Part shown: piece after piece, positions 1 through 32,000 of the stretch | Layout: every line of letters begins with the position of its first letter | How positions within the stretch are numbered: the first letter of the stretch is position 1 | Source of the DNA: an uncultured Fastidiosipila sp. | GTDB taxonomy: Bacteria; Bacillota; Clostridia; Saccharofermentanales; Fastidiosipilaceae | DNA: 32,000 bases | Assembly (NCBI GenBank): GCA_964479695.1 | Contig: CAYZSO010000003.1 | Coordinates: 60,567-92,566, forward strand | Direction: 5' to 3' | The notes under the pieces: model-generated | Told to the model about the DNA's origin: nothing | The model's input: only the letters and a program-made list of their open reading frames with translations | The model's database searches: none | Translations under genes and position numbers: made by a program

Positions 1-62
1 GGACTTATTATGAGAAATGAGAAGCCTGTTTTTCTTAATCAGCTGAATGCGGAGTTTACCGT

Positions 63-171
63 ACTTGTAACAATAAGTGGCTGTATGCGTTCCTACCTAA
101 GGAGTGGGACAAAAAATATTGCCGCACTTCTAGCAATAAGCGGAACGATGCGTTCCTTCCACGTTAGTTGG
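63..171. repeat. two 46-nt imperfect direct repeats (63-108 and 126-171)
   Basis: Position-by-position alignment gives 32/46 identical. Shared blocks are ACTT..CAATAAG..GG and ATGCGTTCC. The second copy contains the perfect hairpin GGAACG-atg-CGTTCC. Confidence 0.5.
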
Positions 172-210
172 ATGAAGGGGTGAAGGGATGAAGGGATGAA
201 GGGATAATCA
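171..210. repeat. octamer tandem repeat GATGAAGG x4 plus a degenerate fifth unit
   Basis: gatgaagg ggtgaagg gatgaagg gatgaagg gataatca, read directly. Confidence 0.85.
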
Positions 211-230
211 GATGTGATCTACACAGCTGT

Positions 231-327
231 GATGTGATGTGATGTGATGTGATGTGATCTGATCTGATCTGATCTGATCTGGTCTGATCTGGTCTGGTCT
301 GGCTGGTCTGGCTGGTCTGGCTGGTCT
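231..327. repeat. graded microsatellite: GATGT x5, GATCT x5, GGTCT/GATCT x4, then GGCTGGTCT x3
   Basis: Fourteen contiguous pentamers at 231-300 whose consensus changes stepwise, followed by three 9-mers at 301-327. Confidence 0.9.
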
Positions 328-341
328 GGTTCTGTTGGCAC

Positions 342-368
342 TTGCGGAAAATCTAACTTTTCTATAAT
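342..368 (+). promoter_or_regulatory. candidate sigma-A promoter of tRNA-Ser
   Basis: Perfect -10 TATAAT at 363-368, 15 nt before the tRNA 5' end. Best -35 is TTGCGG at 342-347, but the spacer is only 15 nt. Confidence 0.35.
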
Positions 369-382
369 ATAAGCAAGCACAC

Positions 383-474
383 GGAGAGCTGGTCGAGTTG
401 GCTTAAGGCACCGGTCTTGAAAACCGACGGAGGCTAATACCCTCCCGTGGGTTCGAATCCCACGCTCTCCGCCA
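383..474 (+). tRNA. tRNA-Ser (anticodon UGA), encoded CCA
   Basis: Acceptor GGAGAGC/GCTCTCC, then discriminator G and CCA. Anticodon loop is CT-TGA-AA. Long variable arm GGAGG-ctaatac-CCTCC. T arm GTGGG-TTCGAAT-CCCAC. Confidence 0.95.
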
Positions 475-476
475 AA
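457..476 (+). repeat. attL-type direct repeat (tRNA 3' end), ATCCCACGCTCTCCGCCAAA
   Basis: An identical 20-mer is found again at 2213-2232. Confidence 0.85.
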
Positions 477-480
477 ACAA

Positions 481-515
481 AGCCCAGAAACTCAACGTTT
501 CCGGGCTTTTTCATT
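481..515 (+). terminator. rho-independent terminator after tRNA-Ser
   Basis: Stem AGCCCAGAAAC (481-491) pairs with GTTTCCGGGCT (497-507) with one mismatch, followed by a T run. Confidence 0.6.
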
Positions 516-541
516 TTTACTTGTTGCACTTTTGTTGCACT

Positions 542-1056
542 TTATGAAATGATCTTAGTAAAAAGTTTGTTTATTGCATCTCCTGTTTCGATGTGGTCAT
601 CATCAAGCGCGTGAATATAAACTCCTGTATCCATGCCTTCCGAATGGCCTAGCGTTAGCTTTAATTGCTCCGTAGTGGGTGCAGACTTCGCAAGGCTGGC
701 AAAGTATGACGCAGACGATAAGGCGTGATATCCGTCATATTGTTTTTGAGGCAGTAGCGATGCAAACGTACGCGACACCAGTAGTGATTGATCGGCGTTC
801 CGTCTCGTTGCTCGAAGACGTAAGGCGAAAGAACGTCGCATTGCTTGCGCTATTCTCTGGCGCGTGCAAGGATGTCTTCTGCTAGCGGGATTATGCATTC
901 CGTTCTGATTGCGTTCTTGTTTTTGCCGCCTGTGATCTGGCCTCTGTCGTTGTATGCTTGATTGATATTAATTTGCGACTCTGTAATATCTTCCCAGCGT
1001 AGACCGTAGACTTCACCGGGACGGAAACCGTAAAGCAAAATAAATTGCCATGCCAT
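542..1056 (-). pseudogene. tyrosine recombinase/integrase, 5'-truncated and frameshifted
   Basis: Two overlapping frames (850-1056 and 542-898). Box I is present (FRPGEVYGLRWEDI), as is the C-terminal LGHSEGMDTGVYIH tyrosine motif. The HxLR arginine appears lost (HALS). No N-terminal domain is present. Confidence 0.8.
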
Positions 1057-1190
1057 GATGTTCGGATCAATACTCTTGTCGATTAAAAGTATTTTTACTT
1101 CAGACTATTGTAAGATATTCTTTTCTTTAACTTCTAGTCCTGTAGGAATCTCCAAGGTGTCAGGCCGCCAATGATAGAGAAACACCTGAG

Positions 1191-1601
1191 TCATTTATTG
1201 GACTTTGTTTGCACGTTGTAATCGATTTGTGCTTTCATTCGCTGAAAGATATTCAAGTGATTAATTTCATCGCGAAACTTTTCATAATATGGTTCAAGTA
1301 AATTGTTTGCCGATTTTCGATTAATGCCGGTATTTGCGCATATCAATGACGCGGCGCTGAATTTACTTTTCCCGCACATGCGTATAATTAAATTTAAGTC
1401 AAAATACGCTTTGCCGACTAGCATGTAATTAACGTCGTAAATACTATCAATTAAATCTATTGGCCGCTGGCTTCTCTTTGGATCTGTGACGTATGTGTTG
1501 TTAATCACCATTGTCGTTTTCTCTGTAGGCAACATTGTTCCGCAATACTGGCAAAACCTGTATTTGTCATCAACGTCTGCACCGCAATTTACACATTTCA
1601 T
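1191..1601 (-). CDS. zinc-ribbon domain protein, C-terminal domain unknown
   Basis: N-terminus MKCVNCG..x11..CQYCG (two CxxC pairs). Its ATG overlaps the upstream XRE gene stop in ATGA. Confidence 0.7.
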   Translation of the reverse strand: MKCVNCGADVDDKYRFCQYCGTMLPTEKTTMVINNTYVTDPKRSQRPIDLIDSIYDVNYMLVGKAYFDLNLIIRMCGKSKFSAASLICANTGINRKSANNLLEPYYEKFRDEINHLNIFQRMKAQIDYNVQTKSNK

Positions 1602-2053
1602 TCTTCATTTCCTCCTATTTCGTCTTTTTTCCATTTTTTGATAAGGCTTGCTAACTTTTCGTCTTCTTTGCCTTCGTCCCATACGCTGGAGCTTGCGGCG
1701 TACGGCAAAGGTTCTTCCTCTTCTGTATCTTTATCTTTAACCGCAAGTAAGGCCTCGGTTGTAGTCAAGATTGCGCGTTGTTCTGCTTGCGACAATTTGA
1801 GCATATTTAAAACGACTTGTTTTATTTCAGGCGTTACCTGTAACGTCTTTTCTGAATCAACTCCCATCAGATACGAAGGTGAAACATTCAAGGCGCGTGC
1901 GATTGCACTTATTTTGTCTTGCTTTGGGCTATATTCGTCTCGTAGGTATGCACTGATAGCTGATTGATAGATGCCGGTTTTACTGGCTAGTTCCGATTGC
2001 GACATATTCCTATCTTTAAGTATTTGATCAAGGCGCTTCGAGAATTCAGACAT
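1598..2053 (-). CDS. XRE-family helix-turn-helix transcriptional regulator (151 aa)
   Basis: MSEFSKRLDQILKDRNMSQSELASKTGIYQSAISAYL is a classic Cro/CI HTH. Start moved to the ATG at 2053 because a GGAGG SD lies 7 nt upstream. The track ORF extends to 2131 without an SD. Confidence 0.85.
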   Translation of the reverse strand: MSEFSKRLDQILKDRNMSQSELASKTGIYQSAISAYLRDEYSPKQDKISAIARALNVSPSYLMGVDSEKTLQVTPEIKQVVLNMLKLSQAEQRAILTTTEALLAVKDKDTEEEEPLPYAASSSVWDEGKEDEKLASLIKKWKKDEIGGNEE

Positions 2054-2065
2054 TTTGTACCTCCT

Positions 2066-2190
2066 GAAAACTGTGTAATGCAATTGTAACCGTTGTGAAA
2101 CTTGATGTGAACAGAATTCTGAAAAAATCATTCAAAAAACTGATGACAACAGAAAACTGTTAGTTTAGAATGGAATTTAGAAAACTGATA
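2066..2190. promoter_or_regulatory. repeated GAAAACTG boxes upstream of the XRE gene (candidate operators)
   Basis: Exact GAAAACTG at 2066-2073, 2152-2159 and 2180-2187. Variants: AAAAACTGATG near 2136 and GAAACTTGATG near 2098. Confidence 0.45.
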
Positions 2191-2212
2191 GGAAGGAGTA
2201 CGGCAATGTATG

Positions 2213-2232
2213 ATCCCACGCTCTCCGCCAAA
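2213..2232 (+). repeat. attR-type direct repeat, copy of the tRNA-Ser 3' end
   Basis: ATCCCACGCTCTCCGCCAAA, identical to 457-476. Confidence 0.85.
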
Positions 2233-2243
2233 GTATAGATTAA

Positions 2244-2264
2244 GCCCCGATTCGGGGCTTTTCT
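2244..2264 (+). terminator. rho-independent terminator (probably the original tRNA-Ser terminator)
   Basis: GCCCCG-att-CGGGGC followed by TTTTCTTG, immediately after the attR repeat. Confidence 0.65.
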
Positions 2265-2439
2265 TGTGTTAAGAGCTGCAAATAGTGAACTCTATATGCG
2301 AATCTACTTCAACTGTGCTCATGAAGATCACCTTATCGGGAAATTATCAGGAAATTATTTTCAATACTAAATGATGTCACCAAATGATGTCGCTGTAAAA
2401 ATACCGACGTAAAAGTATCTCGCGAATAAGCTAAAAGAC

Positions 2440-2514
2440 TTTCCTTTAACAAGGAAATTGGATATAATTGCCTTGTAAAAGGAAATAATAAAGAATTTCC
2501 ATAAACAAGGAAAT
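2440..2514. promoter_or_regulatory. two 18-bp palindromic boxes TTTCC-N8-GGAAA flanking a perfect TATAAT
   Basis: TTTCCTTTAACAAGGAAA at 2440-2457 and TTTCCATAAACAAGGAAA at 2496-2513 are 16/18 identical. TATAAT lies at 2463-2468. A third AAGGAAAT half-site is at 2479. Confidence 0.5.
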
Positions 2515-2516
2515 GG

Positions 2517-2659
2517 AAAAACAACACAAAACAACACAAAACAACACAAACCCCAACCCACAACACAACTCAATCACAGCGCCCAAACACAAAGCACCCA
2601 AACCCAAACCCAACCCACAACACAAAACCCACAACACCAACCCACAACCCAAACACCAA
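2517..2659 (+). repeat. C/A-only low-complexity tract (ACAACACAAA x3, then degenerate CCCAA/CACAA units)
   Basis: Only 5 of 143 positions are G or T (2570, 2574, 2579, 2581, 2594). The tract ends 3 nt before the GGGAGG SD of the SatD-like gene. Confidence 0.9.
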
Positions 2660-2675
2660 GCAGGGAGGTGAGCAA

Positions 2676-3344
2676 ATGAACTATTTGGCCATCATAGGTG
2701 ACATGATCAAATCCCGCGAGATCAAGAATCGTAAGCAAGAGCAAGAGCGGATAGAAGAAGTCCTCAGTAAAATCAATCAGCAATATCAGGAGATCATAGT
2801 TTCCAGGATCACGTTGACGCTTGGGGATGAATTTCAGGCGCTTCTAAAGATAGACCACCGAGTCATGCAGATGTTGGATGACCTCGAAACTCAATTGGAA
2901 TTGCCCTATAGGTTGGGGATCGGCTTTGGCCAAATTCGGACGAAGATCAGACCGGAAATCAGTATCGGAGCCGATGGGGAGGCCTTCTGGCACGCGAGGG
3001 AAGCGATTGAGAATATCCATGAGAACGATTGGGGTGGCTATGCCAAAGTCCGGTTTATGGGACTGGGGGAATTGCAGGACCAAACGATCAACGCACTCTT
3101 TCGCACGACTGATACAATAAAACAGAGTTGGACGACGACGAGGAGGGAAACGTTTGCGGAACTTCTGGCGCAAGGGATTTACAGCGTGACCTTTGACCAG
3201 AAGCGTTTTGCGGAATCAATCGGAATCTCTCAGAGTAGTTTGAGTAAGAGGCTTTCCGGTGGGGCGATCAAGATTTATTTGGACGCCCGCCAAACCATAG
3301 GTGAATTATTGGAGGCTTGGTGTGACACAACTGTCGACTCTTAG
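2676..3344 (+). CDS. SatD-family protein: N-terminal cyclase-like region with C-terminal HTH-like region
   Basis: Strong SD GGGAGG. N-terminus AIIGDMIKSRE and LTLGDEFQALL resemble the SatD family of the Streptococcus mutans sat operon. The C-terminus (FAESIGISQSSLSKRL) looks like an HTH. Confidence 0.75.
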   Translation: MNYLAIIGDMIKSREIKNRKQEQERIEEVLSKINQQYQEIIVSRITLTLGDEFQALLKIDHRVMQMLDDLETQLELPYRLGIGFGQIRTKIRPEISIGADGEAFWHAREAIENIHENDWGGYAKVRFMGLGELQDQTINALFRTTDTIKQSWTTTRRETFAELLAQGIYSVTFDQKRFAESIGISQSSLSKRLSGGAIKIYLDARQTIGELLEAWCDTTVDS

Positions 3345-4056
3345 TTTGCTGGTGTTGATCGCTCATTTCCTGGGCGATTACCACTTTCAGAGCGAAAGCA
3401 TGGTGCGGGCGAAACAGCGATCACTGCGAGGACTCCTTCGGCACATAGGTGTTCAGGGGCTTTTGTTGCTGCCACTGCTGCTCTTTGCCGGCATTTCGCG
3501 TGATCTCACTTGGGTCTATTTGGGGTTAACGATTCTTGCCGGCCATTTCGTGCTGGATTTTCTGAAACTTGTTCTTGATCGGCAGAAGCAGAAATCCGCA
3601 GGGCGTTACGAGGCGGTGATTTACGTGATTGATCAAGTCTTGCATGTTACGCTGATTCTTGTTCTGAGTACGTGGGTTTTCCCCGTGTTTCCGCCCGCGT
3701 GGTTGCAGCGGGATTGGCTTACGTGGGGCCTCCTTGCTGTGCTGATTACGAAGCCGGCGAATGTTACGTTCAAAATTCTTTTTCGCAAGTACCGCTTCTT
3801 CGAGATCCCGAATCCGCAAAAGGCTGTCAGTGAAACGCAGGCTGGTGCGGGTGCTTTGATCGGCAATTTGGAGCGGCTTTTGTCAGCGATTTTCCTGGGT
3901 ACAGGCCAGGTTGCCGCGATCGGCTTGATCTATACGGCCAAGTCGATTGCCCGCTTCAAGAAGATTGAGGAGAACCAGAGTTTCGCGGAATATTACCTCA
4001 TTGGCACATTGTATAGCATCCTTTATGTTACGGTCTTCTTCTATTTGATCGTTTGA
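3322..4056 (+). CDS. DUF3307-type polytopic membrane protein (usual SatD partner)
   Basis: HFLGDYHFQS motif and several hydrophobic segments. I place the start at GTG 3322, 6 nt after GGAGG (3311-3315), overlapping satD by 23 nt. The track start is 3301. Confidence 0.75.
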   Translation: MTQLSTLSLLVLIAHFLGDYHFQSESMVRAKQRSLRGLLRHIGVQGLLLLPLLLFAGISRDLTWVYLGLTILAGHFVLDFLKLVLDRQKQKSAGRYEAVIYVIDQVLHVTLILVLSTWVFPVFPPAWLQRDWLTWGLLAVLITKPANVTFKILFRKYRFFEIPNPQKAVSETQAGAGALIGNLERLLSAIFLGTGQVAAIGLIYTAKSIARFKKIEENQSFAEYYLIGTLYSILYVTVFFYLIV

Positions 4057-4091
4057 CCCAGGGCAGCCCCCAGCCACGGTTCCACCCTTAT

Positions 4092-4107
4092 TTTGGCCAA
4101 AGCCGCC
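4092..4107. repeat. copy of the iterated palindrome (TTTGGCCAAAGCCGCC)
   Basis: Intergenic. Shares GGCCAAAGCCGCC with 11766-11778 and 27550-27562. Confidence 0.8.
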
Positions 4108-4192
4108 CGCAACACAGGTCACTTCTTCGGTCCAGGCAAAGGCCTATAATCAGGGTCAGGCATGAAACCGTCAAAGGAAAGGAGATTTAAAT

Positions 4193-4756
4193 ATGACACG
4201 AAGTAATCCGGAAAATAATTCCAAAAGAAATATCCTCATTGTTATTGATATGCAAAACGACTTTGTGAGCGGCAGTTTGGGCACAGCAGAAGCACAGGCG
4301 ATTGTGCCTCGCGTGGTTTCGGAAATTGGTGGTGCTTATTCAGAGGTCCTTTACACGCAGGACACGCATGAAAAAGACTATTTGACAACGGAAGAAGGCA
4401 AACACTTACCTGTGATCCACTGCCAAAATGGGACAGAAGGCTGGGCGATCGAAAGTGGGGTGGGGGTGGCTTTGGCCGAGAGAAAAGCCAAGGGATTTAC
4501 GAAACCGACCTTCGGCTCACTTGACTTGGCGGAAGAACTTGTCCGAATGAACCAGGAAAAGCCGCTGGATCAGCTGACCTTCATTGGCCTCTGCACTGAT
4601 ATCTGTGTGATTTCGAATGCACTTGTGGCGAAGGCACACCTGCCGAATCTCCCGATACGCGTGATTGCTGACTGCTGTGCGGGTGTGACTCCGGAGAGCC
4701 ACGAAACGGCGCTAAGGGCGATGGAAGCGTGCCAAATTGAGATTATCCGAGAGTGA
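4193..4756 (+). CDS. pncA: isochorismatase-fold cysteine hydrolase, nicotinamidase-like
   Basis: VIDMQNDF (catalytic Asp), QDTHEKD...LPVIHC (metal-site-like) and GLCTDICV (catalytic Cys). SD AAGGAG. Confidence 0.7.
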   Translation: MTRSNPENNSKRNILIVIDMQNDFVSGSLGTAEAQAIVPRVVSEIGGAYSEVLYTQDTHEKDYLTTEEGKHLPVIHCQNGTEGWAIESGVGVALAERKAKGFTKPTFGSLDLAEELVRMNQEKPLDQLTFIGLCTDICVISNALVAKAHLPNLPIRVIADCCAGVTPESHETALRAMEACQIEIIRE

Positions 4757-4795
4757 AAATAGAGTTAAATAATAGAGTTAAAAAATAGAGTCAAT
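4757..4795. repeat. ATAGAGTTA x3 degenerate tandem repeat directly after the stop codon
   Basis: atagagtta at 4759-4767 and 4772-4780, atagagtca at 4785-4793. The gene end GAGAGTGAAAA resembles the unit. Confidence 0.75.
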
Positions 4796-4954
4796 ATAAT
4801 TACCGTGGGGTGCCTGCGATGTGCAAAGTCAAGGTTAACTCTTAACCTTAGTTTAACCTTCTTCTAACATTCAGAGCGGTGTAGTTTAGTACACTAGAAG
4901 AGAGTTTTCTGCTGAGGCAGCCCGTGTGTTACACGAGGCAAACAGGGAGGAACC

Positions 4955-6685
4955 ATGGGAGAAACGAGGAGACTGACAAGGAGAGACGATCGAGGCGTGG
5001 GAGACGCAAGGATTTCATTTCAGAACGGACTTCGAAAATTTCATCTATTTCAGAAAGGGAAGAAGGGTTTGGGACTTGTTGCGATGGTCCTTGCACTGAC
5101 ACTCTTTCTTGCAGCTTGTGGCAACGGGACTACAACGGATTCACAAGCGGATAAGGTATTCCCGGGGCAGCGGGCACAAAGTACGATAAGAATTGTGTCC
5201 GGGTCGGAGAACCGGGTATTGGAACCAATTATTGAAGAATTTACCAAGAAAAATCCGGTGACCATCGAAATGACCTATATGGGGTCTCTCGAGATTATGC
5301 GTTTGCTTCAGGGCGACCAAATTCCATATGATGCGGTCTGGCCGGCTTCCAGTTTATGGGTTTCGGTAGGTGATGAGGCCCACCGGGTCAAGCACCTGGA
5401 ATCGACATCAACAACGCCTGTCATCTTCGGTATCAAAGAGAGTGTGGCCGAACGTCTGGGGTTTATTGGCCGAGATGTGTATGTGCGTGACCTACTGACA
5501 GCAATCCAGAATAAAGAACTGACGTTTACAATGACTTCCGCGACCCAGTCCAATTCCGGCGCGAGTGCGTATATCGGCTTCATCTATGCCCTGCTGGGCT
5601 CGCCTGAACAAATTACGCTTGAAGCGCTCCATGACCAGAATTTCCAAGAAGAAATGCGCAATTTACTAGCCGGTGTAGAACGTTCTTCCGGCAGCTCTGA
5701 TTGGCTGAAGGATCTCTACTTGCAAGGCGATTATGATGCGATGGTGAATTATGAAGCTTTGATTATTTCCGCGAATCAGGAACTTGAGCGTGAGAATCGG
5801 GAAGTGATGCATGCAATCTACCCGGTGGACGGCATGATGATGGCGAATTCGCCCTTGGGTTTCGTGTCGTCGAATGGGGAGTCGGGCAGAGATGAGCAGA
5901 AACAGGAAGAAGCTTTCCTCCGTTTCCAGGAATATCTCCTGAGCACAGAGGTGCAAGATCAAATTCAGCGAACCGGCCGACGGACTGGTGTGGGGAATGT
6001 CGATCCTAAGAATAGTGACGTGTTCCGCACGGATTGGGGGATCGATACCGGTCGAGTGATTTCCACAATTAATATGCCGAAACAAGATGTCTTGTTTGAG
6101 GCTTTGAATCTCTATCAATCTTCGTTCAAGAAGCCCGGCTTGAACGTCTATGTGCTTGATTTTTCGGGCTCGATGCAGGGACAAGGGCGCGAGCAATTGG
6201 TGCAGGCTTTGGGCGAAATTATGATTAGCGAGAACGCGGCAAAGAATTTCCTGCAAGCGTCTGACACGGAGAAAAACGTCTTCATTCCCTTTAACAGTCA
6301 ATCGTACACACCGGAGGCTGTGACCGGTGGCGGCGCGGCGCTGGAAGCGCTCTACCAGGATCTGTCCAAAATCCCGGCGAGCGGCGGGACGGCTCTCTAT
6401 GAGGCGGTCTTGGATGCGCTGGCCTATATTCAAGGTGAAGATCTGAATTACTATTCACCGTCTATCATTATTATGTCCGATGGGCAGCCCAATGGCGCGA
6501 TGAGTTTCCGCGATCTGGAGACCCGCTATCAGGAGATGAAGTTGGATATTCCTATTTTCTCTATCTTGTTTGGCTCGGCGGATGAAAGCCAGATGGACCA
6601 GATTGCCGAGCTTTCGCGAGCGCGGGTTTTCGACGGCCGCGAAGATTTGACTGCTGCATTCCGCAGCGTCAGAGGGTATAACTGA
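4955..6685 (+). CDS. lipoprotein with solute-binding-like N-domain and C-terminal von Willebrand A (MIDAS) domain
   Basis: Lipobox LFLAAC-GNG. The vWA MIDAS residues are DFSGS, GGTALYEA and IIMSDGQPNG. SD GGGAGG. Confidence 0.85.
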   Translation: MGETRRLTRRDDRGVGDARISFQNGLRKFHLFQKGKKGLGLVAMVLALTLFLAACGNGTTTDSQADKVFPGQRAQSTIRIVSGSENRVLEPIIEEFTKKNPVTIEMTYMGSLEIMRLLQGDQIPYDAVWPASSLWVSVGDEAHRVKHLESTSTTPVIFGIKESVAERLGFIGRDVYVRDLLTAIQNKELTFTMTSATQSNSGASAYIGFIYALLGSPEQITLEALHDQNFQEEMRNLLAGVERSSGSSDWLKDLYLQGDYDAMVNYEALIISANQELERENREVMHAIYPVDGMMMANSPLGFVSSNGESGRDEQKQEEAFLRFQEYLLSTEVQDQIQRTGRRTGVGNVDPKNSDVFRTDWGIDTGRVISTINMPKQDVLFEALNLYQSSFKKPGLNVYVLDFSGSMQGQGREQLVQALGEIMISENAAKNFLQASDTEKNVFIPFNSQSYTPEAVTGGGAALEALYQDLSKIPASGGTALYEAVLDALAYIQGEDLNYYSPSIIIMSDGQPNGAMSFRDLETRYQEMKLDIPIFSILFGSADESQMDQIAELSRARVFDGREDLTAAFRSVRGYN

Positions 6686-7314
6686 TGCAGAGTTCACCAC
6701 GCCAGTTTATTTTGGCTTTGCTTGCGGCATTGGCAGTCTTTTTCGGGACCTGGTCCGGTTTACAGTGGCCGGTTCTGCTTGCGGCTGGTCTCGCAGTGGG
6801 TACGTACGTCGGGGTTTATTTGCTGGCTAAGCCCAAGCTTCGCATTGGCCACATCCGCGTGGATTCTTTGCCGGACGGCGATGAATTGAAACGTTTGCTT
6901 CTGGAGGCCAAAGACGATATGGACGCAATTAATCGGGCCAGCAAGCAAATCACCAATCTGCCGATCCGCCAGCAGAGCGAGCAACTTTATCAAACAGGCA
7001 TCCGCATTCTGGAGTATCTCGAGAAAAATCCCGATCGAATCCCGGCCGCAAGGCGCTTCCTAGGTTACTACCTGAATACTGCACGCGATATTTTGGAAAA
7101 ATACTTACCGTTTCAGAACTCCGGTCTGCGAACGGACGAAGTGAAACGTGTGACGCAAGCGACGGAGAGAGCGATGCCGATCTTGAATCAGGCTTTTGAA
7201 ACGCAATTTACGAATTTGATGCAAAACGACATTATGGATATTGAATCCGATATTAAGGTTCTGGAGATGACCTTGCAATCCGAAGGGGGCATACATGGCT
7301 CTGAGCAGAAGTAA
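6685..7314 (+). CDS. XpaC-like (5-bromo-4-chloroindolyl phosphate hydrolysis family) membrane protein
   Basis: 209 aa with two N-terminal TM helices and a helical C-terminal domain. The start overlaps the upstream stop (TGATG). Adjacency to TelA mirrors the xpaC-yaaN pairing of Bacillus subtilis. Confidence 0.6.
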   Translation: MQSSPRQFILALLAALAVFFGTWSGLQWPVLLAAGLAVGTYVGVYLLAKPKLRIGHIRVDSLPDGDELKRLLLEAKDDMDAINRASKQITNLPIRQQSEQLYQTGIRILEYLEKNPDRIPAARRFLGYYLNTARDILEKYLPFQNSGLRTDEVKRVTQATERAMPILNQAFETQFTNLMQNDIMDIESDIKVLEMTLQSEGGIHGSEQK

Positions 7315-8377
7315 TAAACAAATGATTGTTGGCCTTGCCGTCTTGCTTGTCGTGATCGGCGCGGCCGTGGCTTACATGGCTATCAGCGGCAGCCGGCCGC
7401 AGGAAGTCACGCTTTCCGGATACGTCGGCGGCGAGAAGACGAACTTCCTGGAAGACCCGGAAGTTAAGGCGATCTTGAAGAATGATTTCGGCATCACGTT
7501 GGACGTTCACAAGGCGGGTTCGCTGGACATGGTACGTGCCAAGGATTTGGCAGACCGAAATTTCCTCTGGCCTTCCAGTCAGACGGCATTAGAACTTTAT
7601 GAGGACACCGTCGGGCCTACGTATAAAGATGATAATATCTTCAACACGCCGATCGTGCTTTATTCCAGAGCCTATGTGGCGGACGGTCTGGTGGCTGCCG
7701 GCTTAGCAAGTAAAGAGAATGATACGTACTTGGTCGATATGCCGGCTCTGGTCACGGCGATGAAAGAAGACAAGACGTGGGCGGATATTGGTCTTACGCA
7801 GCTTTATGGTTCCATTTCGATCCATACCACAGACCCCTCGAAATCCAATTCCGGGAACATGTTTTCCGGCCTCATTGCGAATATGTTAAATAACAATACG
7901 GTGGTGACGGAGGCGCAAGTGCCGTCTATTTTGCCTGACCTTACCCGGATTTTTGACAAGATCGGTTATATGGAAACGTCATCTTCGGATTTGTTTACCC
8001 TCTTCCTGACAACCGGAATGGGCAACAAGCCCATCGTTGCGGGATATGAGAATCAGCTCTTGGAATTCTCCTCGATGAACAGTCAGGAGTGGCAGAATGT
8101 CAAATCGGATATTGTCATCATGTATCCGACGCCCACTGTCTGGTCCTCTCATATTTTCATCGCCCTCGATAGCGAAGGGGAGAAATTGATGACCGCTCTG
8201 AAAGACCCCAGGCTCCAGCAGATTGCCTGGGAGAAACATGGCTTCCGCACCGGTGTATACGGCTCAACCTCACAAGAGAATAAGTTTGATGTGCCGGGTG
8301 TCGCAAACCAAATTACCCAAATTATCCAAATGCCCGGCTACAAGGCCATGAGTCAAATTGTTGCCGCTTTCGAATAA
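7295..8377 (+). CDS. membrane-anchored periplasmic-binding-protein-like protein, function unknown
   Basis: N-terminal TM anchor MIVGLAVLLVVIGAAVAYMAI. Shares the WP(A/S)S and SNSG motifs with the N-domain of the vWA lipoprotein. SD GAAGGGGG. Overlaps the previous gene by 20 nt. Confidence 0.75.
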   Translation: MALSRSNKQMIVGLAVLLVVIGAAVAYMAISGSRPQEVTLSGYVGGEKTNFLEDPEVKAILKNDFGITLDVHKAGSLDMVRAKDLADRNFLWPSSQTALELYEDTVGPTYKDDNIFNTPIVLYSRAYVADGLVAAGLASKENDTYLVDMPALVTAMKEDKTWADIGLTQLYGSISIHTTDPSKSNSGNMFSGLIANMLNNNTVVTEAQVPSILPDLTRIFDKIGYMETSSSDLFTLFLTTGMGNKPIVAGYENQLLEFSSMNSQEWQNVKSDIVIMYPTPTVWSSHIFIALDSEGEKLMTALKDPRLQQIAWEKHGFRTGVYGSTSQENKFDVPGVANQITQIIQMPGYKAMSQIVAAFE

Positions 8378-8460
8378 GAATTTACACCGCAGAATAAGAA
8401 TTAACCGCAGAACAAGAATTAAACCGCAGAATAAGCATTTACACCACCAAACAAGAATTC
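8372..8460. repeat. 18-19-nt degenerate tandem repeat ACCGCAGAA(T/C)AAGAATT(A)A, ~4 units
   Basis: Units begin at 8386, 8404, 8423 and 8441. The first GAATAAGAATT includes the TAA stop of the upstream gene. Confidence 0.8.
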
Positions 8461-8478
8461 AGAAGTGGAGGAACTAAG

Positions 8479-9621
8479 ATGGACGGAAAGATCACATTGG
8501 AGGCTTTGGCCAAACAAAAAGAGCTGAGCCCGGACGTAAGTCGCGTAGCAGAAACCAGCGAGGAACTTGCCCAAGCAGCTCCGAAAGAAATTACCCCGGA
8601 AATGCGTAAGCAAGTTGACCAGATCAAGAATGGCATCAATTTGTTGGACTCGACCGGCCTTATTACCTATGGTGCCGGAGCGCAGCGGAACTTGACTGCC
8701 TTTTCGGATAATATTTTACAGAAGGTTCGCTCGAAGGACGCGGGTTATGTGGGGGAGACCTTATCCAATCTGATGGTGACCGTAAAGAGTCTTGAGGTCG
8801 ACAAATTGGGCAACGACAACGGGTTCCTGGCGAAACTCGGTATCGGCAACACGATGAAGAAATTCCTAGCCCGTTATGACACCGTCGAAATGCAAATTGA
8901 TAAGATCGAGGCGGAGCTGGACAAGGCGCAGACGATGCTCTTGAAGGATATTGCGACCTTCGACCAACTCTACGACAAGAACCTCGAGTATTTCAAGGAA
9001 CTGGATACCTATATTGTAGCCGGTGACGAAACCATCAAGGAAGCGCGTGAAGTGACTCTGCCTTCTCTCCGGGCCGAAGCCGCCGCCTCCGACAATGAGA
9101 TGGCCCCGCAACTGGTGCAGGATTTTGAGAATACACTGGATCGTTTTGAGCGGAAGGTGCATGATCTCAAACTCTCGAAGACGATTGCCATTCAAACGGC
9201 TCCACAGGTTCGCCTGATACAGAATAACGACAAACTGCTTGTGGATAAGATCCAAACATCAGTATTGCACACGATCCCTTTGTGGAAAAATCAGATTGTG
9301 ATTGCCCTAGGCCTGCAGAATCAGCAAAAAGTGCTGGAAATGCAGAAGCAAATTTCGGATACAACGAATGACTTGCTGCTGAAGAATTCCGAGATGCTGA
9401 AGCAAAATACGACCGGTGTTGCCCGTGAGACGCAACGCGGTATTGTTGAAATTGAGACCCTGAAGAAAGTCAATCAGGATCTGGTGGAGACGATCGAAGA
9501 GACCATGAAGATCAACGCGGACGGCAGGGCTGCGCGCCAAGCCGCCGAATTGGAGCTGATCGAGATTGAAAGTGATCTCAAAGAGACGATGCTCGCCAAT
9601 ATGACACCACAGGGAAACTAA
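8479..9621 (+). CDS. telA: TelA-family toxic anion resistance protein
   Basis: 380 aa, all-helical, with the TelA/YaaN-like block YGAGAQRNLTAFSDNILQKVRSKDAGYVGETLSNLM. SD GGAGG. Confidence 0.8.
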   Translation: MDGKITLEALAKQKELSPDVSRVAETSEELAQAAPKEITPEMRKQVDQIKNGINLLDSTGLITYGAGAQRNLTAFSDNILQKVRSKDAGYVGETLSNLMVTVKSLEVDKLGNDNGFLAKLGIGNTMKKFLARYDTVEMQIDKIEAELDKAQTMLLKDIATFDQLYDKNLEYFKELDTYIVAGDETIKEAREVTLPSLRAEAAASDNEMAPQLVQDFENTLDRFERKVHDLKLSKTIAIQTAPQVRLIQNNDKLLVDKIQTSVLHTIPLWKNQIVIALGLQNQQKVLEMQKQISDTTNDLLLKNSEMLKQNTTGVARETQRGIVEIETLKKVNQDLVETIEETMKINADGRAARQAAELELIEIESDLKETMLANMTPQGN

Positions 9622-10964
9622 GCTGTGCGGCTGCGATTGCCACTGCCGCTTGAGCTGCCACTGCTGCTAGAGCCACTACGGCCACCACGCCTGTTGTTGC
9701 GGGATCCTCTGCCTGATTGGCGGTGGCTCCCGCTATTTCTTTGTTTGCTGTAAGAGGAAGATTGAGTAGGGTTGCCAGAGTTGCCGAGGGAGTCTTGCGC
9801 CAAAGAAGGCTCCACCGGGAGGTTCCGGGCCGGATACAGGTGATCTTCGACCACCGGGATCTTGGTACCGATGAAACGCACGATATCAGACAGCAACTTA
9901 CGCTCTTCAAGATCACAGAATGATATGGCTACTCCTGCCTTGCCGGCTCTGCCCGTGCGCCCGATGCGGTGAACATAGGATTCCGGGATCTCGGGCAAAT
10001 CGTAATTGAAGACGTGCGAGAGATCGTCAATATCCAAACCGCGGGCCGCGATATCAGTGGCGACCAGCACCCGGACTTGGCGTTTCTTAAAAGCATTCAA
10101 GGCGTTGACTCTGGCATTTTGCGATTTATTACCGTGAATGGCAACCGCATCAATGCCACTGCGACCCAGCTCCTTCACCACTCGGTCCGCGCCATGTTTC
10201 GTACGTGTGAAGACCAGAGCGGATTCAACATCTAAGGTTAGCAAGAGGTGTTGCAGGAGATTTCGCTTATTGGCTCGGTCGACGTAATAGAGACTTTGCT
10301 CAATCGCTTCAACCGTGGTGGTTTCCGGTTCGATGGCGATCCGGTAGGGATCGGTCAGAAGAGACGCGGCCAGCTTCGCAACTTGTGTCGGCATGGTCGC
10401 TGAGAAAAACAAAGTTTGTTTATGCTCCGGCGTGAAGCTTAAGATTCGCTTCACATCATGGATGAACCCCATGTCCAGCATGCGGTCCGCCTCATCCAAA
10501 ACCAGAATTTCCACGTGTTGCAGATTGACCAGTCGCTGGTTGATGAGGTCCAGGAGGCGACCCGGAGTAGCGATGAGGATATCTACATCACGCGCCAAGT
10601 CTCTTTCTTGCTTCTTCTGCGAAACACCGCCAAAGATCACCGCTGTGCGGAGCTTGAGGCCTCTGCCGTAGCTGCGGTAATTGTCGTAAATTTGTAGGGC
10701 GAGCTCGCGGGTCGGTGTAAGGATCAGCGAGCGGATCGGGCGTTTGCCGCCACGACTGGTTTCAGTCGTTTCGTTGAGTAATTGGAGCGTCGGCACAGCG
10801 AAGGCAGCCGTTTTGCCGGTGCCGGTTTGCGCAGAGGCTAAGATATCGCGTCCGCTCAGAATGGCGGGAATGGCTTCTTCCTGGATCGGTGTGGGGTGGG
10901 TATACTGTTCGTTTTTAAGTTCTGCCAAAATCGGCGGAATAATTTCTAATTCTTGAAATGTCAT
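9618..10964 (-). CDS. DEAD-box ATP-dependent RNA helicase with R/G/S-rich C-terminal tail
   Basis: Q motif PTPIQ, then AQTGTGKT, PTRELA, VLDEADRM, SAT and HRIGRTGRAG. Start set at MTFQELE (10964) behind AAGGAG. The track ORF runs to 11345 through the spacer. Confidence 0.92.
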   Translation of the reverse strand: MTFQELEIIPPILAELKNEQYTHPTPIQEEAIPAILSGRDILASAQTGTGKTAAFAVPTLQLLNETTETSRGGKRPIRSLILTPTRELALQIYDNYRSYGRGLKLRTAVIFGGVSQKKQERDLARDVDILIATPGRLLDLINQRLVNLQHVEILVLDEADRMLDMGFIHDVKRILSFTPEHKQTLFFSATMPTQVAKLAASLLTDPYRIAIEPETTTVEAIEQSLYYVDRANKRNLLQHLLLTLDVESALVFTRTKHGADRVVKELGRSGIDAVAIHGNKSQNARVNALNAFKKRQVRVLVATDIAARGLDIDDLSHVFNYDLPEIPESYVHRIGRTGRAGKAGVAISFCDLEERKLLSDIVRFIGTKIPVVEDHLYPARNLPVEPSLAQDSLGNSGNPTQSSSYSKQRNSGSHRQSGRGSRNNRRGGRSGSSSSGSSSGSGNRSRTA

Positions 10965-11063
10965 GGATCTCCTTAAAGTCTTTGCAAGACAACCCAGACA
11001 ATATACCACGTTTGGACCATAAAAAGTGTGTTTTGCCGCAAATGGCGGCAATCCCTTTGCAGT

Positions 11064-11107
11064 CCCACGGCAATCCCACGGCAATCCCACGGTTATCCCA
11101 CGGCAAT
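11064..11107. repeat. 11-mer tandem repeat CCCACGGCAAT x4
   Basis: Units at 11064, 11075, 11086 (CCCACGGTTAT) and 11097. A degenerate leader GGCAATCCCTTTGCAGT precedes them. Lies in the divergent spacer. Confidence 0.85.
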
Positions 11108-11247
11108 CTCGGTGGAAAGTAGGTGGAGCTAAATTTCCAAGGAATAAGGAAGTTGTGCTACTCTGGAAGAAGCATAATCCCGCTTGAGTGGAGCGATATG
11201 CGTAGCGATAAGCAAAGCGATCAGTGAAACGATATGAGGAGAGATCA

Positions 11248-12117
11248 ATGAGTGAGCAAATAGGCATCAACTTGTGGAATTGGGTGAATCGTTCCGCTGA
11301 AATTACACCGGACCTCATTAGGCACGTGGCGAGCCTGGGCTTCAAGGTGATCGAGATCCCGCTGACTGACCCACTGATCGATCCGGGGGTGGAGGGGGCG
11401 GCTTTGGCCAGAACTATTGAGGCGCAAGACCTGCGCGTGAGTACTTGCCTCTCACCGCCACAAGGCTACGATATCGGAGCCACAGATCCCGAAGAACGCG
11501 CGCGAGCGATTGCGTACCTTGAACATGCGATTACCACGTCCGCCGAACTCCACGCTGAGGTCATGGTGGGCCCATTCTTCGCATCGGGTGGCAAGCGGAT
11601 CTGGCTTGAGAAGGACGAACGAGAAGAGCTCTTGGCCGTTGTGGCAGGGAATCTGGCCCAGCTCGCGGAATTCGCTCAGAGCCAGGGGGTCAGGCTCGCC
11701 ATTGAGCCGGTCAACCGCTACCGCACGAGCATCGTGAATACCGCAGAGCAAGCACTCGCTCTCGTGGCCAAAGCCGCCCACCCCAACCTCGGGATCCTCT
11801 ACGACACGTATCAAGCGAACATCGAGGAGACGCACGTGACTCAAGGACTTCGGAAAATCCTCGATGAAGGCAAACTTTTCCATTTCCATGCCTGTGAGAA
11901 TAACCGCAACATTCCGGGCGAAGGGCAAATTCACTGGCCTGAAATTCTGGGTCTCTTGGAGCAAAAGAAGTATGAGGGCTTCCTCACGATGGAACTCTTC
12001 AAGCCCGGAGGCCTAGATGCTGGCTGGGCGTATGAGGATCGTACCCGCGACGAGATTGCAAGGCAAGGTCTGGAGAATCTTCGCAGTCTGCTGGCTGACG
12101 TCGTTATGAGCTCATGA
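11248..12117 (+). CDS. sugar (phosphate) isomerase/epimerase, xylose-isomerase-like TIM barrel
   Basis: Family-typical pattern: IEIPL, E..., LAIEPVNR, ILYDTYQANIEE, FHACEN and MELF. Start moved to ATG 11248 behind GAGGAG. Confidence 0.8.
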   Translation: MSEQIGINLWNWVNRSAEITPDLIRHVASLGFKVIEIPLTDPLIDPGVEGAALARTIEAQDLRVSTCLSPPQGYDIGATDPEERARAIAYLEHAITTSAELHAEVMVGPFFASGGKRIWLEKDEREELLAVVAGNLAQLAEFAQSQGVRLAIEPVNRYRTSIVNTAEQALALVAKAAHPNLGILYDTYQANIEETHVTQGLRKILDEGKLFHFHACENNRNIPGEGQIHWPEILGLLEQKKYEGFLTMELFKPGGLDAGWAYEDRTRDEIARQGLENLRSLLADVVMSS

Positions 12118-12173
12118 AGACCTGAGACCTGAGTGAAGACCCAAGACCCGAATTAGGACCTAAGACCCAAGTC
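12115..12173. repeat. degenerate AGACC(T/C) repeats starting at the stop codon
   Basis: TGAAGACC at 12115-12122 includes the TGA stop and recurs as TGAAGACCC at 12134-12142. TGAGACC, AAGACCC and TAAGACCC units lie in between and after. Confidence 0.75.
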
Positions 12174-12276
12174 TTTTGTATGACAAATGTCATTTTTCCG
12201 TTATAATCGATATATTATATTGGAGTATTATTTCTGAATTAAGGAGAAGGCAACTCGAGCGAGAAGGAGGAGAAAC

Positions 12277-14202
12277 GTGAGAATCGATGATGATTCCCGT
12301 GTCATGGATCTCTACAACCATCCGGTTGGCTATGACGTGATCAATAAGATTTTGCTGCAGCTAAACCGCCCGCAGAACTTGGTGAAAAACCCCTTAGTAA
12401 AGCATGTGAAGCTGCGGACCATACGTAAATGGACGGCAAAAGTCATCCCACAAGATCTCTGGGAGACCGCGTACTGGCTCCTGAACAATCAACCCGACGA
12501 GCCTTCTTCCGGCACCTTGAATCCGGCGAAACCTTGGTGGAAGGAAGCGGTGTTCTACCAGATTTACCCTCGTTCCTTTGCGGACTCCAATGGTGATGGA
12601 GTAGGGGATCTTCAAGGGATCATTGGTAAATTAGATTATTTGCAAGCGCTCGGTGTGGATGCGCTCTGGCTTTCGCCGATTTATGACTCTCCGAATGATG
12701 ACAACGGCTACGATATCCGAAATTATCATAAAATCATGGAAGAAATGGGGACCATGGACGATTTCGACCAGCTCCTCCTGGAAGTGCACAAACGTGGCAT
12801 GCGGCTCATTATGGATCTGGTAGTGAACCATACTTCCGATGAACATGCTTGGTTTCAGCGTGCCATAGAAGATCCGGAAGGCCCTTACGGTCAATACTAT
12901 TTCCTGCGTAAAGGGCAAGAAGAGCAAGCACCGAACAATTGGGTCTCTTTTTTCAGCGGCTCCGCGTGGCGCTGGTTTCCCGAGGCCAAACGCTGGGGTC
13001 TTCACCTCTTTTCATCGAAGCAAATGGATCTTAATTGGGATCATCCCCCGGTTCGGAAGGAGATTGCGGAGATGGTTCGTTGGTGGTTGGCCAAAGGCGT
13101 CGACGGCTTCCGTCTCGATGTGATCAACTACATCTCCAAACGGGAAGGTCTGCCTGACGGGAACAACCTAATCGGCGAATTAATGCAGTATTACGGGATT
13201 GAGAATTACTATTTCGGTCCGAATCTTCACCGTTATTTACGTGAACTTCGGCGTGAGGCCTTCGAACCGTATCAAGCTTTCTCTGTGGGCGAGACACCGG
13301 GCATCGGCATCAAGATGGGACAGCTCCTCTCCGGCGAGGACAGGCGCGAATTGGATCTGGTCTTCAATTTTGACCATCTGGAGACGCCTGGCCACGTGCG
13401 TTTCAATCAATATACCTACGATCCGAACTATTTGAAAAAATATTACATGAAGTATCATACGATCCTAACCAATAATGACTGGATGTCCGTTTTTTGGGAC
13501 AACCATGATAACCCACGTATGCTGTCAAAAATCAATTCCGATCCCGCCTGGCGCGAGCGTCTGGCGAAGCTTCTTTTGATTTTACAACTGACGATGAAAG
13601 GCACGCCATTTTTATTCCAAGGCCAGGAGCTCGGAGCTGTGAATCAGAAATTCACCAATATTACGGAGCTTCGCGATGTTGAGTCACTGAATTTTTATGC
13701 GGAACGAGTGGCGGAGGACGGTCCCGAACGAGCTTGGCAAACGGTGCTTGCCGGTACCCGTGATCACGCCAGAGTTCCCATGCGCTGGAGCGCTGAAGGG
13801 GGCTTCTCCGAGGCAGAGCCATGGCTACCATGGCCTTCTGAGGATCCTGGCTGGAGTGTGGCGGAGCAAGAAGAAGACCTTAACTCCGTCCTTCACTTTG
13901 CGAGAAAGCTCCTGGCCATTCGCAAAGAAAATGAAGGGCTCCGTTTCGGCCAAATTCGCTTCATTGCGGGGAATAAACACAATTACTTTGCCTATTTTCG
14001 CGAAGAGAAGGGCTCAAGACTTTTCATCGAGATGAACCTCGGCAGTGAGATTCTGAAACGTCCTTTCACCTCCAGGAAGTACCAACTCCTACTCAGTAAT
14101 GTGGATCACGGCAAAAAAACCAGAATGGACCGCATGAGTGAATACATGGAACCCTATGAGGCGGCTCTGTACCTAGTACAGAAGCGAAACTCAGCGGAAT
14201 AA
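12277..14202 (+). CDS. GH13 alpha-glucosidase / oligo-1,6-glucosidase family enzyme with ~85-aa N-terminal extension
   Basis: WWKEAVFYQIYPRSF, DLVVNHTS, GFRLDVINYI and FWDNHDNPR. GTG start behind GAAGGAGG. Confidence 0.9.
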   Translation: MRIDDDSRVMDLYNHPVGYDVINKILLQLNRPQNLVKNPLVKHVKLRTIRKWTAKVIPQDLWETAYWLLNNQPDEPSSGTLNPAKPWWKEAVFYQIYPRSFADSNGDGVGDLQGIIGKLDYLQALGVDALWLSPIYDSPNDDNGYDIRNYHKIMEEMGTMDDFDQLLLEVHKRGMRLIMDLVVNHTSDEHAWFQRAIEDPEGPYGQYYFLRKGQEEQAPNNWVSFFSGSAWRWFPEAKRWGLHLFSSKQMDLNWDHPPVRKEIAEMVRWWLAKGVDGFRLDVINYISKREGLPDGNNLIGELMQYYGIENYYFGPNLHRYLRELRREAFEPYQAFSVGETPGIGIKMGQLLSGEDRRELDLVFNFDHLETPGHVRFNQYTYDPNYLKKYYMKYHTILTNNDWMSVFWDNHDNPRMLSKINSDPAWRERLAKLLLILQLTMKGTPFLFQGQELGAVNQKFTNITELRDVESLNFYAERVAEDGPERAWQTVLAGTRDHARVPMRWSAEGGFSEAEPWLPWPSEDPGWSVAEQEEDLNSVLHFARKLLAIRKENEGLRFGQIRFIAGNKHNYFAYFREEKGSRLFIEMNLGSEILKRPFTSRKYQLLLSNVDHGKKTRMDRMSEYMEPYEAALYLVQKRNSAE

Positions 14203-14222
14203 ATACACTGAAAAAGATTCCG

Positions 14223-14266
14223 GCAAAAAAAGCCGCTGTTGCGCATACTCATTACACAACAGCGGC
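14223..14266 (-). terminator. rho-independent terminator of the hydrogenase operon (possibly bidirectional)
   Basis: 10-bp stem GCCGCTGTTG (14232-14241) with CAACAGCGGC (14257-14266). A run of 8 T on the minus strand lies at 14224-14231. Confidence 0.75.
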
Positions 14267-14285
14267 CATTTATAGAACATTCTTA

Positions 14286-14361
14286 TTACTTGGCGGGCTT
14301 CCCCTTACATGCCGGGCTTCCACTTACTTGCCGGGCTTCCCCTTACATGCCGGGCTTCTCC
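14286..14361. repeat. 19-nt tandem repeat x4: TTAC(T/A)T(G)GC(C/G)GGGCTTC(C/T)(C/A)C
   Basis: Units at 14286, 14305, 14324 and 14343. The last unit encodes the final codons (KPGM) plus the TAA of the hydrogenase gene. Confidence 0.9.
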
Positions 14362-15851
14362 GTCTCACTCAGGAGAACATTGTCAGCCGGTGATTTGTAA
14401 GGCGCGGCGGCGGCAAAGGTTTGCACATTCTTCCTCGCCCTTGCGATTGGAACCAGCGTACCCGGCCCACCGACACAGCCACCGGCACAAGCCATACCTT
14501 CAATCAGCATGCCGTTCTTCTTACCGGCCTTGGCCATGCGCATTAATTTCACACACTCGGCCAAACCTTCGACGGATTCATAGTTCACAGTGAGATCCGG
14601 AGCCATTTCCTTGATTCGGCTGTTGACCGCGGCCGCAACGCCACCGGAAACAGCATAGCCGCGCCCTGTTGCGGATGCCTCAGCCGGCTCACGCTCAGGC
14701 ACAAGCTCAGACAGTTCAATGTCGCGGGCAACAAACATGCCCATAAGTTCCTCGAAGGTAATAACGAAATCGACATCATCCTTGACATTGTCCTGTAAGG
14801 CTTCCAATTTCTTGGAAATACATGGCCCTATAAAAACAACCTTTGCATCCGGATGACGCTCCTTGAGCTGGTGAGCCGAATACACCATAGGCGTGGACGA
14901 CTCGGAAATGTAGTCATTCTGCTCCGGGAAAAGTTTCGAAACCATGAGTTTCCATGAATAGCAGCAGGATGTGCCGAGGAACGGTTTTTCTTCCGGAACA
15001 TGATTAATGAACTCAGACGCTTCATTCAGCGTGGTCAGATCAGCCCCCAGACCCACCTCAATCACATCCTTGATACCTAATTGACGGATGCCTTCGATGA
15101 TCTGCGCCGGCTTCGCCAAAGGACCAAATTGCCCGACGAAAGAAGGCGCAATAATGGCATACACCGGTTTGCCTTCCTGAATCGAACGAATCAATTGATA
15201 GAGTTGCGACTTGTCGGAAATCGCTCCGAAAGGGCAAGCCTGAATACAAGCTCCGCAGGCAACGCACTTGTTGTCGTCAATTTCCGCGCGGTCCAGATAA
15301 TCGGAATGGATCGCATTCACCCCGCAGGCTTCCGCACAGGGGCGGCCGGTCGTCACAATGGCTGTGTAAGGGCAAGCCTCAACACATTTACCGCACTTGA
15401 TGCACTTCTCTTGGTCGATAATAGCCGCAGTCTTGCCGATCGAAACCGCATTGACCGGACAAACATTCACGCAAGGGTGCGCTAGGCACTTCCGGCAGTT
15501 ATTGGTAACAAACATATACTTCGTAGGACAGGCCTCACAAGCAATCTTGATCACTTCGACCAGAGGTGCGGTATACACTCTCGTGGATACATCGATATCC
15601 TCAATTCCGTCCGTGACTGCCCCCGTATCATCCGCCGTGCGGGCATTAAGACCCAGAGCCATTCGCAGTCTCTCACCGATCACGGCTCTCTCCCGGAAAA
15701 TATTCTCACGGTACGTGGCCCTCTCACCCGGCAGGAGCTCGTAAATTTCCTTATTCAGTTTCGAAAGGTCCGCATCTTCATAAGCCAGTTTAGCAATGTC
15801 TGCGAAAACTTTACGACGAATATTGATAATATCAATGTATGTATCTCTCAT
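14343..15851 (-). CDS. [FeFe]-hydrogenase catalytic subunit (monomeric, group-B-like) with N-terminal 4Fe-4S ferredoxin domains
   Basis: Several CxxCxxCxxxCP clusters. H-cluster motifs are GTSCCYSW, GPCISKKLE and EGMACAGGCVGGPG. SD AGGAG. Confidence 0.85.
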   Translation of the reverse strand: MRDTYIDIINIRRKVFADIAKLAYEDADLSKLNKEIYELLPGERATYRENIFRERAVIGERLRMALGLNARTADDTGAVTDGIEDIDVSTRVYTAPLVEVIKIACEACPTKYMFVTNNCRKCLAHPCVNVCPVNAVSIGKTAAIIDQEKCIKCGKCVEACPYTAIVTTGRPCAEACGVNAIHSDYLDRAEIDDNKCVACGACIQACPFGAISDKSQLYQLIRSIQEGKPVYAIIAPSFVGQFGPLAKPAQIIEGIRQLGIKDVIEVGLGADLTTLNEASEFINHVPEEKPFLGTSCCYSWKLMVSKLFPEQNDYISESSTPMVYSAHQLKERHPDAKVVFIGPCISKKLEALQDNVKDDVDFVITFEELMGMFVARDIELSELVPEREPAEASATGRGYAVSGGVAAAVNSRIKEMAPDLTVNYESVEGLAECVKLMRMAKAGKKNGMLIEGMACAGGCVGGPGTLVPIARARKNVQTFAAAAPYKSPADNVLLSETEKPGM

Positions 15852-16007
15852 AAATAACTACTCCTACGACTGCAACTCGAACTCGGAAACGGTTCCAAGC
15901 GTGGGTGTACCATGCGAAGGGCACGGTACACACGGACACAAGGTTAGTCTGCTGCTCTTCCGTTACCCGATCATCCGGTCAGGGAGGGGCAGCCAGTGCA
16001 AATAGTA

Positions 16008-16280
16008 TCAGCTCTTCAGCATGGCCTCGTTCATGATTCGTTCCATAACTACGGGCGTTGAGGCGTTGCGAATGATCTCTCCGTCGATGAAGACGATCGG
16101 GGAGACATCTTCTACCCCCTTGCACTCACCGACGCATGGCAGAATTTCTATTTCCAACTGAAAATCATCACGGATATTCTCCATGCTGTGAATGTCTTCT
16201 TGAAGTTCTTCCAAGCGTTCTATCAGAAATGATGCCCCGTAAAAGGAGCATTTTGAGCCTGTGCAAATGCCAACCTTCAT
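16008..16280 (-). CDS. thioredoxin-like [2Fe-2S] ferredoxin (NuoE/HndA-type cysteine spacing)
   Basis: Cys pattern C6-x4-C11 ... C49-x3-C53 (CTGSKC ... CVGEC). SD GGAGG. Confidence 0.65.
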   Translation of the reverse strand: MKVGICTGSKCSFYGASFLIERLEELQEDIHSMENIRDDFQLEIEILPCVGECKGVEDVSPIVFIDGEIIRNASTPVVMERIMNEAMLKS

Positions 16281-16316
16281 AATTCGTCCTCCGTAACAGT
16301 GATTTACCCTATACTA

Positions 16317-17756
16317 TCATGAATTCGCTATAAAAATAGCTGTATCAGACAATCCGTCAGCGAGGTCCCGACGATGGGTAGCGATCAGGATGGTTCTCGA
16401 TCCTTTTTCTCTTTGAAACAATTGTAACATTTGCGCCTCTGCTTGTGCATCTACTTCTCGAAATACTTCATCCAAGATCACAATATTGGCAGGTATGGCC
16501 AAAGCCCGGATCAGCGACGCCTTCTGTTTCATTCCACCAGAGTACTCGCGGATCGGTTTTCCGAGAGGAAGACCCAACGAAGTGATCAGCGACTCCCAAT
16601 AGGCAAGAAACGAAACTTCGTCGTCCACGAAGCGACCACCCGCAAATAACAAATTTTCAGACAAAGTAAAATCATCAAGTAAACGCACATCCTGGAACGC
16701 ATAAGAGAAACGTGGTTCGACAGCAAAGCCAATCTGTCCTTGATCCGGCTCCGCCAAGCCTGTGAGAAGTCTGAAGAATGTTGTCTTCCCCTCACCGGAT
16801 GAACCGGTCACAACGACGGTCTGACCCTGCGAAATCTCGCAAGAAAAATCCTGAAGAACCGTCTGTTGCCCATAGGATTTTGCCAGATTCTTCACGGAAA
16901 TCGCCGGATCTGCAGAGCCTACTTCAAGCTGAATATCCGGCTTCTTGCTGACAGAAGACAAGCGGACGGATCTGTGTGGCTTTCGACTTACTTGAAGCGG
17001 GTGCTTACTGAGTACGCCGACCACTTGAGTCAAAACAAACGAGAAAAACAAGATAACCGCCAGGTAAGCCAGGACTTCAGCGCTTTCCAGTTGGATTTTG
17101 GCGTCATAGAGTCCAGTTCCGAGACGGCCAAAAGGCTGTGCCATAATTTCGCCGGTGATTCCTGCTTTCCAAGCAAGGCCCGACGTGTATTCTAGTGAAG
17201 GTTGAAGTTGGCGTATAAGCGAGGGTAAATAAATCGCACGGAAGCGGTCCCCCGTACGAAAACGAAAGACAAAAGCCATCTCCAGGAGTTCCTCTGAGGT
17301 GTCTCGAAGTCCTGCGAGTGCAGAACCATAAAGTGGCGGCACAATCGCCATGAGGACCAGAACAAAAGGGAGGATATCGGGGTCGATCCAGATCATCAGG
17401 ATGATCGTTAGGGCAGCCACCGGCGCACTCTTCACAATCGAAATTATAGGGCAAAAAAATGGTTCCGTGACCGGGAAAAAGTAAGCCAGGAAAGCCAGTA
17501 GAACAGCCAGAGCAAAACCTAAGAGGAAGCCACCGGTGATCGTGAGTACAGAACCACCCACGGAGAGCCAAAACTTGCTTTGCGACAGCAGATTGCCAAG
17601 GGCACGCAGAACGTCCAGGGGACCGGGGAGAAGAACTTTCTGGTTTACCAGAGAGGCCAAGACCTGCCAGACCACCACAAAAAACAAAGCCCCCACCAAA
17701 CCGGAAAGGCTTCCGGATTGACGGCGGCTTGTTTGATAGGCAGGTCTTCTATACAT
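16317..17756 (-). CDS. ABC transporter, fused permease (N-terminal) and ATP-binding (C-terminal) protein, NitT/TauT-like
   Basis: About 260 aa of TM segments. These are followed by Walker A GSSGEGKTT, a Q-loop, signature YSGGMKQK, Walker B VILDE and H-loop ATHR. Confidence 0.85.
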   Translation of the reverse strand: MYRRPAYQTSRRQSGSLSGLVGALFFVVVWQVLASLVNQKVLLPGPLDVLRALGNLLSQSKFWLSVGGSVLTITGGFLLGFALAVLLAFLAYFFPVTEPFFCPIISIVKSAPVAALTIILMIWIDPDILPFVLVLMAIVPPLYGSALAGLRDTSEELLEMAFVFRFRTGDRFRAIYLPSLIRQLQPSLEYTSGLAWKAGITGEIMAQPFGRLGTGLYDAKIQLESAEVLAYLAVILFFSFVLTQVVGVLSKHPLQVSRKPHRSVRLSSVSKKPDIQLEVGSADPAISVKNLAKSYGQQTVLQDFSCEISQGQTVVVTGSSGEGKTTFFRLLTGLAEPDQGQIGFAVEPRFSYAFQDVRLLDDFTLSENLLFAGGRFVDDEVSFLAYWESLITSLGLPLGKPIREYSGGMKQKASLIRALAIPANIVILDEVFREVDAQAEAQMLQLFQREKGSRTILIATHRRDLADGLSDTAIFIANS

Positions 17757-17761
17757 AGAAC

Positions 17762-18733
17762 TTACTTTACATAATAGAAATCATCAGCAGGAACCGTACC
17801 CCCGACCAGTGCCGGATTACTCTCTGCCAAGACTTCAAGATAGGGAGCTAACATCGTTTTGAGTTCACTTCCGGAAACCATGGTAATGCCGCTCTGCGGA
17901 ATGGCTTTTTCCGCAACGGCCGCGCCGATGATCCCTTGCTCATCAATGATTTTGGCAGCGTCTGCCGGGTTTTCGTTGACCCATTTGGCCGAGGCTTGGT
18001 ATTCCTCAAGGAACTTGTCGAACCAAGCCTTGTTATTCTGAACGAAATCCTTGCGGACGACGAGTACGCCAGTGACTACCTGGGAATCCGCGCCCATATA
18101 TTGCTTCCAAAGATCGTCGACGTTTAATTGCGCCTTAATCTTGTCGTTCTTCATTGTGACTGAGGAGAGGAATGGTTCTTGCAGCAGGGCGATCGCACCT
18201 TCCTCTGCCTGGAGGAGAGCGGCGACCTCAGTAGCCTCTGTGCGGAACTCAATGGTGACATCCGTACCGATGGTGAGCCCGGCTTTGGCCAATAAATTCT
18301 GCAAAATGACGTCCGGAGTTGCCCCCTTGCCTGTTGCGTAAACGGTCTTGCCTCGGAGGTCTTCCAGACTGTTCAGCGGAGCGTTATTGGTGGCGAAGTA
18401 GAGCACGTTCAAGACGTTGATGGCAGCGACTTGGATCTTGCCTTCACTCTTGTTGTAGACGGTGGCTGCGAGGTTCGCCGGGATGCAGGCGATGTCTAAT
18501 TCTCCCTTGATCAAGCCTGTGGCCACTTCATCCGGCATCGTCTGGATGTTATAGGAGATCGCAGGATCCGCCTTCGGGTCGAGGTTCGACGTGTACTGCG
18601 CGAGCCCCATGGCTGTGGGACCTTTCATGGCGGCGATTTCCACGGATTCATTGGGTTTCACTGCGGTTTGACAGGCGGTCAAAGTGAGCGCGAGAACAGC
18701 AGCCAGAAAAGGACGAATAAACGTTTTCTTCAT
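17762..18733 (-). CDS. ABC transporter substrate-binding lipoprotein (NMT1/THI5, SsuA/TauA-like)
   Basis: Lipobox LTLTAC-Q. 323-aa PBP-like protein located 5 nt upstream of the permease-ATPase gene. Confidence 0.8.
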   Translation of the reverse strand: MKKTFIRPFLAAVLALTLTACQTAVKPNESVEIAAMKGPTAMGLAQYTSNLDPKADPAISYNIQTMPDEVATGLIKGELDIACIPANLAATVYNKSEGKIQVAAINVLNVLYFATNNAPLNSLEDLRGKTVYATGKGATPDVILQNLLAKAGLTIGTDVTIEFRTEATEVAALLQAEEGAIALLQEPFLSSVTMKNDKIKAQLNVDDLWKQYMGADSQVVTGVLVVRKDFVQNNKAWFDKFLEEYQASAKWVNENPADAAKIIDEQGIIGAAVAEKAIPQSGITMVSGSELKTMLAPYLEVLAESNPALVGGTVPADDFYYVK

Positions 18734-18860
18734 ACGAAATGCCTCTTTTCAAACTTTTTGACTTATTCTAATCCTATCATTTCTCTTTGCGGAATGCCTA
18801 GAATCACAAAATAGATAATAAAACAACAATTGCACTTGCCATTACAGAAGCAAACTCAGC

Positions 18861-18909
18861 TTTCCACTTGAGCGGCTGATCCTGCTTCCCGCTTGAGGGC
18901 TGATCCGAC
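18861..18909. repeat. two ~24-nt imperfect tandem units (TTCC(A/C)(C/G)CTTGAG(C/G)GGCTGATCC)
   Basis: ttccacttgagcggctgatcc at 18862-18882 and ttcccgcttgagggctgatcc at 18886-18906. Confidence 0.7.
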
Positions 18910-19026
18910 TTGCAAGCGATCCAGCCCATCCGCGGAATATTTGCCGTCACATCGCTACCTGAAATCAGATCGGGCAGTAAGCATTCATTTTGGCACCGAT
19001 TCTTGGACTTCTTAGGCCAACAACGA

Positions 19027-19055
19027 TTGACCTCTAATCGTGCGGGTGTTATCAA
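19027..19055 (+). promoter_or_regulatory. candidate sigma-A promoter of serC
   Basis: -35 TTGACC (19027-19032), 17-nt spacer, extended -10 TGtTATCAA (19047-19055). About 60 nt before the serC ATG. Confidence 0.45.
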
Positions 19056-19117
19056 TTAAACGTGCACTATTTGCCCAAGGCGAATAGGCGAAAACAAAAG
19101 ACACAAGGAGGAAGACG

Positions 19118-20200
19118 ATGAGCAGAGTGTATAACTTTAGCGCAGGCCCGGCAGTCTTGCCGGAAGAAGTCCTGAGAGAAGCCGCAGCAGAAATGCTGGA
19201 TTTCGAGGGCAGCGGAATGTCCGTGATGGAGATGAGTCATCGATCTTCCACGTTCGCGAACATTATCCAGACTGCGGAGCAAGACCTGAGGGATCTGGCC
19301 CAAATCCCCGATACCTATGAAGTGTTGTTCTTGCAGGGCGGCGCTTCTCAACAATTTGCAGCCATCCCCCAGAATTTGATGGTGAACCGCAAGGCGGATT
19401 ACATCCTCACGGGAGCTTGGGCGAAGAAGGCGGCCAAAGAAGCCAAAATCTACGGCGATGTCAAGATTCTCGCATCCAGCGAAGAGGCTACATTCACCTA
19501 TATTCCTGACGTATCCGACCTCGATGTAAGAGAGGATGCCGATTATGTGTATATTTGTGAAAACAACACGATCTACGGCACAAAGTATCACGAACTGCCG
19601 AATACCAAGGGCAAAGATCTGGTATCCGATTCGTCCTCATGTTTCTTATCCGAACCCTTCGATATTACGCAGTACGGGCTGATGTTTGCCGGGGCTCAGA
19701 AAAATATCGGGCCGGCGGGCGTCGTGGTCGTGATCATCCGCAAGGATCTTATCCGTGATGACGTTCTGCCTTACACACCCACCATGTTGAAGTACAAAAC
19801 CCAGGCGGACGAGCATTCACTCTACAACACGCCACCAGCTTACGGCATTTATATTTGCGGCAAGGTCTTCAAGTGGTTGAAGAAATTAGGCGGCCTCGAG
19901 GCGATGCAGAAAATTAATCAAGAGAAAGCCAAACTTCTCTATGATTATTTGGATCAGAGCCAGTTGTTTAAAGGAACGGTTGTGGCCAAAGACCGCTCGC
20001 TCATGAATGTCCCGTTTATTACAGGTGATGATGCTTTAGACAAGAAATTTGTGGCTGAGGCAAAGGCCGTCGGCTTAGAACAACTGAAAGGTCACCGCAC
20101 GGTTGGCGGCATGAGAGCCTCAATCTACAATGCGATGCCTTTGGCCGGGGTAGAAAAACTCGTCACTTTCATGGCTCAATTTGAAAAGGAGAACACCTAA
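19118..20200 (+). CDS. serC: 3-phosphoserine aminotransferase
   Basis: MSRVYNFSAGPAVLPEEVL...MEMSHRS is the SerC N-terminus. 360 aa. SD AAGGAGG. Confidence 0.93.
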   Translation: MSRVYNFSAGPAVLPEEVLREAAAEMLDFEGSGMSVMEMSHRSSTFANIIQTAEQDLRDLAQIPDTYEVLFLQGGASQQFAAIPQNLMVNRKADYILTGAWAKKAAKEAKIYGDVKILASSEEATFTYIPDVSDLDVREDADYVYICENNTIYGTKYHELPNTKGKDLVSDSSSCFLSEPFDITQYGLMFAGAQKNIGPAGVVVVIIRKDLIRDDVLPYTPTMLKYKTQADEHSLYNTPPAYGIYICGKVFKWLKKLGGLEAMQKINQEKAKLLYDYLDQSQLFKGTVVAKDRSLMNVPFITGDDALDKKFVAEAKAVGLEQLKGHRTVGGMRASIYNAMPLAGVEKLVTFMAQFEKENT

Positions 20201-21375
20201 TGGACCGCAAAATAGCCTGCCTGAACAAAATCTCGGACAAAGGCCTTGCCACACTCCGCGATAACTATGAAATCACCACCGATGCAAACGAGGCTCACGC
20301 CTGGCTGGTGCGTTCCGCAAAACTTCACGACGCGGAATTTCCCCAGAGCCTCAGGGCCATTGGCAGAGCCGGAGCCGGAGTCAACAATATTCCGCTGGAT
20401 CGCTGCGCTGAACAGGGAATAGTCGTCTTCAATACCCCCGGTGCGAATGCCAACGGGGTTACGGAACTCGTCATTGCGGCGATGATCCTGGCTTCCCGTG
20501 ATATCATCGGCGGAACAAACTGGGTTCGTGCCCAGGAAGCCACAGAAGGCATCGCAGCAGCCACGGAAAAAGCCAAGAGCCTGTTTACCGGAACGGAAAT
20601 ACGGGGCAAAACACTCGGCATTATCGGCCTGGGGGCAATCGGCCACTTGGTGGCAAACGCTGCAGTGGGGTTAGGCATGGATGTCCAAGGTTTCGACCCT
20701 TCAATCCCTGTCGAATTCGCTTGGAAACTTTCGCGCCAGGTGCAACACAACGCCAAATTGGAAGATATGTTGCCGAAATGTGATTACCTCACTATCCACG
20801 TGCCCTTGAATGACAAGACGCGCAAGATGATGGGCACAAAGGAACTGGCCCTGCTGAAACCCGGGGCGATTCTGCTGAACTTCTCCCGTGACGAGCTGTG
20901 TGACGAGGACGCTGTCCGCCGTTCCCTGGAAGAAAGGAAGCTCCGCCGCTATGTCGTCGATTTTCCTAATGCCAAGAATGTTACCTTCCCCAACACGATT
21001 GTCACCCCTCACTTAGGCGCGTCGACTGATGAGTCTGAGGAAAATTGTGCGGTCATGGCTGTCCAAGAGATCATGGACTACCTGGATTATGGGAACATAA
21101 TTCACTCGGTGAATTTCCCCGATGTCAGTTTGGGTGCGCTCAGCACCTCAACCAGAGTCGTGGTTATGCACAAAAATGTGCCCGGAACGATCAATAAAAT
21201 CACGTCGCTCTTCGGCGAGCATGGGTACAATATTGAACAGATGGTTTCAAACAGCCGCGGCCAATATGCGGTCGTCATGATGGATGTGAAACCACCGGTC
21301 ACGCATGAATTTCTGGAGCAAGTAAACCACAATGATGAGATCCTGAAGATCCGCGTGATTCAGAAAGAGGACTAA
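20200..21375 (+). CDS. serA: D-3-phosphoglycerate dehydrogenase with C-terminal ACT-like domain
   Basis: 2-hydroxyacid dehydrogenase fold with GIIGLGAIGHLVA NAD site and catalytic ..R..E..H. Start overlaps the serC stop (TAATG). Confidence 0.88.
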   Translation: MDRKIACLNKISDKGLATLRDNYEITTDANEAHAWLVRSAKLHDAEFPQSLRAIGRAGAGVNNIPLDRCAEQGIVVFNTPGANANGVTELVIAAMILASRDIIGGTNWVRAQEATEGIAAATEKAKSLFTGTEIRGKTLGIIGLGAIGHLVANAAVGLGMDVQGFDPSIPVEFAWKLSRQVQHNAKLEDMLPKCDYLTIHVPLNDKTRKMMGTKELALLKPGAILLNFSRDELCDEDAVRRSLEERKLRRYVVDFPNAKNVTFPNTIVTPHLGASTDESEENCAVMAVQEIMDYLDYGNIIHSVNFPDVSLGALSTSTRVVVMHKNVPGTINKITSLFGEHGYNIEQMVSNSRGQYAVVMMDVKPPVTHEFLEQVNHNDEILKIRVIQKED

Positions 21376-22179
21376 ATGACGCACAAGACCGGACTTCGTT
21401 TTGGCGTGCCTTTCCTACTGGAAACGGCAATCGTTGAGGAAGCCTCTGACCTGGCTCGTGAACTGGGACTGCACTTCGTTGAGCTCAACACGAATTTTCC
21501 GCAGTGTCTGGTGCCTCGGCTGGATTCAGGAACACTGCGACAAATTGCCGCGGAGACCGGTCTGTTTTTTACTTTGCATTTGGATGATGCCTTGAATTTT
21601 GCTGATTTCAACCCATGGGTCCGTGAAGCTTCTGTTCAAACGGTACTGGAGGCTATTTCTCTGGCCAGAGAAGCTCAGATGCCTGTGATTAATCTGCATT
21701 TCCCCAAGGGCAATGTAGTGACTTTGCCGGACGGAAAACATTATATCTTTGAAAATTTCACGGAAGAGTTTACCCGGGTCTTACTGGATTTCAGGCGGCG
21801 GGTTGAAGAGGCAACGGGTGACGCCGACCTCAAGATCTGCATCGAAAATACCGATGGTTGGGCCCCCTACGAACGGCAGGCGATCGAATTACTCTTGGAG
21901 AGTCCCGTCTTTGGCCTGACGTTTGATATCGGACATAACCATGCGGTGGATGACTTGGATTTGCCCTTTATAGAAACCCATAGAGACCGTTTGCACCATA
22001 TGCACGCCCATGATGGGTGGGGACAAACGAACCACCAAGCGCTGGGAGAAGGGGAGATTCCACTCGACGACCGTCTGGATCTGGCGAAAGAGGTCGGGGC
22101 CACGGTGGTGCTGGAGACGAAGACGAAGGCGGCTTTGGCCGAATCCGTTCAATGGCTGAAACGAAGGGGCTACTTGTAG
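21376..22179 (+). CDS. xylose-isomerase-like TIM-barrel protein (sugar phosphate isomerase/epimerase family)
   Basis: VELN, LHLDD, ICIENT, FDIGHNH, HMHAHD and GEGEIP pattern. The ATG follows the serA TAA directly. Confidence 0.8.
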   Translation: MTHKTGLRFGVPFLLETAIVEEASDLARELGLHFVELNTNFPQCLVPRLDSGTLRQIAAETGLFFTLHLDDALNFADFNPWVREASVQTVLEAISLAREAQMPVINLHFPKGNVVTLPDGKHYIFENFTEEFTRVLLDFRRRVEEATGDADLKICIENTDGWAPYERQAIELLLESPVFGLTFDIGHNHAVDDLDLPFIETHRDRLHHMHAHDGWGQTNHQALGEGEIPLDDRLDLAKEVGATVVLETKTKAALAESVQWLKRRGYL

Positions 22180-22188
22180 ACTCTGTGT

Positions 22189-22227
22189 ATGACCGCAGAT
22201 AGCAGATAAGCGCAGATGACCGCAGAA
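22189..22227. repeat. ATGACCGCAGA(T/A) x2 with GCAGAT units between, after the stop codon
   Basis: atgaccgcagat at 22189-22200 and atgaccgcagaa at 22216-22227. GCAGAT at 22202 and 22212. Shares ACCGCAGA with the repeat at 8386-8440. Confidence 0.7.
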
Positions 22228-22256
22228 CTTTCAATTTAAATTTATGCGGTGAGAAA

Positions 22257-23387
22257 CTATTTCAGCATCGTCGCGGAATTCAGCAGCAAGGTGTTGTACA
22301 AGAAGAGCACATCCTGATCGGTGAAGGTCACGTAATTGCCTACCAGGTCACTTGCGATGTAGCGCGTGTCGATGAGGGTAATCTTGCGGTAACCTTCGAG
22401 TAATAGGGGAGTCACACTACTTCCGAAAGAATCGCGGAAAATGATGAGTTCGCGGGATTCTTGGGCCAAAGGATTGTCGATTACGAGCAGCGGAGAAGCC
22501 CCGGAAAGGTAGACATCATAAGGGTCGCGGCTGTCTAGCTTGGGCAGGTCGTAAACGGGCGTGGTTTGGCCGGTTTCATAATTGAAAACCGTGGCCGCTT
22601 CCGTGGTCTCATTGGTCAGATAGCGAATCTGATCCGGCTTGAGCGGCAGAGCGGATTGCCCTCTGTAGACTCCGTAAAAGGGCGTTGCTGCTTCCTTCAC
22701 GTGGTACGTGCCGGATAATGAGTCGGCAATCCCTAAGCGATTTGCGAGCACTTGGGCGACGTCCCGGAGGCTCTCTTGCTTCCAGTGGATGTCCGAAGCG
22801 TAATAATCTTCAATAGCGAGTGCCCCTGTTATATCGATATAGGTAGCGTATTCGGTATTGTCTTGGATTAGGCTAAAGAGGCGCTCATAGTCTAGCGAGG
22901 GATAAGCTTGCTGATACCCTAAGTAGTAGTTCTTATCAGGGATGACGGAAATAAAAACGTTCAGATCCTGTGCTTCAAGGTATTTCTCATAGAGGTAGCG
23001 GATACGTGTCGTTGCCAGGAGAATTTCATTTTCTTTCAGCGGATACTCTTGTTTTGCGGCGAAACCGTCGAGTACATAGATTTCGTTGCTGTCGAGCTGA
23101 CGTAAGCCGTAGAATCTCGTGTATGCCATAAGCTGGCGGAAGGGGAAGCGCCAGGGAAATTGATCCTGGACATAGGTTTCAAAATCTTTCATATATGTGC
23201 CGTTCGCCACGGTTTCAAGTTTGAGTTCAGGTGCTTGGGCGAGTTTCCGCCTTTCACTCTCCGACGTTGCCTCAGACGTTTTAAACCAGGCCACGACGCA
23301 CAAAATGAGCCAGATGGAGCAGATGGAGAGGACGATGATGAAGTTGGTTTTCTTTTGATTGGCTTGTGTTTGCTCGTTTGCTTGCAT
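22257..23387 (-). CDS. DHHW-family (AlgX/AlgJ-like) extracytoplasmic acyl-transfer partner protein
   Basis: N-terminal TM anchor and an SDIHW motif. Lies 12 nt downstream of the MBOAT gene with SD AAGGAG. Confidence 0.7.
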   Translation of the reverse strand: MQANEQTQANQKKTNFIIVLSICSIWLILCVVAWFKTSEATSESERRKLAQAPELKLETVANGTYMKDFETYVQDQFPWRFPFRQLMAYTRFYGLRQLDSNEIYVLDGFAAKQEYPLKENEILLATTRIRYLYEKYLEAQDLNVFISVIPDKNYYLGYQQAYPSLDYERLFSLIQDNTEYATYIDITGALAIEDYYASDIHWKQESLRDVAQVLANRLGIADSLSGTYHVKEAATPFYGVYRGQSALPLKPDQIRYLTNETTEAATVFNYETGQTTPVYDLPKLDSRDPYDVYLSGASPLLVIDNPLAQESRELIIFRDSFGSSVTPLLLEGYRKITLIDTRYIASDLVGNYVTFTDQDVLFLYNTLLLNSATMLK

Positions 23388-23399
23388 CGGTGCGCTCCT

Positions 23400-24779
23400 T
23401 TAGAAACGGAAGTAGAGAAAGGGGTTGAACGACGAATCGACCAAGTACGCCGTTACGACGAGTAGGAGAGAAATATCCATTACAGGTTCTGCGATGGTGA
23501 GAATTTTGGCGGCCAAAGGCGCCTTCTGCAAACGTTCGATCGTGCTTTTCGGCCATCGGGTACTCCCGATGATCGCGAGCAAGAAGATCACGGTGTAACT
23601 TCGCAGGTAATAGATCGCCTCTGTATCCGCAAGGGGAGCGCCTCTGCCGCCAAACATGGTTACCATTCTCTCACCTGCAATTCTGAGGCCCAGAGCATCG
23701 AACAGGACGAAACTCAACACAACAACCAGGAGCACGTAGACGTGGGTGAGAGGAGCCGGTATGCGGCTTAGCCATTTGCCCAGCCAAAATTTCTCGGCCA
23801 GCAAGAAGAAGGCAAAGAGGAGTCCCCAGAAAATAAAGTTCCAAGCCGCTCCATGCCACAGACCCGTCAGAAACCAGACCAAAAGAATGTTCAGCACCCA
23901 GCGACCTTGCGAGACGCGGTTTCCGCCCAACGGAATATAGAGGTAGTCGCGAAACCAGGTGCTTAAAGACATATGCCAGCGCCGCCAGAATTCTGTAATA
24001 CTTCGGGCAATAAAAGGATAATTGAAGTTTTCCAGGAAATTGAAACCTAAGAGTTTACCCATCCCGATGGCCATGTCGCTGTACCCTGAGAAATCGAAAT
24101 AGATTTGCAGAGTGAACGCTGCCGCGTAGAGCCAATGAAAAAGCACGGAAGGGTTTTCGGCGTTCTGAAAATGTTGGCACAGCTCACCCAGCGAATTGGC
24201 GAGGATGACTTTCTTCCCCAGCCCAAGGAGGAAGCGCCTCAGACCCAGACGCATCCTTGCGACACTGTGCTCTCGCCGGACCAGCTCCGCGGCGACATCC
24301 ACATAGCGAACGATCGGGCCGGCGATGAGCTGTGGGAAGAGCGAGAGATAGGTCGCCAGCGTGAAAATATTTTTCTGTGCCGGTGTTTCGCCTCGGTAGA
24401 CATCGAAGGTATAACTCATGATCTGGAAGGTGTAGAAGCTCACACCGATGGGCAAAACGATGTTTTGAAGCGGGAAGTGAGTACCCAGGATGAAATTGAC
24501 ATTTTCGATGAGAAAATCCGTGTATTTGAAGTAGCCCAGAAGGAGCAATGAAAAAACAGTGGCTAGGATGAGCCAGAGCTTGGCGCGGCTTTGGCCGAAG
24601 TCTCTCTCGATCAGTAAGCCGCACACATAGTGAACGGCAATCGAAAGCAACATATAAACGACGTTAATCGGCTCACCCCAACCGTAAAAAATCAGCGAGG
24701 CAATCAGGAGTACCGGATTCTTCGCTCGAAACGGAACCAGGAAATAAATGAGCAGGACAAGCGGGAAGAAATAGTACAA
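23400..24779 (-). CDS. MBOAT-family O-acyltransferase (AlgI/DltB-like); true start possibly at 24803
   Basis: Polytopic. FYGWGEP, FSGYSDMAIG, FWRRWHMSLSTWFRDYLYIPLGG (catalytic His) and GLWHGA motifs. Confidence 0.9.
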   Translation of the reverse strand: MYYFFPLVLLIYFLVPFRAKNPVLLIASLIFYGWGEPINVVYMLLSIAVHYVCGLLIERDFGQSRAKLWLILATVFSLLLLGYFKYTDFLIENVNFILGTHFPLQNIVLPIGVSFYTFQIMSYTFDVYRGETPAQKNIFTLATYLSLFPQLIAGPIVRYVDVAAELVRREHSVARMRLGLRRFLLGLGKKVILANSLGELCQHFQNAENPSVLFHWLYAAAFTLQIYFDFSGYSDMAIGMGKLLGFNFLENFNYPFIARSITEFWRRWHMSLSTWFRDYLYIPLGGNRVSQGRWVLNILLVWFLTGLWHGAAWNFIFWGLLFAFFLLAEKFWLGKWLSRIPAPLTHVYVLLVVVLSFVLFDALGLRIAGERMVTMFGGRGAPLADTEAIYYLRSYTVIFLLAIIGSTRWPKSTIERLQKAPLAAKILTIAEPVMDISLLLVVTAYLVDSSFNPFLYFRF

Positions 24780-24879
24780 AAATGTAATGCTTGAGAAGAG
24801 AATAGAGACCCCCTTGCGTCTGCCGGTGCCCCTTAACTCATGGGCACTTCCGGACGGTTTACTTACGTTTCATTGTGAA

Positions 24880-25599
24880 TTATTTCTTCAGTGCCAGATC
24901 TGGCTTAGCACCACGGACTTGTTCGAAGGCGGCGACCATGTCTTGCGAGGTGACCGTATCACTCAATGAGGAAGAAACCATGAATAACATCACGATGTCG
25001 CCTTGTGTGACGATCTGCAAGTCATCGGCCTCCACACAGATCCACTTCACCGGATCGATTCCGGCCAGCATCTCTTCCGCCACAAGCTTCGCGTCTGCCG
25101 GATCTTTCACCTGCACGAGAACCAATGAATATGCCTGCGAACTCATCATCGCTTCGGATACCGCAACATCCTTAACGAGACTGCTGTCTGTTAAACCGGT
25201 GTAGTACTGTAAATTGTCTTGATCCTGCAGATCAACCGTGATCGATCCCAGCATGAGCTCCGGCTGCTTGATCTGATAGAGTTCAGAAATTAGGCCAAAG
25301 AGCGCCGATTCAGCTACAGTCGTCCCGGGCAGAGGCTCTTCCGATGTGCCGGATTCTGAATTCTCCGGTGTTTCGGACTCCGTCTCTGCCGGTGTTTCGG
25401 ACTCCGTCGCTGCCGGTGTTTCGGACTCTGAAAAGGTAGGGGCCTCAGACTCTGTCGGAGCAGGAGTTTCGGATGACTGACCCGTCTGTTCGGTTGGGGT
25501 GGATGATTCAAGGCTTCCGCCACCTGTTTGTGCCGTTGTTTGACAAGCACTCACGGATAATAGGACGGCGGCAAGCGCGATCGCAAAGAATTTTCTCAT
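24880..25599 (-). CDS. lipoprotein with S/T/E/P repeat linker (DUF4358-like)
   Basis: Lipobox LSVSAC-Q. ESETPA repeats are followed by a globular C-domain. First gene of the MBOAT/DHHW string. Confidence 0.7.
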   Translation of the reverse strand: MRKFFAIALAAVLLSVSACQTTAQTGGGSLESSTPTEQTGQSSETPAPTESEAPTFSESETPAATESETPAETESETPENSESGTSEEPLPGTTVAESALFGLISELYQIKQPELMLGSITVDLQDQDNLQYYTGLTDSSLVKDVAVSEAMMSSQAYSLVLVQVKDPADAKLVAEEMLAGIDPVKWICVEADDLQIVTQGDIVMLFMVSSSLSDTVTSQDMVAAFEQVRGAKPDLALKK

Positions 25600-25732
25600 A
25601 AAGGTCCATCCAAACGTAATATTTTACTTGTGGCCGAAGGCCGGGAGTTCCGGCACAAATGGCCGGCTCCAAGACATTCACTATAGTAAACCACATTTTA
25701 GCGATTTGCGTACGAAATAAGCTACAAAAAAC

Positions 25733-25772
25733 AGAAAATTATTGAAGCAGACGAAAAATTATTGAAGCAGAC
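25733..25772. repeat. 20-nt tandem duplication (AAAATTATTGAAGCAGAC exact x2)
   Basis: Copies at 25733-25752 and 25753-25772 differ only in their first two bases. Confidence 0.85.
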
Positions 25773-25859
25773 GAAGCATCAGGGGAACTAACGAACCTGA
25801 ATTTGCGACACGCTCGTGGTATAGTAGTTTCCTAACGAATGTTGTGAGGAGGTCAGGTT

Positions 25860-26186
25860 ATGGCTGTTGCTGAAAATGTTGTATATGCCTTCCTGGAAGA
25901 GGAGAAGCGCACAGTCGCGCGCATCGGTGACAGAGAAATTGGTGAAGCAACGTATGTTGTCGAAGCCGGTGATCCTGACACATGGATCGCAAATCACACC
26001 TATACGGATAATGAATTCCGTGGCCAAGGCATCGCTGCCCTCTTGCTGGATCTGCTGGTCATAGAAGCCAGAAAACAAGGGAAGAAGATCCTGCCGCTCT
26101 GCCCCTATGCGGTCACTGTGTTCAAGCGAAACAAACAGTACCAAGAGATTGCGGATCCCAATTGGCTGAAGGAAAATAACCTTTAG
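25860..26186 (+). CDS. small GNAT-family N-acetyltransferase (YjdJ-like, ~100 aa type)
   Basis: 108 aa with an FRGQGIAALLLDLLV acetyl-CoA-loop-like motif. SD GAGGAGG. Confidence 0.7.
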   Translation: MAVAENVVYAFLEEEKRTVARIGDREIGEATYVVEAGDPDTWIANHTYTDNEFRGQGIAALLLDLLVIEARKQGKKILPLCPYAVTVFKRNKQYQEIADPNWLKENNL

Positions 26187-26220
26187 AAGTTTCAAGAGTA
26201 CAATCGCTTCAAGACACAAA

Positions 26221-26249
26221 GAAAGAAGAGACCCCGGGTCTCTTCTTTC
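26221..26249. terminator. bidirectional terminator between convergent genes
   Basis: 14-bp arms GAAAGAAGAGACCC and GGGTCTCTTCTTTC around a single C. T-rich on the plus side. Confidence 0.65.
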
Positions 26250-26273
26250 TTATCAAGCATGAGCAGCCACCAT

Positions 26274-27128
26274 TTACGGCCACAGAACAGAAGTCATGGA
26301 TAGTGAGCCCCAGAGATAATCCTGACAGAAGATTTCAGGGAGGGACGAGAGGGCTGAGAGGGACGAGAGGGCTGAGCGATCGGTCAATTCGCCATCAGTG
26401 CCAAGAGCCGCGCCCAATGCATAGTAAAAAGGCGAGAGGTGGTCAGGCCAAGCGGCAGCAATCTCTGCGCCGGTGATCTCTTCCCAGTTAAGCAACGTGT
26501 TCAGCGCTTCGGCCCGTTTCGCCGGATCCTCTTCATTGGCAAGGGCTAACGTATTCTTCACAATCGTTTCATCGAAAACCTGACAGACATCATACGCCTT
26601 CTCGCCAAGGCCGGGATTCACGGTGCGTAGGTTATGGACGATGTTCCCGCTGCCGAAAATCAGACAACCCTCGTCACGGAGCGGTGATAGCCTCTGGCCG
26701 ATTTTGAACCAGTACCTGGCATCCTGTTGACGATCACTGCTTAGTTGAACCACCGGAATTTGCGCCTCAGGATGGGTCTTGGATAAGACAGAGTAAGCCC
26801 CGTGATCGTAGCCCCTTTCCGGATCATCCGTCAGGTGGACCTGAGACCCCAAGAGTTCATGGACACGCTTGATCAGGGCAGATGAAGTCGGAGCCGGGTA
26901 AACATACTCGTACAATTCATCTGGGAAGCCATACATGTCATAAACCATCGGAGGCGTAGGATTCGTTTGTATTCTGGTACCCGAGGTATACCAATGCGCC
27001 GAAATCATCAGAATCGCCTGGGGGCGGGGCAATCTTCTGCCAAGCTCAGACCATTTACGCGTCCAAGAATTATCTTCCAAAATATTCATGGGACTGCCAT
27101 GACCAATGAATAGAACCGGTTGTTTCAT
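26274..27128 (-). CDS. ygiD: class III extradiol dioxygenase, YgiD/4,5-DOPA-dioxygenase family
   Basis: PVLFIGHGSPMN, ISAHW and FGSGNIVHNL motifs. SD GAGGAGG. Confidence 0.85.
   Translation of the reverse strand: MKQPVLFIGHGSPMNILEDNSWTRKWSELGRRLPRPQAILMISAHWYTSGTRIQTNPTPPMVYDMYGFPDELYEYVYPAPTSSALIKRVHELLGSQVHLTDDPERGYDHGAYSVLSKTHPEAQIPVVQLSSDRQQDARYWFKIGQRLSPLRDEGCLIFGSGNIVHNLRTVNPGLGEKAYDVCQVFDETIVKNTLALANEEDPAKRAEALNTLLNWEEITGAEIAAAWPDHLSPFYYALGAALGTDGELTDRSALSSLSALSSLPEIFCQDYLWGSLSMTSVLWP
26341..26376. repeat. perfect 18-bp in-frame tandem duplication inside the dioxygenase gene
   Basis: AGGGACGAGAGGGCTGAG x2, encoding SALSSL-SALSSL on the minus strand. Confidence 0.9.
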
Positions 27129-27268
27129 AAGTACGACCTCCTCAAGGGATCTCCACAGAGCCTTCTTGCCAACACGCTAGTTACATCGGCATGTTTTCTC
27201 TTGCCGTAAGATAGTACAGGCATAAATCAAGTATAAACTAAGTAAAGACTTATAAGGAGGCATTCACT

Positions 27269-27529
27269 ATGATTTGGAACGTATTGACTTGGGTTGTAGT
27301 GGGAGGACTCGCCGGTTGGGTTGCCAGCAAAATTATGAAGACCGATGCGGAGCAAGGCGCCATCGGCAACATCATCATCGGAATCTTGGGGGCCGTGATC
27401 GGTGGTGTGATCATCACCGCGATTGGCGGTCGAGGGTTTTCCGGCTTCAATCTTTGGTCCTTCCTGGTAGCGCTCTTAGGCTCTGTCATTTTGCTTTATC
27501 TCATCAAGTATTTTCGCGGTCGCCGCTGA
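27269..27529 (+). CDS. GlsB/YeaQ/YmgE-family stress-response membrane protein
   Basis: 86 aa with the GGLAGWVASKIM...GIxGAVIGG pattern typical of the family. SD AAGGAGG. Confidence 0.85.
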   Translation: MIWNVLTWVVVGGLAGWVASKIMKTDAEQGAIGNIIIGILGAVIGGVIITAIGGRGFSGFNLWSFLVALLGSVILLYLIKYFRGRR

Positions 27530-27545
27530 CCTCATCTGAGGGCTT

Positions 27546-27562
27546 CTTTGGCCAAAGCCGCC
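27546..27562. repeat. copy of the iterated palindrome (CTTTGGCCAAAGCCGCC)
   Basis: Intergenic, between the glsB-like stop and the terminator. Confidence 0.8.
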
Positions 27563-27573
27563 TCCACCAAACA

Positions 27574-27607
27574 AAACAGCCGTTTGCTAACTCGCAAACG
27601 GCTGTTT
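27574..27607. terminator. bidirectional rho-independent terminator
   Basis: 14-bp stem AAACAGCCGTTTGC with GCAAACGGCTGTTT, loop TAACTC. Lies between convergent genes. Confidence 0.75.
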
Positions 27608-27642
27608 CTGACAGGGGGGATGAGTTTATTCTAAGGGGCTTC

Positions 27643-28248
27643 TTAGTTTGAAGCGGTTTTATGAGCCGCACGCTGGATCACAACGCTCTGACGATATTCA
27701 GCCACATGAACCAAGTCAACCAAGGCATCGGCCAAGGTCTGCAAGAAGCTCACAGTTTCAGCCTTCGTGATCTCACCATTCTCATCAATAAGTTGGTGCA
27801 CGTTGCCAATGTAGGCTTCAGGCTGCTGGACGACAGGCATATTCAGGAAAGTCAGGGTTTGGCGCAGATGATGGTTCGCACCGAAACCTGCGATTGCACC
27901 GGGGCTTACGGAAACAACCAAAGCCGGCTTCCCGCTGAAATTATTGTGACCATAAGGTCTGGAACCTACATCCAACGCATTCTTCAGAACGGCCGGAACC
28001 GAACGGTTGTACTCAGGGGTAACGAACAGGTAGCCGTCAAGATCCTTGAGCTCGGCGCGGAACGCCTTGAATTCGGGATCCGTATTCTCCGGTGTGTCAA
28101 TATCTTCGTTATAGAAAGGCAGCTGGCCAATCTCAATGAACTTTGCTTGGAAATCTTGCGGCAGCAAGCTGACGATCTTCTCTGCGACGATTCTGGAAAA
28201 CGAACCGTCGCGCAAACTACCTACGATAACACCAATTGTTTTAGACAT
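27643..28248 (-). CDS. NAD(P)H-dependent FMN reductase (ChrR/YieF-like flavodoxin fold)
   Basis: IGVIVGSLRDGSFSR...LFVTPEYNRSVP. SD GAGGAGG. Confidence 0.88.
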   Translation of the reverse strand: MSKTIGVIVGSLRDGSFSRIVAEKIVSLLPQDFQAKFIEIGQLPFYNEDIDTPENTDPEFKAFRAELKDLDGYLFVTPEYNRSVPAVLKNALDVGSRPYGHNNFSGKPALVVSVSPGAIAGFGANHHLRQTLTFLNMPVVQQPEAYIGNVHQLIDENGEITKAETVSFLQTLADALVDLVHVAEYRQSVVIQRAAHKTASN

Positions 28249-28347
28249 GTATTTAATCCTCCTCGGAAATGTTTCTTACTGAAAAGAATGATACTAAACT
28301 GAAATATGCGTAAGGGAAACTTATGTTACGAAACCGAAATAAAATGA

Positions 28348-28369
28348 GGCGGCTTTGGCCAAAGTCGCC
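28348..28369. repeat. fullest copy of the iterated palindrome GGCGGCTTTGGCCAAAGTCGCC
   Basis: 22 nt with 9 pairable positions per arm around GGCC (one G-T). Lies in the divergent spacer upstream of gdhA. Confidence 0.85.
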
Positions 28370-28491
28370 CTTTCTTCATAAACTCATTCAGAAAAATACT
28401 AAATTTTCGTGAATCGCGGAAAATTTACTTCTTCCGAATTTACGATTCATGATCAATGAGAAAAAATCAGAATAAATCTCAAGACTGTGAT

Positions 28492-29891
<1,400 letters not shown>

Positions 29892-29940
29892 TCGTTATTG
29901 TTTCGTTTCGTTCCGTTCCCCCGTTTCGTCCCGTTCCCCG
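29892..29940. repeat. graded pentamer-like tract TTTCG, TTCCG, TTCCC directly after the gdhA stop
   Basis: tcgttattgtttcgtttcgttccgttcccccgtttcgtcccgttccccgg. CCGTTCCC at 29913 and 29931. Confidence 0.7.
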
Positions 29941-29960
29941 GAACCACTCATGTCATTACA

Positions 29961-29998
29961 AAAACCGGCCGTTTCACTTGAATCGACCGGCTTTTCTT
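29961..29998. terminator. imperfect hairpin plus T run between convergent gdhA and the EIIC-like gene
   Basis: AAAACCGGCCG ... CGACCGGCTTTTCTTT. The stem has mismatches. Confidence 0.4.
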
Positions 29999-30040
29999 TA
30001 TGACAGCAACAATAGGATTCACATTTGCAGTTTTACAGTT

Positions 30041-31192
30041 TTACAGATGCAAATCCAGGTCTCCGTACTTGATCCAGCCCTTCTTCCTCATGGGGATCGC
30101 AATGAGCCAGGTCAGTACAGCCGGCAACACAATGGCGATCAAGGCTAAGCCGAGCCAGTCAAACCAACCTGGCGTAATTGCCTGAGCACCGAATTCTCTA
30201 GCCCTCTCACTAGGCTCCATCCAGCCAGTGATGACCCCAATTGGCCCCACTAAGCCGGAAGTTCCCATTCCGGAGGCCAAAGGCGGGCCATTCATCTCTA
30301 TTTTGAAAAACATGGTTGCCAAAGGACCGGTAATCGCAGAAGCGAGCGTCGGAGGAATCCATACGCGGGGGTTCTTCAGGATATTGGGCATCTGAAGCAT
30401 CGAAGTACCGAGGCCTTGCGCCACGAGACCACCGCCTTTATTCTCCGGATAGGACAACACGGCGAAACCAACCATTTGCGCACAGCATCCGGCCAGTGCA
30501 GCGCCGCCCGCAAGGCCTACCAGGCCGATCCCGGCACAAATGGCCGCGGAAGAAATCGGCAGCGTCAGCGCCACCCCAATCACCACCGATACAACGACGC
30601 CCATAACAAAGGGCTGCTGTAAGGTTGCCCAATTGACCAGATCCCCGACAGACAATGCGGCTTGGCCAATCGCCGGAGCCCACCAAGCAGACAGGCCAAC
30701 ACCCACAAATAAAGTAACAAAGGGCGTGACGATAATGTCAACCGGTGTCTCTTTGTAAACGGCTTTACCACATTCCGCCGCAAAAATCGTCACGACCAGA
30801 ACCGCAATCGGCCCCCCGGCACCGCCCAAAGTATTCGCAGCAAGACCCACTCCAGCCAAAGAAAACAGGACCAAGCCTTTGGCCTTCAACGCATAGCCGA
30901 TCGCGACAGCCATGGCGGGACCTGTTGCCTGCATCGCGAAACTGCCGATCAGGAGCAGTAATTCCGTAAACTGGCTTTGGCCAAAAGCATTCTGAAGCTG
31001 TTGCCCCAACGTCTGAATAATCGTCCCAATCAAGAGCGACGAGAAAAGCCCCAGCGCCATCGCACCCATGGCTTCGATTCCGTACCGTTGAAACGAAAAC
31101 TCAATATCTTTGCGCTTCAGAAAGGCCTTGAACCCTCCCTTTTTCCCGCTACCCGGATCAGGGCTGACCAATTGATTCTCATAATCTGACAT
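30041..31192 (-). CDS. PTS EIIC-like membrane permease (PTS_EIIC_2-type)
   Basis: FLKRKDIEFSFQRYGIEAMGAMALGLFSSLLIGTI followed by a polytopic Gly/Ala-rich body. Start set at MSDYEN (31192) behind GAGGG. The track ORF extends to 31405. Confidence 0.7.
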   Translation of the reverse strand: MSDYENQLVSPDPGSGKKGGFKAFLKRKDIEFSFQRYGIEAMGAMALGLFSSLLIGTIIQTLGQQLQNAFGQSQFTELLLLIGSFAMQATGPAMAVAIGYALKAKGLVLFSLAGVGLAANTLGGAGGPIAVLVVTIFAAECGKAVYKETPVDIIVTPFVTLFVGVGLSAWWAPAIGQAALSVGDLVNWATLQQPFVMGVVVSVVIGVALTLPISSAAICAGIGLVGLAGGAALAGCCAQMVGFAVLSYPENKGGGLVAQGLGTSMLQMPNILKNPRVWIPPTLASAITGPLATMFFKIEMNGPPLASGMGTSGLVGPIGVITGWMEPSERAREFGAQAITPGWFDWLGLALIAIVLPAVLTWLIAIPMRKKGWIKYGDLDLHL

Positions 31193-31256
31193 AGAAATAC
31201 CCTCATGTTTCATTCTGTCTGTTTGACGATCTGTGTCATGCGTCGTTAGAAGTATA

Positions 31257-31281
31257 GCGGAAATTTCCCGGAAATTTCCGC
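31257..31281. promoter_or_regulatory. 25-bp perfect palindrome GC-GGAAATTTCC-C-GGAAATTTCC-GC (candidate operator)
   Basis: 12-nt arms around a central C. Each arm contains the self-complementary GGAAATTTCC. It abuts a minus-strand TATACT (31251-31256) upstream of the EIIC-like gene. Confidence 0.6.
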
Positions 31282-31357
31282 TTGCAAAGAGAATTGAGTG
31301 AAGCCGCAAGTGAGGGTCATAATTAGGGAACGGAAGGGAACGGAAATGAAGAATTTT

Positions 31358-31386
31358 TTGAAGCCAATTTCGGTCTATGGTAAAAT
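31358..31386 (+). promoter_or_regulatory. candidate sigma-A promoter of the ECF S-component gene
   Basis: TTGAAG (31358-31363), 17-nt spacer, extended -10 TGgTAAAAT (31378-31386). Confidence 0.5.
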
Positions 31387-31472
31387 CAAACACGATAAAG
31401 CTCATGAAGAGCTAAGCCTCCGGGCAGAGGATTCAGAAGAGTCTTCATAATCAAATTTTCGGAGGATTCACC

Positions 31473-32000
31473 ATGAATCGTATCAACTTGCGCCGCCTCA
31501 CACTGACGGCAGTCTGTGTGGCTTTGGGTGTCATTTTTCCACAACTTTTCCACGCCATCCCCAGAAGTGGAATGATCCTTTTGCCGATGCACTTGCCGGT
31601 TTTGCTGTGTGGCTTGCTGGCCGGCCCCGCCTGGGGTCTGATCTGCGGCGCCATAACGCCTCTCTTGTCCAACCTGGTTTCGGGGATGCCGCCTGCAGGG
31701 CCAATCCTCTATTCCATGATTTTCGAATTGGCGGTTTACGGCCTGCTGGCAGGACTCGCCTTCCAACTCATCCGCACGAAGTCTCTCGTTCTGGATCTCT
31801 ATTTGTCTCTGATCATTGCCATGTTAGGTGGACGAATTATTTATGGTCTGGCCAACGGTCTGATCTTCTCCGCCGGTACGGGGTACGGCCTTGAGGCTTG
31901 GTTCACCGCATCGTTTGTCACGGGACTTCCGGGGATCGCTATGCAGCTGGTTCTGATTCCGCTGCTGTATGGGGCTTTGGCCAAAGCCAAACTCACCATC
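31473..32000 (+). CDS. ECF transporter S component (substrate unknown), 3'-partial at window end
   Basis: My own translation: MNRINLRRLTLTAVCVALGVIFPQLFH...LLPMHLPVLLCGLLAGPAWG... The frame is open to the window end. SD GGAGG at 31461-31465. Not in the ORF track because no stop is present. Confidence 0.75.
   Translation, partial: MNRINLRRLTLTAVCVALGVIFPQLFHAIPRSGMILLPMHLPVLLCGLLAGPAWGLICGAITPLLSNLVSGMPPAGPILYSMIFELAVYGLLAGLAFQLIRTKSLVLDLYLSLIIAMLGGRIIYGLANGLIFSAGTGYGLEAWFTASFVTGLPGIAMQLVLIPLLYGALAKAKLTI

Follow-up and report, generated by a model that had tools for sequence, protein, structure and literature searches.

In Escherichia coli, 5′ tails made of CA repeats act as ribosome standby sites in a length-dependent manner (Sterk, Romilly and Wagner 2018, PMC5934652). 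These tails are synthetic, they measure at most ~16-20 nt, and they rescue a ribosome-binding site (RBS) that is otherwise sequestered; their activity needs both length and the absence of structure. Translation in E. coli is also enhanced by CA-rich and ACA elements that precede the Shine-Dalgarno (SD) sequence, and GcvB, through its G/U-rich region, targets the C/A-rich enhancers of gltI, dppA and yifK (Yang, Figueroa-Bossi and Bossi 2014, PMC3879156). Enhancers of this type are 10-30 nt long, are conserved in sequence and belong to one regulon that is read by one sRNA. Two further kinds of element invite comparison: the rut sites found in 5′ leaders, for which we used criteria as in RhoTermPredict (PMC6407284), and the 'CA motif' targets of Hfq/Crc in Pseudomonas (PMC5113210), in which AANAANAA lies at or near the RBS.

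Here we analyze an A/C-only tract that precedes a satD-like gene in 32,000 nucleotides of genomic DNA (the window) from an uncultured Fastidiosipila sp. Taken singly, the satD tract belongs to a familiar type, the unstructured C/A-rich leader. What is new is its setting: ~100 tracts that follow a strict orientation rule, in two sister species, in a genome of which 4.4% is tandem repeats, with length alleles within the species. We favor the reading that the satD tract is a transcribed, slippage-derived spacer, either inert or serving for ribosome standby, and give this a probability of roughly 0.6; that the tract is 'transcribed, repeat-derived and hypervariable', which is one part of this reading, appears highly probable.

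An A/C-only tract upstream of satD

The tract occupies positions 2517 to 2659 of the forward strand. A count of its 143 nt gave A76 C62 G3 T2, which bears out the five G/T bases reported in the first-pass annotation; these lie at 2570, 2574, 2579, 2581 and 2594. With an A+C fraction of 0.50 in the window, the binomial probability of finding at most five G/T among the 143 nt is ~4e-35. TRF detected a perfect tandem repeat of AAAACAACAC at 2518-2550 (period 10, 3.3 copies, 100% matches), at the end recorded as promoter-distal, and the units downstream of this repeat are degenerate and of the CCCAA/CACAA type, much as had been described from the letters alone. Three nucleotides (GCA) separate the tract from the SD sequence GGGAGG (2663-2668), again as previously noted, and a further 7 nt separate the SD from the ATG at 2676. 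The gene that begins there (2676-3344, forward strand, 222 aa) matches PF16264 over its full length with an E-value of 4e-65, so that its designation as SatD-like is well founded. Its end is overlapped by a gene on the same strand for a DUF3307 membrane protein (3301-4056), recognized from the ORF list and a domain match. Because the tract is present in three independent assemblies, we rejected an assembly artefact as its source.

Directly upstream of the tract lies a block (2441-2516, forward strand), recognized by its conservation, in which TATAAT (2463-2468), the hexamer singled out in the first-pass annotation, is flanked by TTCC-N-GGAA palindromes. This −10/TTCC-N-GGAA block is kept upstream of satD in the sister species G001 (locus L008), in a third species (locus L093) as well as in another strain of the window species (locus L094); the SatD proteins of G001 and L093 are 73% and 68% identical to that of the window. 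The tract begins 48 nt downstream of the conserved −10. The distance from the −10 box to the satD ATG is 41 nt in L093, 88 nt in G001, 207 nt in the window and ~317 nt in L094, and these differences are explained by the tract, which therefore represents an insertion that separates the operator from the SD. Scanning of 2517-2659 revealed no ATG, GTG or TTG, no stop codon, no GGA, GAG or AGG and no TANNNT. As a promoter-like hexamer is impossible within the tract, the satD promoter should not lie inside it, and the tract would be part of the mRNA whenever this SD-led gene is expressed. We infer that it is transcribed as 5′ UTR from the TATAAT at 2463, and that it makes up most of that UTR; the promoter/operator is probably autoregulated.

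The proposal that such a UTR would be unstructured also agrees with the folding predictions. In the centroid fold of the leader the tract is single-stranded, with a z-score of −0.15 relative to shuffled sequences, and around the SD only weak local pairing is predicted within a diffuse ensemble (MFE frequency 0.0006). Searches of 5 kb with the Rfam 15 covariance models returned nothing on the tract at E ≤ 1. [quoted passage not shown] The satD tract differs in being natural and in its length of 143-253 nt. It may also differ at the RBS: sequestration of the satD SD is not predicted, so that a standby site in the strict sense, one that overcomes a structured RBS, is not obviously needed.

Five open reading frames cross the tract. 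Four of these are on the minus strand (2333-2566, 2367-2573, 2446-2652 and 2574-2783), in line with the four spurious ORFs that had been attributed to the translated complement, and one is on the plus strand (2513-2671). All five are artefactual, since any of the six frames through A/C-only DNA is free of stop codons. The plus-strand ORF has 52 codons and runs from an ATG in an operator half-site to a TGA between the SD and the satD ATG. It is probably not translated: the AAGGAA that adjoins ATG 2513 is part of the conserved operator, and its spacing is improper for an SD.

The surroundings of the locus include a tRNA-Ser(UGA) gene (383-474), into which an element has integrated. The degraded remnant of this element (475-2232, no strand assigned) is strain-specific and is delimited by a repeat of the tRNA 3′ end at ~2211-2232. 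It carries fragments of an integrase together with genes for an XRE regulator and a zinc-ribbon protein. A hairpin search located the tRNA-Ser terminator at 2242-2260 (forward strand), displaced here by the island; in G001 and in L094/L095 the island is absent and the tRNA gene and terminator are contiguous. On the other side of the tRNA gene is an array (171-327) that the first-pass annotation had regarded as a G/T-only strand mirror of the satD tract. This view does not hold: the composition of the array is G57 T49 A31 C20, or 68% G+T, and it is an ordinary graded microsatellite that begins where the upstream ORF ends, at its stop codon.

A gene-oriented family of tracts in the window genome

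The genome from which the window derives (G000) comprises 2.77 Mb in 58 contigs, is 94% complete and has 50% G+C. We scanned it for maximal two-letter segments, scoring +1 for each A/C and −4 for each G/T, with a minimum score of 30. This yielded 50 A/C and 52 G/T tracts on the strand as read, 102 in total; the other two-letter alphabets gave 4 (AG), 5 (CT), 2 (AT) and 1 (CG). A tract was classed as a leader tract if an SD-like motif and a start codon followed within 40 nt and opened an ORF of at least 70 codons. By this definition, 33 tracts have A/C on the sense strand before an SD and start codon and 4, all doubtful, have the opposite orientation (binomial p ~5e-7). In most of the 33, the last base of the tract directly precedes the first G of the SD. 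More broadly, of the 79 intergenic tracts, 60 precede a gene of matching orientation and the other 19 do not. Sixteen tracts were classed within long ORFs, and among the 15 that overlap a called gene and lie well inside it, A/C is on the sense strand in all except one (14/15); these in-ORF A/C tracts are predicted to encode linkers rich in Thr, Pro, Asn, Gln, His and Lys.

This orientation is independent of local GC skew and of the local gene-strand majority; a replication-strand effect was therefore rejected, and the orientation is tied to the individual gene. Nor does it arise from a general A/C bias of leaders, the mean A+C of which is 0.51-0.52. Rather, genes with at least 80% A+C at −60 to −17 form a discrete class of ~2% of genes in both G000 and G001, as opposed to 0% in the congener G004, and the reverse bias (G/T at −60 to −17) is found at 0.1% of genes. 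Tandem arrays whose end lies no more than 45 nt ahead of a start codon give the same picture, with a peak of 28 at a sense A+C of at least 0.9 and none at 0.1 or below. A second class of ~15-20 arrays has a G/T-rich sense strand and starts directly after a stop codon. An example is the array after pyrD (G000 C3:57622), which measures 135 nt here and ~55 nt in L095. Taken together, the two classes place the A/C strand so that, on either flank, its 5′ to 3′ direction points toward the ORF.

Several leader tracts follow recognizable regulatory elements. A −10-like hexamer occurs within 150 nt upstream of 20 of the 33, compared with 30% of random windows. In G004, the terminator of the ileS T-box (read from sequence) lies 8 nt from the SD; in G000, ~310 nt of tandem repeats separate the two, the last part of which is a 73-nt A/C tract. 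The nrdD tract lies downstream of a −10 hexamer and NrdR-box-like repeats, and that of the catalase gene downstream of a PerR-like palindrome, both boxes being named from their sequence. A tie to an AT-rich palindrome present in ~150 copies was considered and rejected, as most copies are kilobases away from any tract. The tracts are also not copies of one mobile or repeated element, for the 20-mers that they have in common are almost exclusively trivial repeat units.

A Pfam scan of 20 downstream genes found them to be functionally unrelated, and a common function was thus discarded. Among the products of the tract-bearing genes are a MoxR ATPase, a GNAT protein, GH3, ABC ATPases, SDRs, a HisZ-like protein, TetR, GntR and MFS proteins, as well as NAD synthase (NadE), catalase, a response regulator, IleRS, CoA-disulfide reductase, NrdD, ComEA and AMMECR1. 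Such a lack of relatedness fits a generic spacer and not a regulon. As these are not typical highly expressed genes, it also argues against selection for maximal translation.

We considered whether the tracts could be platforms for a trans-acting factor, either an A/C-binding chaperone or repressor (the distal face of Hfq, a Crc-like partner, a KH protein) or G/U-rich RNAs. In one variant, the leader tracts would pair with G/U-rich tracts in the 3′ UTRs of G000, in parallel to GcvB and its C/A-rich targets. Hfq is encoded, the satD tract contains 22 ACA triplets and, like the GcvB-type enhancers, is A/C-rich just upstream of the SD; the enterobacterial elements in this position are both enhancers and GcvB targets (PMC3879156), and the ~20 G/T-rich post-stop sense tracts are complementary in alphabet. 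However, the G000 tracts differ from those enhancers in being long, hypervariable and not conserved in sequence among relatives, in preceding functionally unrelated genes, and in belonging to a Clostridia-type lineage without known GcvB. No common motif or register was found among the tracts, only 17 of the 102 are strongly periodic, and Rfam gave no match either on the satD tract or in 20 other tract-bearing loci, nor any to a cognate G/U-rich sRNA in the 5 kb covered. The sole match to AANAANAA in the satD tract is at 2517, 146 nt from the SD and thus far from the position that this motif takes in the Hfq/Crc targets, and congeners that have no tracts encode Hfq just the same. We regard a platform of this kind as unlikely.

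Structure at the level of DNA is still less probable, and to our minds very improbable. Here, G-quadruplexes on the template strand or i-motifs on the C strand would modulate transcription or replication. The satD tract has one (C3N2-3)x4 motif, CCCAAACCCAAACCCAACCC at 2597-2616, found by motif search, whose four C3 runs make a G-quadruplex motif on the template strand, and many more are present in a 253-nt allele described below. Yet only 4 of the 33 leader tracts, and 17 of the 102 tracts overall, contain such a motif, and many tracts are of the CAACA type without C runs, so that it was rejected as the common feature of the family.

Restriction to two sister species

We next compared the occurrence of runs of 40 A/C letters, M{40}. 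G000 has 568 such positions and the sister species G001 has 658, compared with none in three congeners and none in 34 of 36 genomes of the family and order; the other two have 1 and 10. Across the class, runs of 50 letters (M{50}) occur in 7 of 300 genomes, at 4-76 overlapping positions each against 330 in G000; since these counts are of overlapping positions, they correspond to a few tracts at most per class genome. A 400-kb sample of G001 contained 18 tracts, including 5 A/C-sense leaders, and a 397-kb sample of G004 contained zero.

Nine ortholog pairs of G000 and G001 were then inspected. In five to six of the nine, both species have an A/C-rich array that cannot be aligned between them; the genes concerned include those for moxR, a tetR-like regulator, a HisZ-like protein and AMMECR1, and G001 also has (CCAAACG)n at the gene for CoA-disulfide reductase and (AAACAG)n at that for catalase. 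At satD, GH3 and one transporter-like gene, G000 alone of the pair has the tract. The orthologous genes of G004, G002 and G003 have ordinary short spacers, and upstream arrays were found in none of the five readable G004 genes (moxR, ileS, CoA-disulfide reductase, HisZ-like and AMMECR1). Set against the base rate of 2%, the sharing between G000 and G001 indicates that many tracts were inherited from the common ancestor. The alphabet of the tracts has been kept while their sequence turned over.

For satD itself, comparison of tract length in relatives gave 143 nt and 253 nt in two strains of the window species and absence of the tract from the leaders of G001 and L093. Together with the ~100 similar tracts elsewhere, this weakens the case for a device specific to satD. 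As far as these comparisons go, the exact length and sequence of the tract appear unconstrained, and satD appears to need no tract.

These data bear on the possibility that the tracts are positively selected, either as translational enhancers or as Rho-loading sites. In the Rho version, a C-rich, G-poor and ribosome-free leader would serve as a rut site, at which slow initiation at the SD leads to early abortion of transcription; this would couple transcription to translation in ~2% of genes. The satD tract resembles rut sites of 5′ leaders in that at least 78 nt with C in excess of G are unstructured and untranslated. Its best 78-nt window has 38 C and 1 G (C/G = 38) with the C regularly spaced, and so has the sequence features by which rut sites are recognized (PMC6407284). 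Rho is encoded in G000 (PF07497, 107.6 bits, in an open frame of 830 codons), and its N-terminal insertions are longest in the two tract-bearing species, ~810 and 840 aa compared with ~610 aa in G004; this correlation is, however, one of two species versus one. For both versions, the retention of tracts at orthologous genes in G000 and G001 is favorable. On the other hand, the G000 tracts are as A-rich as they are C-rich. In the leader tracts A exceeds C (A 0.53, C 0.42, G 0.027, T 0.023), CC makes up 15% of dinucleotides, and some CAACA-type tracts are almost free of CC. Congeners devoid of tracts have the same conserved Rho core. The post-stop sense tracts, which occupy the place where Rho would be expected to load, are G/T-rich. 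Finally, the length of the satD tract is free and the tract is dispensable in the sister species, which counts against both versions. Positive selection of this kind therefore seems doubtful to us. Hfq and Rho are encoded in all five genus genomes, and the presence of either was rejected as the species difference, with only the length of the Rho insertion varying.

Repeat instability and strain variation

The tracts occur in a genome that is unusually rich in repeats. TRF detected 1567 merged tandem arrays in G000, which cover 122.7 kb or 4.4% of the genome. G000 has 558 arrays per Mb, compared with 258 in G001 and 58 in G004. Loss of mismatch repair was rejected as the cause of repeat instability, as all five genus genomes encode intact MutS and MutL.

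The window was also compared with the L094/L095 strain of its species (ENA ERZ23500641), from which it differs by 2.66% mismatches over 20.7 kb. The satD tract is 143 nt in the window and 253 nt (A126 C117 G5 T5) in L094, where the extra part consists of CCCAAA/CCCACAA units; a third assembly (SRR8379593) has the long type of 3′ end. Of the 12 other indels that span 5 nt or more in the region compared, almost all are within tandem arrays.

Variation of this sort recalls the simple-sequence contingency loci of host-adapted bacteria such as Neisseria, Haemophilus and Campylobacter. The classical examples are pure repeats of mono- to hepta-nucleotide units, located in ORFs or between the −35 and −10 elements, and the length of the repeat sets the reading frame or the promoter spacing. 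The G000 tracts are likewise gene-adjacent repeats whose length differs between strains, and arrays in this species are generally length-polymorphic. If satD were a phase-variable locus, slippage would alter the length of the tract and hence satD expression. For example, ATG 2513 could toggle between the short ORF, whose end lies 4 nt upstream of the satD ATG, and a reading frame continuous with satD that lengthens the N terminus of SatD. Indeed, this ATG is out of frame with satD in the window and in frame in L094, for which a gene of 313 aa has been called; its relation to the satD frame thus depends on the length of the tract. However, the G000 tracts are A/C arrays of mixed units located in the 5′ UTR, and that of satD lies outside the −35/−10 interval and outside the real ORF. 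Its units are heterogeneous, unlike the long pure short repeats of classical switches. ATG 2513 is without a properly spaced SD and abuts an operator motif. The other leader tracts have no consistent upstream start codon or SD at their 5′ ends; for this reason, and because the frame relation at satD depends on the strain, a translated leader peptide was rejected as well. Phase variation is, in our judgment, quite improbable, and the length alleles are readily accommodated by a slippage-derived spacer.

Discussion

These observations provide the basis for a model of how the satD tract, as a repeat-derived extension of the leader between the promoter/operator and the SD, may have arisen and been tolerated. 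The model has two steps. The first is mutational: the lineage would make and keep tandem duplications at an unusual rate. The second is a filter. Near an RBS, G and U would be costly, in that they can supply SD-like or anti-SD-like motifs, start codons and secondary structure. RNA composed only of A and C can neither pair with itself nor contain start or stop codons, and can neither mimic nor mask an SD; it is the sole two-letter alphabet with these properties. A/C arrays could therefore reach hundreds of nucleotides between promoter and SD with expression unharmed. We predict that RNA polymerase passes through the tract and that the 30S subunit still meets an exposed SD, to which a long unstructured 5′ tail may add a standby or landing site for ribosomes. 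The same filter could underlie the sense bias within ORFs, where A/C would give hydrophilic linkers and G/T would give Gly, Val, Leu, Phe, Trp and Cys.

Under this model, it is probably selection that purges G and T from the tracts, and we infer that the effect of a tract on expression is neutral to mildly positive. By analogy with the results for CA tails and CA-rich/ACA elements in E. coli, a mild positive effect is plausible. The dispensability of the tract in the sister species and its free length, in conjunction with the unrelated and not obviously highly expressed genes that bear tracts, argue against a device specific to satD or to a regulon. Two observations are less comfortably placed. 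A filter acting on leaders leaves the ~15-20 G/T-sense post-stop arrays unexplained, and the retention of tracts at the same genes in two species, in spite of the usual deletion bias, could reflect positive selection.

A broader proposal is that both sister species could have a genome-wide post-transcriptional layer, composed of G/U-free leaders at ~2% of genes and of complementary G/U-rich tracts after stop codons, with a lineage-specific reader. The reader may be the extended Rho, another single-strand RNA binder or pairing of 5′ A/C with 3′ G/U tracts, and tract length may then serve as a rapidly evolving tuning knob. We consider this proposal distinctly doubtful, and a transcribed spacer derived by slippage remains our preferred account of the satD tract.

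Several consequences follow at the level of practice. Gene callers run ORFs through the tracts, and the 313-aa 'SatD' recorded for one strain is a warning to annotation. The natural length alleles of 143 and 253 nt are directly usable in reporters, and the tracts offer a comparative handle on the stimulation by CA-rich leaders in E. coli, which is still unexplained. Outside a few contingency loci, bacterial genomes rarely contain long microsatellite-like tracts. In this uncultured anaerobe of free-living type, arrays extend over 4.4% of the DNA and include a clean A/C subclass of ~100 tracts, which amounts to a natural experiment on the sequences that a bacterial 5′ UTR tolerates.

Candidate operator and gene call at satD

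Palindromes of the form TTCC-N-GGAA flank the satD -10 box (window 2441-2516) and are kept in three species. These palindromes are likely to constitute an operator, and it is possibly bound by SatD itself, which carries a helix-turn-helix-like tail at its C-terminus. The public 313-aa SatD call in a second strain of the species (L094 1501-2442, ENA ERZ23500641) is an artefact with its start placed at an ATG internal to the candidate operator, because the gene caller ran the open reading frame through the stop-free A/C tract (window 2517-2659).

Strain differences and tandem arrays

Upstream of satD, window 475-2232 holds the remnant of an element that integrated into tRNA-Ser; a second copy of the tRNA 3′ end lies at ~2211-2232, and the remnant carries an XRE regulator, a zinc-ribbon protein and integrase fragments. 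The element is absent from the second strain (L094/L095) and from the sister species G001, where the tRNA directly adjoins its terminator. The ORF at 10-183 is followed by a graded microsatellite (window 171-327) that starts at its TGA stop codon and runs from GATGAAGG through TGATG/TGATC/TCTGG to CTGGTCTGG. The first-pass annotation described this array as G/T-only, which does not hold, as its composition is 68% G+T; its length differs between strains (86% identity, 33 gaps). A 28-nt tandem duplication, AGTCGCTGTAAAAATACCGACGTAGAAA, was found only in the other strain (L095 9847; window position 2388), and the arrays at window 8386, 9656 and 11083 hold more strain-specific indels.

Across the genome that holds the window (G000), 1567 tandem arrays remained after merging, amounting to 122.7 kb or 4.4% of the genome. 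Their density per Mb is 558, versus 258 in G001 and 58 in the tract-free congener G004. Both MutS and MutL are intact in this repeat-rich genome.

A conserved palindrome and the ileS leader

An AT-rich palindrome of 34-40 nt, gACTACATAAGTTTAwwTTTAAACwTATGTAGTg, is highly conserved at ~150 places in G000, for example immediately upstream of the window (C3:60151-60192) and at C15:12430-12471 and C2:119202-119243; a search with its core gave 201 strand matches versus 30 with a reversed control. Since no U-run follows the palindrome, its sequence looks REP-like rather than terminator-like. In seven cases it borders an A/C tract on the side facing away from the ORF. One copy is found in the ileS leader (C16:12977-13360), where the distance from the T-box terminator to the SD is ~310 nt, versus 8 nt in G004, and the spacer consists of GC-rich tandem repeats, the palindrome and a 73-nt A/C tract.

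Rho and tracts that follow stop codons

The G000 Rho gene (C8:49167-52379) encodes a disordered N-terminal insertion of ~400 aa with an (Asn-Ala)n run; the protein measures ~810 aa in G000, ~840 aa in G001 and ~610 aa in G004.

Directly after pyrD, ~2.8 kb upstream of the window, lies a G/T-rich tract (C3:57622-57753; junction ...TATTAG|GGTTAGTAGTGG) of 135 nt in the window strain versus ~55 nt in L095. Sense-strand G/T-rich tracts directly 3′ of a stop codon occur at ~15-20 other places in G000, including C15:12318-12423 and C19:18829-18879. Taken with the A/C leaders, whose sense-strand A/C tracts abut the SD and start codon, these post-stop tracts yield a rule: the A/C strand points to the ORF from either flank.

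What the first reader, a model, noticed from the sequence alone, without database searches (positions are those of the whole stretch)
2922..31988. Hyper-iterated palindromic motif, full form GGCGGCTTTGGCCAAAGCCGCC (core CTTTGGCC), in genes and spacers
By eye I count about 28 copies of the octamer CTTTGGCC/GGCCAAAG, about 15 in one orientation and 13 in the other. About 1 is expected for 32 kb on both strands with equal base use. Long versions recur. GGCGGCTTTGGCC is at 11397, 22128 and 28348, and GCGGCTTTGGCC at 24585. The complement GGCCAAAGCCGCC is at 4095, 11766 and 27550. Near-full palindromes lie at 28348-28369, 27546-27562, 31973-31988, 30973-30988 and 4092-4107. Other partial copies are at 2922, 4468, 8502, 16497 and 18281. 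Coding copies fall in different frames and contexts (GFGQ at 2922, EALAK at 8502, GALAKAK at 31973) and on both coding strands. Selection or spread therefore acts on DNA, not on a peptide. The behaviour recalls the cyanobacterial HIP1 palindrome or DNA-uptake sequences. I know of no such element described for this kind of genome.
Basis: seen in the sequence. Interest (0 to 1): 0.8.

Follow-up and report, generated by a model that had tools for sequence, protein, structure and literature searches.

The report
Clade-specific hyper-iterated DNA 8-mer CTTTGGCC
An uncultured anaerobic Clostridia-type bacterium and its close relatives carry the DNA word CTTTGGCC about once per kilobase on both strands, written into unrelated genes by silent codon choices; this pattern was previously known only from the DNA-uptake sequences of Neisseria and Haemophilus and the HIP1 palindrome of cyanobacteria.

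Summary
CTTTGGCC/GGCCAAAG occurs 29 times (15+/14-, 26 loci) in 32 kb, against about 1.5-1.9 expected. It is the most over-represented 8-, 9- and 10-mer family in the window.

The signal lies in the DNA, not in a peptide:
- 24 copies sit in 20 unrelated genes, on both coding strands and in 4 of 6 frames.
- Shuffling synonymous codons leaves only 2.75 ± 1.6 copies.

Copies arise and decay by point substitution, not insertion.

The motif marks a narrow clade:
- Three syntenic relatives are enriched, including 10 kb that lies outside the window.
- Five more distant relatives are not.

Orthologous sites are kept far more often than control 8-mers (7 of 18 against 6-8%). The ±25 bp flanks diverge 2.7 times less than the background.

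The unit is mainly asymmetric, (GGCGG)CTTTGGCC(AAA). Only about a quarter of loci show a second, palindromic arm, and GGCC itself is not enriched. There is no orientation skew, so it is not Chi- or KOPS-like.

The mechanism is not shown. My best guess is a self-DNA tag that accumulates through biased DNA uptake or recombination (about 0.37). The main rival is a HIP1-like process linked to methylation and repair (about 0.27).

It is a new variant of a known kind, in a phylum where I found none described.

The parts
2924..2931 (+). Copy in the SatD-family gene, read as G-F-G-Q
4095..4107 (-). Long form GGCGGCTTTGGCC (on the - strand), intergenic, downstream of the DUF3307 gene
4470..4477 (+). 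Copy in the isochorismatase-family gene (V-A-L-A-E), with a G-rich 5' flank
6906..6913 (-). Copy antisense to its gene; the sense strand reads GGCCAAAG (E-A-K-D) in the Halogen_Hydrol-family gene
8504..8511 (+). Copy in telA (E-A-L-A-K)
11397..11409 (+). Long form GGCGGCTTTGGCC in AP_endonuc_2 gene a (A-A-L-A-R), with a G-rich 5' flank; conserved in L083
11766..11778 (-). Long form in the opposite orientation in the same gene (V-A-K-A-A); conserved in L083
13089..13096 (-). Copy in the alpha-amylase-family gene (L-A-K-G); conserved at the orthologous position in L142 at about 68% nt identity
16497..16504 (-). Copy in the fused ABC permease/ATPase gene (R-A-L-A-I); conserved in L142
18283..18290 (+). 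Copy in the NMT1-type substrate-binding protein gene (L-A-K-A); conserved in L142
19432..19439 (-). Copy in serC (A-A-K-E); absent in L142
19984..19991 (-). Copy in serC (V-A-K-D); differs in L083 by one synonymous substitution (AAA to AAG)
20139..20146 (+). Copy in serC (M-P-L-A-G); L142 encodes the same peptide with other codons (CCGCTCGCC)
21909..21916 (+). Copy in AP_endonuc_2 gene b (V-F-G-L); conserved in L149
22128..22140 (+). Long form GGCGGCTTTGGCC in AP_endonuc_2 gene b (A-A-L-A-E); conserved in L149, including the GGCGG flank
22464..22471 (-). Copy in the DHHW-family gene (N-P-L-A-Q)
23511..23523 (-). Copy in the MBOAT gene (A-P-L-A-A); long form with 1 mismatch
24585..24596 (+). 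GCGGCTTTGGCC antisense in the MBOAT gene (the sense strand reads F-G-Q-S)
25293..25300 (-). Copy in the 239-aa hypothetical gene (L-F-G-L); differs in L083 by GGCC to GACC
27541..27562 (.). Two overlapping inverted copies (GGGCTTCTTTGGCCAAAGCCGCC) between convergent genes. They sit next to, but are distinct from, the terminator hairpin at 27576-27607.
28348..28369 (.). Near-perfect 22-mer palindrome GGCGGCTTTGGCCAAAGTCGCC between the divergent FMN-reductase and gdh genes
29155..29162 (+). Copy in gdh (S-L-A-R); L149 has TCTTTAGCC, a synonymous difference
30275..30282 (-). Copy in the PTS EIIC_2 gene (P-P-L-A-S); L149 has CCTCTAGCC, a synonymous difference
30877..30884 (+). Copy antisense in the PTS EIIC_2 gene (K-A-K-G)
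30973..30988 (+). GGCTTTGGCCAAAAGC, a near-palindromic copy antisense in the PTS EIIC_2 gene (A-F-G-Q-S)
31973..31988 (.). 16-mer palindrome GGCTTTGGCCAAAGCC inside the ECF S-component gene (G-A-L-A-K-A-K); conserved in L149

Best explanation
SHOWN. CTTTGGCC is a clade-specific, genome-dispersed DNA word of about 0.6-0.9 copies per kb. It has a weaker 5' extension GGCGG and a 3' A-run, so its ideal form is half of the palindrome GGCGGCTTTGGCCAAAGCCGCC. It is written into unrelated genes and spacers on both strands by single-base, mostly synonymous, substitutions. It sits in the frames where it costs least (x-Leu-Ala, Ala-Lys, Phe-Gly, Gly-Gln). It is then retained far longer than neutral sequence.

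INFERRED. The force behind it is a sequence-specific step in the exchange of DNA between members of the clade. A receptor or processing protein prefers DNA carrying (GGCGG)CTTTGGCC during uptake or recombination. Any mutation that creates a copy is therefore transmitted more often (molecular drive). Copies pile up to about one per kb wherever coding allows. Recently acquired DNA lacks them. This is the mechanism established for the DUS of Neisseriaceae and the USS of Pasteurellaceae, and recently proposed for cyanobacterial HIP1. Overlapping inverted copies that share the self-complementary GGCC centre are then simply the most compact way to place one copy on each strand.
For: Real and strong: 29 copies against 1.5 expected, and the top k-mer family in the window.

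DNA-level signal:
- Synonymous-codon shuffle gives 2.75 ± 1.6 (largest 9 in 1000) against 24 observed.
- ALA is spelt GCTTTGGCC in 6 of 16 cases and PLA is spelt CCTTTGGCC in 4 of 7, against about 1.5-1.7% expected.
- Copies occur in both orientations relative to transcription (14 sense, 10 antisense) and also in spacers.

Frame use resembles that reported for USS/DUS. The frames giving LA and AK hold 19 of 24 copies, and the Leu-Trp-Pro and x-Pro-Lys frames hold none. Compare the frame biases in PMC2817400.

Density is about 0.9 per kb with no strand skew (15/14).

The core is sharp and the flanks are weaker:
- One-mismatch neighbours are only about 1.4 times expectation.
- GGCC as such is at 0.84 of expectation.
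- The asymmetric extension GGCGG is strongly enriched.

Copies are gained and lost by substitution, without indels.

Clade limits:
- Enriched: L083/L147 (about 97% nt identity), including 6 copies against 0.39 expected in 10 kb outside the window; L142 (10 against 0.7); L149 (9 against 1.6).
- Not enriched: L145, L146, L082, L143 and L144.

Retention: 3 of 6 window sites are shared with L142 (baseline 6.3%, P=0.004) and 4 of 12 with L149 (baseline 7.6%, P=0.01).

Flanks within ±25 bp diverge 1.0% against 2.7% between the window and L083 (permutation P=0.0036). Other GGCC sites show no such effect.

The low-GC stretch 1-2900 beside tRNA-Ser carries no copy. [quoted passage not shown]
Against: - No uptake bias, competence machinery or receptor was examined; none of the roughly 68 kb available encodes one.
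- To my knowledge, sequence-specific DNA uptake has never been shown in Bacillota.
- Copies are not concentrated in spacers (3 of 26 loci, against about 11% non-coding sequence). They do not form the terminators. DUS and USS are typically enriched in spacers, often as inverted-repeat terminators.
- The second arm is TTT-type in 26% of loci against 3.4% at other GGCC sites (P=1.5e-7). This points to some two-fold symmetric recognition, which suits a dimeric protein or a methyltransferase site better than a monomeric receptor.
- The conservation of the ±25 bp flanks may simply reflect copies lying in constrained parts of genes.
- The absence of copies in 1-2900 is not significant (P about 0.07).
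- All of the data come from two chromosomal neighbourhoods.
Confidence: 0.37

Rival explanations
1. This is a HIP1-like element created and maintained by a methylation-linked repair bias. An orphan DNA methyltransferase recognises the central GGCC or TGGCCA. A methyl-directed or very-short-patch-type repair activity then converts near-matches into matches, so the palindrome and its extensions accumulate genome-wide (Elhai's model for HIP sequences).
For: - The centre is GGCC, a classic methyltransferase target.
- An alternative HIP with a GGCC core (CAGGCCTG) replaces HIP1 in Synechococcus PCC 6312 (bioRxiv 10.64898/2026.06.24.733823; PMC4390886).
- HIP1 shares these properties: density of 0.3-2.7 per kb, presence in both genes and spacers, symmetric extensions such as GGCGATCGCC, spread by substitution, and conservation above control palindromes (PMC5861425).
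- The two arms are positively associated.
- One of the two losses in L083 is GGCC to GACC, the change expected from deamination of the inner methylated C. This is a single event.
Against: - 74% of loci have only one arm.
- GGCC itself is slightly under-represented, and only 26 of 159 GGCC sites carry the arm.
- One-off variants are barely enriched and are not concentrated at the outer positions as they are for HIP1 (against PMC4390886).
- The strongly enriched GGCGG extension lies far outside any Type II methyltransferase site.
- No DNA methyltransferase gene occurs in the sequence available. The only methyltransferase gene is TrmB-like (Methyltransf_4).
Confidence: 0.27
2. The motif is the binding site of an abundant, clade-specific chromosome-organising protein, either a nucleoid-associated or a ParB/Noc-like dimer. 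Its ideal site would be the palindrome TTTGGCCAAA with extended arms, and selection would keep many weak half-sites spread along the chromosome.
For: - There is a palindromic tendency.
- The architecture, an A/T run flanking a GC core, resembles the Noc-binding site ATTTCCCGGGAAAT of Bacillus subtilis. This comparison rests on my own knowledge and was not tested.
- Spacing is somewhat more even than random (CV 0.75 against 0.97, P=0.08).
- Sites and their flanks are conserved.
Against: - To my knowledge, known sites of this kind number tens to a few hundred per genome, not about one per kb.
- Most copies are half-sites.
- The exact 8-mer is sharply preferred over one-off variants, which is unusual for nucleoid proteins.
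- No candidate protein was found.
Confidence: 0.12
3. The motif is a polar recombination or segregation signal, such as Chi for AddAB/RecBCD or KOPS for FtsK.
For: It is an exact 8-mer with a G-rich flank, over-represented in core genes, and conserved.
Against: There is no orientation bias: 15+/14- overall, 12/11 for non-palindromic copies, and 6/6 for the long form. A 75% skew would give 12 or fewer of 23 with P of about 0.02. The density, about one copy per kb, is also higher than I recall for Chi sites; this rests on my memory and was not checked here.
Confidence: 0.03
4. The enrichment is a by-product of protein or translation-level bias (a favoured peptide, codon pair or paralogous domain), or of a small mobile element.
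For: Two frames (x-Leu-Ala and Ala-Lys) hold 19 of the 24 coding copies.
Against: - The synonymous shuffle gives 2.75 against 24 observed.
- Copies occur on both coding strands and in spacers, in 20 unrelated gene families.
- Relatives encode the same peptides with other codons.
- No indels or flanking repeats occur at any site.
Confidence: 0.01

Closest known systems
DNA uptake sequences: DUS of Neisseriaceae (GCCGTCTGAA, 12-mer form ATGCCGTCTGAA) and USS of Pasteurellaceae (AAGTGCGGT / ACAAGCGGT)
   Same: - Density of about one copy per kb.
- An exact asymmetric core with weaker flanks.
- Both orientations used equally.
- Mostly inside genes, in a biased subset of reading frames.
- Shapes tripeptide and codon usage.
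- Gained by point mutation.
- Family-level 'dialect' distribution.
- Missing from a probable island.
   Different: - Different sequence and a different phylum (a Clostridia-type Bacillota lineage).
- Self-complementary GGCC centre with a partial second arm.
- Not enriched in spacers and not used as inverted-repeat terminators here.
- Uptake bias, the defining property, is untested.
HIP1 (GCGATCGC) and the alternative HIPs of cyanobacteria, especially CAGGCCTG of Synechococcus PCC 6312
   Same: - A hyper-abundant short GC-cored palindrome-type word in both genes and spacers.
- Symmetric extensions.
- Spread by substitution.
- Conserved above control octamers.
- One alternative HIP also has a GGCC core.
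- Function still debated, with recent evidence linking HIP1 to transformation.
   Different: - Three quarters of the loci here are one-armed.
- The inner palindrome (GGCC) is not itself enriched.
- The one-off pattern differs from that of HIP1.
- No associated methyltransferase is known.
- The organism is not a cyanobacterium.
Chi and KOPS (polar 8-mers)
   Same: An exact G-rich octamer, over-represented in core genes.
   Different: No orientation skew, and, as far as I recall, a higher density than Chi.
REP/BIME, ERIC and MITE-type intergenic repeats
   Same: Dispersed, and partly palindromic.
   Different: Those are elements of 30 bp and upwards, inserted between genes. Here the word is 8-13 bp, mostly in frame inside conserved genes, with no indels.

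Membership tests
DNA uptake sequences (DUS/USS) | DNA carrying the motif is preferentially taken up by competent cells | not testable with these tools
   Needs uptake or transformation assays. The organism is known only from metagenome assemblies.
DNA uptake sequences (DUS/USS) | The genome encodes a competence apparatus with a sequence-specific receptor (for example ComP in Neisseria) | not tested
   Only about 68 kb of the clade could be read, and it contains no com or pil genes.
DNA uptake sequences (DUS/USS) | Hundreds to thousands of copies at about one per kb, in both orientations, throughout the core genome | tested here: met
   0.9 per kb in the window with 15+/14-. 0.6 per kb in 10 kb outside the window. 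0.9 and 0.6 per kb in L142 and L149. This is an extrapolation from about 68 kb.
DNA uptake sequences (DUS/USS) | Coding copies are placed by DNA-level drive: biased frames, codon choice bent towards the motif, gain by point mutation | tested here: met
DNA uptake sequences (DUS/USS) | Enrichment in intergenic regions, often as inverted pairs acting as terminators | tested here: not met
   3 of 26 loci are intergenic, which equals the non-coding share of about 11%. The copy at 27541-27562 lies beside a separate terminator hairpin, and the copy at 28348-28369 lies between divergent genes.
Highly iterated palindromes (HIP1 and alternative HIPs) | A palindromic octamer over-represented tens to hundreds of times | tested here: inconclusive
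   The over-represented octamer CTTTGGCC is not itself a palindrome. The palindromes TTTGGCCAAA (7 sites against 0.13 expected) and TTGGCCAA (11 sites against about 1.5) are enriched. However, 74% of loci are one-armed.
Highly iterated palindromes (HIP1 and alternative HIPs) | A co-occurring methyltransferase specific for the inner palindrome | not tested
   No DNA methyltransferase occurs in the sequence read.
Highly iterated palindromes (HIP1 and alternative HIPs) | Sites conserved between genomes above control octamers, independent of codon preference | tested here: met
   3 of 6 and 4 of 12 sites are conserved, against 6-8% for all 8-mers. With a conserved peptide the figures are 3 of 4 against 14%.
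Highly iterated palindromes (HIP1 and alternative HIPs) | One-off variants are enriched, and their deviations fall mainly at the outer positions | tested here: not met
   One-off variants sum to 53 against about 39 expected, with no positional pattern. The sample is small.
Chi / KOPS polar motifs | Strong orientation bias with the direction of replication | tested here: not met
   15+/14- overall and 12/11 without the palindromic loci. The replichore is not known, but a 32-kb window is unlikely to span the origin or terminus.
MITE/REP-type mobile repeats | Presence or absence appears as an insertion relative to orthologous sequence; mainly intergenic | tested here: not met
   All differences between orthologous sites are substitutions, and 23 of 26 loci are coding.

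The most novel reading that the evidence does not exclude
This would be the first uptake-sequence-type self-recognition tag outside the Proteobacteria. An uncultured Clostridia lineage would practise sequence-specific natural transformation, or another motif-dependent form of DNA exchange, using (GGCGG)CTTTGGCC as its species 'password'. The motif would have been acquired recently enough that sister lineages with and without it can be compared to find the receptor.
Probability: 0.3. Interest if true: 0.85.

Novelty: new variant of a known kind. Interest (0 to 1): 0.7.

Why it matters
To my knowledge, genome-wide hyper-iterated words are known from very few lineages: Neisseriaceae, Pasteurellaceae and cyanobacteria. 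Each case has been informative about how DNA exchange, repair or chromosome structure shapes genomes.

This case adds a new one, in an anaerobic Bacillota lineage, with a young and narrow phylogenetic range. Motif-rich and motif-poor relatives share synteny. That makes the driver identifiable by simple comparative genomics: which receptor, methyltransferase or repair gene co-occurs with the motif?

It also bears on the open question of whether HIP-type palindromes and uptake sequences are two faces of one phenomenon. This motif has features of both, an asymmetric core and a GGCC-centred partial palindrome.

In practice, the word is a compact marker for binning contigs of this clade. It would also be an obvious element to add to DNA intended to transform these organisms.

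Tried and rejected
The best hits were only 59-66% identical and taxonomically scattered, and none was enriched in the motif. Whole-genome counts were therefore impossible.
2. The metagenome scan with GCGGCTTTGGCCAAAGNCGC returned 57 mostly high-GC, unrelated contigs with only the seeded palindrome. None came from this lineage, and L141 was only weakly suggestive.
3. Exact-protein look-ups never reached the 158-kb NCBI contig that holds this window. Two look-ups (P0006, P0008) landed in unrelated contigs with Lachnospiraceae-like synteny.
4. The phage collection gave no match.
5. Literature searches for the word itself returned only primers. Searches for iterated palindromes or uptake sequences in Clostridia/Firmicutes, and for the sample and assembly accessions, returned nothing relevant.
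6. I rejected the idea that the intergenic palindromes are the transcription terminators.
7. I considered a second hyper-iterated word, GGCTTAGC (6 against 0.45). It is not significant after correction for the number of 8-mers.
8. The even-spacing test was only a trend (P=0.08).
9. Rfam and tRNA scans show that no RNA family accounts for the copies.

Full report

Yes. CTTTGGCC has 29 exact matches on the two strands of the 32-kb window (15 +, 14 -). Dinucleotide-preserving shuffles give 1.50 ± 1.28, with a largest value of 6.

The 13-mer GGCGGCTTTGGCC, allowing one mismatch, has 12 matches against 0.09 expected.

Under an order-3 Markov model the motif family heads the lists of over-represented 8-, 9- and 10-mers. 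CTTTGGCC scores 29 against 1.9, and GGCTTTGGCC 15 against 0.17. After merging overlapping inverted pairs there are 26 loci, about one per 1.16 kb.

**2. What kind of sequence is this?**

The window is a bacterial chromosome segment of about 50% G+C. It carries one tRNA-Ser and no other Rfam family.

The genes are ordinary housekeeping and transport genes of an anaerobe. They include an [FeFe]-hydrogenase, telA with VWA and XpaC-like neighbours, serC-serA, gdh, a GH13 alpha-glucosidase, two AP_endonuc_2 TIM-barrel genes, MBOAT/DHHW, ABC, ECF and PTS components, and a DEAD-box helicase.

The exact proteins occur only in metagenome-derived assemblies. The nearest named homologues are MAGs labelled Clostridiaceae, Eubacteriales or Fastidiosipila, at 63-81% identity. 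The organism is therefore an uncultured Clostridia-type lineage.

**3. Anatomy of the motif**

Orienting all copies on CTTTGGCC gives the consensus gGgcGG-CTTTGGCC-aaa(g):
- G occurs at position -2 in 24 of 29 copies.
- C occurs at position -3 in 17 of 29.
- The 5' side is G-rich for about 14 nt.
- A occurs at positions +1 to +3 in 17-19 of 29.

The core is sharp. One-mismatch neighbours total 53 against about 39 expected, with no positional pattern. GGCC itself is slightly under-represented (159 against 189), and only 26 of the 159 GGCC sites carry a CTTT arm.

The element is therefore mainly an asymmetric word. It does have a real two-fold tendency. I pooled the window with the three related loci. 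In loci with one CTTT arm, the other arm is TTT-type in 13 of 50. At other GGCC sites the figure is 3.4% (Fisher P=1.5e-7). Even so, 74% of loci are one-armed, and the perfect 22-mer palindrome never occurs.

**4. The signal is in the DNA, not in a peptide**

Twenty-four copies lie in 20 unrelated genes and five lie in spacers. Relative to the coding strand, 14 copies read CTTTGGCC and 10 read GGCCAAAG.

| Frame reading | Copies |
|---|---|
| xCT-TTG-GCC (x-Leu-Ala) | 11 |
| xxG-GCC-AAA-G (Ala-Lys) | 8 |
| TTT-GGC (Phe-Gly) | 3 |
| GGC-CAA (Gly-Gln) | 2 |
| Leu-Trp-Pro | 0 |
| x-Pro-Lys | 0 |

Reshuffling synonymous codons, while keeping every protein sequence and the codon usage, gives 2.75 ± 1.6 copies (largest 9 in 1000) against 24 observed. 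The tripeptide ALA is spelt GCTTTGGCC in 6 of 16 cases and PLA is spelt CCTTTGGCC in 4 of 7; about 1.5-1.7% is expected.

Findlay and Redfield describe the same pattern for uptake sequences in coding regions: biased frames and tripeptide frequencies bent by the motif (PMC2817400).

**5. How copies arise**

L083/L147 is a syntenic relative at about 97% nucleotide identity, from a different sample. It keeps 17 of the 19 comparable sites. The other two differ by one substitution each, a synonymous AAA to AAG and GGCC to GACC.

Two more distant syntenic relatives, L142 and L149, have about 70% nucleotide identity in orthologous genes. At sites where one genome has the motif and the other does not, the other shows a near-match or the same peptide in other codons. 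Examples are TCTTTGGCC against TCTTTAGCC, CCTTTGGCC against CCTCTAGCC, and CCTTTGGCC against CCGCTCGCC. There is never an indel. A mobile element is excluded.

**6. Phylogenetic range**

| Locus | Relation to the window | Copies observed | Expected |
|---|---|---|---|
| L147:10772-20771 | about 97% nt relative; 10 kb outside the window | 6 | 0.39 |
| L142 (GCA_012514965.1) | SerC 81% aa | 10 in 11 kb | 0.7 |
| L149 (GCA_964499555.1) | P5CR 78% aa | 9 in 14.5 kb | 1.6 |
| L145 | alpha-glucosidase 65% aa | 0 in 15.6 kb | 0.42 |
| L146 | alpha-glucosidase 62% aa | 4 in 20.7 kb | 0.9 |
| L082, L143, L144 | SerC about 74% aa for L082 (L143, L144 not measured); synteny differs from the window | 1-2 per 17-21 kb | 0.2-1.3 |

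None of the 80 loci from the GDH scan is enriched. The motif thus marks a genus- or family-level clade. In orthologous genes it is about twice as dense in the window lineage as in L149 (12 sites against 6).

**7. Evidence that sites are maintained**

- Window against L142: 3 of 6 window sites are identical at the aligned position, against 6.3% of all 8-mers (P=0.004). Where the peptide is conserved, the figures are 3 of 4 against 14%.
- Window against L149: 4 of 12, against 7.6% (P=0.01).
- Window against L083: divergence is 1.0% within ±25 bp of motif loci against 2.7% overall (permutation P=0.0036). Eighty other GGCC sites show the background rate. The G-rich upstream side has 2 SNPs in 475 bases and the downstream side has 7 in 475.

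These numbers are small but consistent. Either the functional unit extends into the flanks, or the sites sit in locally constrained sequence.

**8. Other properties**

- There is no orientation skew: 15/14 overall, 12/11 without the palindromic loci, and 6/6 for the long form.
- Intergenic copies are not over-represented (3 of 26 loci, against about 11% non-coding sequence).
- The copy at 27541-27562 lies next to, but is distinct from, a good bidirectional terminator hairpin at 27576-27607. The copy at 28348-28369 lies between divergent genes.
- Spacing is somewhat more even than random (CV 0.75 against 0.97, P=0.08).
- The first 2.9 kb has 43-46% G+C, lies next to tRNA-Ser and holds HTH and Zn-ribbon genes. 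It has no copy. This is compatible with recently acquired DNA but is not significant (P about 0.07).

**9. Mechanism**

What is shown is a clade-specific, DNA-level force that installs and keeps an exact 8-mer, with weaker flanks, by point substitution on both strands. Two known processes produce that picture.

(a) Biased DNA uptake or recombination acting as molecular drive, as for DUS and USS. This is favoured by the asymmetric sharp core with flanks, the density, the orientation neutrality, the frame pattern, the dialect-like range, and the fact that GGCC alone is not enriched.

(b) A HIP-type process tied to a methyltransferase and repair bias. This is favoured by the GGCC centre, the association between the arms, the even split between coding and non-coding sequence, and the existence of a GGCC-cored alternative HIP.

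Recent preprints link HIP1 itself to transformation, so the two may converge.

I put (a) at about 0.37 and (b) at about 0.27. An architectural DNA-binding-protein site gets about 0.12, a polar Chi/KOPS-type signal about 0.03, and peptide, codon or mobile-element explanations about 0.01. The remainder is left for something not considered.

No receptor, methyltransferase or competence gene could be examined.

**10. Novelty**

The kind of feature, a genome-wide hyper-iterated oligonucleotide, is known. This sequence, this phylum and this mix of features are not described in anything I could search: an asymmetric core combined with a GGCC-centred partial palindrome. I rate it a new variant of a known kind. 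The correction is that the palindromic 'full form' is an idealisation realised by a minority of loci.

Noticed in passing
window 2515-2660: A stretch of about 145 nt containing almost only C and A (AAAACAACAC x3, then ACCCA/ACCCAA-type units) lies immediately upstream of the ribosome-binding site of the SatD-family gene (start 2676). It may be an unusual CA-rich leader; its function is unknown.
   Followed up: partly
window 1-2676: A low-GC segment (0.43-0.46) beside tRNA-Ser (383-474) holds an HTH (Xre-type) gene and a Zn-ribbon gene on the minus strand. It carries no copy of the motif and may be an integrated element or island. Pentamer tandem arrays (TGATC x14, TCTGG x15) lie at 230-330, just before the tRNA.
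   Followed up: partly
window 27576-27607: A clean hairpin, AAACAGCCGTTTGC-TAACTC-GCAAACGGCTGTTT, lies between the convergent Transgly_assoc and FMN-reductase genes. It is probably the bidirectional terminator and is separate from the adjacent motif palindrome.
   Followed up: yes
window ±25 bp around the 17 motif loci shared with L083: SNP density between the two strains is 1.0% there, against 2.7% elsewhere (P=0.0036), and the reduction is stronger on the G-rich 5' side. It is unclear whether this reflects a longer functional element, local gene conversion, or placement in constrained codons.
   Followed up: partly
L141 (JACCDW010170769.1), 8.7 kb, GC 0.61: This is an unrelated high-GC metagenome contig found through the palindrome scan. 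It has 8 CTTTGGCC matches in 8.7 kb, more than any of the other longer (>5 kb) contigs from that scan. Whether another lineage is enriched in the same word was not pursued.
   Followed up: no
window 6826, 7700, 23765, 24902, 30144, 31411: GGCTTAGC occurs 6 times against 0.45 expected, three of them as GGCTTAGCC. This is not significant after correcting for all 8-mers, but the word resembles the main motif (GGCTT..GCC).
   Followed up: partly
window 9618-11345 (-) and 30041-31405 (-): The longest ORFs of the DEAD-box helicase (575 aa) and the PTS EIIC_2 gene (454 aa) exceed the gene calls in relatives (457 and 383 aa). The helicase ORF overlaps the start of the AP_endonuc_2 gene. The true starts are probably further downstream.
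   Followed up: partly
window 4955-9621: This is a cluster of an SBP_bac_11+VWA fusion, an XpaC-like (Halogen_Hydrol) gene, a 360-aa protein with no Pfam match, and telA. It looks like a toxic-anion or stress-resistance module with one uncharacterised member.
   Followed up: no
window 8372-8459, 14286-14358, 25365-25428 and other spacers: Many short tandem repeats (periods 9-38, 2-4 copies) sit in intergenic spacers of this window. They are unrelated to the motif.
   Followed up: no

Follow-up and report, generated by a model that had tools for sequence, protein, structure and literature searches.

Four genes, here called A to D, follow one another on the forward strand of the window, by which is meant the whole 32-kb stretch of DNA that was analysed; their coordinates, and those of the associated non-coding features, are collected in Table 1. 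Gene A has a GGAGG ribosome-binding site 5' of its ATG, and its stop codon overlaps the start of gene B by 1 nt within the sequence aacTGATGcag (capitals, 6683-6687). The overlap between genes B and C amounts to 20 nt, with an AGGGGG ribosome-binding site 5' of the gene C ATG at 7295, while genes C and D are separated by a 101-nt spacer, without translational coupling, and gene D has a GGAGG site. The last 4 nt of gene D are shared with a convergent gene for a DEAD-box helicase; this helicase and an isochorismatase are the neighbours of the operon in the window. The four open reading frames, the two overlaps, the domain content and the MIDAS had all been described in a first-pass annotation of this DNA, and the ORF calls, the sequence itself and Pfam agree with that description.

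The C-D spacer contains a tandem repeat that begins at the gene C stop codon and whose copy number differs among strains, a 99% identical strain (L084) having one extra unit and a relative at 81% identity (L001) having zero. Neither a terminator-like site nor an Rfam match was found in this spacer.

Table 1 Genes and non-coding features of the locus (window coordinates).
Feature	Position	Strand	Description
Gene A	4955-6685	+	576 aa, SBP+vWA lipoprotein
Gene B	6685-7314	+	209 aa, XpaC family
Gene C	7295-8377	+	360 aa, membrane-anchored PBP-fold protein
Gene D	8479-9621	+	380 aa, TelA family
C-D spacer repeat	8372-8459	+	tandem repeat of 18-19 nt, GAATAAGAATTAACCGCA, about 3.6 copies (TRF)
Putative operator and promoter	4842-4895	+	three 11-bp-phased direct repeats, then -10-like site
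Direct repeats	4842-4847, 4853-4858, 4864-4869	+	TTAACC, TTAACC, CTAACA; 11-bp phasing
Weak -10-like site	4890-4895	+	TACACT; candidate promoter element
8-nt inverted repeat	4831-4849		AAGGTTAA/TTAACCTT; overlaps first direct repeat

In the product of gene A, hydropathy and lipobox analysis gives an N-region that is long and basic, then a hydrophobic stretch (residues 35-60) and the lipobox LAAC, beyond which a type II solute-binding-protein (SBP) domain occupies approximately residues 75-390 and a vWA domain approximately residues 395-576. The corresponding Pfam matches are to SBP_bac_11 (PF13531; residues 82-342; score 48.3 bits, cutoff 25) and to VWA (residues 398-558; score 30.4 bits, cutoff 23.8). 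The C-terminal half is a vWA domain with an intact predicted MIDAS, the residues D402, S404, S406, T479 and D509 being invariant in 79/79 orthologues; the motifs of the SBP half are also invariant in these orthologues, and the invariant Ser/Gly/Asn-rich motifs of the protein are SGSEN, GSLDIM, PASS, SNSG and RSSGSSD. Mean column identity in the family is 66% over the whole protein, and the architecture is common to more than 3300 database homologues. When the AlphaFold2 model (pLDDT 80) was compared with known structures using Foldseek, the N-terminal half proved to be like AfuA, FbpA and 6lkg, and the C-terminal half like the vWA domains of ITIH1, ANTXR/CMG2, CLCA1 and the calcium-channel alpha2delta subunit (chains 8hmb_E and 7mix_D are among the matches), with TM-scores (target) of 0.7-0.8 for ITIH1, ANTXR and CLCA1.

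Gene C, whose family is without a Pfam model and for which no sequence match was found in Pfam, NCBIfam or the PDB, has a single N-terminal signal-anchor TM segment (residues 6-34, from hydropathy). It had previously been guessed to be PBP-like, and this guess is borne out both by profile comparison and by the predicted structure. Alignment of the C family (385 representatives at E<=1e-30) with the A family using hhalign gave a probability of 95.6% (E 1.2e-8) over 321 columns, and the invariant C-family motifs GGEK, GSLDM, PSSQ, SNSG and SSSD lie at positions that match the A-family motifs. The AlphaFold2 model (pLDDT 89) has as its best Foldseek matches Sbp (5um2, 1sbp), FbpA, ModA, MctA and PEB3 (E 1e-11 to 1e-8), with TM-scores (target) of 0.59-0.72 and E 1e-11 to 1e-9 against Sbp, ModA and FbpA. 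To judge from these comparisons, gene C is an extracytoplasmic protein of predicted type II PBP fold and a paralogue of the binding half of gene A. The fold neighbours of gene C and of the N-terminal half of gene A are binders of oxyanions, iron-synergistic anions and organophosphates (Sbp, ModA, FbpA, AfuA, PEB3, MctA), but the matches from which a ligand class would be drawn have TM-scores of 0.5-0.6 and 10-15% identity, which counts against the reading favoured below.

Domains of the C type also occur joined to signalling outputs, in distant relatives only and at a rarity that counts against the reading favoured below (a single contig for the cyclase, two or three for BTAD): in P0299/P0389, from two assemblies, the domain is combined with a TM helix and a wHTH-BTAD region, in P0380 a class III cyclase is joined to it by a TM helix, and P0486 contains a partial BTAD fusion. 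In those relatives, as distinct from the window protein itself, the domain is predicted to act as an extracytoplasmic sensor domain, because a single TM helix connects it to a BTAD activator or a cyclase.

The two remaining proteins belong to established families. Gene B matches PF10112 (Halogen_Hydrol/XpaC) over profile positions 4-191 of 191, scoring 103.2 bits where the cutoff is 29.8 (E 2e-29); the match of gene D to TelA (PF05816) extends over positions 1-331 of 332 and scores 369.6 bits, the cutoff being 30 (E 1.8e-110). Hydropathy gives gene B an N-terminal hairpin of two TM segments (residues 7-27 and 29-48), followed by a helical domain that the positive-inside rule predicts to be cytoplasmic, and an N-terminal hydrophobic region is present in 68/68 XpaC orthologues. 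Both the modest conservation of XpaC across loci and the outer loop between its TM segments, which has just a few residues, count against the favoured reading. Gene D is soluble and all-helical, with zero TM segments by hydropathy, and comparison of XpaC with TelA detected no homology (hhalign probability 0.1%). The predicted topology of the module is thus of two ectodomains outside, the two-TM XpaC protein in the membrane and soluble TelA inside.

Genes A, B and C are colinear in 73 of the 75 loci for which enough DNA was available, a co-occurrence that is far above chance; it must be remembered that the surveyed loci are phylogenetically related, and that the counts exceed the number of independent observations. 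Across related loci the median gaps are -1 nt between A and B and -4 nt between B and C, implying translational coupling and a fixed stoichiometry. TelA lies directly 3' of C in 35/68 loci, with a median gap there of +22 nt, and is missing from the locus in the other 33/68. The conserved unit is a three-gene A-B-C core, with TelA as a facultative fourth gene, so that of the four-gene operon proposed originally it is the tightly coupled A-B-C part that stands, while TelA belongs to it at only about half of the loci; the lack of co-occurrence that the first-pass annotation had named as a refutation was accordingly seen in half of the cases for TelA, and firmly not seen for A-B-C. The triad is known from hundreds of anaerobes, roughly half of them with TelA, in Clostridia, Anaerolineae (L087), Obscuribacterales (L086) and a further metagenomic lineage (L088); its carriers include many gut Clostridia and also Acetobacterium and Leptolinea. 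All-against-all clustering of the ORFs of 80 loci returned A, B, C and D as the only conserved families, with no conserved permease, ATPase, kinase or regulator near the module, and there is no permease or ATPase in L081-L088 either, so that the original observation that these are lacking holds for some 85 related loci in total. The window does contain an ABC system, at 16317-18733, but it is unrelated and has an SBP of its own; an ABC-transporter SBP would be recognised by a cognate permease and ATPase that are encoded alongside or tied to it in function, and neither A nor C has these at the locus, although an unlinked partner may exist.

Upstream of gene A the putative operator and promoter consists of direct repeats followed by a weak -10-like site (Table 1); a generic sigma-70 scan found no promoter in the 4842-4895 region. 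The pattern TTHACH-N5-TTHACH has two sites in the 32-kb window, both in the intergenic region upstream of A, where 0.17 would be expected in the window. Equivalent repeats, mostly TTTACA-N5-TTTAC(C/A/T), were found upstream of A in 26 of the 79 related loci under a strict definition, as against 0.17 in shuffles, with near-matches in most of the remainder, and of the 49 repeat matches in 1.17 Mb of loci, 28 lie on the coding strand no more than 450 nt upstream of A. The conserved form is TT(T/A)AC(A/C)-N5-TT(T/A)ACN, and such 11-bp-phased TT(T/A)ACA-type repeats suggest control by a response regulator of the OmpR family (WalR/PhoP-like). The copy in the window is a weaker variant (TTAACC type), which counts against the reading favoured below, and PhoP, WalR and other members of that family would all fit. 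The half-site of B. subtilis PhoP is TT(A/T/C)ACA, and exact PhoP-type repeats (TTHACA-N5-TTHACA) occur in one of the 79 loci. The reverse complement of the repeats gives the exact WalR consensus, TGTWAH-N5-TGTWAH (PMC9210968), in nine of the 79, as against 0.13 in shuffles.

The existence of TelA/XpaC pairs had been noted in the first-pass annotation, and the literature establishes them as an envelope-stress pair (PMC3498285, PMC3139573, PMC6811118, PMC12791056). The known examples (xpaC-yaaN; lmo1966-lmo1967; llmg_1115-telA1) comprise the same two families as genes B and D, likewise in the order XpaC-TelA and on one strand; they are responsive to sigma-W, LiaR/CesR and YycFG, and influence how well nisin, daptomycin and other envelope agents are tolerated (PMC3498285, PMC3139573, PMC10269926, PMC6811118, PMC12791056). 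The genes of the core sigma-W regulon include xpaC-yaaN (PMC3498285), induction of llmg_1115/telA1 in L. lactis goes through CesSR (PMC3139573), E. faecium xpaC is raised in a liaR mutant (PMC10269926), and xpaC-telA is raised in YycG S333L (PMC6811118). Published work on tolerance of tellurite or envelope-active agents through TelA concerns only homologues from Listeria, Enterococcus and Bacillus (PMC12791056, PMC6811118); a Listeria telA mutant is sensitive to nisin (cited in PMC12791056). Deletion of xpaC lowers the daptomycin MIC 8-fold, but only when telA is intact, which implies an action of XpaC on TelA or by way of it (PMC6811118). The present locus differs from these pairs in that XpaC lies between, and is coupled to, two PBP-fold proteins that the model-organism pairs do not have, in that the paralogous PBP gene C separates XpaC from TelA, itself a dispensable neighbour, and in having an element of another kind, made up of direct repeats, conserved upstream.

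In 2012 Anantharaman, Iyer and Aravind (Mol Biosyst) reportedly predicted TelA and TerB to be components of membrane sensory complexes, possibly together with periplasmic binding-protein-II and OmpA domains, and they are said to have assigned vWA proteins (TerY) a partner role in Ter systems. With this general picture, as reported, the present operon agrees, and given that prediction and the established XpaC-TelA pair, its novelty as an uncharacterised system had been overstated. What appear to be additions are the TelA-independent three-gene core, the A/C paralogy, the fusion of C-type domains to signalling outputs and the conserved upstream repeats.

The reading favoured here, in which we have middling confidence, is that of a self-contained envelope module in which PBP ectodomains act through XpaC on TelA, sensing an anionic ligand as opposed to transporting it, under OmpR-family control. 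Two paralogous type II PBP-fold ectodomains would lie on the outer face of the membrane, without any link to a transporter, gene A being lipid-anchored and bearing the MIDAS-vWA domain and gene C being held by one TM helix. The ligand would be a small anion or an anionic component of the envelope (one bearing a phosphate, sulfate or carboxylate group), and the MIDAS might be bridged by its metal to an acidic group of C, of the ligand or of a wall polymer. The XpaC hairpin, as the only membrane-spanning element besides the anchors, would relay the state of the two ectodomains inwards, to its own helical domain in the cytoplasm, which would control TelA. The output would then be the envelope-stress function of XpaC/TelA, i.e. 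tolerance to agents that target the membrane and lipid II, and not ligand uptake, and expression would probably be driven by a WalR/PhoP-type OmpR-family regulator at the phased direct repeats upstream of A. In the roughly half of genomes where TelA is not next door it is presumably unlinked or dispensable, and at the TelA-less loci (33/68) the triad may act without TelA or through something else. Sensing at the cell surface is favoured over transport because C-type domains of relatives occur as fusions with BTAD regulators and with a cyclase; the earlier suggestion of a sensing or stress-response complex, not a transporter, is upheld to this extent by the fusions and by the lack of a permease or ATPase, while as to mechanism we infer that there is a complex, what class of ligand it binds, which way the signal runs and what regulator controls it.

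Several of the same observations could be accommodated without any signalling, if the PBP domains and the MIDAS were instead to bind an anionic wall polymer (teichoic acid or some other phosphate-rich glycopolymer), so that the module physically coupled membrane to wall, with XpaC and TelA stabilising the membrane beneath, much as Psp/Lia systems do. In favour of such an envelope tether are the invariance of the MIDAS, PBP folds like those of anion binders, the lipid and TM anchors that hold both domains at the membrane surface, the redistribution of phospholipid microdomains when XpaC is deleted in E. faecium (PMC6811118), and the fact that the operon encodes no signalling output domain. It is nonetheless rather unlikely: the fusions of C-type domains to a cyclase or a transcription activator point to information transfer, the module is found also in Anaerolineae and Obscuribacterales, with envelopes unlike those of Clostridia, and it contains no wall-binding repeat domains. 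The fusions also bear on the proposal that A and C are orphan scavenging SBPs, capturing phosphate, sulfate or organophosphate for an ABC transporter encoded elsewhere and linked to XpaC/TelA through shared regulation only (e.g. a Pho-type regulon). Here the nearest folds are indeed transport SBPs (Sbp, ModA, FbpA, AfuA), gene A matches SBP_bac_11, the upstream repeats fit the PhoP half-site, and XpaC owes its name to hydrolysis of the phosphatase substrate X-phosphate; but with the reading frames of A, B and C overlapping and translationally coupled, no permease or ATPase conserved in the roughly 85 loci, a vWA-MIDAS fusion of a kind not known from transport SBPs, and the window's ABC system supplied with its own SBP, this proposal is distinctly improbable.

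The vWA domain could also be taken to indicate a surface adhesin, binding host or matrix proteins as do pilus-tip vWA adhesins and integrin I-domains, with the PBP domains serving as scaffolds. That this half of gene A resembles adhesion domains of the ANTXR/CMG2, ITIH1 and TRAP type, and that many of the carriers are gut Clostridia, would be in keeping with such a role. We consider it very improbable, as carriers that are not host-associated exist too (Acetobacterium, Leptolinea, other Anaerolineae, Obscuribacterales), adhesion would not explain why gene A is obligatorily coupled to XpaC and C, and gene A is extremely conserved, both in its column identity and in its invariant PBP motifs, whereas host-interaction proteins usually diversify. 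High conservation in place of diversification is likewise at odds with an anti-phage or abortive-infection role, which might be proposed on the model of phage and colicin resistance of the Ter/TelA type and of conflict systems that contain vWA domains. The chance of this is slight: none of the four proteins matches PADLOC (E<=0.01), the module has no nuclease, NTPase or toxin-like component, and its neighbours are housekeeping genes that differ from locus to locus, although one locus (L081) does adjoin a Tn916-type integrase and excisionase and there is reportedly a historical link of telA/ter genes to phage and colicin resistance.

For the favoured sensing module some partial precedents exist. 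In PBP-dependent signalling, of which LuxP-LuxQ, TorT-TorS and ChvE-VirA are examples together with PBP or VFT domains fused to sensors, the type II PBP fold is likewise used outside transport, to signal the presence of a ligand across the membrane, and in relatives domains of the C type are joined by a TM helix to a BTAD activator or a cyclase; moreover 6lkg, deposited as an SBP of two-component signal transduction, is a Foldseek match of both A and C. The present operon differs in having no histidine kinase, cyclase or DNA-binding output, which would leave XpaC as the sole transmembrane partner. The alpha2delta subunit of voltage-gated calcium channels, like other extracellular proteins that combine a vWA-MIDAS with a ligand-binding domain, offers an analogy only, as an extracellular lipid-anchored protein with a MIDAS-vWA and a small-molecule-binding domain that docks on a membrane protein; there the small-molecule-binding domain is a Cache domain, as against a PBP domain here, common ancestry is limited to the vWA fold, and the partner is an ion channel, for which XpaC or C would stand in the case of gene A. 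A further analogy, for which no relationship in sequence was found, is with the Psp and Lia systems (PspA-PspBC, LiaH-LiaI), in which a small membrane protein recruits or controls a soluble, all-helical effector in the cytoplasm under envelope stress; moreover xpaC-telA and the Lia genes share their regulation in enterococci, lactococci and Listeria.

When related loci are compared at the sequence level, the conserved unit proves to be a core of three genes, encoding in order a lipoprotein that joins a substrate-binding domain to a vWA domain (A), an XpaC protein (B) and an anchored PBP-type protein (C), with the gene for TelA (D) as a frequent but facultative fourth member. This follows from the colinearity of A, B and C, the irregular presence of TelA, and the recurrence of the A-B-C triad in distant lineages. 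A scan of 185,579 species genomes (one genome per species) gave 406 confirmed relatives of A, and for 80 of these the locus was retrieved; most are from Clostridia, including Fastidiosipila (the closest, at 81% identity), Lachnospiraceae, Oscillospiraceae/Ruminococcaceae and Acetobacterium, while one is from Leptolinea (Chloroflexota). A tblastn search with the four window proteins showed that, of the 75 loci whose DNA extends far enough downstream, 73 have A, B and C colinear on one strand, a count that does not represent independent events since the loci are phylogenetically related. The two exceptions are L052, where the XpaC gene is missing and C comes straight after A, and L055, where C is in two frames, likely as the result of a pseudogene or a sequencing error. 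The first-pass annotation had described a four-gene operon, and as regards A, B and C this description stands, but TelA directly follows C in only 35 of 68 loci; elsewhere the downstream genes vary, and the loci lacking TelA include those of Flavonifractor, Pseudoflavonifractor, Oscillibacter, Intestinimonas and some Lachnospiraceae. Further afield, the triad occurs without TelA in an Obscuribacterales MAG (L086), with TelA in an Anaerolineae MAG (L087), and also on a metagenomic contig (L088).

The spacing of the genes tells the same story: across loci the median gap is -1 nt at the A-B junction and -4 nt at the B-C junction, as against +22 nt at the C-D junction, so that A, B and C are translationally coupled family-wide whereas TelA is not. 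All-against-all clustering of the ORFs from the 80 loci returned A, B, C and D as the only conserved families (plus antisense shadow ORFs), with no conserved permease, ATPase, kinase or regulator, and the earlier remark that neither permease nor ATPase accompanies these genes thus extends to these 80 loci. One protein on a single 3.5-kb contig (P0218, 563 aa) seemed at first sight to offer Rosetta-stone evidence in the form of an XpaC-C fusion, which if real would be direct evidence for a B-C complex; however, that lineage has a 31-nt overlap between B and C, and the fusion is therefore probably a frameshift artefact.

Within the window, the four reading frames, the TGATG at 6683-6687 (in which the stop codon of A overlaps the start of B) and the 20-nt overlap between B and C, all originally read from the sequence alone, are borne out by the ORF coordinates and the sequence.

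Coordinates, translation signals and Pfam matches of genes A to D, and elements upstream of A
Feature	Position	Strand	ORF	Ribosome-binding site	Pfam match (score; curated cutoff)
A	4955-6685	+	576 aa	GGAGG	SBP_bac_11 (48.3; 25), VWA (30.4; 23.8)
B	6685-7314	+	209 aa		PF10112, XpaC/Halogen_Hydrol (103; 29.8)
C	7295-8377	+	360 aa	AGGGGG, 5 nt before ATG	no match
D	8479-9621	+	380 aa	GGAGG	TelA (370; 30)
Repeat TTAACC	4842-4847
Repeat TTAACC	4853-4858
Repeat CTAACA	4864-4869
TACACT, downstream of the repeats	4890-4895

Judged by these matches B and D are bona fide XpaC and TelA, and homology between the two could be ruled out (hhalign probability 0.1%); in NCBIfam, the four proteins gave only a sub-threshold vWA match. 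Hydropathy analysis, together with the lipobox, makes A a lipoprotein in which a hydrophobic stretch, 35-60, precedes LAAC, and a Cys comes after this stretch in essentially all A orthologues. By hydropathy also, B has a two-TM hairpin (7-27 and 29-48), C has a single N-terminal signal anchor (6-34, and likewise in 72 of 75 orthologues), and D has no TM segment. The MIDAS (the metal site of the vWA domain) had been called complete, and indeed its residues D402-F-S404-G-S406, T479 and D509 are all present in A and invariant in the 79 orthologues collected.

Gene C has no match in Pfam, NCBIfam or PDB sequences (a direct search of PDB chains was in fact negative for all four proteins), and its BLASTP comparison with A is insignificant. 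Its paralogy with A becomes visible only in profile-profile comparison, where the two families match with a probability of 95.6% (E 1.2e-8); the alignment spans 321 columns, beginning at the N-terminal anchor and taking in the whole binding domain. Motifs in the C family alignment run parallel to those in the binding half of A: GGEK with SGSEN, AGSLDM with GSLDIM, PSSQ with PASS, KSNSGN with QSNSGA, TSSSD with SSGSSD, and YENQ with NYE (C given first in each case). The AF2 model of C (pLDDT 89, pTM 0.82) matches solved type II binding proteins, albeit with modest TM-scores, the best being the sulfate-binding proteins 5um2 (E 1.5e-11) and 1sbp (E 2.2e-10), followed by FbpA, ModA, the metal-citrate binder MctA and PEB3. 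For A (pLDDT 80) there are two sets of structure matches, again modest in TM-score, one for each half: AfuA (a sugar-phosphate binder), FbpA-type proteins and the signalling SBP 6lkg for the N-terminal half, and the vWA domains of ITIH1, ANTXR1/2, CLCA1 and Cav alpha2delta for the C-terminal half. A profile search, run with A1, agrees as to the vWA half, and besides this gave only a marginal N-terminal match to FbpA. C is thus a paralogue of A without the vWA domain, and the profile-profile and structure matches together vindicate the initial description of it as an anchored PBP-like protein. At a cutoff of E<=1e-30 the C-type family has 385 representatives in a set of 1.84 billion clusters (50% identity), and it is without any existing family model or annotation.

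A few fusions bear on what such domains may do. P0299, a relative of C, begins with a winged-helix/BTAD transcription-activator module, which a single TM helix joins to a C-type domain, and a near-identical protein (P0389) comes from an independent assembly; in P0380 the output domain is a class III nucleotide cyclase, likewise joined through one TM helix to a C-type domain, and P0486 is a further, partial, BTAD fusion. Such fusions to output domains are rare, and a word-index search using distant C-type domains recovered few more. Nevertheless, fusion to BTAD and to cyclase outputs shows that the C-type subfamily can be an extracytoplasmic input domain for one-component transmembrane signalling. 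As for the ligand, A and C are nearest in fold (at the modest TM-scores already mentioned) to binders of oxyanions, of iron with a synergistic anion, and of organophosphates, and both keep invariant Ser/Gly/Asn/Asp motifs, which, going by type II PBPs in general, are expected to lie at the cleft-lining strand-to-helix turns; from this an anionic ligand is inferred.

The published work on XpaC and TelA considered here concerns organisms in which, unlike the window, xpaC is without adjoining A and C genes. In B. subtilis xpaC-yaaN is a core sigma-W operon (PMC3498285), the L. lactis XpaC-TelA pair is induced through CesSR (PMC3139573), and Listeria lmo1966-lmo1967 is Lia-responsive, its telA mutant being nisin-sensitive (PMC12791056). 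In E. faecium a liaR gain-of-function mutant has xpaC up 7-fold (PMC10269926), and xpaC-telA is up in a YycG S333L background (PMC6811118). With xpaC alone deleted, E. faecium has an 8-fold lower daptomycin MIC and its anionic-lipid domains are delocalised, but neither effect is seen on deleting telA or both genes (PMC6811118), implying that XpaC acts on or through TelA.

In the scheme judged most likely, A and C lie on the outer face of the membrane, where the PBP clefts of both and the MIDAS of A would recognise an anionic ligand or a component of the envelope; XpaC, made in fixed proportion with them, would pass their state via its TM hairpin to its cytoplasmic helical domain, which would in turn regulate TelA and hence the XpaC/TelA envelope-stress output. 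As an outline we regard this as evenly poised between right and wrong, while its details are less probable. The analysis establishes the gene set, its coupling and conservation, the topology, folds and paralogy of the proteins, the cis element and the lack of transport genes; a complex, its ligand, the direction of signalling and the regulator are inferred. The more specific proposal, that the triad is a hitherto uncharacterised trans-envelope receptor whose two paralogous, transporter-independent PBP domains and MIDAS recognise a specific anion, either an envelope intermediate or one from the environment, and so gate XpaC and then TelA, must be considered tentative, and rather doubtful as it stands; among the candidate ligands are free phosphate or sulfate, a unit of teichoic acid, and a lipid carrier that bears phosphate or pyrophosphate.

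The alternatives to a receptor differ in weight. The weightiest is that the proteins form a non-signalling tether between membrane and wall, or a maintenance complex, and next comes the possibility that A and C are orphan scavenging SBPs serving an unlinked transporter; should either be correct, the triad would still be a widespread and wholly unannotated envelope component. That it acts as an adhesin carries less weight, and least of all that it is an anti-phage system, against which PADLOC gave no matches for the four proteins. If instead the receptor reading is true, it would provide the first ligand-level entry into XpaC/TelA function, as well as a new PBP sensor family (C-type, lacking a Pfam model) of which cyclases and BTAD regulators also make use.

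Regions upstream of A share an element comprising direct repeats, TT(T/A)AC(A/C)-N5-TT(T/A)AC(C/A/T), often with a third, ATAACA-like repeat a further 11 bp upstream, and followed by a TAGATA/TAGTGG box and an extended -10-like sequence. The strict dimer pattern is found in 26 of 79 such regions, where shuffled sequence gives 0.17 and the opposite strand 5, and of its 49 matches in 1.17 Mb of locus DNA 28 are on the coding strand and <450 nt upstream of A. Its other matches in the loci showed no consistent downstream gene and no regulon, and most look like chance. The 32 kb of the window hold just two matches to the pattern (TTHACH-N5-TTHACH), and both are upstream of A; the second match, on the minus strand, is supplied by one of three tandem copies of a 13-nt unit, AAAATAGAGTTAA, which occupy 4756-4794, between the putative operator and the stop codon of the isochorismatase gene, which they directly follow. 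Direct repeats phased at 11 bp are typical of response regulators of the OmpR/PhoB family, and the forward strand resembles the half-site of B. subtilis PhoP, TT(A/T/C)ACA. The reverse complement is an exact WalR consensus (TGTWAH-N5-TGTWAH, as quoted in PMC9210968) in 9 of 79 loci, as against 0.13 in shuffles. The motif does not discriminate between the two regulators. By analogy with the YycFG (WalKR) link in E. faecium, WalR-type control of the triad would be attractive.

The SBP_bac_11+VWA fusion seen in A is already abundant in databases, with >3300 matches, the few that carry a source name being called 'VWA domain-containing protein', 'substrate-binding domain-containing protein' or 'Ca-activated chloride channel family protein'. 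A 2012 comparative-genomics paper on Ter/TelA (Anantharaman et al.) is said to have predicted TelA-centred membrane sensory complexes, possibly with PBP-II domains, so that the general idea is probably not new and the architecture is unsurprising to a specialist in that field; a full-text literature search found no experimental work on the A-B-C-D architecture. What appears to go beyond verifiable prior knowledge is the TelA-independent three-gene core, the assignment of C to a PBP family that lacks a model and is paralogous to A, the fusions of C-type domains to signalling outputs, and the putative conserved direct-repeat operator. TelA and XpaC recur in tolerance screens (nisin, daptomycin, bacitracin-type agents, cationic peptides) as well as among members of the sigma-W, Lia/Ces and WalKR regulons, yet neither has a known biochemical activity. 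In a module common in gut Clostridia, the presence of ectodomains and a MIDAS alongside XpaC makes this long-standing question experimentally approachable: the ectodomains can be purified for ligand screens, the MIDAS and pocket residues are targets for mutagenesis, and the putative operator offers a handle on regulation.

The genes flanking the operon are unrelated to it. Upstream, besides the isochorismatase gene, are two genes in overlapping reading frames (2676-4056), one of the SatD family and the other coding for a DUF3307 (SatE-like) membrane protein, a pair that is kept in a near-identical strain. An ABC system at 16317-18733 (-) consists of a fused permease-ATPase gene (BPD_transp_1 + ABC_tran, 479 aa) adjoined by an NMT1/phosphonate-bd-type SBP (323 aa). 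This system has a binding protein of its own and is separated from the operon by ~7 kb; it does not readily suggest itself as a partner of A or C. No Rfam family was found within 4000-10000, and a generic promoter and terminator scan was uninformative, its matches falling below shuffle expectation. No terminator-like site was found at the TelA stop codon or at the junction with the convergent DEAD-box helicase gene (9618-11345, -), which overlaps the 3' end of TelA by 4 nt; the nearest + strand candidate (9718-9735) lies ~100 nt downstream, within the helicase gene, whose C-terminal coding region also holds an 18-nt tandem repeat (9638-9673) suggestive of a low-complexity tail.

In the Flavonifractor-like loci L081/L082 a Tn916-type integrase and excisionase pair lies immediately upstream of a TelA-less triad, which hints at mobile DNA nearby; other loci gave no sign that the triad itself is mobile. 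This is a very common gut species, and the cluster holding its C protein has 1813 member sequences. Finally, the spacer between C and TelA in the window is filled at 8372-8459 by an 18-19-nt tandem repeat (~3.6 copies) beginning at the stop codon of C; strain L084 (99% identical) carries one unit more, and the repeat is missing altogether from the relative L001 (81% identity), indicating a recent insertion of variable copy number.
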